Shown in pieces: positions 1-64,000 of a DNA stretch of 64,000 nucleotides (positions are counted from its first letter, which is position 1; each line of letters starts with the position of its first letter). The DNA lies in NCBI GenBank assembly GCA_964019425.1, contig OZ025804.1, positions 372,001 to 436,000 on the forward strand, written 5' to 3'. The DNA is from Flectonema sp. DT1601. Its lineage: Eukaryota. The position numbers and the translations under genes were made by a program. A model generated the notes under the pieces. That model worked only from the letters and a program-made list of their open reading frames with translations, did not search any database and was not told where the DNA came from.

Positions 1-1111
1 AGTCTCCGACAGCTGAAACATTGCTGAGACTTGATAAGTCCAGAGATGTGAGGGATGGACAACTATTTAGGAAAAAGTCTCCAACAGCTGAAACATTGCT
101 GAGACCTGATAAGTTAACAGATGTGAGGGATGTACAAGCGCTTAGAAAAAAGTCTCCAACAGCTGAAACATTGCTGAGACCTGATAAGTTAACAGATGTG
201 AAGGATGAACAATTACTTAGAAAAAAGTTTCCAACAACTGAAACATTGCTGAGACTTGATAAGTTAACAGATGTGAGAGAAAAACAGGAATTTAGAAAAC
301 AGTCTCCAACAGCTAAAACATTGCTGAGACTTGATAAATCTACAGATGTGAGGGATGGACAATTACTTAGAAAATAACTTCCAACAGCTGAAACATTGCT
401 GAAACTTGATAAGTCAACAGATGTGAGGGATGAACAATTACGTAGAAAACAATCTCCAACAACTGAAATATTGCTGATACTTGATAAGTCAACAGATGTG
501 AGGGATGAACAATTACCTAGAAAACCATCTCCAACAACTGAAACATTGCTGAGACTTGATAAGTCTATGGATGACAGTGAATTGCAATCTTGGAGGAAAT
601 TATTACCAACAGATGTGATGTATTGAAGACCAGGCAGACTGACCTTTATAATGGCATGCTTTGACAATAAGAATTCATCCGAAACGGTCGTGACTGAGGG
701 TTCAGAGTTGCTGAATGAGATGTTCGTAACATCATCCGAGAACCACTCCCTGTTATTAAACTGAAGACAGCCATCCACAGCGAATGTGGGAGTATCAAGG
801 CAGAAAAACCCGTCCTGATCCCGTTCTCCTCGTAGGAATGCCTTCGCTCTCTTTGCATCATCTGTAAACCATTCCAATCCAAACAAGCGCACTACAGATG
901 CATCCAACAGCGAGCCGTCCTCCACTCCGTGCGACACCAGTCGACTACCTGCTCGAAGCAGCGATCCTGCGAATGAAAGCTCAAGAAAGTCAGCATCGGT
1001 ATCCCACTCATCAGCTGCAACCTGCAATGCATCCTTCACGAGCGACTCTCCAGAAGCTGTGAAAACAACGTCAGGAAATCCTGTGTCTGGGAACGTAACC
1101 GAGAGTTGCAT
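1..1111 (-). CDS. UBL + BspA-type LRR protein, array copy 1 (3' end runs off the window)
   Basis: Same MQLSVTFPDTG start (CAT at 1109-1111) and 75-bp repeats as the other copies. Carries an in-frame variant segment FLLSKHAIIKV. Absent from the ORF track because its stop lies outside the window. Confidence 0.85.
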   Translation of the reverse strand, partial: MQLSVTFPDTGFPDVVFTASGESLVKDALQVAADEWDTDADFLELSFAGSLLRAGSRLVSHGVEDGSLLDASVVRLFGLEWFTDDAKRAKAFLRGERDQDGFFCLDTPTFAVDGCLQFNNREWFSDDVTNISFSNSEPSVTTVSDEFLLSKHAIIKVSLPGLQYITSVGNNFLQDCNSLSSIDLSSLSNVSVVGDGFLGNCSSLTSVDLSSISNISVVGDCFLRNCSSLTSVDLSSFSNVSAVGSYFLSNCPSLTSVDLSSLSNVLAVGDCFLNSCFSLTSVNLSSLSNVSVVGNFFLSNCSSFTSVNLSGLSNVSAVGDFFLSACTSLTSVNLSGLSNVSAVGDFFLNSCPSLTSLDLSSLSNVSAVGD

Positions 1112-1347
1112 TTTAACTCGCCCGAGTAACCTACGAAATGTGATGATGAATAGCTTGGAGTATGAGTATGATGAGATTAAAGAACGTGCAAAAACATATT
1201 TCTTCAAACGGACTTCTTTTTTTTTGTTGCACAATATGGTCCCAACCTATTGAGATTAATGCTGGGTTCTGATAATGTCATCTTCGCTGTTAAGTAAAAA
1301 AGTGATAAGTAGGTTTCGCTTTCAAAGAAGAATCAGTTAAAACAATT

Positions 1348-1518
1348 ATTTTATTTATTTATTTATTTATTTATGAAGCCTAGGAAGACAAAAGCCAGGA
1401 AAAGCTCACAGGGTAACAGTTATATCGCTACCAGCAACCGTGAGACTCTCATAGACGATAACAGACGTAGAATAACCTGGAACAAATGACTACCTAAACC
1501 CACCGTCCACGCGAGCAG
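1348..1518 (-). mobile_element. ~170-bp SINE-like retroposon with (TAAA)n tail
   Basis: Absent from the homologous spacers (empty site AAAACAATTGTCGGG near 5805, 12678, 21525). Flanked by a 6-bp duplication ACAATT (1342-1347 and 1519-1524). (TATT)n on + is a 3' tail on -. Diverged homologs at 50519-50683 and 33597-33660. Confidence 0.8.
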
Positions 1519-1659
1519 ACAATTGTCGGGTTAAAACGAATCGGTGAGTGAAATTTACGCAAGAACAACCATACGATCTCTTACAGTTTAGTTGCGGGTT
1601 TGGGGGGGGTGTACGAGTCATCCTTTAAAGAAAAATACATCAACGAATATGCACACAGC

Positions 1660-1741
1660 TGCTGTCAGTAGATGCAGTACCGCAAACAGCACTAGAAACT
1701 CCCAACATTGCGGCCAGTGCAGTAAGTCTGAGTAACTTCAT
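1660..1741 (-). pseudogene. Orphan 5' fragment (signal peptide MKLLRLTALAAMLGVSSAVCGTASTDS) of the DOMON-protein gene
   Basis: Identical to the first 27 codons of 56624..58375, with its upstream region attached. Further copies at 5948-6029, 12826-12907, 21673-21754 and 55799-55880. Confidence 0.85.
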
Positions 1742-1962
1742 GATTAGCAGGTGGCAATAAACTGTGAAAAAAATATTTTAACAATCCGAGTGACTACAAA
1801 CTGATAGTTCCTTAGAATTACGACAACAGGAATGTTTCATCTAAATTATTTATTGTTTCCGTTTTAAGAATCGAAACATAAAATCAAATGATCCGTCATA
1901 TGAACATCTTAAATGAAGGGAAGTGGAAATAGACCTACACCCTTAGAGTATATATCCTTTTA

Positions 1963-3655
1963 AAGACGTTAGTACTGACGACATTTCAAACACGCAAAGG
2001 ACCAGCTGCTTTTGTCTTCAGTGCCAAGTGCAGAGAGAGACTCAAACAAGATCCATCGGTTAAAATCAGCAAGTAACTGTCTCTAGCCAAAACAAAAAAA
2101 AAAGGAATCGGATTTATCTTAAATTATACTTTGTTGGCACGAATCGGTGAACCGACTAAAAAGAAAGGAATGTTTACGTGTGCTGGCAGCATTTATTTTA
2201 AAGACGTTCCTACTGACGATATTTCAAACACGCAAAGGACCAGCTGTTTTTGTCTTCAGTGCCAAGTGCAGAGAGCGACTCAAACAAGATCCATCGGTTA
2301 AAATCAGCAAGTAACTGTCTCTAGCCAAAACAAAAAAAAAAGGAATCGGATTTATCTTAAATTATACTTTGTTGGCACGAATCGGTGAACCGACTAAAAA
2401 GAAAGGAATGTTTACGTGTGCTGGCAGCATTTCTTTTAAAGACGTTCCTACTGACGACATTTCAAACACGCAAAGGACCAGCTGCTTTTGTCTTCAGTGC
2501 CAAGTGCAGAGAGAGACTCAAACAAGATCCATCGGTTGAAATCAGTAAGTAACTGTCGCTAGCCAAAACAAAAAAAAAAGGAATTGGATTTATCTTAAAT
2601 TATTAAATTATACTTTGTTGGTGCACGAATCGGTGAACCGACTAAAAAGAAAGGAATGTTTACGTGTGCTGGCAGCATTTCTTTTAAAGACGTTAGTACT
2701 GACGACATTTCAAACACGCAAAAGACCAGCTGCTTTTGTCTTCAGTGCCAAGTGCAGAGAGCGACTCAAACAAGATCCATCGGTTAAAATCAGCAAGTAA
2801 CTGTCTCTAGCCAAAACAAAAAAAAAAGGAATCGGATTTATCTTAAATTATACTTTGTTGGCACGAATCGGTGAACCGACTAAAAAGAAAGGAATGTTTA
2901 CGTGTGCTGGCAGCATTTCTTTTAAAGACGTTCCTACTGACGACATTTCAAACACGCAAAAGACCAGCTGCTTTTGTCTTCAGTGCCAAGTGCAGAGAGA
3001 GACTCAAACAAGATCCATCGGTTGAAATCAGTAAGTAACTGTCGCTAGCTAGAAACACAAAAAAAAGAAAATTGGATTTATCTTAAATTATTAAATTATA
3101 CTTTGTTGGTGCACGAATCGGTGAACCGACTAAAAAGAAACGAATGTTTACGTGTGCTGGCAGCATTTCTTTTAAAGACGTTCCTACTGACGACATTTCA
3201 AACACGCAAAAGACCAGCTGCTTTTGTCTTCAGTGCCAAGTGCAGAGAGAGACTCAAACAAGATCCATCGGTTGAAATCAGTAAGTAACTGTCGTAGCTA
3301 GAAACACAAAAAAAAGGAATCGGATTTATCTTAAATTATACTTTGTTGGTGCACGAATCGGCGAACCGACTAGAAAGAAACGAATGTTTACGTGTGCTGG
3401 CAGCATTTCTTTTAAAGACGTTCCTACTGACGACATTTCAAACACGCAAAGGACCAGCTGCTTTTGTCTTCAGTGCCAAGTGCAGAGAGAGACTCAAACA
3501 AGATCCATCGGTTGAAATCAGTAAGTAACTGTCGCTAGCCATAACAAAAAAAAAAGGAATCGGATTTATCTTAAATTATACTTTGTTGGTGCACCAAACT
3601 GTGAATCGACTAAAAAGAAAAGAAGGTTTACATGTGCCGGCAGCAATTTCTTTTG
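1963..3655. repeat. Tandem repeat, 7 units of 238-250 bp
   Basis: Units start AAGACGTT(AG/CC)TACTGACGA at 1963, 2201, 2439, 2687, 2925, 3175 and 3415. Single copies of the unit occur near 56100, 59119 and 62219. Confidence 0.95.
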
Positions 3656-4337
3656 TGCTTACAATATATTTATTAAACGCAAAAAAAAAAGACGAAAACC
3701 AGAGAGGAAATTCGACATAAAAGATCGCATATATGGACGAAAAGAATATTTTTCAAAAAAAAATTACACTATGGTGACAAAGTTACAGTAAAGACCATCA
3801 ACATTACTAACAGCATGTGCTGCAATTGATTTATTCTTCGCCGTCGACTTCGAAATACACAAAAACAAGTAATAAAAAGAAACACCTTTTTATTTAAATA
3901 ATAAGTTGAAAGAAATAATAAACTAAACCTGATCAGGGCAGCTGGCAACGTTATTCATAACAAAGAAAGAAAGTTTACGCGTGTGCTGCCAACATTCCTT
4001 TTCGTGCTTATTCGGGGAAGGGTGGGTGGGATCTTTTGTAGTAGTAGTTGGAGGAAGAGAAGTGGGATCAAAGTCTGACAAAGGGAGAAATTGATATCGT
4101 GATTGATATTGCGACTAATTTACACTCAAATCCACAGAATAAGGGAGTCCGATAAGAACACTGCAATGCGATCAAATATTCAATTCCAACTAACAAACAC
4201 TTGTTAAGAGTGTGTGAGCGAACACACATCTTCTTTTCTGAAAACACCATCAAATAAAAGATAGATTAAATACTTCGAAATAAAACTAAGGGAACAACGC
4301 ACACACACTAAAAACAACACTTATGTGGTTTGTGTCA

Positions 4338-5582
4338 TTACAAATTCTTTATGCTCGTATGCAGTTCGTCTCTGTTAATGGATGAACAATCTTTTAGGAA
4401 ATCACTTCCAACGGATTCCACATTCATGAGGGTTAAATCCAAGGATGTAAGTGATGAACAATTTCTTAAAAAATTGTTTCCAACAACTGACACATTGCTG
4501 AAACTTGATAAGTCCAGAGATGTGAGGGAGGAACAATTACGTAGAAAATAGTCTCCAACAACTGACACATTGCTGAGACTGGATAAGTTAACAGATGTGA
4601 GGGATCTACAAGCGCTTAGAAAATGGTGTCCAACAACTGAAATATTGCTGAGACTTGACAAGTCAAGAAATGTGAGGGATGAACAACCAATGAGAAAATA
4701 GTTTCCAACAACTGAAACATTGCTGAGACTTGATAAGTCAAGAAATGTGAGGGATGACAAAAAATTTACAAAATTGTTTCTAACAACTGAAACATTGCTG
4801 AGACCTGATAAGTCCAGAGATGTGAGGGATCTACAAGAAATTAGAAAATTTTTTTCAACAACTGAAACATTGCTGAGACTTGATAAGTCCAGAGATGTGA
4901 GGGATAAACAATTACTTAAAAAACAATCTCCAACAACTGAAACATTGCTGAGACCTGATAAGTCAACAGATGTGAGGGATGTACAATTATATAAAAAACA
5001 ATATCCAATAACTGAAACATTGCTGAGACTTGATAAGTCTACGGATGACAGTGAATTGCATTCTAAGAGGAAATTATTACCAACAGATGTGACGTATTGA
5101 AGACCAGGCAGACTGACTTTTATAACCTTACGAGATGAGGATAAGAAATCTGAAACGGTCGTGACTGAGGGTTCAGAGTTGCTGAATGAGATGTTCGTAA
5201 CATCATCCGAGAACCACTCACTGTTATTAAACTGAAGACAGCCATCCACAGCGAATGTGGGAGTATCAAGGCAGAAAAACCCGTCCTGATCCCGTTCTCC
5301 TCGTAGGAATGCCTTCGCTCTCTTTGCATCATCTGTAAACCATTCCAATCCAAACAAGCGCACTACAGATGCATCCAACAGCGAGCCGTCCTCCACTCCG
5401 TGCGACACCAGTCGACTACCTGCTCGAAGCAGCGATCCTGCGAATGAAAGCTCAAGAAAGTCAGCATCGGTATCCCACTCATCAGCTGCAACCTGCAATG
5501 CATCCTTCACGAGCGACTCTCCAGAAGCTGTGAAAACAACGTCAGGAAATCCTGTGTCTGGGAACGTAACCGAGAGTTGCAT
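4338..5582 (-). CDS. UBL + LRR protein, array copy 2 (414 aa, 10 repeats)
   Basis: N-terminus aligns with ubiquitin (MQ..V...LSFAG..L..G..L..HGV..GS.L). 25-aa repeats SSLTSVDLSSLSNVSxVGxxFLxxC follow. Start placed at MQLSV because the upstream frame has indels between copies. Confidence 0.9.
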   Translation of the reverse strand: MQLSVTFPDTGFPDVVFTASGESLVKDALQVAADEWDTDADFLELSFAGSLLRAGSRLVSHGVEDGSLLDASVVRLFGLEWFTDDAKRAKAFLRGERDQDGFFCLDTPTFAVDGCLQFNNSEWFSDDVTNISFSNSEPSVTTVSDFLSSSRKVIKVSLPGLQYVTSVGNNFLLECNSLSSVDLSSLSNVSVIGYCFLYNCTSLTSVDLSGLSNVSVVGDCFLSNCLSLTSLDLSSLSNVSVVEKNFLISCRSLTSLDLSGLSNVSVVRNNFVNFLSSLTFLDLSSLSNVSVVGNYFLIGCSSLTFLDLSSLSNISVVGHHFLSACRSLTSVNLSSLSNVSVVGDYFLRNCSSLTSLDLSSFSNVSVVGNNFLRNCSSLTSLDLTLMNVESVGSDFLKDCSSINRDELHTSIKNL

Positions 5583-6251
5583 TTTAACTCGCCTGAGTAA
5601 CCTACGAAATGTGATGTTGAATGGCTTGGAGTATGATGAGATTAAAGAACGTGCAAAACATATTTCTTCAAACGGACTTCTTTTTTTCATGCTGCACAAT
5701 TTAGTCCCAACCTATTGAGATTAACGCTGGGTTCTGATAATGTCATCTTCGCTGTTAAAGTAAAAAGTGATAATTAGGTTTCGCTTTCAAAGAAGAATCA
5801 GTTAAAACAATTGTCGGGTTAAAACGAATCGGTGAGTGAAATTTACGCAAGAACAACCATACGATCTCTTACAGTTTAGTTGCGGGTTTGGGGGGGGTGT
5901 ACGGGTCATCCTTTAAAGAAAAATACATCAAAGAATATGCACACAGCTGCTGTCAGTAGATGCAGTACCGCAAACAGCACTAGAAACTCCCAACATTGCG
6001 GCCAGTGCAGTAAGTCTGAGTAACTTCATGATTAGCAGGTGGCAATAAACTGTGAAAAGAAATATTTTAATAATCCGAGTGACTACAAACTGATAGTTCC
6101 TTAGAATTACGACAACAGGAATGTTTCATCTAAATTATTTATTGTTTCCGTTTTAAGAATCGAAACATAAAATCAAACGATCCGTCATATGAACATCTTA
6201 AATGAAGGGAAGTGGAAATAGACCTACACCCTTAGAGTATATATCCTTTGG

Positions 6252-6298
6252 ACAACGTCAGGAAACCCTGTGTCTGGGAACGTAACCAAGAGTTGCAT
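6252..6298 (-). pseudogene. Truncated UBL-LRR gene head (MQLLVTFPDTGFPDVV) with intact 5' leader
   Basis: First 16 codons of the array gene, joined to DOMON-gene upstream DNA at ATATCCTTT|GG. The same junction recurs at 13129-13175 and 21977-22023. Confidence 0.85.
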
Positions 6299-7100
6299 TT
6301 TAACTCGCCTGAGTAACCTACGAAATGTGATGATGAATGGCTTGGAGTATGATGAGATTAAAGAACGTGCAAAAACGTATTTCTTCAAACAGACTTCTTT
6401 CTTATGATACACGATTTAGTCTCAACCTATTGAAGTTGGGGGTTCTGATAATGTCATCTTCGCTGTTAAGTAAAAAGTGATAATTAAGTTTCACTTTCAA
6501 AGAAGAAACAGACAAATCAAAAACAAACAGTAGCTGACTTTAGCAAAACAACACAGTGATTGCGGTGACAAGTTCCGCGTTACTCAATTTTTCGATCCAC
6601 CGAGCACTGGAGAATCACAGCAGGGAGAGGATCCCAGAAACGTCAATCAAAAAAAGGTTCACAAAAGAGAAGATTTCGGTAATAAGCTTTCCATCACTGT
6701 TTGCACCTGAGAAGGAAATATGATAAGAGAATAAGGCATTAACTAAACAAGCTGAGATCAACACAAAGAAGTATCTACACTGTGGATGGGTGCAGATTAC
6801 TTCCACTCGAGCAGGGATTGTGTCAGTCCCGTTTCGATTCGACCAGACACTGGCGGGGGAAGGATGCGGGTGGGGAATACCAAATGGGGTTGGGAGTCTG
6901 ATAGAATATGACCCAGTCAAGGGAATAAGAACACTGCAATGCAATCAAATATTCAATTCCAACTAACAAACACTTGTTAAGAGTGTGTGAGCGAACACAC
7001 ATCTGAAAACACCAACAAATAAAAGATAAGTTAAATACTTTGAAATAAAACAAAGGGAACAACGCACACACTAAAAACAACACTTATGTGATTTATGTAA

Positions 7101-8357
7101 TTACAAATTCTTTATGCTCGTATGCAGTTCGTCTCTGTTAATGGATGAACAATCTTTTAGGAAATTACTTCCAACGGATTCCACATTCATGAGGGTTAAA
7201 TCCAAGGAAGTAAGTGATGAACAATTTCTTAGAAAACAGTCTCCAACAGCTGAAACATTGCTGAGACTTGATAAATCTACAGATGTGAGGGATGAACAAC
7301 TACTTAGAAAATAGTCTCCAACAGCTGAAATATTGCTGAGACCTGATAAGTCTAGGGATGTGAGGGATGAACAATTACTTAGAAAACAATCTCCAACAAC
7401 TGAAACATTGCTGAGACTTGATAAATCTACAGATGTGAGGGATGAACAATAATATAGAAAATAATTTCCAACAACTGAAACATTGCTGAGACTTGATAAA
7501 TCTACAGATGTGAGGGATGAACAACCATTTAGAAAATGATTTCCAACAGCTGAAACATTGCTGATACTTGATAAGTCAACAGATCTGAGGGATGAACAAT
7601 TATATAAAAAACAACCTCCAACAACTGAAACATTGCTGAGACTTGATAAGTCTACAGATGTGAGGGATGAACAACCATTTAGAAAATGATTTCCAACAGC
7701 TGAAACATTGCTGATACTTGATAAGTCAACAGATCTGAGGGATGAACAATTATATAAAAAACAACCTCCAACAACTGAAACATTGCTGAGACTTGATAAG
7801 TCTATGGATGACAGTGAATAGCAATGTTTGAGGAAATTATTACCAACAGATGTGACGTATTGAAGACCAGGCAGACTGACCTTTTTAACCTTTTTAACCT
7901 TACGAGATGAGGATAAGAAATTATCCGAAACGGTCGTGACTGAGGGTTCAGAGTTGCTGAATGAGATGTTCGTAACATCATCCGAGAACCACTCACTGTT
8001 ACTAAACTGAAGACAGCCATCCACAGCGAATGTGGGAGTATCAAGGCAGAAAAACCCGTCCTGATTCCGTTCTCCTCGTAGGAATGCCTTCGCTCTCTTT
8101 GCAGCATCTGTAAACCATTCCAATCCAAACAAGCGCACCACAGATGCATTCAACAGCGAGCCGTCCTCCACTCCGTACGACACCAGTCGATTACCTGCTC
8201 GAAGCAGCGATCCTGCGAATGAAAGCTCAAGAAAGTCAGCATCGGTATCCCACTCATCAACTGCAACCTGCAATGCATCCTTCACGAGCGACTCTCCAGA
8301 AGCTGTGAAAACAACGTCAGGAAATCCTGTGTCTGGGAACGTAACCGAGAGTTGCAT
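7101..8357 (-). CDS. UBL + LRR protein, array copy 3 (418 aa, 10 repeats)
   Basis: As copy 2. Contains a 150-bp internal duplication (GGCFLYNC/GNHFLNGC twice) and a 9-bp duplication (KVKKVKKV). Confidence 0.9.
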   Translation of the reverse strand: MQLSVTFPDTGFPDVVFTASGESLVKDALQVAVDEWDTDADFLELSFAGSLLRAGNRLVSYGVEDGSLLNASVVRLFGLEWFTDAAKRAKAFLRGERNQDGFFCLDTPTFAVDGCLQFSNSEWFSDDVTNISFSNSEPSVTTVSDNFLSSSRKVKKVKKVSLPGLQYVTSVGNNFLKHCYSLSSIDLSSLSNVSVVGGCFLYNCSSLRSVDLSSISNVSAVGNHFLNGCSSLTSVDLSSLSNVSVVGGCFLYNCSSLRSVDLSSISNVSAVGNHFLNGCSSLTSVDLSSLSNVSVVGNYFLYYCSSLTSVDLSSLSNVSVVGDCFLSNCSSLTSLDLSGLSNISAVGDYFLSSCSSLTSVDLSSLSNVSAVGDCFLRNCSSLTSLDLTLMNVESVGSNFLKDCSSINRDELHTSIKNL

Positions 8358-8483
8358 TTTAACCCGCCTGAGTAACCTACGAAATGTGATGATGAATGGC
8401 TTGGAGTATGATGAGATTAAAGAACGTGCAAAACATATTTCTTCAAACGGACTTCTTTTTTTCATGCTGCACAATGTAGTCCC

Positions 8484-8571
8484 AACCTATTGAGATTAAC
8501 GCTGGGTTCTGATAATGTCATCTTCGCTGTTAAGTAAAAAGTGATAAGCAGGTTTCGCTTTCAAAGAAGAA
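8484..8571 (-). repeat. ~90-bp box: direct repeat on the 3' side of the retroelement and leader of all array genes
   Basis: AACCTATT...GGGTTCTGATAATGTCATCTTCGCTGTTAAGTAAAAAGTGATAA...TTTCGCTTTCAAAGAAGAA. 11 copies starting at 1244, 5709, 6424, 8484, 12579, 13301, 15530, 19296, 21432, 22150 and 24079 (last one shorter). Confidence 0.9.
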
Positions 8572-8958
8572 ATTTTGTGGCATGTTGCGGTCACAGATGT
8601 TACAGTACATATTACTACTTACTTTCGCAAATTTCAGGTTGTGTCTTGCTGGACATAAGTGAAGCTCTTCTCCAAAAATTAGAATGTCTGAATCTTCTAA
8701 TAAATTAATAAGTACATCCACAACTAACTCTTCATCAATCGTATTAGAACTTGAGGAAGTAGTTGAGGAAGATGAATCGGAAGAGGTCACAGATACGGTT
8801 TCTGAGGTTAAATCTGAGCAACTTGACATTGTTGTAGCTGCTTTCATTTTGATCTCATCGAAGTACCAGTAATGTAACAGTTCGTAAACATCATAATTAA
8901 CGTTGTCGAAGTTCATAGTGGCACCCGCTTTTCGATATAAGTGTATCAGCGTCGACAA
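8530..8958 (-). pseudogene. 3'-terminal ORF fragment of the retroelement: Ser-rich linker plus partial Cys/His finger
   Basis: CPARHNL...YCNICD resembles the first half of a C1/DC1-like finger. The frame reads into the 90-bp box and stops inside it. Confidence 0.5.
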
Positions 8959-9008
8959 AATTAGGACACATTTTCGCTAGTTCAGGTATTATTAAATTCA
9001 TAAAAGCC

Positions 9009-9470
9009 TCATAATTCCATTGCGACATAGTAAATACGGTGCATTGTTTTCCGTGACTTCTCGGTAAGATTGGCATATAGTCGCTCAGAAGTAGTATGGT
9101 ATGCCATTACGCTAATCGTACCCCAAAAATACGTATCCTCTGTACTGGCTGGGGAAATCCATCGTAAGCTTTTTTCCTGCACGCTATTAATAGTGATTAG
9201 TATTAAAGAACATCCCATTTCATCTAAGAAAGCTTGAATATACACATGAACTGTATATGGATTACTGTTAAGTACATCTTCTGTGAATTTTTCATAATCT
9301 GTGTCTACAAAACTTTGGTATTGCTCCTTCTTTAAAGTCAGTCTACGATGTATAACTCTACGATGTATAACTCTACGTACCCATTCAGCGTTTATGACTC
9401 CATTTTGACAAATTATTAGTGCCATAGATTCAAAGAAACAATTACCTGCTGTGTTTACCGAGGGTATTGT
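9009..9470 (-). pseudogene. OTU-like cysteine protease domain of the retroelement
   Basis: IPSVNTAGNCFFESMALII..AEWVRR..YQSFVDTDYEKF..IQAF..SLILI matches the OTU (D/A)GNC(L/F)F pattern. Same frame as the RT thumb in ORF 9009..10028. Catalytic His not clearly identifiable. Confidence 0.65.
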
Positions 9471-9949
9471 TAAGTTCCAGTCCATAGTTTCTAGCAGAGT
9501 TTTCATATCCCGAAACGTAAAATAAGAAACCAACTCGTTCAAATGTCCCAGATTCACCTTGGCATCCGAATTGGTAGGGGATGACAAATTTTGAACTAAG
9601 ACAGCTGTTCTGTCGGTTTCAATTTCATCTTTCTCGATGGGCGGGTACGTTATATAGTTTCTTTCACTAGTCGGGTAGTAATAATCTTTCTTCAAGCCTT
9701 CAAGGATCCGGTAGAAAAGATTGATGCATCTTTTATTGACAAAAGGATATTCTTCATAGAATTCATCACAAAATTCCTTGTAGCCGGTTGATATGTGATG
9801 CTTTTTAAATTTTCTATTAATCATCCGATAAATTATCCATTCAAACTCTATTAGTAGGTCAGAAAGGTTGTTACAAATCATGCTGGCTCTATACATCGCT
9901 CCTTTAACTATACCTTTGGGTATGGAATCAGGCATCGTGGAGTCTGCAT

Positions 9950-11181
9950 GCATGTACTGTAAAGGTTGGAAGTTTCTTTGTAGTCCATGCCGTACATCTT
10001 TTGCGGCGGTGGTTGTGTCCCCCAACATAAAAAGTCATCAATATATCTTACTGTTGAAGTATGTGACATCGCAGTTTCCAGAGTTGACTGTTCTATAAAT
10101 TTCTTCTCAACTGCATAACAATACAAGTTAGCTAGAAGCGGGGAGGCATTACCACCCATGGGTATCCCTTTCGTTTGACGGTAGCATTGATGACTACCAA
10201 TCGGTTGGATTAAAGAATTAGTTTACTAATCATTTCGGATGTGTATTCCTTTGTGTTTGCATCAACTCCATCTGTGAAAAAGAAAGTCTTGGACTTTCAA
10301 CGTGCTCTGCTATTTCGTGTAATATGTTTCTTACCGAAAAATCTAAAAGCTTCATCTACTGCTTCTTTGCAATTTCGTTTAAGTACCTTATGCTTCAGGT
10401 TGCTGTACATGGTGGTGAAGTCATAAGTTTTGGGTTCGGCGTATTTTAAAAATTCAGGGTAGTTGGATTTAATCCGTTGTATTACCTCATCTACTGAGTC
10501 GACAATAAAATATTTTCTAACACCAGTCTTAACATATTCCATCCGGTCCTTTGATCTTAGTGTGAGAAGTATTAACTTAATAATTCCAATAAGTTCTTGT
10601 TGAGCGTGTGTCATTACATTGGATCGAAAAACTCTCTCTCTTGTATTGGTCACCTTCTTTGATTCGTCAGTCTCTTTGTCAGGTTCTTTCGTTTCCTCAA
10701 TCAAAGTTTCACAGTTAACAGATGTACCTGCAATCCATCTAAGGCGGATGTCTGGGATCTTATGCAGTTTAAAAATCCCATATAAGCACGGCACTGCGCC
10801 AGTGATTTTTGGAAATTTGAGTTCCTTATTTGTTTTCATTAACCCGTCTGTTAAAACATTTTCTACTTGTTCGTAACTTTCCATTTCATTTTTCAATAGC
10901 TCACAATAATAAGCTTTGCACATTACTGCGCAATCATGTCTTGCTTTATCCACTGGGAGGAATACGACATGTTTTTTTAGGTCCTTTAATTCTCTCATAC
11001 ACTTTGCTAAAGTTGCATCGTTGGGTAAGGGTTTTAATTGTATTTGTGAAGTGAATTCTTCCTTCAGCAATCTATTTAAGACTTCGGCGTTTGCTTCTCT
11101 GTCGCTTTTAGTTGTCCCAATCATGAATCTCGTTACTTTTTCGGTAAATCTATCAGCTGCTTCATGAAGTTCTTGTGTCAT
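9950..11181 (-). pseudogene. Penelope-class reverse transcriptase (frameshifted)
   Basis: DKA at ~10945, TYDF at ~10420, GIPMG at ~10160, YIDD at 10034-10045, split over ORFs 10297..11181 and 9908..10159. Confidence 0.9.
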
Positions 11182-11869
11182 CTCATGTTGTGAACAGTGA
11201 ATACGGTAAAGTATTCATAACTTTAGTACCTCTTTTAGTTGATCACTACATTTCAAAGAAGAACAATGCCCTGCACCATGTATGTTGGTTCTGTTCTAAT
11301 TCAACCGTATTTGTGTTAAATATTTTCGATCCTAAAGTTCTGCTGAGTCCATAGGATGTTTTGGTAGGTAAACCAGAGGGTAGTAACTTCTTATACTTTT
11401 CTTTTATGAATGCTGCATTAAAGTCCATTTTCTTCACACAAGAGTGCAGCATCTTCAGACAAAACCAGTGGCAATCGACCACACGATTCTTTTTTTTCTT
11501 TCTCTTTTAATTTTAAGAGCCTCGTTTGAGTGCTACAATGATTGCTTGCATTTTATTATTTTCTTTCACTTCGTGACTTGCAAATCTTCGGATCCAATGA
11601 AACACTCGTGAAATTCTTGTGAAAGACCAGTCTTTAATAACTTCAACATTAAGTGCTTCAAGATTACATAAATGCTGTAGTTGTTTCCTTAAACCATAGA
11701 ATAGGCGAAACTTTGGGTGACATCAGTGATGATCACCCGACCATTATTTACTTTCGTCCAATTTGAAGGGGGTTCGTTAGTATTCTTTTTCCGTCTTCTT
11801 CTTTTTATCTTTTCCGTCGGGACTTTCGTTCGTATGGATGCTTTTTTGTTATTTTGTACTTTCTTCTTT

Positions 11870-12170
11870 CCCAGTATATTATAATGCGGTTTGAAATGAC
11901 TGATCCAAAACCTCTCTGCTGGGTCAGCCATATTACGGAATAGGAAACTGTTGTTTTTCAAGAAGTCGGGTTCATTAATTACTTCCAGTGTCACTGGGAA
12001 TAATGGATATTTTCTCTTACGTATGAATTTGTATAATGGTTGAGTACATTTCCCCTGTACCAAGCGATTGCTCCAGTGTTGTTTTTCTCGATCTCTTGCA
12101 GTTTTATAAGTTTGACCAACATCACACGGATATGTCCTCTCTCACACAATAAACTATAAATTACACCTTT
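11870..12170 (-). pseudogene. GIY-YIG endonuclease (frameshifted)
   Basis: Manual translation gives KGVIYSLLCERGH / frameshift / VGQTYKTARDREKQH...LYKFI...LEVI...AERFWISHFKPHYN. The first frame stays open upstream to ~12460. Confidence 0.85.
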
Positions 12171-12578
12171 ACAATCTTGAGGCTGTGCTTCAAAAGAGAG
12201 TCCACGTTGTTGGCGTGCTGTCCTTAACTTCTTTGAATAGTTCTGTTCAAACTTTCGTCTTGCTTCTTTTAATAAAACTTCGTACTGATCATCTCTACGT
12301 TGGTTCTTTTCTAGGATCTTCTGGTCTTTAAATGCAACAGTGTGAACAGAACTTTCATCTTTGGCTCTACGAACTACTGATTTGGCAATTCCAAACGGTA
12401 TATGGTCAAGAGCTAAAGATAATTGGGATTTGGGAGGGGGAGTATTTTTGGGATAAATTATAATTTTGTATTAGCGTTATTAATAAAGGAAACTGTTAAC
12501 TCTAAAATGGTTAACTATCTTTTTGGGAAGCTTGACCCTTAAACTGCTTTTTAAAAAATTAAAACGGTAAAATTAAAT

Positions 12579-12671
12579 AACCTATTCAGATTAATGCCAC
12601 TGGGGGTTCTGATAATGTCATCTTCGCTGTTAAGTAAAAAGTGATAATTAAGTTTCGCTTTCAAAGAAGAA
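12579..12671 (-). repeat. ~90-bp box on the 5' side of the retroelement
   Basis: Direct repeat of 8484-8571 with several differences. The variant TTAATGCCACTGGGGG is closest to the copy at 24079. Confidence 0.9.
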
Positions 12672-14230
12672 TCAGTTAAAACAATTGTCGGGTTAAAACG
12701 AATCGGTGAGTGAAATTTACGCAAGAACAACCATACGATCTCTTACAGTTTAGTCGCGGGTTTGGGGGGGGTGTACGGGTCATCCTTTAAAGAAAAATAC
12801 ATCAAAGAAAGAATATGCACACAGCTGCTGTCAGTAGATGCAGTACCGCAAACAGCACTAGAAACTCCCAACATTGCGGCCAGTGCAGTAAGTCTGAGTA
12901 ACTTCATGATTAGCAGGTGGCAATAAACTGTGAAAAAAATATTTTAACAATCCGAGTGACTACAAACTGATAGTTCCTTAGAATTACGACAACAGGAATG
13001 TTTCATCTAAATTATTTATTGTTTCCGTTTCAAGAATCGAAACATAAAATCAAACGATCCGTCGTATGAACATCCTAAATGAAGGGAAGTGGAAATAGAC
13101 CTACACCCTTAGAGTATATATCCTTTGGACAACGTCAGGAAACCCTGTGTCTGGGAACGTAACCAAGAGTTGCATTTTAACTCGCCTGAGTAACCTACGA
13201 AATGTGATGATGAATGGCTTGGAGTATGATGAGATTAAAGAACGTGCAAAAACGTATTTCTTCAAACAGACTTCTTTCTTATGATACACGATTTAGTCTC
13301 AACCTATTGAAGTTGGGGGGTCCTGATAATGTCATCTTCGCTGTTAAGTAAAAAATGATAATTAAGTTTCGCTTCAAAGAAGAAACAGACAAATCAAAAA
13401 CAAACAGCGGCTGACTTTAGCTAAACAACGCAGTGATTGCGGTGACAAGTTCCGTATCAGCGTTACTGAATTTTTCGATCCACCGAACCTGAAGAAATTC
13501 CTAATTATCCGTGGCTTTCACCTCGTTAATGATAGCCATGTGATTGATTGTTGATAATAATAATAATAAAACTGAATACATATGAACTACATCACTATCT
13601 GTTCATCATCGTATGGTGTGAAGTCCCTGGGGAGTTCCTTGTTTTAGTAATTACTTTGAGGGAGTAATAAGATACTTAATCAGGCTCAATGTAACAACAC
13701 TACGGGGAAGCTAAAGTCATACGGCACTGGAGAATCACAGCAGGGAGAGGATCCCAGAAACGTCAATCAAAAAAAGGTTCACAAAAGAGAAGATTTCGGT
13801 AATAAGCTTTCCATCACTGTTTGCACCTGAGAAGGAAATATGATAAGAGAATAAGGCATTAACTAAACAAGCTGAGATCAACACAAAGAAGTATCTACAC
13901 TGTGGATGGGTGCAGATTACTTCCACTCGAGCAGGGAATGTGTCAGGCCCGTTTCGATTCGACCAGACACTGGCGGGGGAAGGATGCGGGTGGGGAATAC
14001 CAAATGGGGTTGGGAGTCTGATAGAATATGACCCAGTCAAGGGAATAAGAACACTGCAATGCGATCAAATATTCAATTCCAACTAACAAACACTTGTTAA
14101 GAGTGTGTGAGCGAACACACATCTTCTTTTCTGAAAACACCAACAAATAAAAGATAAGTTAAATACTTTGAAATAAAACTAAGGGAACAACGCACACACA
14201 CTAAAAACAACACTTATGTGATTTATGTAA

Positions 14231-15403
14231 TTACAAATTCTTTATGCTCGTATGCAGTTCGTCTCTGTTAATGGATGAACAACCTTCTAGGAAATTACTT
14301 CCAACGGATTCCACATTCATGAGGGTTAAATCCAAGGATGTAAGTGATGAACAATCTCTTAGAAAATAGTCTCCGACAGCTGAGACATTGCTGAGACTGG
14401 ATAAGTTAACAGATGTGAGGGATGAACAATCACTTAGAAAGTAGTCTCCGACAGCTGAAACATTGCTGAGACTTGATAAATCTACAGATGTGAGGGATGA
14501 ACAAAAATACAGAAATTTGTTTCCAACAACTGAAACATTGCTGAGACTTGATAAGTTAACAGATGTGAGGGATGAACAATTATATAGAAAACAATCTCCA
14601 ACAGCTGAAATATTGCTGAGACCTGATAAGTCAACAAATGTGAGGGATGAACAATGAAATAGAAAAAAGTTTCCAACAACTGACACATTGTTGAGACTTG
14701 ATAAATCTACAGATGTGAGGGATGAACAATAAAATAGAAAATATTCACCAACAACTGACACATTGCTGAGACTGGATAAGTTAACAGATGTGAGGGATGA
14801 ACAATTACTTAGAAAGTAGTCTCCGACAGCTGACACATTGCTGAGACTTGATAAGTCTACGGATGACAGTGAATTGCAATGTTTGAGGAAATTATTACCA
14901 ACAGATGTGACGTATTGAAGACCAGGAAGGCTGACCTTTATAACCTTACGAGATGAGGATAAGAATTTATCCGAAACGGTCGTGACTGAGGGTTCAGAGT
15001 TGCTGAATGAGATGTTCGTAACATCATCCGAGAACCACTTTCTGTTACTAAACTGAAGACAGCCATCCACAGCGAATGTGGGAGTATCAAGGCAGAAAAA
15101 CCCGTCCTGATCCCGTTCTCCTCTTAGGAATGCCTTCGCTCTCTTTGCAGCATCTGTGAACCATTCCAATCCAAACAAGCGCACCACAGATGCATCCAAC
15201 AGCGAGCCGTCCTCCACTCCGTGCGACACCAGTCGACTACCTGCTCGAAGCAGCGATCCTGCGAATGAAAGCTCAAGAAAGTCAGCATCGGTATCCCACT
15301 CATCAGCTGCAACCTGCAATGCATCCTTCACGAGCGACTCTCCAGAAGCTGTGAAAACAACGTCAGGAAATCCTGTGTCTGGGAACGTAACCGAGAGTTG
15401 CAT
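14231..15403 (-). CDS. UBL + LRR protein, array copy 4 (390 aa, 9 repeats)
   Basis: Intact ORF with the same architecture as copy 2. Confidence 0.9.
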   Translation of the reverse strand: MQLSVTFPDTGFPDVVFTASGESLVKDALQVAADEWDTDADFLELSFAGSLLRAGSRLVSHGVEDGSLLDASVVRLFGLEWFTDAAKRAKAFLRGERDQDGFFCLDTPTFAVDGCLQFSNRKWFSDDVTNISFSNSEPSVTTVSDKFLSSSRKVIKVSLPGLQYVTSVGNNFLKHCNSLSSVDLSSLSNVSAVGDYFLSNCSSLTSVNLSSLSNVSVVGEYFLFYCSSLTSVDLSSLNNVSVVGNFFLFHCSSLTFVDLSGLSNISAVGDCFLYNCSSLTSVNLSSLSNVSVVGNKFLYFCSSLTSVDLSSLSNVSAVGDYFLSDCSSLTSVNLSSLSNVSAVGDYFLRDCSSLTSLDLTLMNVESVGSNFLEGCSSINRDELHTSIKNL

Positions 15404-15761
15404 TTTAACTCGCCTGAGTAACCTACGAAATGTGATGATGAATGGCTTGGAGTATGATGAGATTAAAGAACGTGCAAAAACATATTTCTTCAAACAGACT
15501 TCTTTCTTATGATAACACGATTTAGTCTCAACCTATTGAAGTTGGGGGTTCTGATAATGTCATCTTCGCTGTTAAGTAAAAAATGATAATTAAGTTTCGC
15601 TTTCAAAGAAGAAACAGACAAATCCAAAACAAACAGTGGCTGACTTTAGCTAAACAAAACAGTGATTGCGGTGACTAGTTTCGCATCGGAAATACTCAAA
15701 TTCATGCATCACATGCCTTGCAGTAGTAAGGCACTGATTAAAGCTGACTTAAAAATGCAGC

Positions 15762-16640
15762 TTACAAAAACACAAAACTGGATTCCAAATCCGTGTTGCT
15801 TTCACTTTCATTGATAGCCTGTCTGATTATGTGATTACTATTTAATTCATAGAATCCTCCCAGCAAGACTTCACTACAACCAGATAAGAAGTAATAACGA
15901 CCATCACTGTAGCAGTTCCCTATTCCTGTAATGTTTTTCAACACTGAAATGTTGAGTGATTCCAAAACAGGACAACAAGAGAGGAAAGCTTCTCCAATAT
16001 TTGTTAATTTCGCAAATGAGGAAATGTCAATCGAAGTTAACCCAGCACATCCAAGTAGGAATCCAGCTCCAATGGTTGTGACATTCTGAAGACAAGACAG
16101 ATTTAGGCTTTTTATTGAGGTACAACCACACAGAAAATAATCCCCCAATGCTTGTACGCTGTCGAAACCCACGAAATTCAATAATTCGATGTTAGAATCT
16201 GATAAAAAGTTTGTGCCAACAGAAGAAATGACAAGATCCGCATTGAAAAACGCTATTCTCTGAACTCCGAGAGGCAACATCTCAGATTGAAAATCAAAGC
16301 ATCCATCCACAGTGAAGGTTGTTGCGTCAACACATAAAATGTTAAAGCTATCAGTGAACATGGTGGATAATTTATCTTTTTTTTCTTTAGTTGTAAACCA
16401 TATCTTACTAAAGAGAGTCATTGTTGATGCCATTAGATGGGAATTTGAATCAATTCCGTGTGAAAGTAAAATACTTTCTTCCGAAAGAACAATGCCAGCA
16501 TAACTTATCTCAAGGATTTCATTTTCTATATCCCACTCATCAGCCACAGCCTCTGATACGTTTCTAACGAGTGTCGATTCAGTCACCATCAACGATATGT
16601 CTGACAACAAAGATGTTGAATGTGATATTGTGACTTGCAT
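15762..16640 (-). CDS. Divergent UBL + LRR paralog
   Basis: MQVTIS..ADEWDI...LEISYAG..L...HGI, CVDATTFTVDGC and GxxFLxGC repeats. Same architecture as the array genes at low identity. Confidence 0.85.
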   Translation of the reverse strand: MQVTISHSTSLLSDISLMVTESTLVRNVSEAVADEWDIENEILEISYAGIVLSEESILLSHGIDSNSHLMASTMTLFSKIWFTTKEKKDKLSTMFTDSFNILCVDATTFTVDGCFDFQSEMLPLGVQRIAFFNADLVISSVGTNFLSDSNIELLNFVGFDSVQALGDYFLCGCTSIKSLNLSCLQNVTTIGAGFLLGCAGLTSIDISSFAKLTNIGEAFLSCCPVLESLNISVLKNITGIGNCYSDGRYYFLSGCSEVLLGGFYELNSNHIIRQAINESESNTDLESSFVFL

Positions 16641-17622
16641 TGTTTCTTTATTCACACCATTACTTGTGAAAAGTTACCCAAATGATCAAAAAGGAATGAG
16701 GAAATTGCTATTAAAATAATTTTTAATAATGAAGTATAGCGAATACCATATGCATGACGTAAACTATACAACTCAGCTAAGCTGTGTAACACCAACACAA
16801 GATGTTCTCCATTACATTAATATTTCAGCTGTACGATTGTATTTAAATATGAGCGTTACTGAATTTTTCGATCCACCGAACCTGAAGAAATTCCTAATTA
16901 TCCGTGGCTTTCACCTCGTTAATGATAGCCATGTGATTGATTGTTGATAATAATAATAATAAAACTGAATACATATGAACTACATCACTATCTGTTCATC
17001 ATCGTATGGTGTGAAGTCCCTGGGGAGTTCCTTGTTTTAGTAATTACTTTGAGGGAGTAATAAGATACTTAATCAGGCTCAATGTAACAACACTACGGGA
17101 AGCTAAAGTCATACGGCACTGGAGAATCACAGCAGGGAGAGGATCCCAGAAACGTCAATCAAAAAAAGGTTCACAAAAGAGAAGATTTCGGTAACAAGCT
17201 TTCCATCACTGTTTGCACCTGAGAAGGAAATATGATAAGAGAATAAGGCATTAACTAAACAAGCTGAGATCAACACAAAGAAGTATCTACACTGTGGATG
17301 GGTGCAGATTACTTCCACTCGAGCAGGGAATGTGTCAGGCCCGTTTCGATTCGACCAGACACTGGTGGGGGAAGGATGCGGGTGGGGAATACCAAATGGG
17401 GTCGGGAGTCTGATAGAATATGACCCAGTCAAGGGAATAAGAACACTGCAATGCAATCAAATATTCAATTCCAACTAACAAACACTTGTTAAGAGTGTGT
17501 GAGCGAACACACATCTTCTTTTCTGAAAACACCAACAAATAAAAGATAAGTTAAATACTTTGAAATAAAACTAAGGGAACAACGCACACACACTAAAAAC
17601 AACACTTATGTGATTTATGTAA

Positions 17623-19170
17623 TTACAAATTCTTTATGCTCGTATGCAGTTCGTCTCTGTTAATGGATGAACAATCTTTTAGGAAATTACTTCCAACGGA
17701 TTCCACATTCATGAGGGTTAAATCCAAGGATGTAAGTGATGAACAATTACTTAGAAAATTGTTTCCAACAACTGAAACATTGCTGAAACTTGATAAGTTA
17801 ACAGATGTGAGGGATGAACAATCACTTAGAAAATAGTCTCTGACAGCTGAAACATTACTGAGACATGATAAATCTACAGATGTGAGGAATGAACAATCAC
17901 TTAGAAAATAGTCTCCGACAGCTGAGACATTGCTGAGACTGGATAAGTTAACAGATGTGAGGGATGAACAATCACTTAGAAAATAGTCTCCGACAGCTGA
18001 GACATTGCTGAGACTGGATAAGTTAACAGATGTGAGGGATGAACAATCACTTAGAAAGTAGTCTCCGACAGCTGAAACATTGCTGAGACTTGATAAATCT
18101 ACAGATGTGAGGGATGAACAATCACTTAGAAAATAGTCTCCGACAGCTGAGACATTGCTGAGACTGGATAAGTTAACAGATGTGAGGGATGAACAATCAC
18201 TTAGAAAAAAGTCTCCGACAGCTGAGACATTGCTGAGACTTGATAAATCTACAGATGTGAGGAATGAACAATCACTTAGAAAATAGTCACCAACAACTGA
18301 AACATTGCTGAGACTTGATAAGTTAACAGATGTGAGGGATGAACAATCACTTAAAAAAAAGTCTCCAACAACTGAAATATTGCTGAGACTAGATAAGTTA
18401 ACAGATGTCAGGGATGAACAATCACTTAAAAAAACGTTTCCGACAGCTGAAATATTGCTGAGACCTGATAAGTCAACAGATGTGAGGGATGAACAATTAC
18501 GTAGAAAACAATCTCCAACAACTGAAACATTGCTGAGACCTGATAAGTCAACAGATGTGAGGGATGAACAATTATATAGAAAACCATCTCCAACAGCTGA
18601 AACATTGCTGAGACTTGATAAGTCTATGGATGACAGTGAATTGCAATATCTGAGGAAATTATTACCAACAGATGTGACGTATTGAAGACCAGGAAGGCTG
18701 ACCTTTATAACCTTACGAGATGAGGATAAGAAATCATCCGAAACGGTCGTGACTGAGGGTTCAGAGTTGCTGAATGAGATGTTTGTAACATCATCCGAGA
18801 ACCACTCACTGTTACTAAACTGAAGACAGCCATCCACAGCGAATGTGGGAGTATCAAGGCAGAAAAACCCGTCCTGATCCCGTTCTCCTCGTAGGAATGC
18901 CTTCGCTCTCTTTGCAGCATCTGTGAACCATTCCAATCCAAACAAGCGCACCACAGATGCATCCAACAGAGAGCCGTCCTCCACTCCGTGCGACACCAGT
19001 CGACTACCTGCTCGAAGCAGCGATCCTGCGAATGAAAGCTCAAGAAAGTCAGCATCGGTATCCCACTCATCAGCTGCAACCTGCAATGCATCCTTCACGA
19101 GCGACTCTCCAGAAGCTGTGAAAACAACGTCAGGAAATCCTGTGTCTGGGAACGTAACCGAGAGTTGCAT
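17623..19170 (-). CDS. UBL + LRR protein, array copy 5 (515 aa, 14 repeats)
   Basis: Intact ORF with a run of near-identical GDYFLSDC repeats. Confidence 0.9.
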   Translation of the reverse strand: MQLSVTFPDTGFPDVVFTASGESLVKDALQVAADEWDTDADFLELSFAGSLLRAGSRLVSHGVEDGSLLDASVVRLFGLEWFTDAAKRAKAFLRGERDQDGFFCLDTPTFAVDGCLQFSNSEWFSDDVTNISFSNSEPSVTTVSDDFLSSSRKVIKVSLPGLQYVTSVGNNFLRYCNSLSSIDLSSLSNVSAVGDGFLYNCSSLTSVDLSGLSNVSVVGDCFLRNCSSLTSVDLSGLSNISAVGNVFLSDCSSLTSVNLSSLSNISVVGDFFLSDCSSLTSVNLSSLSNVSVVGDYFLSDCSFLTSVDLSSLSNVSAVGDFFLSDCSSLTSVNLSSLSNVSAVGDYFLSDCSSLTSVDLSSLSNVSAVGDYFLSDCSSLTSVNLSSLSNVSAVGDYFLSDCSSLTSVNLSSLSNVSAVGDYFLSDCSFLTSVDLSCLSNVSAVRDYFLSDCSSLTSVNLSSFSNVSVVGNNFLSNCSSLTSLDLTLMNVESVGSNFLKDCSSINRDELHTSIKNL

Positions 19171-19982
19171 TTTAACTCGCCTGAGTAACCTACGAAATGT
19201 GATGATGAATGGCTTGGAGTATGATGAGATTAAAGAACGTGCAAAAACATATTTCTTCAAACAGACTTCTTTCTTATGATACACGATTTAGTCTCAACCT
19301 ATTGAAGTTGGGGGTTCTGATAATGTCATCTTCGCTGTTAAGTAAAAAATGATAATTAAGTTTCGCTTTCAAAGAAGAAACAGACAAATCAAAAACAAAC
19401 AGTGGCTGACTTTAGCTAAACAACACAGTGATTGCGGTGACAAGTTCCGCGTTACTCAATTTTTCGATCCACCGAGCACTGGAGAATCACAGCAGGGAGA
19501 GGAATCCAGAAACGTCAATCAAAAAAAGGTTCACAAAAGAGAAGATTTCGGTAATAAGCTTTCCATCACTGTTTGCACCTGAGAAGGAAATATGATAAGA
19601 GAATAATGCATTAACTAAACAAGCTGAGATCAACACAAAGAAGTATCTACACTGTGGATGGGTGCAGATTGCTCCCACTCGAGCAGGGAATGTGTCAGGC
19701 CCGTTTCGATTCGATCGGACACTGGTGGGGGAAGGATGCGGGTGGGGAATACCAAATGGGGTTGGGAGTCTGATAGAATATGACCCAGTCAAGGAAATAA
19801 GAACACTGCAATGCAATCAAATATTCAATTCCAACTAACAAACACTTGTTAAGAGTGTGTGAGCGAACACACATCTTCTTTTCTGAACACACCAACAAAT
19901 AAAAGATAAATTAAATACTTTGAAATAAAACTAAGGGAACAACGCATGCACACTAAAAACAACACTTATGTGATTTATGTAA

Positions 19983-21305
19983 TTACAAATTCTTTATGCT
20001 CGTATGCAGTTCGTCTCTGTTAATGGATGAACAACCTTCTAGGAATTTACTTCCAACGGATTCCACATTCATGAGGGTTAAATCCAAGGAAGTAAGTGAT
20101 GAACAATTAAATAGAAAACAGTCTCCAACAACCGAAATATTGCTGAGACTTGATAAGTTAACAGATGTGAGGGATGAACAATTATTTAGAAAATAGTTTC
20201 CAACAGCTGAAACATTGCTGAGACTTGATAAGTTAACAGATGTGAGGGAGGAACAATTATCCAGAAAATAGTTTCCAACAGCTGAAATATTGCTGAGACT
20301 TGATAAGTTAACAGATGTGAGGGATGAACAATTACAAAGAAAAAAGTCTCCAACAACTGAAACATTGCTGAGACTAGATAAGTTAACAGATGTCAGGGAT
20401 GAACAATCACTTAAAAAAACGTTTCCGACAGCTGAAATATTGCTGAGACCTGATAAGTCAACAGATGTGAGGGATGAACAATTACGTAGAAAACAATCTC
20501 CAACAACTGAAACATTGCTGAGACCTGATAAGTCAACAGATGTCAGGGATGAACAATTATATAGAAAACCATCTCCAACAGCTGAAATATTGCTGAGACC
20601 TGATAAGTCAACAAATGTGAGGGATGAACAATAATATAGAAAATATTTTCCAACAGCTGAAACATTGCTGAGACTTGATAAGTCCAGAAATGTGAGGGAT
20701 GAACAATCACTTAGAAAATAGTCTCCAACAACTGAAACATTGCTGAGACTTGATAAGTCTACAGATGACAGTGAATAGCAATGTTGGAGGAAATTATTAC
20801 CAACAGATGTGACGTATTGAAGACCAGGAAGGCTGACCTTTATAACCTTACGAGATGAGGATAAGAATTCATCCGAAACGGTCGTGACTGAGGGTTCAGA
20901 GTTGCTGAATGAGATGTTCGTAACATCATCTGAGAACCACTCACTGTTACTAAACTGAAGACAGCCATCCACAGCGAATGTGGGAGTATCAAGGCAGAAA
21001 AACCCGTCCTGATCCCGTTCTCCTCGTAGGAATGCCTTCGCTCTCTTTGCATCATCTGTGAACCATTCCAATCCAAACAAGCGCACCACAGATGCATTCA
21101 ACAGCGAGCCGTCCTCCACTCCGTGCGACACCAGTCGACTACCTGCTCGAAGCAGCGATCCTGAGAATGAAAGCTCAAGAAAGTCAGCATCGGTACCCCA
21201 CTCATCAGCTGCAACCTGCAATGCATCCTTCACGAGCGACTCTCCAGAAGCTGTGAAAACAACGTCAGGAAATCCTGTGTCTGGGAACGTAACCGAGAGT
21301 TGCAT
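19983..21305 (-). CDS. UBL + LRR protein, array copy 6 (440 aa, 11 repeats)
   Basis: Intact ORF. Mosaic of copies 5 and 7. Confidence 0.9.
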   Translation of the reverse strand: MQLSVTFPDTGFPDVVFTASGESLVKDALQVAADEWGTDADFLELSFSGSLLRAGSRLVSHGVEDGSLLNASVVRLFGLEWFTDDAKRAKAFLRGERDQDGFFCLDTPTFAVDGCLQFSNSEWFSDDVTNISFSNSEPSVTTVSDEFLSSSRKVIKVSLPGLQYVTSVGNNFLQHCYSLSSVDLSSLSNVSVVGDYFLSDCSSLTFLDLSSLSNVSAVGKYFLYYCSSLTFVDLSGLSNISAVGDGFLYNCSSLTSVDLSGLSNVSVVGDCFLRNCSSLTSVDLSGLSNISAVGNVFLSDCSSLTSVNLSSLSNVSVVGDFFLCNCSSLTSVNLSSLSNISAVGNYFLDNCSSLTSVNLSSLSNVSAVGNYFLNNCSSLTSVNLSSLSNISVVGDCFLFNCSSLTSLDLTLMNVESVGSKFLEGCSSINRDELHTSIKNL

Positions 21306-22779
21306 TTTAACTCGCCCAAGTAACCTACGAAATGTGATGATGAATAGCTTGGAGTATGATGAGATTAAAGAACGTGCAAAACATATTTCTTCAAACAGAC
21401 TTCTTTTTTTCATGCTGCACAATTTAGTCCCAACCTATTGAGATTAAGTTAGGTTCTGATAATGTCATCTTCGCTGTTAAGTAAAAAGTGATAATTAAGT
21501 TTCGCTTTCAAAGAAGAATCAGTTAAAACAATTGTCGGGTTAAAACGAATCGGTGAGTGAAATTTACGCAAGAACAACCATACGGTCTCTTACAGTTTAG
21601 TCGCGGGTTTGGGGGGGGTGTACGAGTCATCCTTTAAAGAAAAATACATCAAAGAAAGAATATGCACACAGCTGCTGTCAGTAGATGCAGTACCGCAAAC
21701 AGCACTAGAAACTCCCAACATTGCGGCCAGTGCAGTAAGTCTGAGTAACTTCATGATTAGCAGGTGGCAATAAACTGTGAAAAAAAATATTTTAATAATC
21801 CGAGTGACTACAAACTGATAGTTCCTTAGAATTACGACAACAGGAATGTTTCATCTAAATTATTTATTGTTTCCGTTTTAAGAATCGAAACATAAAATCA
21901 AACGATCCGTCGTATGAACATCCTAAATGAAGGGAAGTGGAAATAGACCTACACCCTTAGAGTATATATCCTTTGGACAACGTCAGGAAACCCTGTGTCT
22001 GGGAACGTAACCAAGAGTTGCATTTTAACTCGCCTGAGTAACCTACGAAATGTGATGATGAATGGCTTGGAGTATGATGAGATTAAAGAACGTGCAAAAA
22101 CATATTTCTTCAAACAGACTTCTTTCTTATGATAACACGATTTAGTCTCAACCTATTGAAGTTGGGGGTTCTGATAATGTCATCTTCGCTGTTAAGTAAA
22201 AAGTGATAATTAAGTTTCGCTTTCAAAGAAGAAACAGACAAATCAACACTACGGGGAAGCTAAAGTCATACGGCACTGGAGAATCACAGCAGGGAGAGGA
22301 ACCCAGAAACGTCAATCAAAAAAAGGTTCACAAAAGAGAAGATTTCGGTAATAAGCTTTCCATCACTGTTTGCACCTGAGAAGGAAATATGATAAGAGAA
22401 TAAGGCATTAACTAAACAAGCTAAGATCAACACAAAGAAGTATCTACACTGTGGATGGGTGCAGATTGCTCCCACTCGAGCAGGGAATGTGTCAGGCCCG
22501 TTTCGATTCGATCGGACACTGGTGGGGGAAGGATGCGGGTGGGGAATACCAAATGGGGTTGGGAGTCTGATAGAATATGACCCAGTCAAGGAAATAAGAA
22601 CACTGCAATGCAATCAAATATTCAATTCCAACTAACAAACACTTGTTAAGAGTGTGTGAGCGAACACACATCTTCTTTTCTGAACACACCAACAAATAAA
22701 AGATAAATTAAATACTTTGAAATAAAACTAAGGGAACAACGCATGCACACTAAAAACAACACTTATGTGATTTATGTAA

Positions 22780-23952
22780 TTACAAATTCTTTATGCTCGT
22801 ATGCAGTTCGTCTCTGTTAATGGATGAACAACCTTCTAGGAATTTACTTCCAACGGATTCCACATTCATGAGGGTTAAATCCAAGGAAGTAAGTGATGAA
22901 CAATTAAATAGAAAACAGTCTCCAACAACCGAAATATTGCTGAGACTTGATAAGTTAACAGATGTGAGGGATGAACAATTATTTAGAAAATAGTTTCCAA
23001 CAGCTGAAACATTGCTGAGACTTGATAAGTTAACAGATGTGAGGGAGGAACAACTATCCAGAAAATAGTTTCCAACAGCTGAAATATTGCTGAGACTTGA
23101 TAAGTTAACAGATGTGAGGGATGAACAATTACAAAGAAACTCGCTTCCAACAGCTGAAACATTGCTGAGACTTGATAAGTTAACAGATGTGAGGGATGCA
23201 CAATTAAATAGAAAACCATCTCCAACAGCTGAAATATTGCTGAGACCTGATAAGTCAACAAATGTGAGGGATGAACAATAATATAGAAAATATTTTCCAA
23301 CAGCTGAAACATTGCTGAGACTTGATAAGTCCAGAAATGTGAGGGATGAACAATTACTTAGAAAATAGTCTCCAACAACTGAAACATTGCTGAGACTTGA
23401 TAAGTCTACAGATGACAGTGAATAGCAATGTTGGAGGAAATTATTACCAACAGATGTGACGTATTGAAGACCAGGAAGGCTGACCTTTATAACCTTACAA
23501 GATGAGGATAAGAATTCATCCGAAACGGTCGTGACTGAGGGTTCAGAGTTGCTGAATGAGATGTTCGTAACATCATCTGAGAACCACTCACTGTTATTAA
23601 ACTGAAGACAGCCATCCACAGCGAATGTGGGAGTATCAAGGCAGAAAAACCCGTCCTGATCCCGTTCTCCTCGTAGGAATGCCTTCGCTCTCTTTGCATC
23701 ATCTGTAAACCATTCCAATCCAAACAAGCGCACCACAGATGCAACCAACAGCGAGCCGTCCTCCACTCCGTACGACACCAGTCGACTACCTGCTCGAAGC
23801 AGCGATCCTGCGAATGAAAGCTCAAGAAAGTCAGCATCGGTATCCCACTCATCAGCTGCAACCTGCAATGCATCCTTCACGAGCGACTCTCCAGAAGCTG
23901 TGAAAACAACGTCAGGAAATCCTGTGTCTGGGAACGTAACCGAGAGTTGCAT
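22780..23952 (-). CDS. UBL + LRR protein, array copy 7 (390 aa, 9 repeats)
   Basis: Intact ORF, first of the array in transcription order. Confidence 0.9.
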   Translation of the reverse strand: MQLSVTFPDTGFPDVVFTASGESLVKDALQVAADEWDTDADFLELSFAGSLLRAGSRLVSYGVEDGSLLVASVVRLFGLEWFTDDAKRAKAFLRGERDQDGFFCLDTPTFAVDGCLQFNNSEWFSDDVTNISFSNSEPSVTTVSDEFLSSSCKVIKVSLPGLQYVTSVGNNFLQHCYSLSSVDLSSLSNVSVVGDYFLSNCSSLTFLDLSSLSNVSAVGKYFLYYCSSLTFVDLSGLSNISAVGDGFLFNCASLTSVNLSSLSNVSAVGSEFLCNCSSLTSVNLSSLSNISAVGNYFLDSCSSLTSVNLSSLSNVSAVGNYFLNNCSSLTSVNLSSLSNISVVGDCFLFNCSSLTSLDLTLMNVESVGSKFLEGCSSINRDELHTSIKNL

Positions 23953-24973
23953 TTTAACTCGCCTGAGTAACCTACGAAATGTGATGATGAATGGCTTGGA
24001 GTATGATGAGATTAAAGAACGTGCAAAACATATTTCTTCAAACAGACTTCTTTTTTTTTTGTTGCACAATATGGTCCCAACCTATTGAGATTAATGACAC
24101 TGGGGGTTCTGATAATGTCATCTTCGCTGTTAAGTAAAAAGTGATAATTAAGTTTCATAAGAAAGGTCACATTTTGGCGTACGCGGCTACAATATTTCCA
24201 AACTTACATCTCATCAAACAATTAATGTTCTAATTGCTTTCATTTTCCCACCCTCGCTGGTTTTTTTTGGGTGACAATTCTTTTAAATTTTTAAATTAAA
24301 AAAAACCAAAATCACACAAAAAAAAAAATAAAGGAAGACCAAGTGTAAGTTTTGGGTACTACATTCCATTCGAGATTCAAGATTTAGCCTCTCATGATAT
24401 AGAACGACCCAAAGCCCTAGAGAACCCGGGGGCGTGTATTTCAGAGCCAGCTGTAAAGCCCTCAGCGTACCCGCCTGATTGTGATTGCGTTAATTTACAG
24501 AATAAAAGAAAAAAACGCAGTGGAAAAGCCAGACATACGGAGATACCAGCCATTTGTTAACCCTTCGGTACCTGACATACCCATAACGGGATATGTACTA
24601 CGTGATGTCTTCGTGGTCTTTGGTAGGGATACTGGTGCCGATGCAGGATTCTGTCCAAATGCATGAGTCATTCGTGACCGCCTGATGGGTTCAGTACATA
24701 ATTTTGTGTAAGGCTGATTGAACGTAATAGCTAATTTAAAAACTCTTAATGTATGTTAATAATCTCAAATCGATGAAAAGAATAAAAAGGTTCAACAATT
24801 ACATATTTGTTGTTTATTTGTGTCGATTATTTTTTTTTTTTCTTTTTTTTTCCAGCTTGTAGAATAACATTTGCCTTAAATGTCCTAAAGTCCTCCTTTG
24901 ACCCGTAGAATGTGTTTTTTAATACAAAAACGCACTACTTCTGTAGAAGATTGATATAAAGGTTATCAAAGAG

Positions 24974-25468
24974 TTACTTATTGTTGAAATTATACTCCTG
25001 AGTGATACCCACTGGTCTCCCGATTTCAGACTTCACACGAGGTGGCCACTCTCCTGAAGGACGCTTATCATCGAAGTCAGCCCATTGTTTTGTGATCATC
25101 GGGTCAACAGGGCCATATACTGCATCAAGATAGACCAGTTTTAATTTTGACAATAGAATTATCACTACTGCTACCATAACAGGAAATCGAAGGCAGTCAA
25201 ATAATAGCTTGTACCCTCCCCTGTATTGGTATTTATATGATGTTAATGGTTGCTCAGTTCGAAGTCTAGGTGGCTGCCACTCATCCGCAGCGGAAAGCTC
25301 AACCTGTGGCGGTAGATCTGGCAACTGTCCTCTCCCAGCTTTTTTCAGTATCGGGTTTATTTTTGGAGGATTCTTTTTTCCTTGATCTTCATATGTATTT
25401 ACTGCTTTATCAACATCACTTGCTCTAGTGATACACCACCTTCGAATTCCCTTTATACGCCGCAACAT
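24974..25468 (-). CDS. Hypothetical protein with one TM helix, possibly mitochondrial
   Basis: 164-aa ORF with an Arg-rich N-terminus (MLRRIKGIRRW) and hydrophobic FPVMVAVVIILL. Confidence 0.7.
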   Translation of the reverse strand: MLRRIKGIRRWCITRASDVDKAVNTYEDQGKKNPPKINPILKKAGRGQLPDLPPQVELSAADEWQPPRLRTEQPLTSYKYQYRGGYKLLFDCLRFPVMVAVVIILLSKLKLVYLDAVYGPVDPMITKQWADFDDKRPSGEWPPRVKSEIGRPVGITQEYNFNNK

Positions 25469-26949
25469 TTTCTGTGTCTGATAGCCTGGAGTAGGGGTCA
25501 GCTAACGTTTACTTTTGTCATCACCACGTTGTTAATAAAATAATAATAAATAATAAAGTAGCAGGAAAAAAAAACTGTTTTGCTCGTACACATCCCGCAT
25601 CACAATCCTCCTGCAGAGCGAGAGAATTAATTTTTTCACGTTACATAAGAGACTCGCAGTGGTTACAACACGGAGTAGGTTAATGGGCTCTTCCGTATGC
25701 GTTGCAACAATGGCCCAACAATTGACAAAGAGTTCGTATAACAAACAGCTGGTAGCCACCCACAGAGATAGAATTTGTTGTTTTGAAATTAATATTTTCT
25801 TTTTCCAATTTAGTTAATTTTTTTTTTTTTTTTTTTTGTTCACATCCTTTAGCATTAAAAACAACAAAGAGAAATACCATAATCACATAAGCGGGAAATT
25901 TCTGGGATACAGTGACTTAATGTTTTTCAACGTAACCATTCAATGAGAAGGAAACAGATATCCTCTCATCAAGCCACCAAGACATACACTCGCATCATGC
26001 TCCAGGAATGAAGCGAAGAAGCGGTACATCACTACCCATGTGGAAAAAAAAAAAGGTCGATGAGGGATTATTTTGATCTACGACTTCGCTCAGTCGGGGA
26101 ATCCTCAGGTAAAACAAAACACCAACGAGGATTAGTGTTCTTTTTTTTTTTTTTTTTAAAAAGAAAAAATTTAAAAAAAAAAAAAAAATTAAAAAACAGA
26201 GCGCGGTTATAGTGCTGTGAAGAGGGGGGGGAAAGCATAACAACAATTGAACGAATGTAGTTAGTATTAATAATTATCAGTCAATCAAACTTAGTTAGTG
26301 GGTTGAGTACCGGTTAGATAGACACAACAGGGTGGAACGGTTAACCACCTGTATGTCCCCAATACTACAACATTATGTAAAACCTTATCCCTGAATGTAG
26401 AATGTAATTGAGGCCGCGGAGCAACAGATAACCTCACATCATCGGCTTGTTATTTTTAATCTCGATAGACAGCATAATGTGAATACCCTTTACTTTATGG
26501 ACGGACTCGTGTCGTAATTATTATCTTTTGCGGATTCGGCAGATCAAGGTGAAAATACTAAAACATAATAATAAATTGATTCCACGTATTTTTGTAGGCA
26601 AAAAAAAAAAAAAAAAAAAAATTGCGATTAAAATTGCAGCCATTGCCAGAGAACAATAACTCGCCGCCTTCACACTATTTTTATGTTTTTTTCACCTTTT
26701 TTTTAGTTTTTTTTTTTTTTTTTTTTTTCAAAAAAAAAAAAGAAAAAAGAAAAAGGAAAGGTCATAATCAATTTCTAACAAACTTGGACATCGTGAACTA
26801 CAAACAGGTACGCTTAACTTGGCCCCTTGCAGTTCAAACACAACATCGTTAGATATACAAAAATACGTCCTTCCAGTTGAGTGCTCGTAGTACGCCAACA
26901 AGACTGTAAAATACTTGATTTCTAAAGAAAGGAAATAAGAAAAACTGGG

Positions 26950-26980
<31 letters not shown>

Positions 26981-27242
26981 AAAATGAAAATGAAAGAAAC
27001 ATAACAAATGAATAACAGGAGCTGATTGCGATTTTGATAACATCACATTAAGTGTTTGTTATCAGGATAGAGACGATGGATCGAATGACCAACTACGTGA
27101 TGTTATTAATAATAAAAAGTGCGAGCTCTACATGCAGTTAGTTTAGATTTCATGAAAAAGCTACAGCATTATAACAACACTCCGATAGCGAGATCCGCTT
27201 CATACAAAATACAATAACAGTTAAATACCCGAAACCTTCAAA

Positions 27243-28085
27243 TTATTTCCTCTGCAGAGATGGAGGAACCCACGACGATTCCAACGACCAGTCACTTTCC
27301 TGAGGATGAAGCTCGTAGACTTCCGTATAGCGTACTTTCGGAACATCAGATCCGGTTAATGACTTAATAACTGCCTTTGTAACGCCGTCATGAGCAAAAA
27401 TAACAACATCTTTATTAGCGTTACGAGGCTGAGATAAGACTTTTGATATACAACTGTGGACTCTTGACTTCATGGTTTGGGGTTCGGAAGAGTTGGGATC
27501 GATTTCCCATCCTTCATCATCATAATTAATGTTCGCTACGTCACTGTAGTCGAGGTTTATATTACTAAATACAGACATTAAGTCTGCCGGACTCAGTAAA
27601 ACTGGTTTACAGAGACCCTGATGGATGTCAGGCTTCTTTTCAGCCAACATCATCTTTTTATGAACGCTTGTCTCAGTCTCCGCAAAGCAACTCTCAATAG
27701 AAAGTACCGGATCTTGAGTAAGTTGCATTCCTCTAATTGCATGTCTAGCTGTTTGAACTGCTCTTACTAACGGAGAAGAATAAACGACCATGTCGTTTGA
27801 TTGTAATCTTGCTTTCAAATAATCACCAAGTTCCTTGGCTTGAGTCTTTCCTGTCGGTGATAGAGGGCTGTCATGGCCTCTGGCAGCATTCAATGACCAT
27901 GCTGGATTAATATGATCCATTCTCTCACCATGTCTGGCGATAAATATCCTATTCGGTGGATTTTCTGGTGGTGCTTGCCCTGCCTCTCTCACTGTAGCAT
28001 TCGTCTGCTCCGCACACGTCGAGTCTATACACCCATCAGAGGTTACTGCAATTATTAGAAAAACGAAACATGTCAGGAATTGCAT
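27243..28085 (-). CDS. Histidine phosphatase / phosphoglycerate-mutase-like protein with probable signal peptide
   Basis: IFIARHGERMD, DSPLS..G..QA, YSSPLVRAVQTA and VVIFAHDG. Start taken at MQFLTCFVFLII after a poly-A tract. Confidence 0.9.
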   Translation of the reverse strand: MQFLTCFVFLIIAVTSDGCIDSTCAEQTNATVREAGQAPPENPPNRIFIARHGERMDHINPAWSLNAARGHDSPLSPTGKTQAKELGDYLKARLQSNDMVVYSSPLVRAVQTARHAIRGMQLTQDPVLSIESCFAETETSVHKKMMLAEKKPDIHQGLCKPVLLSPADLMSVFSNINLDYSDVANINYDDEGWEIDPNSSEPQTMKSRVHSCISKVLSQPRNANKDVVIFAHDGVTKAVIKSLTGSDVPKVRYTEVYELHPQESDWSLESSWVPPSLQRK

Positions 28086-28589
28086 TGTTTTTTGTTGTTT
28101 TTTTTTTTTTTTTTTTTTTGTTATTGATAAATCCCTTCTAAAATAACATTTTTTACACAAAGAGATGAGATTTTTTTTTTTTTTTTGACTACACAAATCA
28201 CTACCGAAGATTGGCAGGAATCATAAAAATGGAGGGAAAGAAAAAAAAAAAAAAAAAAAAAAACAGTTTTAATAATATCACAACAGAAGACGAATATATA
28301 TCTGTGTGGTGTAAAAAGAGAGGAGAAAGCATGCAGTCAATACCACAAAACGGATAAAGCGATCAACGAAATTGCGATACAGAGCTCGATGAGACAAATC
28401 ACATCAGAAAATAGTTAGTAGGGGGGGAAGTTGTCACAGATGAAATAAATAATCAAAATCAAAAAAAAAAAATCAGTTATTAGAAAAGGGTTTTAAAAAA
28501 AAAAAAAAGATATAATATCACACGTAAACAGTGTGTGTAAGCAACTCTCACACACACATACACAAAATTATTAACAGACGTTTGTATTT

Positions 28590-29840
28590 TCACAAAGAAT
28601 CAGCCCACTTACGACAAGCCTTGACGTAGTGTCTTCCAACAGCGTTTAGAGTTCCATTTGTGAACAATTCGAGATTATAAGTTCCTCCAGACATGTTTTC
28701 ATTGAACCAAGACAATCCTGCGACTACACGTCGACCATCATTTGTCCTCACGGGTATAATCATATCAATTAAAGTGTCGATAAATGATCCCAACCCTTCT
28801 GGCAGTTCCTTTGTCTTAGGACACTGATGATTAGTTTGATTGATAGCTGGATATTTCTGATTCGGAGAATTCGGAATGCAAGACGAACGCGAAGTAGAAA
28901 TAACACAATTCAGCATACCAACTTCATTAATAACTGCCCCCTGAAGATGTGGATACCTCTCCATCAATTGTCTTGTTATGTTTAGCTTTGACTGGAAATC
29001 ATTATATCCACCTAGCTCTATTGGCCTGCAATCGGATGAATAAAAATGCCATGAAACATGACTTGGACATCCACAACTAACACTACTGCAGTTAGAACAA
29101 GCAGCATCCATAAAGTTTATTAACCAAGTCATACTATTAGCGATGAGAGGAGTTGATAAATATTTGTATCCTTTCTTTACGATTATAGCAGCCTGTTTCC
29201 TCCAACTTCTCATAACAATATCAACACACGATGGGTCTTCGAATAACTTTGGTAGCGGTTGAGGATTCTTACAGCCATTTATTCCCCAAAACCCACTTCC
29301 AGAGGCCTCACTTTGGGATTGACAATCACAATGCCCGTTCGGCAATGCATCTGCAGGAGGTCCGTTAAGAAGAGCAACCGGACACATGTGATTGTCTACT
29401 TCGCTGGTAAGGCAACTTGAGTTACATTTTCCCATAAGGTTTCCCAGACAACTTCCGATAATATCGGGTTCATTTGCCCCGAGGAATAACGTAGACATTG
29501 TCGCCGGTGATGTTTTGTTATTCGAAATCCGAAAGTTGGATTTCCCAGCCGGGATAACCTCCGAGGAATTGACAGTTTCCATCCACCACTGTTCTGGAAT
29601 AAATTCAAAATCCTTCGACAAATACTGTCCTGCTGTTGGGAGTAATCCCCAATTCCAATACGTAAGCTTCCCAGTTGTACTCGATTGTTTCAAACTATTT
29701 ATCAACACTGTCATATCACCAGTTGTTGTACCATTAGGACTAATACCAGGTAACGATCCCAGAAGTCCACATCCCCATATTGTTTGTTTCGGGATTGATA
29801 ACCCAACAATACTCATCAGTGCTGACAACTGAAGTGTCAT
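28590..29840 (-). CDS. Secreted glycoside hydrolase, GH128/Asl1-like (beta-1,3-glucanase-type)
   Basis: YWNWG, EFIPEQW, LGANEPD (acid/base Glu), SWHFYS, VINEVG (nucleophile) and SWF, with Cys-rich insertions. Confidence 0.75.
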   Translation of the reverse strand: MTLQLSALMSIVGLSIPKQTIWGCGLLGSLPGISPNGTTTGDMTVLINSLKQSSTTGKLTYWNWGLLPTAGQYLSKDFEFIPEQWWMETVNSSEVIPAGKSNFRISNNKTSPATMSTLFLGANEPDIIGSCLGNLMGKCNSSCLTSEVDNHMCPVALLNGPPADALPNGHCDCQSQSEASGSGFWGINGCKNPQPLPKLFEDPSCVDIVMRSWRKQAAIIVKKGYKYLSTPLIANSMTWLINFMDAACSNCSSVSCGCPSHVSWHFYSSDCRPIELGGYNDFQSKLNITRQLMERYPHLQGAVINEVGMLNCVISTSRSSCIPNSPNQKYPAINQTNHQCPKTKELPEGLGSFIDTLIDMIIPVRTNDGRRVVAGLSWFNENMSGGTYNLELFTNGTLNAVGRHYVKACRKWADSL

Positions 29841-30574
29841 TTGTTAAGGGATTCTGTTTATGAGTATTTGTGTGGAAGAGTGTAGAAGAAATAGAGTGTT
29901 TTGGTTAGTAATCAATTTGCAACCTGTTGGAGAAAATTGAAATAATTAGCTCAAATTAGAATAGTTTTGTTCGTTTTTAATGATTTTAGGAAACAAATAA
30001 AAACGGTTCCAACATGGGAAAAAAGTCCGTTTTTTTATTTTTATTCTTTTTTCTTTTGTACGCTCGCTCTTTACTGAAATTTGGGAAAAATGAACTGATT
30101 TTTTTTTTTTTTTGCTTTTTTTGTTTCCCACATCCGTGTCCCGGGAGGCAAAGCCTTCTTTCTACAAGCACAGGCACTGAATGGCCGTGCACCAGGTGAC
30201 AGACTGTCGGTAGTTACCTTTCTTGAAGTACAGAGGAGCTATCAAGAATACTATCGATGCTTATGTTTAAAAAAAAAAGGCATTTCCAACTCAAATCAGG
30301 TTGCATGAAAAAATAAAAACACGGTCAGATCATAGCTCTTTCAGTAACATGAAAGTTGGATGCCGCGCCGGGTCTTTTGTTTTTTTCATTCTCCCCCTGT
30401 AGTACTATTTTGAAGTTGGTTTTTAACGATCAGCATCAAAGAGTATCAGTCCCAGATCGTCGAATATAATAAGGGAGAGTCCGCGGAAACCCCCCCCGAG
30501 ATTATAAGAGACCCCATTACCCTTTTTTTATTATTTCAAAGAAAAAGAAAAATAAAAAGAAAGGAAATTCCTTT

Positions 30575-32241
30575 CTAAAAATCACTATCCTCAGATTTAT
30601 ATAATTGAGAGATAAGCCTGTAGATACAAGATGGAGTATAAGCACGTCCACAATCATCATTAGTTATGTATAATGAGATTAGATCTGAAGAGATGTTATC
30701 AACTGTTTGATTAACAACTCGTATCTTATTGGTTCCTGATTCATCTGTGGAAGCAATACACAAGCTCATTGGAATGATTTCTTCTGGACATCCGCATTTG
30801 CTAAATTCTGATAAGTCTGAAGGATTTTTTGGAGTCATTTTCATAGTTGATGCGCATACCATCACTGGAACTTTGTGATTCTTAGCAGCCACAGCCACTC
30901 CGTGGCATCCTGAAGGTCCAATCATTTCTCCGTCTGCGAATACTAAGTGTGCGCTGATAATCACTTTTGATACTCTCGACATGTAACCATATGCGAGAGA
31001 GTCTGGTATAACTGTGACCTTTATACCTGTTTAAAGTTAGATTACATTATTGGTTTTTCATCTCGAAGATTTACGAGTGAAAGAGAACAACTAAAACAAA
31101 GTGTGAGAATTATTCCTTTTTTTTTGATGGTAAAAACGCAAGACGTTTACATGACATACCTTGTTCTACTAACTTAGCTGCCAGACGGTGTCCTCCACAC
31201 CGAGGAGCTGCTTCACAAATAATAACACTGAGATTGGTCTTCTTAGCAGCGACTAGAAAGCTTTCAATTGTTTTGCTGTAGCCGTAGGTGAGGATGGTTT
31301 CTCTGTATGTGTTTGGTGGTGTTTGTGTTATTAAAATAAAAAATAAAAATAAATAATAACTCCAATACATACTCTTCAGCAATGTGATCCACTGCTTGCT
31401 TTGATATGTCTTTGCAAACACTGTCGAACTCCTGAAGGAAATCAACCGATGAAATTCGTTCTAAAATATTATCTTTTAGTCTGTTGAAGTTAACTTCATC
31501 TTCTTTAAGACCTTCTTCGTCTGAAGCCTTAAGTTCCATTGCATACTCATCTCTTATAGCGTATGATACTCTTCTTGTTACATTCGCTATTAGTATTCCA
31601 TAAGGATCACCTTTCTGCATCTGTTCACAGACCTCCCTCAAGCTAAGAATTATAGACTCTAGCTTCCTGCCGTATAGATATGGTAGAATCTCTTTTAGGA
31701 TGAACAGTGCTTCCATTGGGATATTTATATTACTTGTCGTCTCTTCTTTGCTTTGGTAGTGGCCATTTTTCGAACGAATAGCGAGTAAGAACTTTTTGCT
31801 CACATCAGGGATGCTACCATAATTTCCACAAAGACCGTACATTACATCACGGAGTTTAGCAAGCATTTCATTGCCAAAACTGGATAGTTTGTCGTCTGTG
31901 ACATTTAGTTTAACATCTGCAACAGTTTTGTCCTCAGCAGGTAGTTCTTCCTCTTTAATGTCAAGAATTTTTAAGCAAAGCTCCTTCAGCTCTTCGGCAT
32001 TTTCGATCATGGCATTATTGAGCTTCTTATCTTCTATAACATTCTTAGCAAAGAAAACCAATCGCATTAATTTCGTTGCGAAGGAGGAATTCGTCACCGC
32101 AAGGTCGCTCTTGATGTAAGAAAGCTCGTCAGTCACTTTCCACGAGTCAAGTGACCCTCTGACCTTATGAATCGCATTTGCGTAAAAGGTCTTGTATCCT
32201 TTACTTGTGTCATTTGAAAGCATTTCATTATTATTTTCCAT
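30575..32241 (-). CDS. EIF2B2: Translation initiation factor eIF2B beta subunit, 3 exons (32241-31373, 31302-31160, 31026-30575)
   Basis: Two GTATGT...CAG introns (31303-31372, 31027-31159) restore HIAEEETILTYGYS..ICEAAP..GIKVTVIPDS..MSRVSKVII..ADG. Has an N-terminal extension. Confidence 0.85.
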
Positions 32242-32699
32242 TTTTACGTAATAAATTTCTGGACAAAAACAGAATAATTAAATTCCCACCTCCAAACGAA
32301 TCTTGCGAAGGAAAGGAAACCTAAAAAAAATCAATCCCACAAGATAGTGCAATTCTTTTTACACCACAGAGAAATTTAGTTGCGGTTTAGAAGTGTATAC
32401 TCGCTAGCTTAATACAGCTACTCCAGGTAGCAAGTCTTTGAGTGTTGTTATTTATTCGAAATCAATAGTTTTGGCTGTTTGAGGGGGTTAATTTAATAAT
32501 TAAATACAAAGCAACTCGAAACCGACTAAAGTTTAAAACAGAGTTGGTCGATAGAAACAACATTTATATCAACGACAGTATCCATAACGCGACAACTGTT
32601 ATGGCACAACAAACCATTCAGACAAGCAGTCTTTATGTTGTTGATCGCAGACAGCACATGGGGAAATAGATAACATGCAACATAATAAATAAACTGCTC

Positions 32700-33233
32700 T
32701 TAATCTGAGTTCTCTTTTTTTTTTTTTAAAGCAACTATTGGTTTTGTTATGCCGTATGCAAAAAGAGCAGCAGGACCCAAACATTCGAACGCTGCTGGTG
32801 TTTTATGAAACCAATCGAAAGAAGAATTACAATTCGGATGATTCAAAGCAGCGTGTGCTGCAGCTGCAAATGACATAGCCCAGGCACCAGATGTGAATAT
32901 TGCAATCGTTGGATTCGAAAACACGACGCACACCACCAGAAGACTCGTCAGACAAAGTGAAGCAAATGAACAAGCAGATGGTATAACAGCATTGCTTGAC
33001 AGCAAGTACTCACTAACAGGATCTGAAGAAGAAAGTTCACTTCTAAATAATTTCATATCAAAAAAGAATTCAGATAAGACGTCACACCTCCAATCTGAAA
33101 GCTGTTGTCTTTCAACTTCTTTACCAACACACAACACATCAAGTCCAATTGCGTGAGGCAACACTAAAAGTACTGCTGCAGTGCACCTAACAAACAAACA
33201 AATTAATACCGCGGAGTGTAATATATTTCGCAT
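32700..33233 (-). CDS. Hypothetical multi-pass membrane protein
   Basis: 177-aa ORF with several hydrophobic segments. No family recognised. Confidence 0.55.
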   Translation of the reverse strand: MRNILHSAVLICLFVRCTAAVLLVLPHAIGLDVLCVGKEVERQQLSDWRCDVLSEFFFDMKLFRSELSSSDPVSEYLLSSNAVIPSACSFASLCLTSLLVVCVVFSNPTIAIFTSGAWAMSFAAAAHAALNHPNCNSSFDWFHKTPAAFECLGPAALFAYGITKPIVALKKKKENSD

Positions 33234-34812
33234 AGTATTTTCCCTTTTTTGTTTTATTTTTTTTTTTTTTAAAAAGTGAAAATGAAAAAATTTAAAAATA
33301 CGCTAAGACAAGACAGGACCACCACCAGCAGCGATGAATATCTAAACTAACGCTCATCTCATATTGTAAATTTCTGTTTTTTTTTTTTAATGAAAAAGTG
33401 ATAAAGTAACCAATACATTGCTTCAACAGAGAGAGACAGAGAGAGAGAGACAAGAGAGGGATGAGGCAGACAACCAGTTGAGTATATTTCACACTGATCT
33501 ATAAAATGCCTTACCTCAGTTTGTTACTTTTTTTATCGATCTTACCAAACGTATAACAAGCAACCAATATTCGTTACAACGGGTAGTGACGGATAGTGAA
33601 GAAGCTCACGGGGTCACCAGTGATTAAGGTAACACATCCGTGAGACTTTCACAGGCGAGAAGAAGAAATAATAATCATAAAAGGAAACTTTTTTAATTCA
33701 AAAAAAAAAAAAAAAAGAAAAATGATGATTTACGATTTCCATTTTCGTTAAAAAATATTTTTTTATAAAAATATATTTGTTAATTTGTGTGCAACTAGGA
33801 ACAAGCCTAAAGTAAAAGGTCGTTTAGCTCAGTAATTCTACAGGCCTCCTTCGATAAAAACGAAGAAGAAGAAAAAAAAAAAGAAAGAAAAAAAAACAGA
33901 TGAACGAAAACCGTAAATTTATTTTAAAGCATGCAGAACACGTCTTAGAAAGAGAAAATACGACAAATAGAAAAAGGGAGAGCTACTGATGTGCTATCAG
34001 CGGCCATAACTGCCTAAATTCTCAAAAAAATAAAACAAAAAATTAGATCATCGATAATATGCCAAGTATTCTGATGCCGACTTACATCGTACTTTCGAAA
34101 GGCGACAACACAACACAGTTTTGATGCCTTATTAGCTCTTTGAAAGGCTACAAGACGCAAACCAATCTGAAGAAAAATGACTACCCAGGCCCACCACATA
34201 ATGAAGGCTGTTAGTATCATGTTTCAACCAAGAAGGATACGTATCAACGATGAAGTAAAAAAAAAAAAAAAAAAAATTTAAACGGAGGAGACTTATTCTA
34301 CCCAAAAAAACAAAACAACCTAACAATTTTTTTTCATATTTAAAATAAAAAAAAGTGGAGAGCAATAATTCGGAGGCTTTCACCCCTTTTTTTTTTTACC
34401 GTCAAAAAAAACCCGAACCTGTTCGGGCTCTTGGAGACAATATTTCATAAATAAATTCCTAAGGGAAAAGGGGAAAGCTAAAAAAAAAAAGAACAAAAAA
34501 GCAGCAGCAGAAAAAAAAAAAATTTTTTTTAAATAAATAGAAACTAGAGGCCACGTCAACATAGTTGAGCAACTCTTGCCGTAAGTTATTTGTTTCCCAA
34601 AAAAACGTAACTGAAACCGGTTAAAATGACTGGTGTACTTGTTCACGTAACTCGTCAGTTTTTTTTTTTTTTTCTTTCTCATAATTTCAATTAATGTTTT
34701 TCAATGACCAGTCCTCTTGAAATTTAGATACTTAAATCCGAGTAATCCGGTGAAACAATAAAAGTCATCACCCACTAGGTGTTCTTTGTAAATATCTTAT
34801 TTGAGGACGAAG

Positions 34813-34848
<36 letters not shown>

Positions 34849-34894
34849 AACACCCACTACCAATCATAAATCCACAGCTGTATAAAACTTTATA

Positions 34895-36295
34895 CTAACA
34901 AAGTGAACAAATTGACGGTTGTGGAAGAACTGGTCCTTTAGGAACAGGACAGTCAACGTCAACAATATTACTCGACTTAAACACAACAACAACTGGAACA
35001 TCAGTCGTTGCTTGAGGAAGAATGAATTTATTATCAAAACCTGGCTGTAAAACTTTATGATATACCACCATAGGTTTTGGAACAGAACTCGAAGGATGTA
35101 CAAAAGAAGGTGCGCATGATGTTGATTGCCATCCCTGCGACATAAGTACCCCAGGATACCCTCCATTCATTGAATAAGAACACGGTAAACAATGATAAAG
35201 ACTTATGAAATAATGACAAGGAGATGATTCGCAACAAGTTAGCTCTAAGACAGTACCCGATAACACCATTGGAAGAAACACATCTTTTCCTTCTAAGTAC
35301 TCAGGTAGCTTCCCAAAGTTAAAAGTGCTACTCACTACAGGTGACCAGACAGTATCAGTTGCTACGTTGTTGCAAATTCCATTTTCACATTTTCCTGAAA
35401 TTTTTATTTGTCCAGACGGACAAGTACAATGATAACTTCCAGGTTTATTAATACAAACTTCATCACTATTACAGATATCAGTTGTAAGACACTCATCAAT
35501 ATCTTCACAAGCATTCGATATTTCGTTGTAACCATTTAAACACCCACAGAATCCAGAAGGAAGGATTATCAGATCACCAGAACACTGTAATGGATAGCAC
35601 TCAAAAGATCCATCTGTGTTCTCACATCTCGTCATTAGTAGGTCGCAGTTGTGAGTTCCAGTTGAGCATTCGTCTTTATCATCGCAGACAGTTTTTCCAC
35701 CTTCAGTGTGTAGATTGTCATATCCTGAAAGACAGCGACAGATATAACCACCATTAGAATTAATGCAGTCTGTGTTGGTACCACATGGTGATTGTTCTGT
35801 GCATTCATTTATGTCTTCACAGAAATCTGGAATTTGTCTGTAGCCATCGGGACAACCACACACTCCTGATGGTAGTCTCATCATATTCCCAGGACATGAA
35901 AAAGGAACACAGATATAGTCACCAACAGTGTTTTCACACAATGATGAAATTGGATTACAAGAATGAGTTCCTTCGAGACACTCATCGAGGTCAGTGCATT
36001 CTGTGATTCCATTTATTTCGGTTTTGAATCCATAACCTGGCACGCAATTACATCTGTAGCCACCACTCCAATTAACACATCTAGTATTGTCACCGCAGGG
36101 GAATAACTCTCTACATTCATCAATGTCAATACAAGGGAGACTTGGATCGAATTGTTTTCTATATCCAGACAGGCAGGTACACTCACCACTTGATGTGTCA
36201 CACGCAAGTTCTTCAGTTTGTAAATCACACGGTCTGTCGCAAGGAACGGACTCTCCAACAGCAACGACCGCTGCGAATGCAAAGGCGGTTTTCAT
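34895..36295 (-). CDS. Secreted calcium-binding EGF-repeat protein
   Basis: Signal peptide MKTAFAFAAVVAVG, five D(I/L/K)(D/N)EC...C.N..G.(Y/F).C modules and a Cys-rich C-terminal domain. Confidence 0.9.
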   Translation of the reverse strand: MKTAFAFAAVVAVGESVPCDRPCDLQTEELACDTSSGECTCLSGYRKQFDPSLPCIDIDECRELFPCGDNTRCVNWSGGYRCNCVPGYGFKTEINGITECTDLDECLEGTHSCNPISSLCENTVGDYICVPFSCPGNMMRLPSGVCGCPDGYRQIPDFCEDINECTEQSPCGTNTDCINSNGGYICRCLSGYDNLHTEGGKTVCDDKDECSTGTHNCDLLMTRCENTDGSFECYPLQCSGDLIILPSGFCGCLNGYNEISNACEDIDECLTTDICNSDEVCINKPGSYHCTCPSGQIKISGKCENGICNNVATDTVWSPVVSSTFNFGKLPEYLEGKDVFLPMVLSGTVLELTCCESSPCHYFISLYHCLPCSYSMNGGYPGVLMSQGWQSTSCAPSFVHPSSSVPKPMVVYHKVLQPGFDNKFILPQATTDVPVVVVFKSSNIVDVDCPVPKGPVLPQPSICSLC

Positions 36296-36422
36296 TTTTT
36301 TTTTAAATAAAATAACTGAATGGAGGGGAGGTAAGAAGTTATATTTTGTATTTAATTTTTCTCTTTCCACAAAAAAATCATTCACTACGAAGTGAATCAG
36401 GCAGTGTAATCAAAACAACTGT

Positions 36423-37430
36423 TTACAATACGATACAGCTGCTATTATTCTTTTTAACAGTCTTCGTTGATTTCTCAAAGAGGTGGCGATTTACCTCCGG
36501 CAGTCTCAGTAAACTGATGGACGGACATTCTTTGAGGAAAGCCCCACCAACTGCTTCAACATTTTTCATATTAGATAAATCCAGCGTTGTAATGGAGGAG
36601 CAACGCATTACAAACATTGAACCAATCGTCGTCACGTTACCAAAACCTGACAAGTCAAGTTCTGTAAGAGAACTGCAAGCCATTAAGAACCCACCACTAA
36701 TAATATTTAAATTACTCAAACTCGACAAATCCAACACTTCAACTGAATTACATCCGGCGAGAAAATTATATCCAACAACCGTAACGTTACGTAAAGCTGA
36801 CAAATTAATTTCTTTTACTGAAGAACAATTAACGAGAAAACTCGACCCTATAGCTGTAACGCTACTGAAGCCTGTTAGATCAAGGCTAGTTAAATTCTGA
36901 CACCCTTCTAAGAAGCAATGTCCTATAGAGGCTACATTACTTAAACTTGATAGGTCTATTTTCGTAAGGCTGCTGCAGAATAACAAAAAATTGCATCCGA
37001 TGGCAGTTACGTCAGAATTTGAATTGAGAAATGAAATTGCAGAGATCGACGACGGAAGCAATTCACTACTAAATTTCAAGTAATTATCTTCAATGAAAGT
37101 GGGAGTGTCGAGGTATAAAAAACAATTATTACTATCAAGATGTTTAGTTACCATCTTTGATGTTTTTAACTCGTCGGTGAACCACGACTTGTTAAAAATT
37201 CGAAACTGTTTCTTTGTTGCAACAAACTCTAAAGTAACACCTATATAGTTGACCACTACTAGTGAGTTCTCATCTAACTTGTCGCCTGCAAATGAGAGCT
37301 CGACCTCGTCCGGATCGACATCCCACTCTTCAGAAGCAGCACATATCACGTCTCTAACAACAGATTCTGCCACAGCAGTGAATTCCACTGTTTTGAGTCC
37401 CAAATCAGGAAAGGTAACGAATATTAGCAT
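36423..37430 (-). CDS. Divergent UBL + LRR paralog with C-terminal CaaX (CIVL)
   Basis: FVTFPDLG..EEWDVD..VELSFAG, LDTPTF and GxxFLxxC repeats. Ends KKNNSSCIVL. Confidence 0.9.
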   Translation of the reverse strand: MLIFVTFPDLGLKTVEFTAVAESVVRDVICAASEEWDVDPDEVELSFAGDKLDENSLVVVNYIGVTLEFVATKKQFRIFNKSWFTDELKTSKMVTKHLDSNNCFLYLDTPTFIEDNYLKFSSELLPSSISAISFLNSNSDVTAIGCNFLLFCSSLTKIDLSSLSNVASIGHCFLEGCQNLTSLDLTGFSSVTAIGSSFLVNCSSVKEINLSALRNVTVVGYNFLAGCNSVEVLDLSSLSNLNIISGGFLMACSSLTELDLSGFGNVTTIGSMFVMRCSSITTLDLSNMKNVEAVGGAFLKECPSISLLRLPEVNRHLFEKSTKTVKKNNSSCIVL

Positions 37431-37535
37431 TGTTCTTTATTGGCGGGGCAGGTGGTGGTGGTAGAGGAGAGTGTGCTTTTAAAATGTGTGAAATACCATT
37501 TAAAATTATAATTATTTGAAAAAAATTCACACAAA

Positions 37536-38489
37536 TCACAATCCCTCAACAGGAACCCAAGGCCTGTATTGTTTATTATTCATCTTTGATGAATGTGTTG
37601 GTCGTTCTCTCATTGGTGTTTCTTTAAACTTAGTCATAATGATCTTTTCACCCTCTTGAACGTTGCAACCACAATGCCAAGCATGTTGATTATATATATA
37701 TTCTGAGCCTTGGGGATTAAGACCGAATGCTGATGAAAACAGTAGCGCTGATCCAGAGGAGGGTACGATGGATATCCCGGCAGTACCTTTGCAAGTTTTT
37801 TCAAAATGAGTGTTGTACGGGTGGTCAAGTTTGGGATCAAAACTAACATGTCGAGAGTAACCTTTCTCAAACCCATTAAGCTGTGATGAAATATCTGATA
37901 GCAGATTCTGAGAGTCTGGAGATTGTTTTCCGAGAAGAGGAAAAGCAGTTCGACCTCCTGCTTCAGGCTGAACCATATACATAATTATCGTTTTGGTCCT
38001 ATGTGGCCTCGTGTCTGTTTCGTGATGAAGCCCATAAGGAAAATAGTTCCCACCACGAATCAAGTTTCCATTCTTCTTGGGTAATATGCGAGCAATACTT
38101 AACATATCTTCGTGTAGGTGGGGTGTTATTCCAGTCCAGTTCGCTACCCTCAGTTCAATATTTTTAATTACCAAATCTTTATTAAATTTATCGGATAATT
38201 TGTTTATGTTTGTTGGAACCAACCAATCATTATCCCCAGTAGGACTGGCTTCCCAACCTCCATTTTCTTTTATCATATTGAGGATGTGAAGTATTTCAGA
38301 CTGAGATATAAACTCATGCGAAGTCCACACATACTTATCCAGTTCTACGAAATCAGTCGGAGAGAACTGTTCAATTTGACTGATGTGTTTTTGATAAGCA
38401 GCCATGACAGAGAGTACTACCACAACGATACCAATTAAAATGTTAACCATCGCTGAGTTAGATTGCCTTGCTGGTTGCGGGGTAGTCAT
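37536..38489 (-). CDS. Prolyl 4-hydroxylase-like 2OG-Fe(II) oxygenase with N-terminal membrane anchor
   Basis: IELRVANWTG, LHHETD, TIIMYM..PEAGGRTAFP and HCGCNVQEGEKIIMTK. Confidence 0.8.
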   Translation of the reverse strand: MTTPQPARQSNSAMVNILIGIVVVVLSVMAAYQKHISQIEQFSPTDFVELDKYVWTSHEFISQSEILHILNMIKENGGWEASPTGDNDWLVPTNINKLSDKFNKDLVIKNIELRVANWTGITPHLHEDMLSIARILPKKNGNLIRGGNYFPYGLHHETDTRPHRTKTIIMYMVQPEAGGRTAFPLLGKQSPDSQNLLSDISSQLNGFEKGYSRHVSFDPKLDHPYNTHFEKTCKGTAGISIVPSSGSALLFSSAFGLNPQGSEYIYNQHAWHCGCNVQEGEKIIMTKFKETPMRERPTHSSKMNNKQYRPWVPVEGL

Positions 38490-38830
38490 GTTTGCTGAAG
38501 AACAGGACTGTTTGAAAATGAGAAACAAAAGAAAGAAAGAAAAGAAATTTTAACTACAACCACAATCCCCATCAGCGACATTTCTTGTTTTTGGTTGTCA
38601 CCTAAACTGTATTCAAAATGTGTGATAATTAGTGACACAAATAAACGATAATAAAATTAACCGAATTGAAGTACAAAAAAATACAAAAAAAAAAACAAAA
38701 AAAAATTGAAAAAGAAAAGAAAGGATAGTTGTTAAACCTAAGTAAAACCTTAAAAATAATAATAATAATAATCTATAATAGTACATTGTCAGAAACCTGA
38801 CCTTTTTTCTTTTTTTTTATTTTTTTTTTT

Positions 38831-41800
38831 TTATGATTCCCAACAAAGTTTTCCCCTCCTGGGAGATAATGGATCAGTACCAGTCAGACTCCCCCATCTC
38901 ATCGTCTTACGAGGAATTGATGATTGAATTCCATTAGCCTGCTGCTGCTGATTAAAAAGTCCTTCGTCAAACACAGCTGCTGCGACATGATATGACTGCT
39001 CTACTTCTATCGGTGGTGGTATTGGAACAGCTACCCGTACGTGTTTTGATACTAACGATTCATCATCGATATTGAAAAGCGCAGATTTGAGAAAATCCAC
39101 AGCAGGCAATCCACCCGTCGGAGTCGGCGTACTCGACAAGAACAAAACTCTGGAATTCACCGACAAACAAACATCTCTCAAAACCACTGATAACGCCTCT
39201 CCCTGAACTCTACTGTTTATGGCGGTTACGAATGCTCTTGTGAAGTCACAGTTGGATGAATCAGCAGATAAAATAGTAATATTTGATTTGATTGTAGAAA
39301 TACTACTTGTCGTAGTGTGCATTGGTCTATTAGGACTTCTTCTATCAGGTATAATGTCCTCACGAGATCTCGTTAATAGATTCCTGCTAAGTAATGAGAT
39401 CTGTTCTTCATTGAATCCATCGATAAAAAGAGAAATCACAACACCAGATGGAACTAATTGTAAAACTGATACTAACGATCTGACAAACAGATTTAGATCA
39501 TCAGAAGACGAGTTGTTTATGTATAGAAAAAGTTTATCTCCTGGCTGAATATCTCCGTAAGACTCTGAGAGTAATGATTGAATAGTTGCCAAGCAAGACT
39601 TCACACCATCGATTGGAATTGTTTGGATTAACTCATCGTCGATATTGTTGCGAATCAGGAGTCTACTAAACAGAGTAACCGAGTAAGGGTCGTGTGATAA
39701 TAAAAAATATCTCTTTCTCTGAGAGTATGACTTTGTCCCAGTTGGGGTTCCATGTTCTGGTTCTTCACCAAGAAAAAGTTCTCGTCCGATGTCAGCGACG
39801 GAATTCCTATCAGAAATATGATTCTTTGTTTCATCATCGCTGTCTACTCCAGGAACAGTTTGCGTACTGTCCTTTCGAAGTGGTGGTATTGATTGTAATA
39901 CTCCAACAGGTGTAACTGGTGACGTGACACCAACAGCTGCTTGTGTACCTCCAACAGGACTTTTATTATTTTCTGATTGTTGTTTTGATGAGTTCAGTAA
40001 CTGTAATAGGTTATCTCTCAAGGCTTCAACTCTCGAAGGATTGTAAGCAGGTTTCTGATGATCAACAACGGGATCTTCTCTTGGAAATAATTTAGATCTT
40101 ATATCAAGATTAGGAAGTGTCGTTCCAGTCAATTGAAAAGGCAACACACCATCGGGAGAGGGAAGACTTTGCATTTTTGGTGTACTCCCGAGAGGAGGAA
40201 CAGTCGTGTCAGACTGTGCTACAGCGTGTCTTGGTGTTATGTTCCCAAGACCACTTGGACCTGCTGGGCTCGCCATAAATCGAAGTCCGACAGACGTAAC
40301 TCGTTCAACAGCTGGTGCTGATCTGAGTTCATCATTTTGATTATTTGATTGCAAGACTGGAACATTTGATTGACCAGAAATACCAACTTCCGAACGATTA
40401 TCATTACCAGCAGTGCTACTACTGCTGGTTAACGGAATATTAACTGCTGGGCTTGCAGCAGAATTTGTAACTTGAGACATTGGTGAGCTCGCAATCACAG
40501 CAGCATACTTTGGAGCTGGTTGAACTGCCGGGGGCAACACCTCCGATCCTAAAGTGGCTGGTCTTCGATGTTTTGGTTTTGCGCGTACTTCTTCACTTCC
40601 TTCACTTTCGCCATCGCTCTTATTTATTTCTTTACCCTGTTGTTCCTCTCCAGCAATCTGACTCTTCAGCGCCCATTCTTTGTTCTCGTCGTTTAATTTT
40701 TGAATCTGTGCCTGCAGACGACTATTTTCGAATTGTAATGCTTCAAGCTTTGATCGTTCATCCTTTTCTTTTTCACTTGAGACGGCTGTTGTTGCGCTTG
40801 ATGACGATGATGAAGACGTCTGTTGAGTAGGTGTTGGGATAACTACATCTTTAAGCTTTGATCCTTGACCACCTTCAATTGCCGTAAGTACGATAGATGG
40901 CATCTCATGAGTTACGATCTTATTGGATGCTTCTGTTGGGGACTTTTCGCGGTCGGGTTGGTGTGATGGCTGTTGGCCGCTGTCATCTTCCGTTTTTTTC
41001 TCTTTTTCATCTAATTTTTCCAGCAATCCACTAAATTTATTTCCCAGCTGCTCAATCTGAGTAAACAATTCATTCATTTGTTGGTCCTTTGGGGGAGTAC
41101 TCGAAGTAGCAACAACTTTTTGATGATCACCTGCTTCTGAGTTACCATCAGCCGAGTGCCGAACACATTCCTCTGCAGCAGCAGCGACACTCGATAAACC
41201 AAACGAAGCAGGTCTTTGAACTGATTTTACAGGGGTGTAGTTAGGAGCTGGAGGAGAGCTGCTGCTGATACTTCTGAGAGTCTGATAAAAGTCGTACTCT
41301 GGATATTTTATTTGCAAGTCAAGAAGCAGACGAGGCTCTCTCCCAGTGTGCTGTTTCAACAGCCTGTCAACCTGCCCCAATCGATGAGAGAATAAATTAT
41401 TTTGCTTTCTGTAAAATGTTGTAACCACCTGACGAACTTCATCCGGAGTAGGAGGATTTCTTTTATTCAAAGCATCAAGATAATTCAAAGGAGATGAAAC
41501 ACTAAAATTAGTACCGGGGGGGCTCATAACCGAAGGTGTTGTAAACGCTCCTGCTGGTGGTGACGGAGCACTTGAGCCGTCCTCTGCTGGAGGTAATCTC
41601 AAATGACTAACACCACACTTTGCTTGTGGAGTATAAGCTTCTTTAGGCTGCTTGTCAGAGGCACTGTCTTCGGCTACTGCTGATTTCCCAGACGTAGTTT
41701 TTGTATTAACCTTTGAATGCACACGGTCAGATTCTACTGATCCATCAGAACTCTGGTAGCTGTCGGGTGTTCCACTAATGGCAGGGGTTGAAGATGACCC

Positions 41801-43358
41801 AGAAGTAGATACGTCGTCTTCACTACTCTCACTACCTTCTTCAGTCCTCGCAGCTATCGATGCTGTTAGTGGAGCGTTACTTCCTTGACGCTTTAAGTAC
41901 TGTCTGATATTATCACTTGAGTTACCAATATTTGACTGCACTTGTTGCTGTTGTTGTTGCTGCTGTGGCTGTGGATGTGTCTGTGGCTGTGGCTGTGCTT
42001 GTGGCTGTGAAGCCTGTTGCTGTTGCTGCAGCCATTTCCCCGTCGATACCCGTCGGCCAATTCCTGTTTTTTTTTTTAATATCATTAGTCATTTCCATTC
42101 GACTGGAATACATCAAAGCAAGTAAATAAAATAAACTAAATTACATACCTCCAGGTGTTACCGCAGGAGTGGTGTCATCTTCTTTGAGAGACGCCTGTCG
42201 GCTGGGGCTTGAGACCTGCTGGTTTACTATAACTTTTGCGGAGTTGGGGAGTCTGAGTGGACGATCTACCTCAATTGTTTTCCATTCATCTCTGGAATAT
42301 TTCTTTACAAGTCGGAGATGTTTTACCATTCTTTTCTTTGATTGAACTGGAGTCACTCTCGCATTTGCCAAATTCTTAACAACTTTAATAAGTTCGTGAA
42401 ATACTCTCGGCTCAATAACACTCAAAAATAAATCATACTGTGAGGGGACAATGATTCCAATCGCTGTGTCGTTTGTTCTTATTTCCGATATTAAAGGAAG
42501 CGGAATTACCCTTTTAATACAATCTTTTAGTTCTTTTGATTTTGATGGTTTGATGCTGTAAAGAGCTTCTTGAGTGACCACAATGATTCTTGTGGTTTCC
42601 ATGATCCAGCCGTGACCCATTTTATTGACTTCCGCAGCGAAGTAGACTGCTGTTTCGGTATCTTCGAAGACTGATCTTAGTTGGTGAGCGACATTCTTAG
42701 CTAAGTCTGCAGTGGTTAATCTCATCAAATCGATATCGCTAATCACAGCCAATGGAGTGGTGTTCGCAGCTGATAGTGAAAACCTACTCAGGTCAGATGC
42801 TTTTTTTTTATAAACTTGTTCAGGATCTTTTTTAAAGTTACCCTTCGCCAACAACCCCTTCCTACCCAAACCAGACGGCACTACCGTGATTGACACTTTC
42901 TCAAATCCCAAGTAATCCCTCATATTGTTTATCGATAATACAATTTCATCAATATCATTATTCAGGTTGTGTGTAGTCGGTGGTTGCTCAATCAATACGC
43001 TGGGAAGGTCTTCAGATTGCTCTCCTATAATAAACAAATCAGTAGGAACTCCCTTTACCTCTTGTCTATATATTTGTTTTATTCGTCCGACGTGAACTAC
43101 GATTCGAAGTAGCTTTGTTTTTGGATCACATATGTAGATATCTTCTTTGTGGAGTACTAGTACTTGTTTATGTTTGTCTTCGTCTTTGCTGATTACTATA
43201 ATTTCTCTACAACAGGTCATGTTTTGATGAAATACGCTGAATTCTTTTAACTTCGGAGGACATTCGATTGGTGACGGAGGATGTTTTCCTCTCATGCTGG
43301 ATCCTAATTTCGGAGTGACCGGAAGATCCTTTCCATCGCTGTAAATTCGTTGTTCCAT
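38831..43358 (-). CDS. 1480-aa protein in 2 exons (43358-42149, 42063-38831): two PH/myosin-TH1-like domains, low-complexity/coiled-coil region, degenerate metacaspase-like C-terminus
   Basis: An 85-nt intron 42064-42148 (GTATGT..CTAAT..CAG) joins ORFs 42141..43358 and 38831..42085 in frame. VYFAAEVNKM..RIIVVTQEALY..IKRVIPL..I..IGIIVPSQYDL is TH1-like. Confidence 0.75.
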
Positions 43359-43525
43359 TTTCTTTTTTTTTTTACTGCTGCTAATGAAGAGTTAATGATG
43401 TTTTTTTCTTTTTTTTTTTTTTTTTCTTGAATGTCCCGACAACAAAACGAATATTGAAACCAAGTGTTGGTTGCACTCAACCTCTCGTTTTCTTAGTATG
43501 TTATGTAACAAATATGACTACATTA

Positions 43526-44020
43526 TTAACTACCTCTAATCTTATCAAGCATGTCACCGAGTACTCCTGACGATTTATTTGATGGTTTCCATCCCATAGA
43601 AGTTTCTCGAAGATTATCGATTGTGAGTCCTTCATCTGGTCGAGGAATCTTTTTCATTTCGTATTCCATCTTACCTTGACCTTTCATATTTATTATGTTT
43701 TGTTTTGATTGTTGTTCTTGTTGTCGGAATTCACTTTTCGACAGATCAGTTTGATCTTCTTCTCGTAGCAGTCGTTTAGTCTCTTGAGTATGCTGTACCG
43801 TCGTACCTCTCTTCGATTCATTTGTTTTATCATAAGCTTTCTTATTAGCATGACCTATAATGTACGCCATGCCTATCAAGACTGCGTTAAACTTCCACAC
43901 AGATCTCCATGTTAAACCAGGAACTAACTCTGCTGGTCCAGTTTTACGGTCCAATTTAGGATTACGCGCAAACGCCCAGTCTCTCCTTCTCATAATCTGA
44001 GCTTGTTTATATAAAGACAT
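43526..44020 (-). CDS. Hypothetical protein with one TM helix
   Basis: 164-aa ORF on the cluster strand with hydrophobic FNAVLIGMAYIIG. Confidence 0.7.
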   Translation of the reverse strand: MSLYKQAQIMRRRDWAFARNPKLDRKTGPAELVPGLTWRSVWKFNAVLIGMAYIIGHANKKAYDKTNESKRGTTVQHTQETKRLLREEDQTDLSKSEFRQQEQQSKQNIINMKGQGKMEYEMKKIPRPDEGLTIDNLRETSMGWKPSNKSSGVLGDMLDKIRGS

Positions 44021-44173
44021 ATGTTATAGTTTTTTTGATATTCTGAAAGGAACATAAGATGATGAAAAAAAAGTAATGAAGCTACTCGAAGGATTACCAA
44101 ACAGAAAGTAATCGTTAAAAAAAAAAAATAATAAAATAAAACCAAATTGTGTAAATAAGTATCTCGAGTAGTA

Positions 44174-45745
44174 TCACATTAGGGATCTCGGCAGAGGAAT
44201 AACGTCGTTCGGTTCCTTTGGTCTCGGAGGGAAGTATGTCGCATATGAATTAATATTCTCAACAGGTTGAAGTTGCAGCCAACAAGTAAAATCTTTAACA
44301 AGAAATCCAGAACTGGATCTCACAGATAGCCAATTCAGAGTCTGCAAGAGAAAGTCAGATTGAGGAAGTGAAAAGGGTAAATCTTCTGATGGTAATGTGA
44401 GATCTGCGACATTACAACTCGGAAACAATCGAAGCTGCTCAAAACAATTTGGAGATTGAACCGAAAGTAGTGAAACATGAAGTAAATAATCAACAACTAC
44501 AGGAGGAAATATTGATTTTATCTTTTCTACTAATTCACCTCTCGTAGTCTTTTCCAACCCACTGAAGTCAGACTGAATACATGCGTTGTTAAGTTCACGT
44601 GAGAATCTCATTCCGTGTCTTTCTCGATTAATGCAATGCCATTTTCTCATTACATCAGCTCCCTGAGTTCCAATATTCATCAAGCAATAGGTTATTAGGC
44701 TTGATAGTTCAGGTAGGGTTCGACTTGACTTTCGATCGTCTTCAATCCATTTTAGAATACACTCTTCGATGTGTTTTACGTTTCCGTCTGCTTCAGTAGA
44801 TTGGTTTCTCAATACTGATGATATAATCCTTTTAATGTGAATGTATACTTTACATAATTCATTGTTAGTGATGATGGTTGGTTCATCTCGACCACTCTGC
44901 AAGAATTGTTTCTTAAAACACGCGATGTGTGATGATAGCAACGGGTATCTACTCCGACATTTCGATAAATCTTCAATCCTTCCTTGAAGTATATCAAGCT
45001 CTCTCATAACAAAACTAATACCCATATATAACGGAACAAGAAGTCCTGTGAGGTGAGACACATCACTTCGATTCAAGTTATTAGAAATGAGACCATCCTC
45101 TTGCAGAACATACGGAAAATAATTTCCCAAAATAGGACACAACAAATGGTCACTCACAATGCAATGATCTGGTGACTGTTGTTTGCGCATAGCCTCATCA
45201 CGTAATTTAACTTTAGAATTGTGAAAACATAAAAAATCAATTTCCTGAAATAAAAATAAATCAGAAAGAGACGAGAAAATCATTCTCGAAAAATCAATTT
45301 CGGTGACAGAAACGTTTAAGCGAGCTAATTTAGACAAGTGTCGCAGAGCAGATCGGTGAATGTCGTTGTCCTTCACAATGAAAGTTGTGAGATTGACGTG
45401 ATCAGCTAGAAGCGGAACAATACCCTCTATGGTAGCAGAGTTAATTCCACAACCTGATAAATTAATTGTTTCTATTCCAGGTACTTTCCTTATCGCAATC
45501 AAGGCTGCTGTGACATTCTTCCGACCACAATAACTATTAGAAAGATTAAGTTGTGATGTCTGTATACAATCTCTGATTTCTTTTTGTATCAAAAGGTTGA
45601 TTTTAATTCCCCATTTTCGACATATTCTTTGATATGTTTCACATTCATTGTCACATCTTGAATCACTCTCGTCGTCTAGCACTGCACGGAGATCAGATGA
45701 CAGAATGTTACAAGAAAGAGGTCTTTGCAGTAGTACTTCCATCAC
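44174..45745 (-). CDS. RNI-like LRR-containing protein
   Basis: YQRICRKWGIK.N, LNLSNSYCG, INLSGCGI and LTTFIVKDNDI in a 523-aa ORF. Confidence 0.75.
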   Translation of the reverse strand: MMEVLLQRPLSCNILSSDLRAVLDDESDSRCDNECETYQRICRKWGIKINLLIQKEIRDCIQTSQLNLSNSYCGRKNVTAALIAIRKVPGIETINLSGCGINSATIEGIVPLLADHVNLTTFIVKDNDIHRSALRHLSKLARLNVSVTEIDFSRMIFSSLSDLFLFQEIDFLCFHNSKVKLRDEAMRKQQSPDHCIVSDHLLCPILGNYFPYVLQEDGLISNNLNRSDVSHLTGLLVPLYMGISFVMRELDILQGRIEDLSKCRSRYPLLSSHIACFKKQFLQSGRDEPTIITNNELCKVYIHIKRIISSVLRNQSTEADGNVKHIEECILKWIEDDRKSSRTLPELSSLITYCLMNIGTQGADVMRKWHCINRERHGMRFSRELNNACIQSDFSGLEKTTRGELVEKIKSIFPPVVVDYLLHVSLLSVQSPNCFEQLRLFPSCNVADLTLPSEDLPFSLPQSDFLLQTLNWLSVRSSSGFLVKDFTCWLQLQPVENINSYATYFPPRPKEPNDVIPLPRSLM

Positions 45746-47145
45746 ACACTGTTGGGGGGTAACTTGATACTAATATTAAATGGAAAGCAACTTGAAACTG
45801 GCAAAAACGAGAATAGGGTTCGGCCAAACCTGGGGGGTTAACTGTTCGATTTTGTATGTAAAATTCTAGATAACAGTTGACTAAAGGTAATGTTAGTGTA
45901 GGCATACGCTCTGCAATTAAAGTTGAAAGAGGCCTTTGTAGTAGTACTTCCATCACACACTGTTGGGTAAAACTTGAATGAAAAAACATTTGGAGACATA
46001 AGAAGGGAACCACGTACCATCAAACATGCGTATCACAACTGCTACTCTTTTGTTTTTACTGAAAGTGGGTTAAATAAATGTTTTGAATAAAACCAATAAA
46101 AAACCAAAAAGATTCCTTCTTTTTTTTTTTTTTTTTTTTTTTCGAATCGAGTACCCGAAGACGGACAGTACCGTACTTCCTTAACGGAAAGCAAGTGTAA
46201 AGAAAACGTGTAACAAAAACCAAAAAAAAAAAAAAAAAAAAAGTGTAGGACCTAACAATAAGTAACTAAATAATCATTTTGCTAGACTCTTAAGGGTTAA
46301 AGACAACAGGAGACTTTCCACTCATTTTTTTTTTTTTGATATAATGATGTCATCTACTACACGGTACGCAAACAGTCAACTGAGCTCATCAACTTTGGGA
46401 GATTCACATCTCTCAAGTTCTCAAAGGGATATATTCCATCAGAAATACTCCGTTGGACTATTTAGTTTGATCTGCTGTCATGTTTGACTTATTAAGAACC
46501 AGGGTGTATTCAGGTGTTTGCTGTTGTTTTTTTTGGTTTTTTAAATGCCGAGGAAGAAAAAACACTCTTGTTTGACGAGAGACATAAATAAGAGTCCTAG
46601 TCATGAGGGTTGATCGCGAGAGGCCGCCAGAAATGAGATTCTGAATAAGAGCATTATGGAGGCAGGTGAGGAGTTCTCTCGACATCCGTTGTGTGGCAAC
46701 AAAGTAGTATAAACCATACCGTATGGTGAAGCAACCCGAGTGGGTCTACGACGTCACATAAAAATGATAATACAGAACGACTTCCGGGTGGAGGATTCCC
46801 TCCTGCTGCCGCCTTGTCGGTATTTATCTTTACTTTCTTAGCGGTTCCCATAGTTGAAATAATCTTATCGAAGTCTCCAACACTCAACCTTCAACCTGTT
46901 GTGGATGAAAAAGTATTATCGTCAAAGAATAGTATCAAAAGATAACCAACAGCGCTATCGACATAAGAATCTGTTTAGTGAGAAGCTAACGTAATAATTA
47001 TGTTATTTAATAAAAGTATTTTGATATCTTCTAATAGAAGAGATCACTTACTGACTTAACTCAAACAGGTGTGTGAGATTCCTTTGAAAGACTTTGGTAG
47101 CTGTCGCTTTGTTGTATTTACTGACAAGTAGTTCGACAGATTGAC

Positions 47146-48777
47146 TCACGTTACCTTACCATCGGGATATACTTTAAGAAAGTATTCGTTGTAGAATCTA
47201 TGTTGGGCATCAGTCAATCGATCCCACCTGCTGTAGTAGCAGCGTAATATCTTTTTGATAGTTCGAAGGTTTCGTTTTTTCTCGGCGAGGGATGTTTCAG
47301 CTTTGGGAGGCTGAGGGATTGGAGAAAAGACGGAATCACAATGATCAAACCATTTCCGTTGCTCATCAGACAGACAGTCGTAGTTCTCACGAAATTCCTT
47401 TAAAGTTGCTGCAACGTCTTCGGTTGCTACTTCAAACAAAGGAACTGTTTCTTGAGGATCCATCTCTTCATTTTCCTCTTCAGACATTTCCACTTCAATC
47501 ACTTCCTCAACAGTCGGTAGCGGTAGTGGTGGAGGTAAACCCAAATCACTTAATTCAGTGTCACTCTCAGTCGAGTAATCACTGTGATGCTCTACGATAT
47601 CCTCATCATTTACTTCTTCCATAATAATATCATCGTGTGGTTGATGTGAATGTTGATCATCACTTTCATAATATTGTTCTGACTGGTGAGAGTGTTGGTT
47701 CTCAAGAAGTTCTGAATGAGGTTCTGGTTCCTGTTGTAAGAAGTGCTCCTGTTCACCATCATATTGTTGTTGGTAAGAATCACCTGCATGTTGGTGGTGC
47801 TCAGCATGCTGTTCGTAGTGTTCACTAACATGTTGATGTTCATGGTGGTGATGGTGGTGCTCAGCATGCTGCTCGTAGTGTTCACTAACATGCTGATGCT
47901 CATGGTGGTGGTGGTGGTGCTCATGATGCTGCTGGTAGTGCGCACCGTCCTGTTGTTCGTAGTGCTCACCACGCTGCTCCTCATGTACATGCTGGTGGTG
48001 TTCATCATGCTGCTCACCAGGTTGGTGTTCCGCACTATATTGGTGTTCAGCACTATATTGGTGTTCAGCACTATATTGGTGTTCAGCACTATATTGGTGC
48101 TCAGCACTAAGTTGATGTTCAGCACTAAGTTGATGTTCAGCACTAAGTTGGTGCTCAGCATTAGGTTGGTGTTCAGCACCAGGTTGGTGCTCATCATGTT
48201 GACTCTCATACTGCTGCTGATGGTGGTGGTGGTGATGATGAGCTGCAGTCTCTAAGGTAGGTTGACCCATCTGATACTGGTGATGATGATGATGGTGGTG
48301 ATGATGGTGCCAGTGCATTGCCTGCATCATTTGATAATGATGAAAGTGGTGATGCATCATCATCTGTTGTTGTTGCTGTTGTTGTTGTTGCTGCTGCTCA
48401 TCACCACCAAATATAATAGGGAACCACTTATTGTAATACAGTCGCTGTTCGTTTGTTATTTCTTCCCAATTCTTGTGATAGTCCCGCAGCGTTGTTTTTA
48501 ACTTTTCTTTTTCTTCTTCTGTCATGTTGCCTTCTTCTAGTGTTTCGTCATTTCCATTTAAGAATGAATTTAGCTTAACATGTGCTTCCTCGAGTCTTTT
48601 TAACATCTTTTTAGATAGCTTGTCATCACACAGATCTCCATCTTCAGAGATGTCTGCTGCGTACACTCCAAGACTGGTACGGACCTGTTCATCTCCAGCA
48701 ACAGCTGATCGACGCTGTTTTCGGTTTAGACCTGCTGCGTACAGGAAGCCACCCTGCACGAAGGCGGGTGTTGCCAT
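47146..48777 (-). CDS. His/Gln/Glu-rich repeat protein
   Basis: 543-aa ORF with poly-Q, poly-H and tandem AEHQ(P/L/Y)(S/N/G) hexapeptides, flanked by three copies of a helical motif. Confidence 0.85.
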   Translation of the reverse strand: MATPAFVQGGFLYAAGLNRKQRRSAVAGDEQVRTSLGVYAADISEDGDLCDDKLSKKMLKRLEEAHVKLNSFLNGNDETLEEGNMTEEEKEKLKTTLRDYHKNWEEITNEQRLYYNKWFPIIFGGDEQQQQQQQQQQQMMMHHHFHHYQMMQAMHWHHHHHHHHHHQYQMGQPTLETAAHHHHHHHQQQYESQHDEHQPGAEHQPNAEHQLSAEHQLSAEHQLSAEHQYSAEHQYSAEHQYSAEHQYSAEHQPGEQHDEHHQHVHEEQRGEHYEQQDGAHYQQHHEHHHHHHEHQHVSEHYEQHAEHHHHHHEHQHVSEHYEQHAEHHQHAGDSYQQQYDGEQEHFLQQEPEPHSELLENQHSHQSEQYYESDDQHSHQPHDDIIMEEVNDEDIVEHHSDYSTESDTELSDLGLPPPLPLPTVEEVIEVEMSEEENEEMDPQETVPLFEVATEDVAATLKEFRENYDCLSDEQRKWFDHCDSVFSPIPQPPKAETSLAEKKRNLRTIKKILRCYYSRWDRLTDAQHRFYNEYFLKVYPDGKVT

Positions 48778-49120
48778 ATTATTATACTGTTAGTTGATTA
48801 AAATAGTAAGAGAGTAGGCCTACAACTACCAACTGTTACAGTTTTGCGTGTCCTACTTTGGATTCATCTTGCTGTGTGGCTATTTATACAAAACAAAAAC
48901 AATAACACCGAAAGTTAAAAAGACCCTTATATCTGAGGAACGACAGACACGATGCTAGGTTCAATAATCGACCAAAGAAAGTTAACAACTTGTATTTTTG
49001 TGTCCTCTTCTTTTTTTTTTCATTATATTTTTTTTTTTTTTAAATTCTTCAGTGTATTCTACATGGTTAGAGTTATATTAAATCAGCGTCGGGGTAAAAA
49101 ACAAAGCCGTTTTCTCTCCT

Positions 49121-49158
<38 letters not shown>

Positions 49159-49281
49159 AAAAAAAAAAAAGAAAAGAAAAAATATGAAACAAAAGTGATC
49201 AAAGACGGATCACTGGCTGGTTAGCATTCTCATCAAGAGAAAACAGCAGTCAAGCAGGTCTCAGATTGTGGTAAGGTCTGT

Positions 49282-49965
49282 TTATGTAATAATATCTCCA
49301 AAGGGAGGCTTGACGCAATCATTTATGGACGGAATCGAAATGTTTTTTTTTACATTTGCTTGAAGCCACTTCAGCAATCTGAGATATTGCTGCAACTGTG
49401 GAACAGGATCAAGGTTACAGTATTTAAGAATGGCGCTGTTGATAGTGGAAGCAGTTGCTAGACGATGAGAGTCATCGAGATCTGAGTCTTGAGCATCAGC
49501 AGGAAGAACTGTTAGTAGCAAAGAACGTTCTAACTCTTCAACACTTTCTGGTGAGAGTGATTCAATAGTTGAGATTTCATCACGAGCAAAGTCGAGAGCA
49601 GCTTCACAATCACCTCTCCGAATAACTTCAATCAGCTGTTGTTTTTTAAGAACAAAATCTAAATAAGTATCTTCAGCTACTCCGGGATACGCTTCACCAA
49701 GTCTCCTTCTTGCGTCTTCCATCTCTCCACTTTGGATGGCTTTTCTAACGTTAACTCTTTCACCCATTGGCTCACTTGACTTAGATTTGATACCTGCTTC
49801 TTTCTTCATGTGTTCTGCGGCTTCTTCAAACCCTTCGACTTGTAGATAATTTAAAACAAGTTGATCCATACTCTCCTTATCAATTCCAACATCTTGCATC
49901 TTACGAAGGTAGTCTGATATGTGAACCTTGTGAGTCACTTGTCTAAGTTTATCATCGCTGTACAT
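49282..49965 (-). CDS. GID8: GID/CTLH E3 ligase subunit GID8/TWA1-like
   Basis: LisH (MDQLVLNYLQVEGFEEAAE), CTLH (RVNVRKAIQSG..LKKQQLIEVIR) and CRA (ALDFAR..HRLATASTINSAIL). Confidence 0.85.
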   Translation of the reverse strand: MYSDDKLRQVTHKVHISDYLRKMQDVGIDKESMDQLVLNYLQVEGFEEAAEHMKKEAGIKSKSSEPMGERVNVRKAIQSGEMEDARRRLGEAYPGVAEDTYLDFVLKKQQLIEVIRRGDCEAALDFARDEISTIESLSPESVEELERSLLLTVLPADAQDSDLDDSHRLATASTINSAILKYCNLDPVPQLQQYLRLLKWLQANVKKNISIPSINDCVKPPFGDIIT

Positions 49966-50518
49966 CGTTGGTGTGTATGTGAATTTTATATATTTTCTTT
50001 AAAAAAATAAATAAATAAGAACTTATGGAAAAATTGAATTATTTTAACACAGCTCACACTAGGCAGAATTAGCTATAAGTAGAATATAGATCAACACCTC
50101 CGATATTTTTTTTTTTTCGTTTTTTTTTTTTTTTTAAATTCAAAAGTTGCTCTATAGTATATGAGCGTTATAGATTAACTAGTAGCAACAGAGGACCCAA
50201 TCCGTAGCCGTTTCCGAAGACTCAGTGTTGATCGTTGAATTAGTAAGGTGGCTCTTTGATTAGCAGCTTGTGATAATAAAAACGTGAATTTCGGAGGTAA
50301 GTACCAAAATATGAGTTTTTCATTCTTTGCTTTAAAAAAAAATAATCAAAAAACAAAAAAAAAAAAAGTGTTTTATGTTTTCTTTGTTCTTTTTTTTTTT
50401 AGTAACAACAATTAGATTGTAATTCCCACGCATTATTTTAGATTTCCTTTACAATGAAACGCCTACGCTACTGCATTTCTATCACAAAAAATATTTCGTA
50501 CAAAAGTTTTTGGAAATC

Positions 50519-50683
50519 TTTTTTTTTTTTTTTTTTGCTGAAGTCAGTGAAGTCAAAACTTCTGAAGAAGCTCACGAGATAACATTAATTCGATAACACA
50601 ACAGTGAGACTCTCACAGGCGACAAGAGACGTTAGTCAACCAGAAGCAAGTGACGACTCAGACCCACCGCATAAAGCAGGCAG
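50519..50683 (-). mobile_element. Diverged full-length copy of the SINE-like element, with poly(A) tail
   Basis: Colinear with 1348-1518 (TGAAG..GAAG.CAAAA..AAGCTCAC..GTGAGACTCTCA..AGACGT..ACCCACCG..GCAG) and preceded by a T run on +. No target-site duplication seen. Confidence 0.7.
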
Positions 50684-53600
50684 TGTAAGAGACGGCTGAT
50701 AACGCCAATTTTATCGCCAAGGGAGGGAGAACACAGCATAATTTTATTACGAAAGGAAGAGGAAAGTTAGCCTTCTGTTGAAAGCAAGCTGAGGTTTTCC
50801 CAAAAAAAATAAAGTATCTGTTTTTTTTTTTTTTTTTTTTTTTTCCAAAACCACATGATAATCGTTGTCAAAGAATCGCTTGTTTTTGTCGCACATAAAA
50901 CTATAAAAAAAAGAATTTACGATATGCGACCCCAACCTAATACATTTTACGAATATACGTGCGAGAGTTGTATTTAAAAAAGAAAAAAGAAGGGGGCGGG
51001 AAATTCGGAGAAGCGGCTTTGATCGGAGAGTGCGACCAAAGCGAAAAAATGAAACAAAGGACAAAAAAAAAAAAAAAAAAGGAAAGCTCCTTCCAAAGGC
51101 AATACAGCTTTCGACCGATGAGAAAGGCAAAAGCGGAGCGGTATTAATAATTATTTTATATTATTTTCTCTTTTGCGTAAACAACAAACAGAAAGATTCG
51201 TCCATATGGCTACAAAAAAGAAAACCTCAAACAATAATTGCATACTCTCTTTAACTGATCCATAGACTGATACCACGAGATACGTTACAAAGTCTAAAGT
51301 AGGAAACCTCACAGAGACAGAGAACATACGAGCCATCCAAGATTTAAAAAAAACACAATTGGGCCTTTAATCTCGTTCAATAATTTCTATGAGGTGACTT
51401 ACATAGGGTTTGGCACTGCCAGTCAGAAATCAGAAAACCCCTTTACGAACACACAAAAAAATAAAATAAACGGATTTTACTTTTATTGTAGTCGCTCTAT
51501 AATTTGTTTTATTAAAAATCCGAAAGGGGACTATTTGGTCAGAGATAAAAAGAAAAACAGTAACACAACCGCTAAGAATTACCTTGTAGAGAGTAGCGAG
51601 AACTTAGGGAAGCTCCTACAACGTTGCGATTAACAGAAAAGACTGGAACAAGAAAAATAAAAAGAATTTGGCTTTTTTTTAACTCAAACCATACAAAAGA
51701 TAATAATATAACACTTGTTGATGTTTTGCTTGTGTCACGAAACTGTGAACCGACTTAAACTGATAAAAGTAAAAGGAGGTTTACGTGTGCTGTCTAACAT
51801 CGCGCTCTGATCAACAGAAGACCGGAACAAGAAAATAAAAAGAATTTGGCTTTTAACTCAAACCATGCAGAAAATAGTAATATAACACTTGTTGATGTTT
51901 TGTTTGTTAACAGTTCTTTTTTCGCTCTTATACAATACTTGTTGTTAAATGGCAAAAAAAGAAAAAAAGAAAAAAAGAAAAAAAGAAAAAAAGAAAAAAA
52001 GAAAAAAAAAGAAGAAAAAAACAGACGAGAATTCGAAGCAGAAAAAAAAAAAAGAAAAAAAAGGCTAGAACAGAAGAAAGAGAAAAACGTTCTCTGAAAA
52101 TATGCGGGAGCTGTCAAAAGCTTTATTATTTTTTTTCGGAAAAGACGCAATCAATATAAATAAAAATAAAAATTAGCCTTATATTAGGTTGTTAGAATAT
52201 GACTTGGTGAGAGCATCGATTCGTCTTTATTCACCGCATAGAAAAGGGTTGGTGAAAAAAAAGGAGGGGGAAAAATGATAATTACAATGAGATCCGTACA
52301 AGTTTTTATAAAAAATAAAAATTAAAAAAAAGGAGAATCTGCTTCACTTTATAAACAATTTTACTCAACTCTTTCCTTGTCTTGATTGTACGCAACTAGT
52401 ATAAAATCGTAACAAAGGAACAGGCTTAAGTTACGCGTCAAAACATAGGTTTTGCAGATACAAAAAAAAAAAAAAAAAATTAAATTTAAAAAAAATAGTT
52501 TTTTTCTTTTCAAGAATCACTCTCCCCATCTCACTGAATATCAGCTCTCATCGTATTCCAAGTCAAAACGTAAGAAGAAACAATAGCGTTCATACAAAAA
52601 AAGTAACACAAAAAAAAGAACCACACGCGATATCACTGTTTTAGTGAGAGGGAAATTGGTATGAGTCGTTCATATGTGAGAACACAAATGTTTTCGTAAA
52701 ATGGTTGTCGCAAAAAAAAATATTATTTTATTTTGTTTTTTCAAAATTTAAAAAAAAAAAAAAAGAATCGGCAAACTTCACTTTTTAGTTTTTTACTCAC
52801 ATTTTTTGTTTTGTTTGCGCGCAACTGATACAAAATCCTAATACAGGAAAAGGTCAATTACGCTGCCACGATTCTCTTTTTACCGAACAATGGGTTTGTA
52901 CGTACAAAGAAAAATAATTTTAAAAAATAAAAAAAAACTCAAAAACCCATTCAGAATAAAGCCTTACAGAAATAAATATCTGAATTGTAAGGGGGGTTAA
53001 CTGTTTGATTTTATACGTAAAATACAAATGTATTGTATCATAAACAACATAACAATAATTTAGCATTAGTTTTAGATACAGTTGACCAAACTTAGCCTTT
53101 TGAAGTAACTATTAGGTTTCGAATATAAATCTCTTGTATTGTATCAGAACTCAATAATAAGATTAAAAAACTCATGACACAAGTGACTAAAATGTTAATA
53201 CAGGCTAACACTCCGCAAATGACGTACTTGCTCTACATTATAATAAATGTTTCTAACTTAGCTGCATACATGTTGTCATTCAGTGCAGTACGGAATCGAG
53301 TTATTCAATTACGAATTAATAGTGAGCCCTGGGAAACCAAAACCAGGGTATAATGTAATACGGCAGAGTGTAGGTTCCGAGAGTAGTCCATATAGGGGAA
53401 TACATAAATAAACTTGAACATAATAAATAAACGGCTCTTAATCTGAACAGCTCAGATAGTAGTATCATTAATTTTAGAACAGAAAAGTGAGAATAAGAAA
53501 AGTAGAGATTAATAAAAGAAAAGTATTCATTTCTGCAGTTTCCTAACATCAAAGGGTAATAGAATATGTAGTTTCAGGAGCCTTAATCTTATACTACTCG

Positions 53601-53876
53601 TCCCTTTTTAGGCCTTCATCAGTAAGTTCTAAGGGACTTCATTCTATGTTGAAGTTGCTATCGTTTGCGGGTTGAACAGCTCAGATAGATAGCTAGCTTT
53701 TTCTCACTTTGTCGATGCAAAGAAAAAAAAATAAAATAAAATAAAATTCGCTCAACTATGTACAGGAAATAGTAATATAACACTTGTTGATGTTTTGTTT
53801 GTATCACGAAACTGTGAACCGACTTAAACTGATAAAAGTAAAAGGAAGTTTACGTGTGCTGCCAACATGCAAAAAT

Positions 53877-53911
<35 letters not shown>

Positions 53912-54543
53912 AAAAACTTAAAACGTGCGCAGAGAGTTCATCAAGAAAAATTTTAAAAAAAAAATTAAAAATGACAAAAAAAAAAAAAAAAAAAAAAAAG
54001 AGAATGCGGCTTCATTCGCTCTCAAGTATCAGTTGGCGAAAAAAATAACCGGGAAAAAAAAAAGAAATTAGAAATATCAGTAAAAAATATTTTTTCCGAT
54101 CAAATTTTGATCGACGAGAGACATTTCAATACGCTACATCGTTCAGGTCATTTCAGCTGCAGTACTAAAACTGAAAATTAATCAAAAGGGTCAATTGTGA
54201 TACTGCTGACCCAGGGGATCCAGAGAAAAGAAAATCGAGCAAAAAAAATATATATTAAAGAGTACTAATGCGATGTGCCAGTGAGGCGGGATATTACAAC
54301 CAGTCCTTTTTGGAAATGGTGTGTTTTTTTTTTTTTTTTTTTGAATCGATAAATTGATCGCAAAAAAAATAATTAACTGATAATATATTTTTTTTTGATT
54401 GAATGAATGACCAAAGAACTAAATGTGATTATAAAAACCTTGATGAACAAAAAAATAAAAAACATAAGAAAACACCGATAACACGCAGAGAATAAACAAT
54501 AAAGTTTCTCCAACTAGCGAAGTTAATTGATTGAAATTTATAC

Positions 54544-55266
54544 CTAAGAATCTCCTGCTCTGTTCGCATGAACATCATCATCGCCAACAGAGAAAGGAAG
54601 CAACCACAGAAGCTTGTTATTACCCATGAAAACTGATATATTTCTGGTCAGAGAACCAGTGTCGTAGTCGGCTTCTGGGAGATATTTCCTTTCATGTGAT
54701 GTTTGATTTTTTAACAGTGTTTCAAAAGTCACAGTCGCAGTATCAACTGTGAATACAAAAAACACAACACTCGCGAATGACAATAACATGATACCAACAC
54801 CAATAAGTAATCGAGAAATCGTTAAGGCTTCTCTTACGTACACGATTGACGGATTTAAATACAACCACACAGAATAGAAATAATGAGGTATGAATATTAA
54901 AGTATATAACTGAAGCAGTGCATACAATCTGAAATTAGCTGATCCCACACATGTTCCTAACATAGCACAATGGTGATCAAATATTTTCACACAGCTATCA
55001 CATTGTCTACAGTGATGACTTCTGTCAGGTCTTTGAATAGAACATTTCTTACATCTGTCTGTTCCTTTATCACTTTCAGTTACAACACCTGATCCAGTAG
55101 TCATAGTTTTAACCAAACAAATCATTATTAAGATATATTGAACTAACATCAACAATCGATGAATCCATTTATTATCACAATTCTCGTGTAATATGATTAT
55201 TGATACCCCAGTTGCTGTTGTGTACAATGCGCATAGTGCCAGGGGGTAGGTGTATGAATGAGTCAT
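54544..55266 (-). CDS. DHHC palmitoyl acyltransferase
   Basis: CKKC...RPDRSHHCRQCDSCV..FDHHC..LGTCVG..N, four TM segments and NQTSHE. Start codon uncertain. Confidence 0.92.
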   Translation of the reverse strand: MTHSYTYPLALCALYTTATGVSIIILHENCDNKWIHRLLMLVQYILIMICLVKTMTTGSGVVTESDKGTDRCKKCSIQRPDRSHHCRQCDSCVKIFDHHCAMLGTCVGSANFRLYALLQLYTLIFIPHYFYSVWLYLNPSIVYVREALTISRLLIGVGIMLLSFASVVFFVFTVDTATVTFETLLKNQTSHERKYLPEADYDTGSLTRNISVFMGNNKLLWLLPFSVGDDDVHANRAGDS

Positions 55267-56623
55267 CCTGTCGGATATGAAATAGAAATAAAAAACAAGA
55301 GGCATCCTAACATTTGCCAAGTTTATTTTGGTGGAGGCCACGTGAACGTAGTTGAGCACTTTCTTGCCTACGCGCCTATCGCCATAACAGTGAAAAACAG
55401 CTGTAAAATTAAAATAAATGTGCAAAAAAATAAAAACAAACGTTAACAGTGGACGAACCCTACGTAAGGTTTTCCTAGACTATTCGAGTCTTCAGCAGTC
55501 TACTCGGTGTCTGCCTGGAGACCATCCAAATTGGTTCGCTCTAAATTAGCGACCTAAACGATCTATCCCATCGTAGCGATTAATCACTGAAAACTTATAA
55601 ACAACTACCAACGAGGGGGAAAGGGTTAAAGTGTGCTTTTACCTGTACAGCCACGGCTCTAAGTCTCCGTGGTTGAGCCCCCCGCGGCCCTCCCTATATA
55701 GTGCACTATGCTTGTCTTTTTTGCTGGTGAAATTTAGGGTGGGGCGTACGAGTCATCTCTTAAAGAAAAATACATCAAAGAAAGAATATGCACACAGCTG
55801 CTGTCAGTAGATGCAGTACCGCAAACAGCACTAGAAACTCCCAACATTGCGGCCAGTGCAGTAAGTCTGAGTAACTTCATGATTAGCAGGTGGCAATAAA
55901 CTGTGAAAAAAATATTTTAACAATCCGAGTGACTACAAACTGATGGTTCCTTAGAATTACGACAACAGGAATGTTTCATCTAAATTATTTATTGTTTCCG
56001 TTTTAAGAATCGAAACATAAAATCAAATGATCCGTCGTATGAACATCTTAAATGAAGGGAAGTGGAAATAGACCTACACCCTTAGAGTATATATCCTTTT
56101 AAAGACGTTAGTACTGACGACATTTCAAACACGCAAAGGACCAGCTGCTTTTGTCTTCAGTGCCAAGTGCAGAGAGAGACTCAAACAAGATCCATCGGTT
56201 GAAATCAGTAAGTAACTGTCGCTAGCTAGAAACACAAAAAAAAGAAAATTGGATTTATCTTAAGTAATACTTTGTTGGTGCACGAAACTGTGAACCGACT
56301 AAAAGGAAAAGAAGGTTTACGTGTGCTGCCAACATTCTTTTTCTTGTTTACAATACGTGTCAAACACAAAACAAAAAAAGAGAGGGAAAAAGAGAGGGAA
56401 ATAGAGAGGAAATTCGAAATAAAAAATCGCATATATGGACGAAAAGATTATTTTGCAAAATCTTTTACACTATGGTGACAAAGTTACAGTAAAGACCATC
56501 AACATTACTAACAGCATGTGCTGCAATTGATTTTTTCTTTGCTGTCGACTTTGAAATACACAAAAAGAAGTAATAAAAAGAAACACCTTTTTATTTAAAT
56601 AATAAGTTGAACAAAATAATAAA

Positions 56624-58375
56624 CTAAACCTGATCAGGACTGCTGGCAACGTTATCCATAGCGTTACCTTCATCAGCCGATTCCTTGCCCTTGCAACAGA
56701 AACAGTAGACAACCAAAATAACGATAACTGCAAACGCCAAAGAACCGATAACGATTCCAGCAATAGCTCCACCAGATAAACCATCATCGTTGACAGTCAC
56801 TACTACTGGGTCCGTGGTCGCTGCAGTCCCTGGAGTAACAGGAGTTGTTGCAGCTGGAGTAGGGGTGGGATCCGCGAAATCAACAGTTCCCGATCCTCTG
56901 GTGGTGTGAATGTTCACAGGAAATTCAATCTCTGACGAGTGGAATGCGTAGTTGACAGCCACGTTCGCCCTAAGCAACAAAGCGTTGAATCTCAAAATAC
57001 GAAGACCGTTGGCTACTTCAGTCGTAGGGGCAGAAAACGGGGTATTAGCTGGATCGCTCGTGATACCCGCTGCTGAGTTGGAAGTGATGTGGTAAATACC
57101 AGCAGCACTTGCACTGTTCGTTGCCAAGGAAAAGGCAGGCGACATGCTTCCCGGGGTCGTAGGGAATCCAACAGCAAACCAACCGTTGACGTTCGTATTA
57201 GTCGCAGCAACCGCAGCTGATCCGCTCGTTGCCATGTTCCAGTGAATAAAAACTCCATTCCCCAAAGACTTCATGCATTGATAATTAGTTGTACCCGTTT
57301 GAACGAGAGTCGATGCCATGCAATTCGATGCAGGGGTTACAGGAGGGGTAGGAGCAGGGACAGGAGCAGGGGTGGGATTCACGAAATCAACAGTTCCCGA
57401 TCCTCTGGTGGTGTGAATGTTCACAGGAAATTCAATCTCTGACGAGTGGAATGCGTAGTTGACAGCCACGTTTGCCCTAAGCAACAAAGCGTTGAATCTC
57501 AAAATACGAAGACCGTTGGCCACTTCAGTCGTAGGGGCAGTAAACGGGGTATTAGCTGGATTGCTCGTGATACCCGCCGCTGAGTTGGAAGTGATGTGGT
57601 AAATACCCGCAGAACTAACACTGTTCGTTGCCAAGGAAAAGGCAGGCGACATGCTTCCCGGGGTCGTAGGGAACCCAACAGCAAACCAACCGTTGACGTT
57701 CGTACTAGTCGCAGCAACCGCAGCTGATCCACTCGTCACTATGTTCCAGTGAATAAAAACCCCATTCCCCAAAGACTTCATGCATTGATAATTAGTGGTA
57801 CCCGTTTGAACGAGAGTCGATGCCATGCAATTCGATGTAGGGGCAACTCCATCAGCCAAGTCGATAGTTTGGGCAGCCCTTCCGGAACCTCCGTGATTAG
57901 ATAAAGTTCCAGTACCACCAAAAGCGAAGATAGTCAACAAGTTGCCCGTGCTGACACCAGTCCTTCGGAACTTCAGAGTGATGCGATTGTTAGACGACGT
58001 AATCGCTGTTTGCGTAATGGTCCCTGGGATGGTTGCTTCAGTAGCGAGGATGTTGCCTCCGTTGGTGTTTGCCGGCGTGTACATCTTCACGGCGTTGAGA
58101 TCAGCGGTTCCTCCCATCAAAATGGTGGAACCAATCATCCTGTTGCCTGTAGGACTAGTTGGGTTCCACCCAACAGCAGCATATCCATTAGCACCAGTCT
58201 GTGGAGCATCAACCATCATTTCGTAGTAGTTCCCAGCCGTATCAGTCTTCCAGTGAACGTTGATACCAGCACCTGTAATCATGCACACGTAGTTGCTGTC
58301 AGTAGATGCAGTACCGCAAACAGCACTAGAAACTCCCAACATTGCGGCCAGTGCAGTAAGTCTGAGTAACTTCAT
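56624..58375 (-). CDS. Type I membrane protein with three DOMON-like domains, copy 1
   Basis: Signal peptide, (V/I)HW...G(Y/W)(A/F)AVG(W/F)...M repeats, Pro/Thr linkers and TM GAIAGIVIGSLAFAVIVILVVYCFCC. Confidence 0.85.
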   Translation of the reverse strand: MKLLRLTALAAMLGVSSAVCGTASTDSNYVCMITGAGINVHWKTDTAGNYYEMMVDAPQTGANGYAAVGWNPTSPTGNRMIGSTILMGGTADLNAVKMYTPANTNGGNILATEATIPGTITQTAITSSNNRITLKFRRTGVSTGNLLTIFAFGGTGTLSNHGGSGRAAQTIDLADGVAPTSNCMASTLVQTGTTNYQCMKSLGNGVFIHWNIVTSGSAAVAATSTNVNGWFAVGFPTTPGSMSPAFSLATNSVSSAGIYHITSNSAAGITSNPANTPFTAPTTEVANGLRILRFNALLLRANVAVNYAFHSSEIEFPVNIHTTRGSGTVDFVNPTPAPVPAPTPPVTPASNCMASTLVQTGTTNYQCMKSLGNGVFIHWNMATSGSAAVAATNTNVNGWFAVGFPTTPGSMSPAFSLATNSASAAGIYHITSNSAAGITSDPANTPFSAPTTEVANGLRILRFNALLLRANVAVNYAFHSSEIEFPVNIHTTRGSGTVDFADPTPTPAATTPVTPGTAATTDPVVVTVNDDGLSGGAIAGIVIGSLAFAVIVILVVYCFCCKGKESADEGNAMDNVASSPDQV

Positions 58376-59993
58376 GATTAGCAGGTGGCAATAAACTGTG
58401 AAAAAAATATTTTAACAATCCGAGTGACTACAAACTGATAGTTCCTTAGAATTACGACAACAGGAATGTTTCATCTAAATTATTTATTGTTTCCGTTTTA
58501 AGAATCGAAACATAAAATCAAATGATCCGTCGTATGAACATCTTAAATGAGTTAGTTGGCAAAATGAAGGGAAGTGGAAATAGACCTACACCCTTAGAGT
58601 ATTCTTTTTTTTTCTTTCTTTTTTTTTTAGCAAAATACAAACTGATGACTACGAGGGGTTTGGGTAGCCCGCAGCAGTCCAATCGCGAAGATTGTAGTTT
58701 CATAGTATTGGCTGGAAGTGATCGACTTCCAGCCACCTTGCCCAGAGGCTAACATGTTGTAACAACTAAAGAAAATAAAAGAGAAATGATCTGGGAGTGG
58801 GGAGGAAGGTGAAAAAAATATAAAATCTTCTTTCTTTCATATACATCTTTCTTTATAATACGACCACATGTGCCATATGCCCACACTCCACGAAAGACAA
58901 TAGAAAACCCCGGAACAGTACCGAGGAACGTTCACCCCCCGTTGTCCAAAGCATTATAATTGTACTGTGGGCTTACCGAAAAAGCTTTAGAAATGTACCA
59001 CAAAAAAAATTGGTCAGCACATAGCCATATCAATCAGCAAGAAATGAAAACCAACAGGATCAGGTAAGATGACAGTCAGTTTAAGGTCATAACTGCGTCG
59101 GACCTATATATCCTTTTAAAGACGTTAGTACTGACGACAGTTCAAACACGCAAAGGACCAGCTGCTTTTGTCTTCAGTGCCAAGTGCAGAGAGAGACTCA
59201 AACAAGATCCATCGGTTGAAATCAGTAAGTAACTGTCGCTAGCCAAAACACTAAAAACAGGAATCGGATTTATCTTAAACTATACTTTGTTAGTTAAAGT
59301 TGGTGCACGAAACGGTGAACCGACTTAAACTGATAAAGCAAAAGCAACGAAAAAAGGAGAAGAAAGTAGAGAGGAAATACGACATAAATAATTGTATATG
59401 GATGAAAAGAATATTTTGCAATATCCTTTACATTATGGTGACAAAGTTACAGTAAAGACCATCAACATTACTAACAGCATGTGCTGCAATTGATTTTTTC
59501 TTTGCTGTCGACTTCGAAATACACAAAAAGAAGTAATAAAAAGAAACACTTTTTTATTTGAAATAATAAGTTGAAAGAAATAATAAACAAACGCTGCTGG
59601 CAACGTTATTCATAGCGTCATCATTCCCCGCTGATTCCTTGCCCTTGCAACAGAAACAGCAGACAACCAAAACAATCGTAAACCGACTTAAACTGATAAA
59701 AGAAAAGCAGGTTCACGAACTGCCAGCATTATTTTTAGTGCACTTGTTAAACACGTTAAAAAGAGAGGGAAATAGAGAGGAAATTCGAAATAAAAAATCG
59801 CATATATGGACGAAAAGAATATTTTGCAAAATCTTTTACACTATGGTGACAAAGTTACAGTAAAGACCATCAACATTACTAACAGCATGTGCTGCAATTG
59901 ATTTTTTCTTTGCTGTCGACTTTGAAATACACAAAAACAAGTAGTAAAAAGAAACACCTTCTTTTTGAATAATAAGTTGAACAAAATAATAAA

Positions 59994-61745
59994 CTAAACC
60001 TGATCAGGATTGCTGGCAACGTTATTCATAGCGTTACCTTCATCAGCCGATTCCTTGCCCTTGCAACAGAAACAGTAGACAACCAAAATAACGATAACTG
60101 CAAACGCCAAAGAACCGATAACGATTCCAGCAATAGCTCCACCAGATAAACCATCATCGTTGACAGTCACTACTACTGGGTCCGTGGTCGCTGCAGTCCC
60201 TGGAGTAACAGGAGTTGTTGCAGCTGGAGTAGGGGTGGGATCCGCGAAATCAACAGTTCCCGATCCTCTGGTGGTGTGAATGTTCACAGGAAATTCAATC
60301 TCTGACGAGTGGAATGCATAGTTGACAGCCACGTTCGCCCTAAGCAACAAAGCGTTGAATCTCAAAATACGAAGACCGTTGGCCACTTCAGTCGTAGGGG
60401 CAGTAAACGGGGTATTAGCTGGATCGCTCGTGATACCCGCTGCTGAGTTGGAAGTGATGTGGTAAATACCCGCAGAACTAACACTGTTCGTTGCCAAGGA
60501 AAAGGCAGGCGACATGCTTCCCGGGGTCGTAGGGAATCCAACAGCAAACCAACCGTTGACGTTCGTATTAGTCGCAGCAACCGCAGCTGATCCACTCGTT
60601 GCCATGTTCCAGTGAATAAAAACTCCATTCCCCAAAGACTTCATGCATTGATAATTAGTGGTACCCGTTTGAACGAGAGTCGATGCCATGCAATTCGATG
60701 CAGGGGTTACAGGAGGGGTAGGAGCAGGGACAGGAGCAGGGGTGGGATTCACGAAATCAACAGTTCCCGATCCTCTGGTGGTGTGAATGTTCACAGGAAA
60801 TCCAATCTCTGACGAGTGGAATGCGTAGTTGACAGCCACGTTTGCCCTAAGCAACAAAGCGTTGAATCTCAAAATACGAAGACCGTTGGCCACTTCAGTC
60901 GTAGGGGCAGTAAACGGGGCATTACCTGGATTGCTCGTGATACCCGCTGCTGAGTTGGAAGTGATGTGGTAAATACCCGCAGAACTAACACTGTTCGTTG
61001 CCAAGGAAAAGGCAGGCGACATGCTTCCCGGGGTCGTAGGGAACCCAACAGCAAACCAACCGTTGACGTTCGTACTAGTCGCAGCAACCGCAGCTGATCC
61101 ACTCGTCACTATGTTCCAGTGAATAAAAACTCCATTCCCCAAAGACTTCATGCATTGATAATTAGTGGTACCCGTTTGAACGAGAGTCGATGCCATGCAA
61201 TTCGATGTAGGAGCAACTCCATCAGCCAAGTCGATAGTTTGGGCAGCCCTTCCGGAACCTCCGTGATTAGATAAAGTTCCAGTACCACCAAAAGCGAAGA
61301 TAGTCAACAAGTTGCCCGTGCTGACACCAGTCCTTCGGAACTTCAGAGTGATGCGATTGTTAGACGACGTAATCGCTGTTTGCGTAATGGTCCCTGGGAT
61401 GGTTGCTTCAGTAGCGAGGATGTTGCCTCCGTTGGTGTTTGCCGGCGTGTACATCTTCACGGCGTTGAGATCAGCGGTTCCTCCCATCAAAATGGTGGAA
61501 CCAATCATCCTGTTGCCTGTAGGACTAGTTGGGTTCCACCCAACAGCAGCATATCCATTAGCACCAGTCTGTGGAGCATCAACCATCATTTCGTAGTAGT
61601 TCCCAGCCGTATCAGTCTTCCAGTGAACGTTGATACCAGCACCTGTAATCATGCACACGTAGTTGCTGTCAGTAGATGCAGTACCGCAAACAGCACTAGA
61701 AACTCCCAACATTGCGGCCAGTGCAGTAAGTCTGAGTAACTTCAT
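59994..61745 (-). CDS. DOMON-like type I membrane protein, copy 2
   Basis: Nearly identical to copy 1 (583 aa). Confidence 0.85.
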   Translation of the reverse strand: MKLLRLTALAAMLGVSSAVCGTASTDSNYVCMITGAGINVHWKTDTAGNYYEMMVDAPQTGANGYAAVGWNPTSPTGNRMIGSTILMGGTADLNAVKMYTPANTNGGNILATEATIPGTITQTAITSSNNRITLKFRRTGVSTGNLLTIFAFGGTGTLSNHGGSGRAAQTIDLADGVAPTSNCMASTLVQTGTTNYQCMKSLGNGVFIHWNIVTSGSAAVAATSTNVNGWFAVGFPTTPGSMSPAFSLATNSVSSAGIYHITSNSAAGITSNPGNAPFTAPTTEVANGLRILRFNALLLRANVAVNYAFHSSEIGFPVNIHTTRGSGTVDFVNPTPAPVPAPTPPVTPASNCMASTLVQTGTTNYQCMKSLGNGVFIHWNMATSGSAAVAATNTNVNGWFAVGFPTTPGSMSPAFSLATNSVSSAGIYHITSNSAAGITSDPANTPFTAPTTEVANGLRILRFNALLLRANVAVNYAFHSSEIEFPVNIHTTRGSGTVDFADPTPTPAATTPVTPGTAATTDPVVVTVNDDGLSGGAIAGIVIGSLAFAVIVILVVYCFCCKGKESADEGNAMNNVASNPDQV

Positions 61746-63101
61746 GATTAGCAGGTGGCAATAAACTGTGAAAAAAAATATTTTAATAATCCGAGTGACT
61801 ACAAACTGATAGTTCCTTAGAATTACGACAACAGGAATGTTTCATCTAAATTATTTATTGTTTCCGTTTTAAGAATCGAAACATAAAATCAAATAATCCG
61901 TCGTATGAACATCTTAAATGAGTTAGTTGGCAAAATGAAGGGAAGTGGAAATAGACCTACACCCTTAGAGTATTTTTTTTTTTTTTTCTTTCTTTTTTTT
62001 TTAGCAAAATACAAACTGATGACTACGAGGGGTTTGGGTAGCCCGCAGCAGTCCAATCGCGAAGATTGTAGTTTCATAGTATTGGCTGGAAGTGATCGAC
62101 TTCCAGCCACCTTGCTGTTTTAAGAATCGAAACATAAAATCAAATGATCCGTCGTATGAACATCTTAAATGAAGGGAAGTGGAAATAGACCTACACCCTT
62201 AGAGTATATATCCTTTTAAAGACGTTAGTACTGACGACAGTTCAAACACGCAAAGGACCAGCTGCTTTTGTCTTCAGTGCCAAGTGCAGAGAGAGACTCA
62301 AACAAGATCCATCGGTTGAAATCAGTAAGTAACTGTCGCTAGCCAAAACACTAAAAACAGGAATCGGATTTATCTTAAACTATACTTTGTTAGTTTAAGT
62401 TGGTGCACGAAACGGTGAACCGACTTAAACTGATAAAGCAAAAGCAACGAAAAAAGGAGAAGAAAGTAGAGAGGAAATACGACATAAATAATTGTATATG
62501 GATGAAATGAATATTTTGCAATATCCTTTGCATTATGGTGACAAAGTTACAGTAAAGACCATCAACATTACTAACAGCATGTGCTGCAATTGATTTTTTC
62601 TTCGCCGTCGACTTTGAAATACACAAAAAGAAGTAATAAAAAGAAACACTTTTTTATTTAAATAATGAGTTGAAAGAAATAATAAACTAAACCTGATCAG
62701 GGCAGCTGGCAACGTTGTTCATAGCGTCATCATTCCCCGCTGATTCCTTGCCCTTGCAACAGAAACAGCAGACAACCAAAACAATCGTAAACCAACTTAA
62801 ACTGATAAAAGAAAAGCAGGTTCACGAACTGCCAGCATTATTTTTAGTGCACTTGTTAAACACGTTAAAAAGAGAGGGAAATAGAGAGGAAATTGGAAAT
62901 AAATAATTGTATATGGATGAAAAGAATATTTTGCAATATCCTTTACATTATGGTGACAAAGTCACAGTAAAGACCATCAACATTACTAACAGCATGTGCT
63001 GCAATTGATTTTTTCTTTGCTGTCGACTTCGAAATACACAAAAACAAGTAATAAAAAGAAACACCTTTTTATTTAAATAATAAGTTGAAAAAAATAATAG
63101 A

Positions 63102-64000
63102 CTAAACCTTTTCAGGACTGCTGGCAACGATATCCATAGCGTTACCTTCATCAGCTGATTCCTTGCCCTTGCAACAGAAACAGTAGACAACCAAAATAAC
63201 GATAACTGCAAACGCCAAAGAACCGATAACGATTCCAGCAATAGCTCCACCAGATAAACCATCATCGTTGACAGTCACTACTACTGGGTCCGTGGTCGCT
63301 GTTATTATTGGTTTGACAGGAGCTGTTGCAACAGGAACCGGAGTAGGGGTGGGATCTGCGAAATCAACATTTCCCGATCCTCTGGTAGTGTGAATGTTCA
63401 CAGGAAATCCAATCTCTGATGAGTGCGATGCGTAGTTGACAGCCATATCTGATGTAAGCAACAAAGCGTTGAATCTCAAAATACGAAGACCGTTGGCCAC
63501 TTCAGTCGTAGGGGCAGAAAACGGGGCATTAGCTGGATTGCTCGTGATACCCGCTGCTGAGTTGGAAGTGATGTGGTAAATACCCGCAGAACTAACACTG
63601 TTCGTTACCAAGGAAAAGGCAGGCGACATGCTTCCCGGGGTCGTAGGGAACCCAACAGCAAACCAACCGTTGACGTTCGTACTAGTCACAGCAACCGCAG
63701 CTGATCCGCTCGTTGCCATGTTCCAGTGCATAAAAACTCCATTCGCCAAAGACTTCATGCATTGATAATTAGTTGTACCCGTTTGAACGAGAGTCGATGC
63801 CATGCAAATCAATGCAGGGGTAGAAGCAGGGGAAACAGGAGGGGCAAAAGCCGGATTAGGCGAAGGAGTAGGAGGTGGGGTAGGAGCTGGGTAAGGAGAA
63901 GGAGTTGGGGGTGGGGTAGGAGCAGGGACAGGAGCAGGGGTGGGATCTGCGAAATCAACAGTTCCCGATCCTCTGGTGGTGTGAATGTTCACAGGAAATC
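63102..64000 (-). CDS. DOMON-like type I membrane protein, copy 3 (5' end outside the window)
   Basis: Same C-terminal domain and TM as copy 1, with a longer Pro-rich linker. Confidence 0.85.
   Translation of the reverse strand, partial: FPVNIHTTRGSGTVDFADPTPAPVPAPTPPPTPSPYPAPTPPPTPSPNPAFAPPVSPASTPALICMASTLVQTGTTNYQCMKSLANGVFMHWNMATSGSAAVAVTSTNVNGWFAVGFPTTPGSMSPAFSLVTNSVSSAGIYHITSNSAAGITSNPANAPFSAPTTEVANGLRILRFNALLLTSDMAVNYASHSSEIGFPVNIHTTRGSGNVDFADPTPTPVPVATAPVKPIITATTDPVVVTVNDDGLSGGAIAGIVIGSLAFAVIVILVVYCFCCKGKESADEGNAMDIVASSPEKV

What the first reader, a model, noticed from the sequence alone, without database searches (positions are those of the whole stretch)
1..23952. Candidate diversified intracellular receptor locus: tandem UBL-LRR genes with four hypervariable codons per repeat
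Seen: seven genes share an almost invariant UBL head, linker, C-cap and UTRs, but differ in repeat number (9, 9, 10, 10, 11, 14 in the complete copies). They also differ at the four x positions of GxxFLxxC (DY/SD, GC/YN, NH/NG, KY/YY, SE/CN, HH/SA, EY/FY, NK/YF, DG/FN), while the rest of the 25-aa scaffold barely changes. No signal peptide or TM segment is present. Established: variable LRR solenoids are recognition modules in VLRs, NLRs and BspA-like proteins, and UBL domains often dock on the proteasome or p97. Inference: this is a protist family of cytosolic variable sensors that link binding to the ubiquitin system. I do not recognise this arrangement as a described system.
Basis: partly seen in the sequence, partly recalled or inferred. 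Interest (0 to 1): 0.85.

Follow-up and report, generated by a model that had tools for sequence, protein, structure and literature searches.

The report
Diversifying ubiquitin-LRR binder array, diplonemid
A marine protist, likely a diplonemid, carries seven near-identical genes for a ubiquitin-like head joined to a leucine-rich-repeat rod whose repeats are swapped between genes and change fastest at four positions each; they likely form a variable set of intracellular binding proteins, on a scaffold also found in endosymbiotic bacteria, with targets untested.

Summary
Observation confirmed. Seven minus-strand genes (one cut by the window edge) encode a ubiquitin-fold head, a cap and 9-14 BspA/TpLRR-class 25-residue repeats, with no signal peptide or membrane segment. 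Repeats are exchanged between genes (44 of 58 have their nearest relative in another gene). Four codons show dN/dS about 3 against about 0.4 in the scaffold; 0 of 1,011 neutral simulations, including free recombination, reached the observed diversity. It is not DGR-type mutagenesis. Two corrections: the head lacks ubiquitin's Ile44 patch and di-glycine family-wide and is strongly acidic, so direct proteasome docking is unlikely; and the variable residues sit in the GxxFLxxC loop, not on the concave sheet used by VLRs or NLRs. New: the family is large in diplonemid-type sequences, and its cap plus repeats are homologous to F-box-like LRR proteins of Holosporales-order bacteria; the repeat type also occurs in kinetoplastids and giant viruses. 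The direction of transfer is unresolved. The diversification mechanism mirrors fungal het-d/het-e. Best reading: a host repertoire of variable binders in conflict with intracellular bacteria or viruses. Expression of these copies and their targets are not shown. New variant of a known kind; interest 0.62.

The parts
1..1111 (-). UBL-cap-LRR gene 1, 3' end cut by the window edge (8+ repeats)
4338..5582 (-). UBL-cap-LRR gene 2, 414 aa, 10 repeats
7101..8357 (-). UBL-cap-LRR gene 3, 418 aa, 10 repeats; internal two-repeat duplication
14231..15403 (-). UBL-cap-LRR gene 4, 390 aa, 9 repeats (the modelled copy)
15179..15403 (-). Ubiquitin-fold head of gene 4 (residues 1-75); acidic, no Ile44 patch, no di-glycine
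14981..15178 (-). N-cap of gene 4 (residues 76-141), homologous to the cap of Holosporales-order LRR proteins
15762..16640 (-). Divergent family member inside the array, 292 aa (ubiquitin Pfam E 0.001, LRR_5 E 6e-8)
17623..19170 (-). UBL-cap-LRR gene 5, 515 aa, 14 repeats, partly homogenised
19983..21305 (-). UBL-cap-LRR gene 6, 440 aa, 11 repeats; mosaic (two repeats identical to gene 5, three to gene 7)
22780..23952 (-). UBL-cap-LRR gene 7, 390 aa, 9 repeats
6251..6298 (-). 5' stub (16 codons plus the conserved upstream region), truncated at a ~445-bp repeated element
13128..13175 (-). 5' stub, second copy
21976..22023 (-). 5' stub, third copy
36423..37430 (-). Divergent family member outside the array, 335 aa, ending in a CaaX-like motif (CIVL)

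Best explanation
These seven genes are a tandem array whose LRR repeats are exchanged between copies and diversified by positive selection at four or five codons per repeat, and they likely encode cytosolic binding proteins that would recognise fast-changing proteins of intracellular bacteria or viruses and would pass them, through a constant ubiquitin-fold head, to a host partner. Shown: intact frames, UBL-cap-LRR architecture, repeat exchange, repeat-number change, excess amino-acid change at the four codons, purifying selection on the scaffold. Predicted from the model: the variable residues lie in the GxxFLxxC loop and, because repeats stack in register, would form one stripe along the rod away from the main beta-sheet; each gene has its own string of combinations, so each would have its own specificity. 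Inferred: the targets are foreign; the head is an adaptor rather than a modifier or a classical proteasome ligand (no di-glycine, no Ile44 patch, net charge about -10); a link to ubiquitin or SUMO machinery is suggested by bacterial homologues that carry an F-box-like segment on the same cap-LRR module.
For: Site models: M8 vs M8a 2dlnL 35.0, dN/dS 2.9; M2a vs M1a 41.9, dN/dS 3.2; codons 12, 13, 16, 17 posterior 0.999 or more. With their own synonymous rate the four codons still give 2.8 (p 0.006) and 4.5 (p 4e-5). Scaffold 0.31-0.53. 0 of 1,011 retained neutral coalescent simulations (one tree or one tree per codon, with or without growth) reached 34 residues in the top four codons; 100 of 431 did at dN/dS 3. 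Recent changes (18 spanning-tree edges of 4 nt or fewer): 15 nonsynonymous to 1 synonymous at the four codons, 16 to 12 elsewhere. Held-out sites: in the last 36 codons of the six complete genes the only three variable codons are three of these positions; 23 repeats of four close relatives from other contigs have the same four among their five most variable positions. Exchange: 44 of 58 repeats nearest to one in another gene, 6 identical pairs between genes. Variable residues are 72% N, D, Y, S, as in antibody-like binding sites (recalled). Context: diplonemids host Holosporaceae and Rickettsiaceae that encode LRR proteins (10.1101/719211, passages); 8 of 23 genomes in the order of a Holosporales MAG match the family profile, up to 13 matches per genome, many from profile position ~80; cap-to-cap profile match probability 94%, E 1.3e-7, score 37.5 against 14.2 at most in 40 shuffles; F-box-like hits in 4 Holosporales proteins, E 4e-4 to 0.12, all under the curated cut-off. 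Four full-length members are in the Flectonema neradi transcriptome.
Against: No target, partner, localisation or induction was observed. The simple pN/pS ratio of the top four codons (2.5) was reached in 21 of 154 gene-conversion simulations, 20 of them under all-neutral models, so that statistic alone does not show selection. The likelihood tests are my own code with branch lengths fixed up to one scale factor, on 25 codons of recombining repeats. The same positions are also variable in bacterial and viral repeats, so they are tolerant surface sites by nature, and in 12 Flectonema repeats codons 12 and 13 are not among the top five. Gene 5 is homogenising rather than diversifying. The head shows no purifying selection among the seven copies (dN/dS 2.2, not different from 1, few changes). 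Positive selection does not say the driver is foreign.
Confidence: 0.5

Rival explanations
1. Variable binders for self targets: the stripe is selected by kin recognition, internal conflict with selfish elements, or diverse host substrates, not by bacteria or viruses.
For: The closest evolutionary match, het-d/het-e, acts in self/non-self recognition between individuals of one species (PMC1805685 abstract and section 9). The repeat type occurs in kinetoplastid and diplonemid proteins without the head. A decayed retroelement lies inside the array.
Against: No death or signalling domain is present. The cap-LRR module is shared with intracellular bacteria and the repeat type with giant-virus contigs, which points to a host-parasite interface.
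Confidence: 0.2
2. Decoys or competitors: host copies of an effector-type scaffold that bind the same host targets as the symbiont or viral LRR proteins, or soak up their partners, rather than tagging anything for disposal; the head may be bait for foreign ubiquitin enzymes.
For: Homologous cap and near-identical repeat consensus in Holosporales proteins; head has the fold but not the functional surface of ubiquitin; 22 of 115 UBL-bearing proteins fetched end in CaaX-like motifs, many of them close paralogues.
Against: A bait head would be expected to diversify; here the diversity is in the rod. The seven genes have no CaaX motif. Direction of transfer is unresolved.
Confidence: 0.15
3. No positive selection: repeat homogenisation with purifying selection on the scaffold and free drift at four tolerant surface positions, inflated by gene conversion.
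For: 21 of 154 conversion simulations reached the observed pN/pS ratio; the positions are tolerant in all homologues; head dN/dS near 1.
Against: 0 of 683 simulations of exactly this model and 0 of 328 all-neutral ones reached the observed residue count, nor did 0 of 154; other exposed positions of the repeat stay nearly fixed; 15:1 among recent changes.
Confidence: 0.1
4. Targeted mutagenesis (DGR-like, by the neighbouring reverse transcriptase) writes the diversity.
For: Most variable codons end in T or C and radiate from AAT/GAT/TAT/AGT; an RT fragment lies between genes 3 and 4 (RVT_1 E 2.4e-6).
Against: Scaffold adenines are no more variable than other bases (0.052 against 0.041-0.106; silent third-position A 0.064 against 0.10-0.11); an AAT codon in the same repeat is invariant in 58 of 58; the RT is split across frames; no template repeat was seen in the window.
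Confidence: 0.03
5. Assembly artefact: error-laden or duplicated haplotypes mimic an array.
For: No whole genome or spanning reads were available.
Against: All frames are intact, differences concentrate at four codons, flanks differ between copies, and four close relatives on other long contigs show the same pattern.
Confidence: 0.02

Closest known systems
Podospora anserina HNWD family (het-d, het-e) and other high-internal-conservation fungal NLR repeats (PMC1805685: abstract and section 9; PMC4986451: passages)
   Same: Repeats under concerted evolution within and between genes, variable repeat number, four codons per repeat under positive selection arranged as two pairs around conserved sites; 55 combinations in 69 repeats there, 38 in 58 here.
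   Different: Those are WD40, ANK or TPR repeats on a NACHT/NB-ARC protein with a death domain and a known function; here a TpLRR-class rod on a ubiquitin-fold head, no ATPase, in a euglenozoan, function untested.
BspA/TpLRR proteins (Pfam PF13306; PDB 6mlx, 4fdw, 4cp6)
   Same: Pfam LRR_5 87-152 bits against cut-off 27.7; best fold matches Z 20.5 (4fdw, rmsd 8.7, 302 aligned) and 18.8 (6mlx, rmsd 2.8, 203 aligned).
   Different: 25-residue GxxFLxxC subtype rather than the 23-residue GxxAFxxC unit (recalled consensus); no signal peptide or anchor; ubiquitin-fold head.
GALA F-box-LRR proteins of Ralstonia (PMC2244805: abstract) and F-box/LRR adaptors
   Same: LRR joined to a ubiquitin-system module, exchange between eukaryote and bacterium proposed, selection off the concave face; the Holosporales homologues found here have weak F-box-like hits.
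   Different: GALA repeats are CC-LRR class and bacterial; the window genes are host genes with a UBL, no F-box.
Tetrahymena 90-bp-exon LRR genes (PMC6564038: passages) and brown-algal ROCO LRR exons (PMC11378527: passages)
   Same: Expanded, shuffled LRR repertoires in protists proposed as immune-like; four selected sites per repeat in ROCO; retroelement neighbours in Tetrahymena.
   Different: Those use one repeat per exon; ROCO sites are on the concave sheet and the proteins carry a GTPase; the genes here are single open frames.
Integral UBL proteins (proteasome shuttles such as Rad23/Dsk2; SUMO-like Rad60 domains) (recalled)
   Same: N-terminal beta-grasp without di-glycine; 11 of 48 members hit Pfam ubiquitin and 16 of 48 Rad60-SLD at E 0.05 or less.
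   Different: Ile44 patch absent and head strongly acidic; no UBA domain.

Membership tests
BspA/TpLRR class | Pfam LRR_5 above gathering score and TpLRR fold | tested here: met
   (48 of 48 members)
BspA surface proteins | Signal peptide or membrane anchor | tested here: not met
   hydropathy maximum 1.0-1.3, N-terminus is the UBL
Ubiquitin-like domain | Beta-grasp fold | tested here: met
   family profile positions 1-70 match ubiquitin, E about 4e-7; model pLDDT 94-97 there, TM 0.91 and rmsd 1.2 to ubiquitin
Conjugatable (type I) ubiquitin-like modifier | C-terminal di-glycine after the domain | tested here: not met
   F-G or gap at the matching positions
Proteasome-shuttle UBL | Leu8/Ile44/His68/Val70 hydrophobic patch (recalled) | tested here: not met
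   Ile44 position S76/T10% in 62 heads and S61/G26% in 46; His68 and Val70 positions polar; median charge -11 and -8
p97-binding UBX | Arg plus FPR loop (recalled) | tested here: inconclusive
   no UBX Pfam hit among the 25 families shown of 27; motif not seen by eye; no binding test
NLR / STAND receptor | NACHT or NB-ARC domain | tested here: not met
   no Pfam hit and the whole chain is accounted for by UBL, cap and LRR
HNWD-type high-conservation repeat repertoire | Concerted evolution of repeats between genes | tested here: met
HNWD-type high-conservation repeat repertoire | Positive selection at a few codons per repeat | tested here: met
   weaker statistic
HNWD-type high-conservation repeat repertoire | Allelic repeat polymorphism between strains | not testable with these tools
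   no second strain or spanning reads
HNWD-type high-conservation repeat repertoire | Shown role in non-self recognition | not testable with these tools
   needs experiments
Variable lymphocyte receptors | Variable residues on the concave beta-sheet; secreted or GPI-anchored (recalled) | tested here: not met
   main-strand positions have 0.2-0.9 bit, variable sites lie in the loop after the second short strand
Variable lymphocyte receptors | Somatic assembly from cassettes | tested here: inconclusive
   all genes in the window are complete frames and no loose repeat cassettes were found by tandem-repeat scan; rest of genome not held
Diversity-generating retroelement | Adenine-specific variation, template repeat, intact RT | tested here: not met
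F-box/LRR adaptors | F-box domain | tested here: not met
   none in the window proteins; sub-threshold hits only in Holosporales homologues

The most novel reading that the evidence does not exclude
Diplonemids have an undescribed intracellular immune repertoire built from a scaffold taken from their Holosporales endosymbionts' secreted F-box-LRR proteins: the host replaced the bacterial front end with a ubiquitin-fold adaptor and now diversifies a non-canonical binding stripe by repeat exchange and selection, in an arms race with the bacteria and giant viruses that use the same repeat.
Probability: 0.2. Interest if true: 0.87.

Novelty: new variant of a known kind. Interest (0 to 1): 0.62.

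Why it matters
How single-celled eukaryotes recognise or control intracellular bacteria and viruses is largely open. This locus gives a concrete, testable candidate in diplonemids, an abundant marine group with cultured symbiont-bearing strains: compact single-frame genes, a constant head, and a defined four-residue code per repeat. It extends the het-d/het-e way of making diversity to a third fold and a distant lineage, uses a surface other than the usual LRR concave face, and shows a cap-LRR module shared between host and endosymbiont lineages, whereas a 2026 preprint reports no endosymbiotic gene transfer in diplonemids (10.64898/2026.01.29.702485; abstract start and term search only, no mention of LRR). 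If ordinary, it is still a natural, highly designable repeat-protein scaffold.

Tried and rejected
Whole genome: none held, so copy number per genome is unknown. Sequencing runs: no RNA holder listed; two unlabelled runs of one sample gave only short contigs 85-99% alike, no spanning piece, one with a cDNA-type adapter end; not used as evidence on expression. Single-sequence fold left residues 1-126 unresolved; replaced by the 48-sequence alignment. pN/pS ratio as a test: weak. The diplonemid cap profile alone found no bacterial protein above 5 bits among 395 proteins; a hand-picked five-protein set gave only probability 62%; the match became clear only with 20 distinct caps from 24 GTDB-locus proteins, which had been selected by the family profile and a filter on alignment start, a source of bias. 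Tree of 48 cap-plus-two-repeat rows: careful search unfinished, quick tree only, unrooted; 24 diplonemid-type rows on one side (SH-aLRT 88), two other UBL-bearing or long-contig rows among bacteria with weak support; no direction can be read. Viral scan with one protein found nothing; phage search gave only weak repeat matches. ESM Atlas best scores 0.87 (ubiquitin plus DUF285 clusters), leads only. PADLOC no hits. Rfam nothing credible in 1-26000. DGR and artefact readings rejected as above. F-box seen by eye in unlabelled eukaryote-like homologues was not confirmed by Pfam. No complex prediction was run: no specific partner was in hand.
Full report
Setting. The window is eukaryotic: all 25 ORFs of 200 residues or more lie on the minus strand, as in euglenozoan gene clusters (recalled), and the nearest named relatives of the array proteins are four Flectonema neradi transcriptome proteins, 36-51% identical in the alignment. 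I therefore infer a diplonemid host; the species was not determined and no whole genome is held.

Seven ORFs start at a conserved MQLSV and contain 8+ (cut), 10, 10, 9, 14, 11 and 9 GxxFLxxC units spaced 25 residues apart. Residues 1-141 are on average 96.8% identical and no copy has a stop or hydrophobic segment. In 58 internal repeats, four codons carry 1.8-2.6 bits and all others 1.0 or less, giving 38 combinations; each gene has its own string. The array also holds a divergent member (15762-16640), three identical-type 16-codon 5' stubs each abutting a ~445-bp repeat, and mosaic flanks, the marks of unequal recombination. A second divergent member lies at 36423-37430.

Architecture. Pfam places the repeats in LRR_5 (87 and 152 bits, cut-off 27.7). 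A 48-sequence family profile matches ubiquitin over positions 1-70 (E about 4e-7). The model built on that alignment has mean pLDDT 94.2; its head superposes on ubiquitin (TM 0.91, rmsd 1.2) and its rod best on Bacteroides 4fdw (Z 20.5, rmsd 8.7, 302 aligned) and TpLRR 6mlx (Z 18.8, rmsd 2.8, 203 aligned). In the model the main LRR strand is the SVD/SVN segment, a second short strand precedes the Gly, and the variable residues fall in the loop after it. The main-strand positions are nearly constant (0.2-0.9 bit).

Selection. With my own codon-model code on trees of the 51 distinct repeats, the four codons give dN/dS 3.2-4.8 (whole-repeat tree) or 5.7-8.9 (scaffold tree) against 0.31-0.53 for the scaffold. 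Site models that do not pre-select codons agree: M8 vs M8a 2dlnL 35.0, dN/dS 2.9, the same four codons at posterior 0.999 or more and codon 19 at 0.72-0.93; allowing the four their own synonymous rate leaves 2.8 (p 0.006) or 4.5 (p 4e-5). Because conversion can inflate such tests I simulated nulls. The pN/pS ratio of the top four codons was reached in 21 of 154 retained conversion simulations, so it is weak, though none of the 154 reached the observed 34 distinct residues. In coalescent nulls matched on synonymous alleles, with one tree or one tree per codon, 0 of 1,011 reached 34, while 100 of 431 did at dN/dS 3. Among the 18 shortest of 50 spanning-tree edges the four codons changed 15 times nonsynonymously and once silently, the other 21 codons 16 and 12 times (Fisher p 0.015, not corrected for codon degeneracy). 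Held-out checks agree: the capping repeats vary at the homologous positions, as do 23 repeats from four close relatives on other contigs and 101 from a sister subfamily, but not fully 12 Flectonema repeats. Repeats move between genes: 44 of 58 are nearest to one in another gene and 6 identical pairs span genes. Adenine-directed mutagenesis is excluded, and the neighbouring RT is broken. The head is not shown to be constrained: dN/dS 0.9 over residues 1-141.

The head. Among 115 UBL domains found in the fetched proteins, two subfamilies (62 and 46; 7 unassigned) both lack the Ile44 patch and di-glycine and have median charge -11 and -8. Rad60 SUMO-like hits (16 of 48) outnumber ubiquitin hits (11 of 48), a lead only. 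22 of 115 end in CaaX-like motifs, including the gene at 36423, but not the seven.

Relatives. 108 of 398 fetched proteins combine this head with two or more FLxxC repeats; most come from unnamed long contigs, so the family is large but its size per genome is unknown. The same repeat type without the head occurs in named Holosporales proteins, in Papus ankaliazontas, Flectonema and a Malacoplasma, and in a protein family whose relatives lie on six viral contigs, five labelled giant-virus MAGs, three of which show the 25-residue repeats. In the order of one Holosporales MAG, 8 of 23 genomes match, up to 13 times, often from profile position about 80, that is through the cap. Cap against cap, without repeats, gives probability 94%, E 1.3e-7, score 37.5 against at most 14.2 in 40 column shuffles and 8.4 against the bacterial repeats; the bacterial cap profile picked only bacterial-type and diplonemid-type proteins, none of the long classical BspA proteins. 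The bacterial set was chosen with the family profile, and simpler tests were weak, so I rate common ancestry of the cap-LRR module likely, not certain. Four Holosporales proteins have sub-threshold F-box-like hits after an N-terminus that looks like a signal peptide by eye. The unrooted quick tree separates 24 diplonemid-type rows from the rest (SH-aLRT 88) and gives no direction; since kinetoplastids have the repeat too, host-to-bacterium mimicry is as open as the reverse.

Mechanism. Shown: a repertoire made by tandem duplication, repeat exchange and selection on a four- or five-residue code. Inferred: each protein binds its own target through the stacked stripe in the cytosol; the targets are proteins of intracellular bacteria or viruses, because those are the usual drivers of such selection (recalled), diplonemids carry LRR-encoding endosymbionts (10.1101/719211, passages), and the scaffold is shared with that world; the constant acidic head docks on a host partner, possibly in ubiquitin or SUMO machinery. 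I give this whole chain 0.5; the selection step alone about 0.85. Rivals: self targets 0.2, decoy 0.15, drift 0.1, targeted mutagenesis 0.03, artefact 0.02.

Comparison and novelty. It works like the Podospora het-d/het-e repeat repertoire (PMC1805685, abstract and section 9; PMC4986451, passages) but is not an NLR. Related protist cases are Tetrahymena exon-array LRRs (PMC6564038, passages) and brown-algal ROCOs (PMC11378527, passages); selection off the concave face is reported for GALA F-box-LRRs (PMC2244805, abstract). I found no description of this family: searches for diplonemid + leucine-rich repeat + ubiquitin and for Diplonema + BspA returned 0 papers; searches listed none that describes it by title or abstract start; the main text of the D. 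papillatum genome paper has no 'LRR', 'BspA' or 'ubiquitin' (PMC10161547, term search) and the preprint on absent endosymbiotic transfer none either. Their supplements were not read and the library lacks most subscription journals. Earlier scan notes on Naegleria and fungal F-box/LRR arrays show similar patterns elsewhere and were not checked. Verdict: real, under selection, a new variant of a known kind, with an unexpected link to endosymbiont proteins; interest 0.62.

Noticed in passing
window 8530-12470 (-): Decayed retroelement between genes 3 and 4, split across frames: RT motif fragment at 9911-10222 (RVT_1 E 2.4e-6), downstream ORF with a faint OTU-protease hit (E 0.07), and an upstream segment resembling a GIY-YIG start by eye (no Pfam hit). 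Layout recalls Penelope-like elements with an N-terminal nuclease (recalled).
   Followed up: partly
window 1957-3654: Seven tandem copies of a 238-bp unit, 93% alike, between genes 1 and 2; no Rfam match.
   Followed up: partly
window 1519-1960, 5807-6249, 12681-13126, 21528-21974: A ~445-bp element in four copies, 97-99% alike; three of them abut the truncated 5' stubs. Possibly a non-autonomous mobile element.
   Followed up: no
window 56624-63998 (-): Three tandem genes for a predicted membrane protein with DOMON domains and internal duplication, two nearly identical at 583 aa.
   Followed up: no
window 47146-48777 (-): 543-aa protein with long His/Gln/Glu runs and AEHQ-type repeats; no Pfam family.
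   Followed up: no
P0163: A family member in another contig is called as UBL-LRR fused to a RINT-1/TIP-1 domain (E 5e-15); real fusion or gene-calling read-through not checked.
   Followed up: no
P0318: A EukProt transcriptome protein joins a UBL (19 bits) to a bacterial-type cap (26 bits) and FLxxC repeats; a possible second, independent host-bacterium link. Organism not looked up.
   Followed up: partly
L013-L045 (G001, G013-G016, G019): Expanded, often tandem family of F-box-like cap-LRR proteins in several Holosporales-order genomes, up to 13 matches per genome; looks like an undescribed host-directed family.
   Followed up: partly
L002, L005, L007: Giant-virus MAG contigs encode ~1000-aa proteins with a conserved unknown N-terminal domain of about 550 residues followed by the same 25-residue repeat type.
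   Followed up: partly
ESM Atlas: Other clusters combine ubiquitin with DUF285 (BspA-like) repeats (scores 0.85-0.87), hinting that UBL-plus-repeat fusions arose more than once.
   Followed up: no
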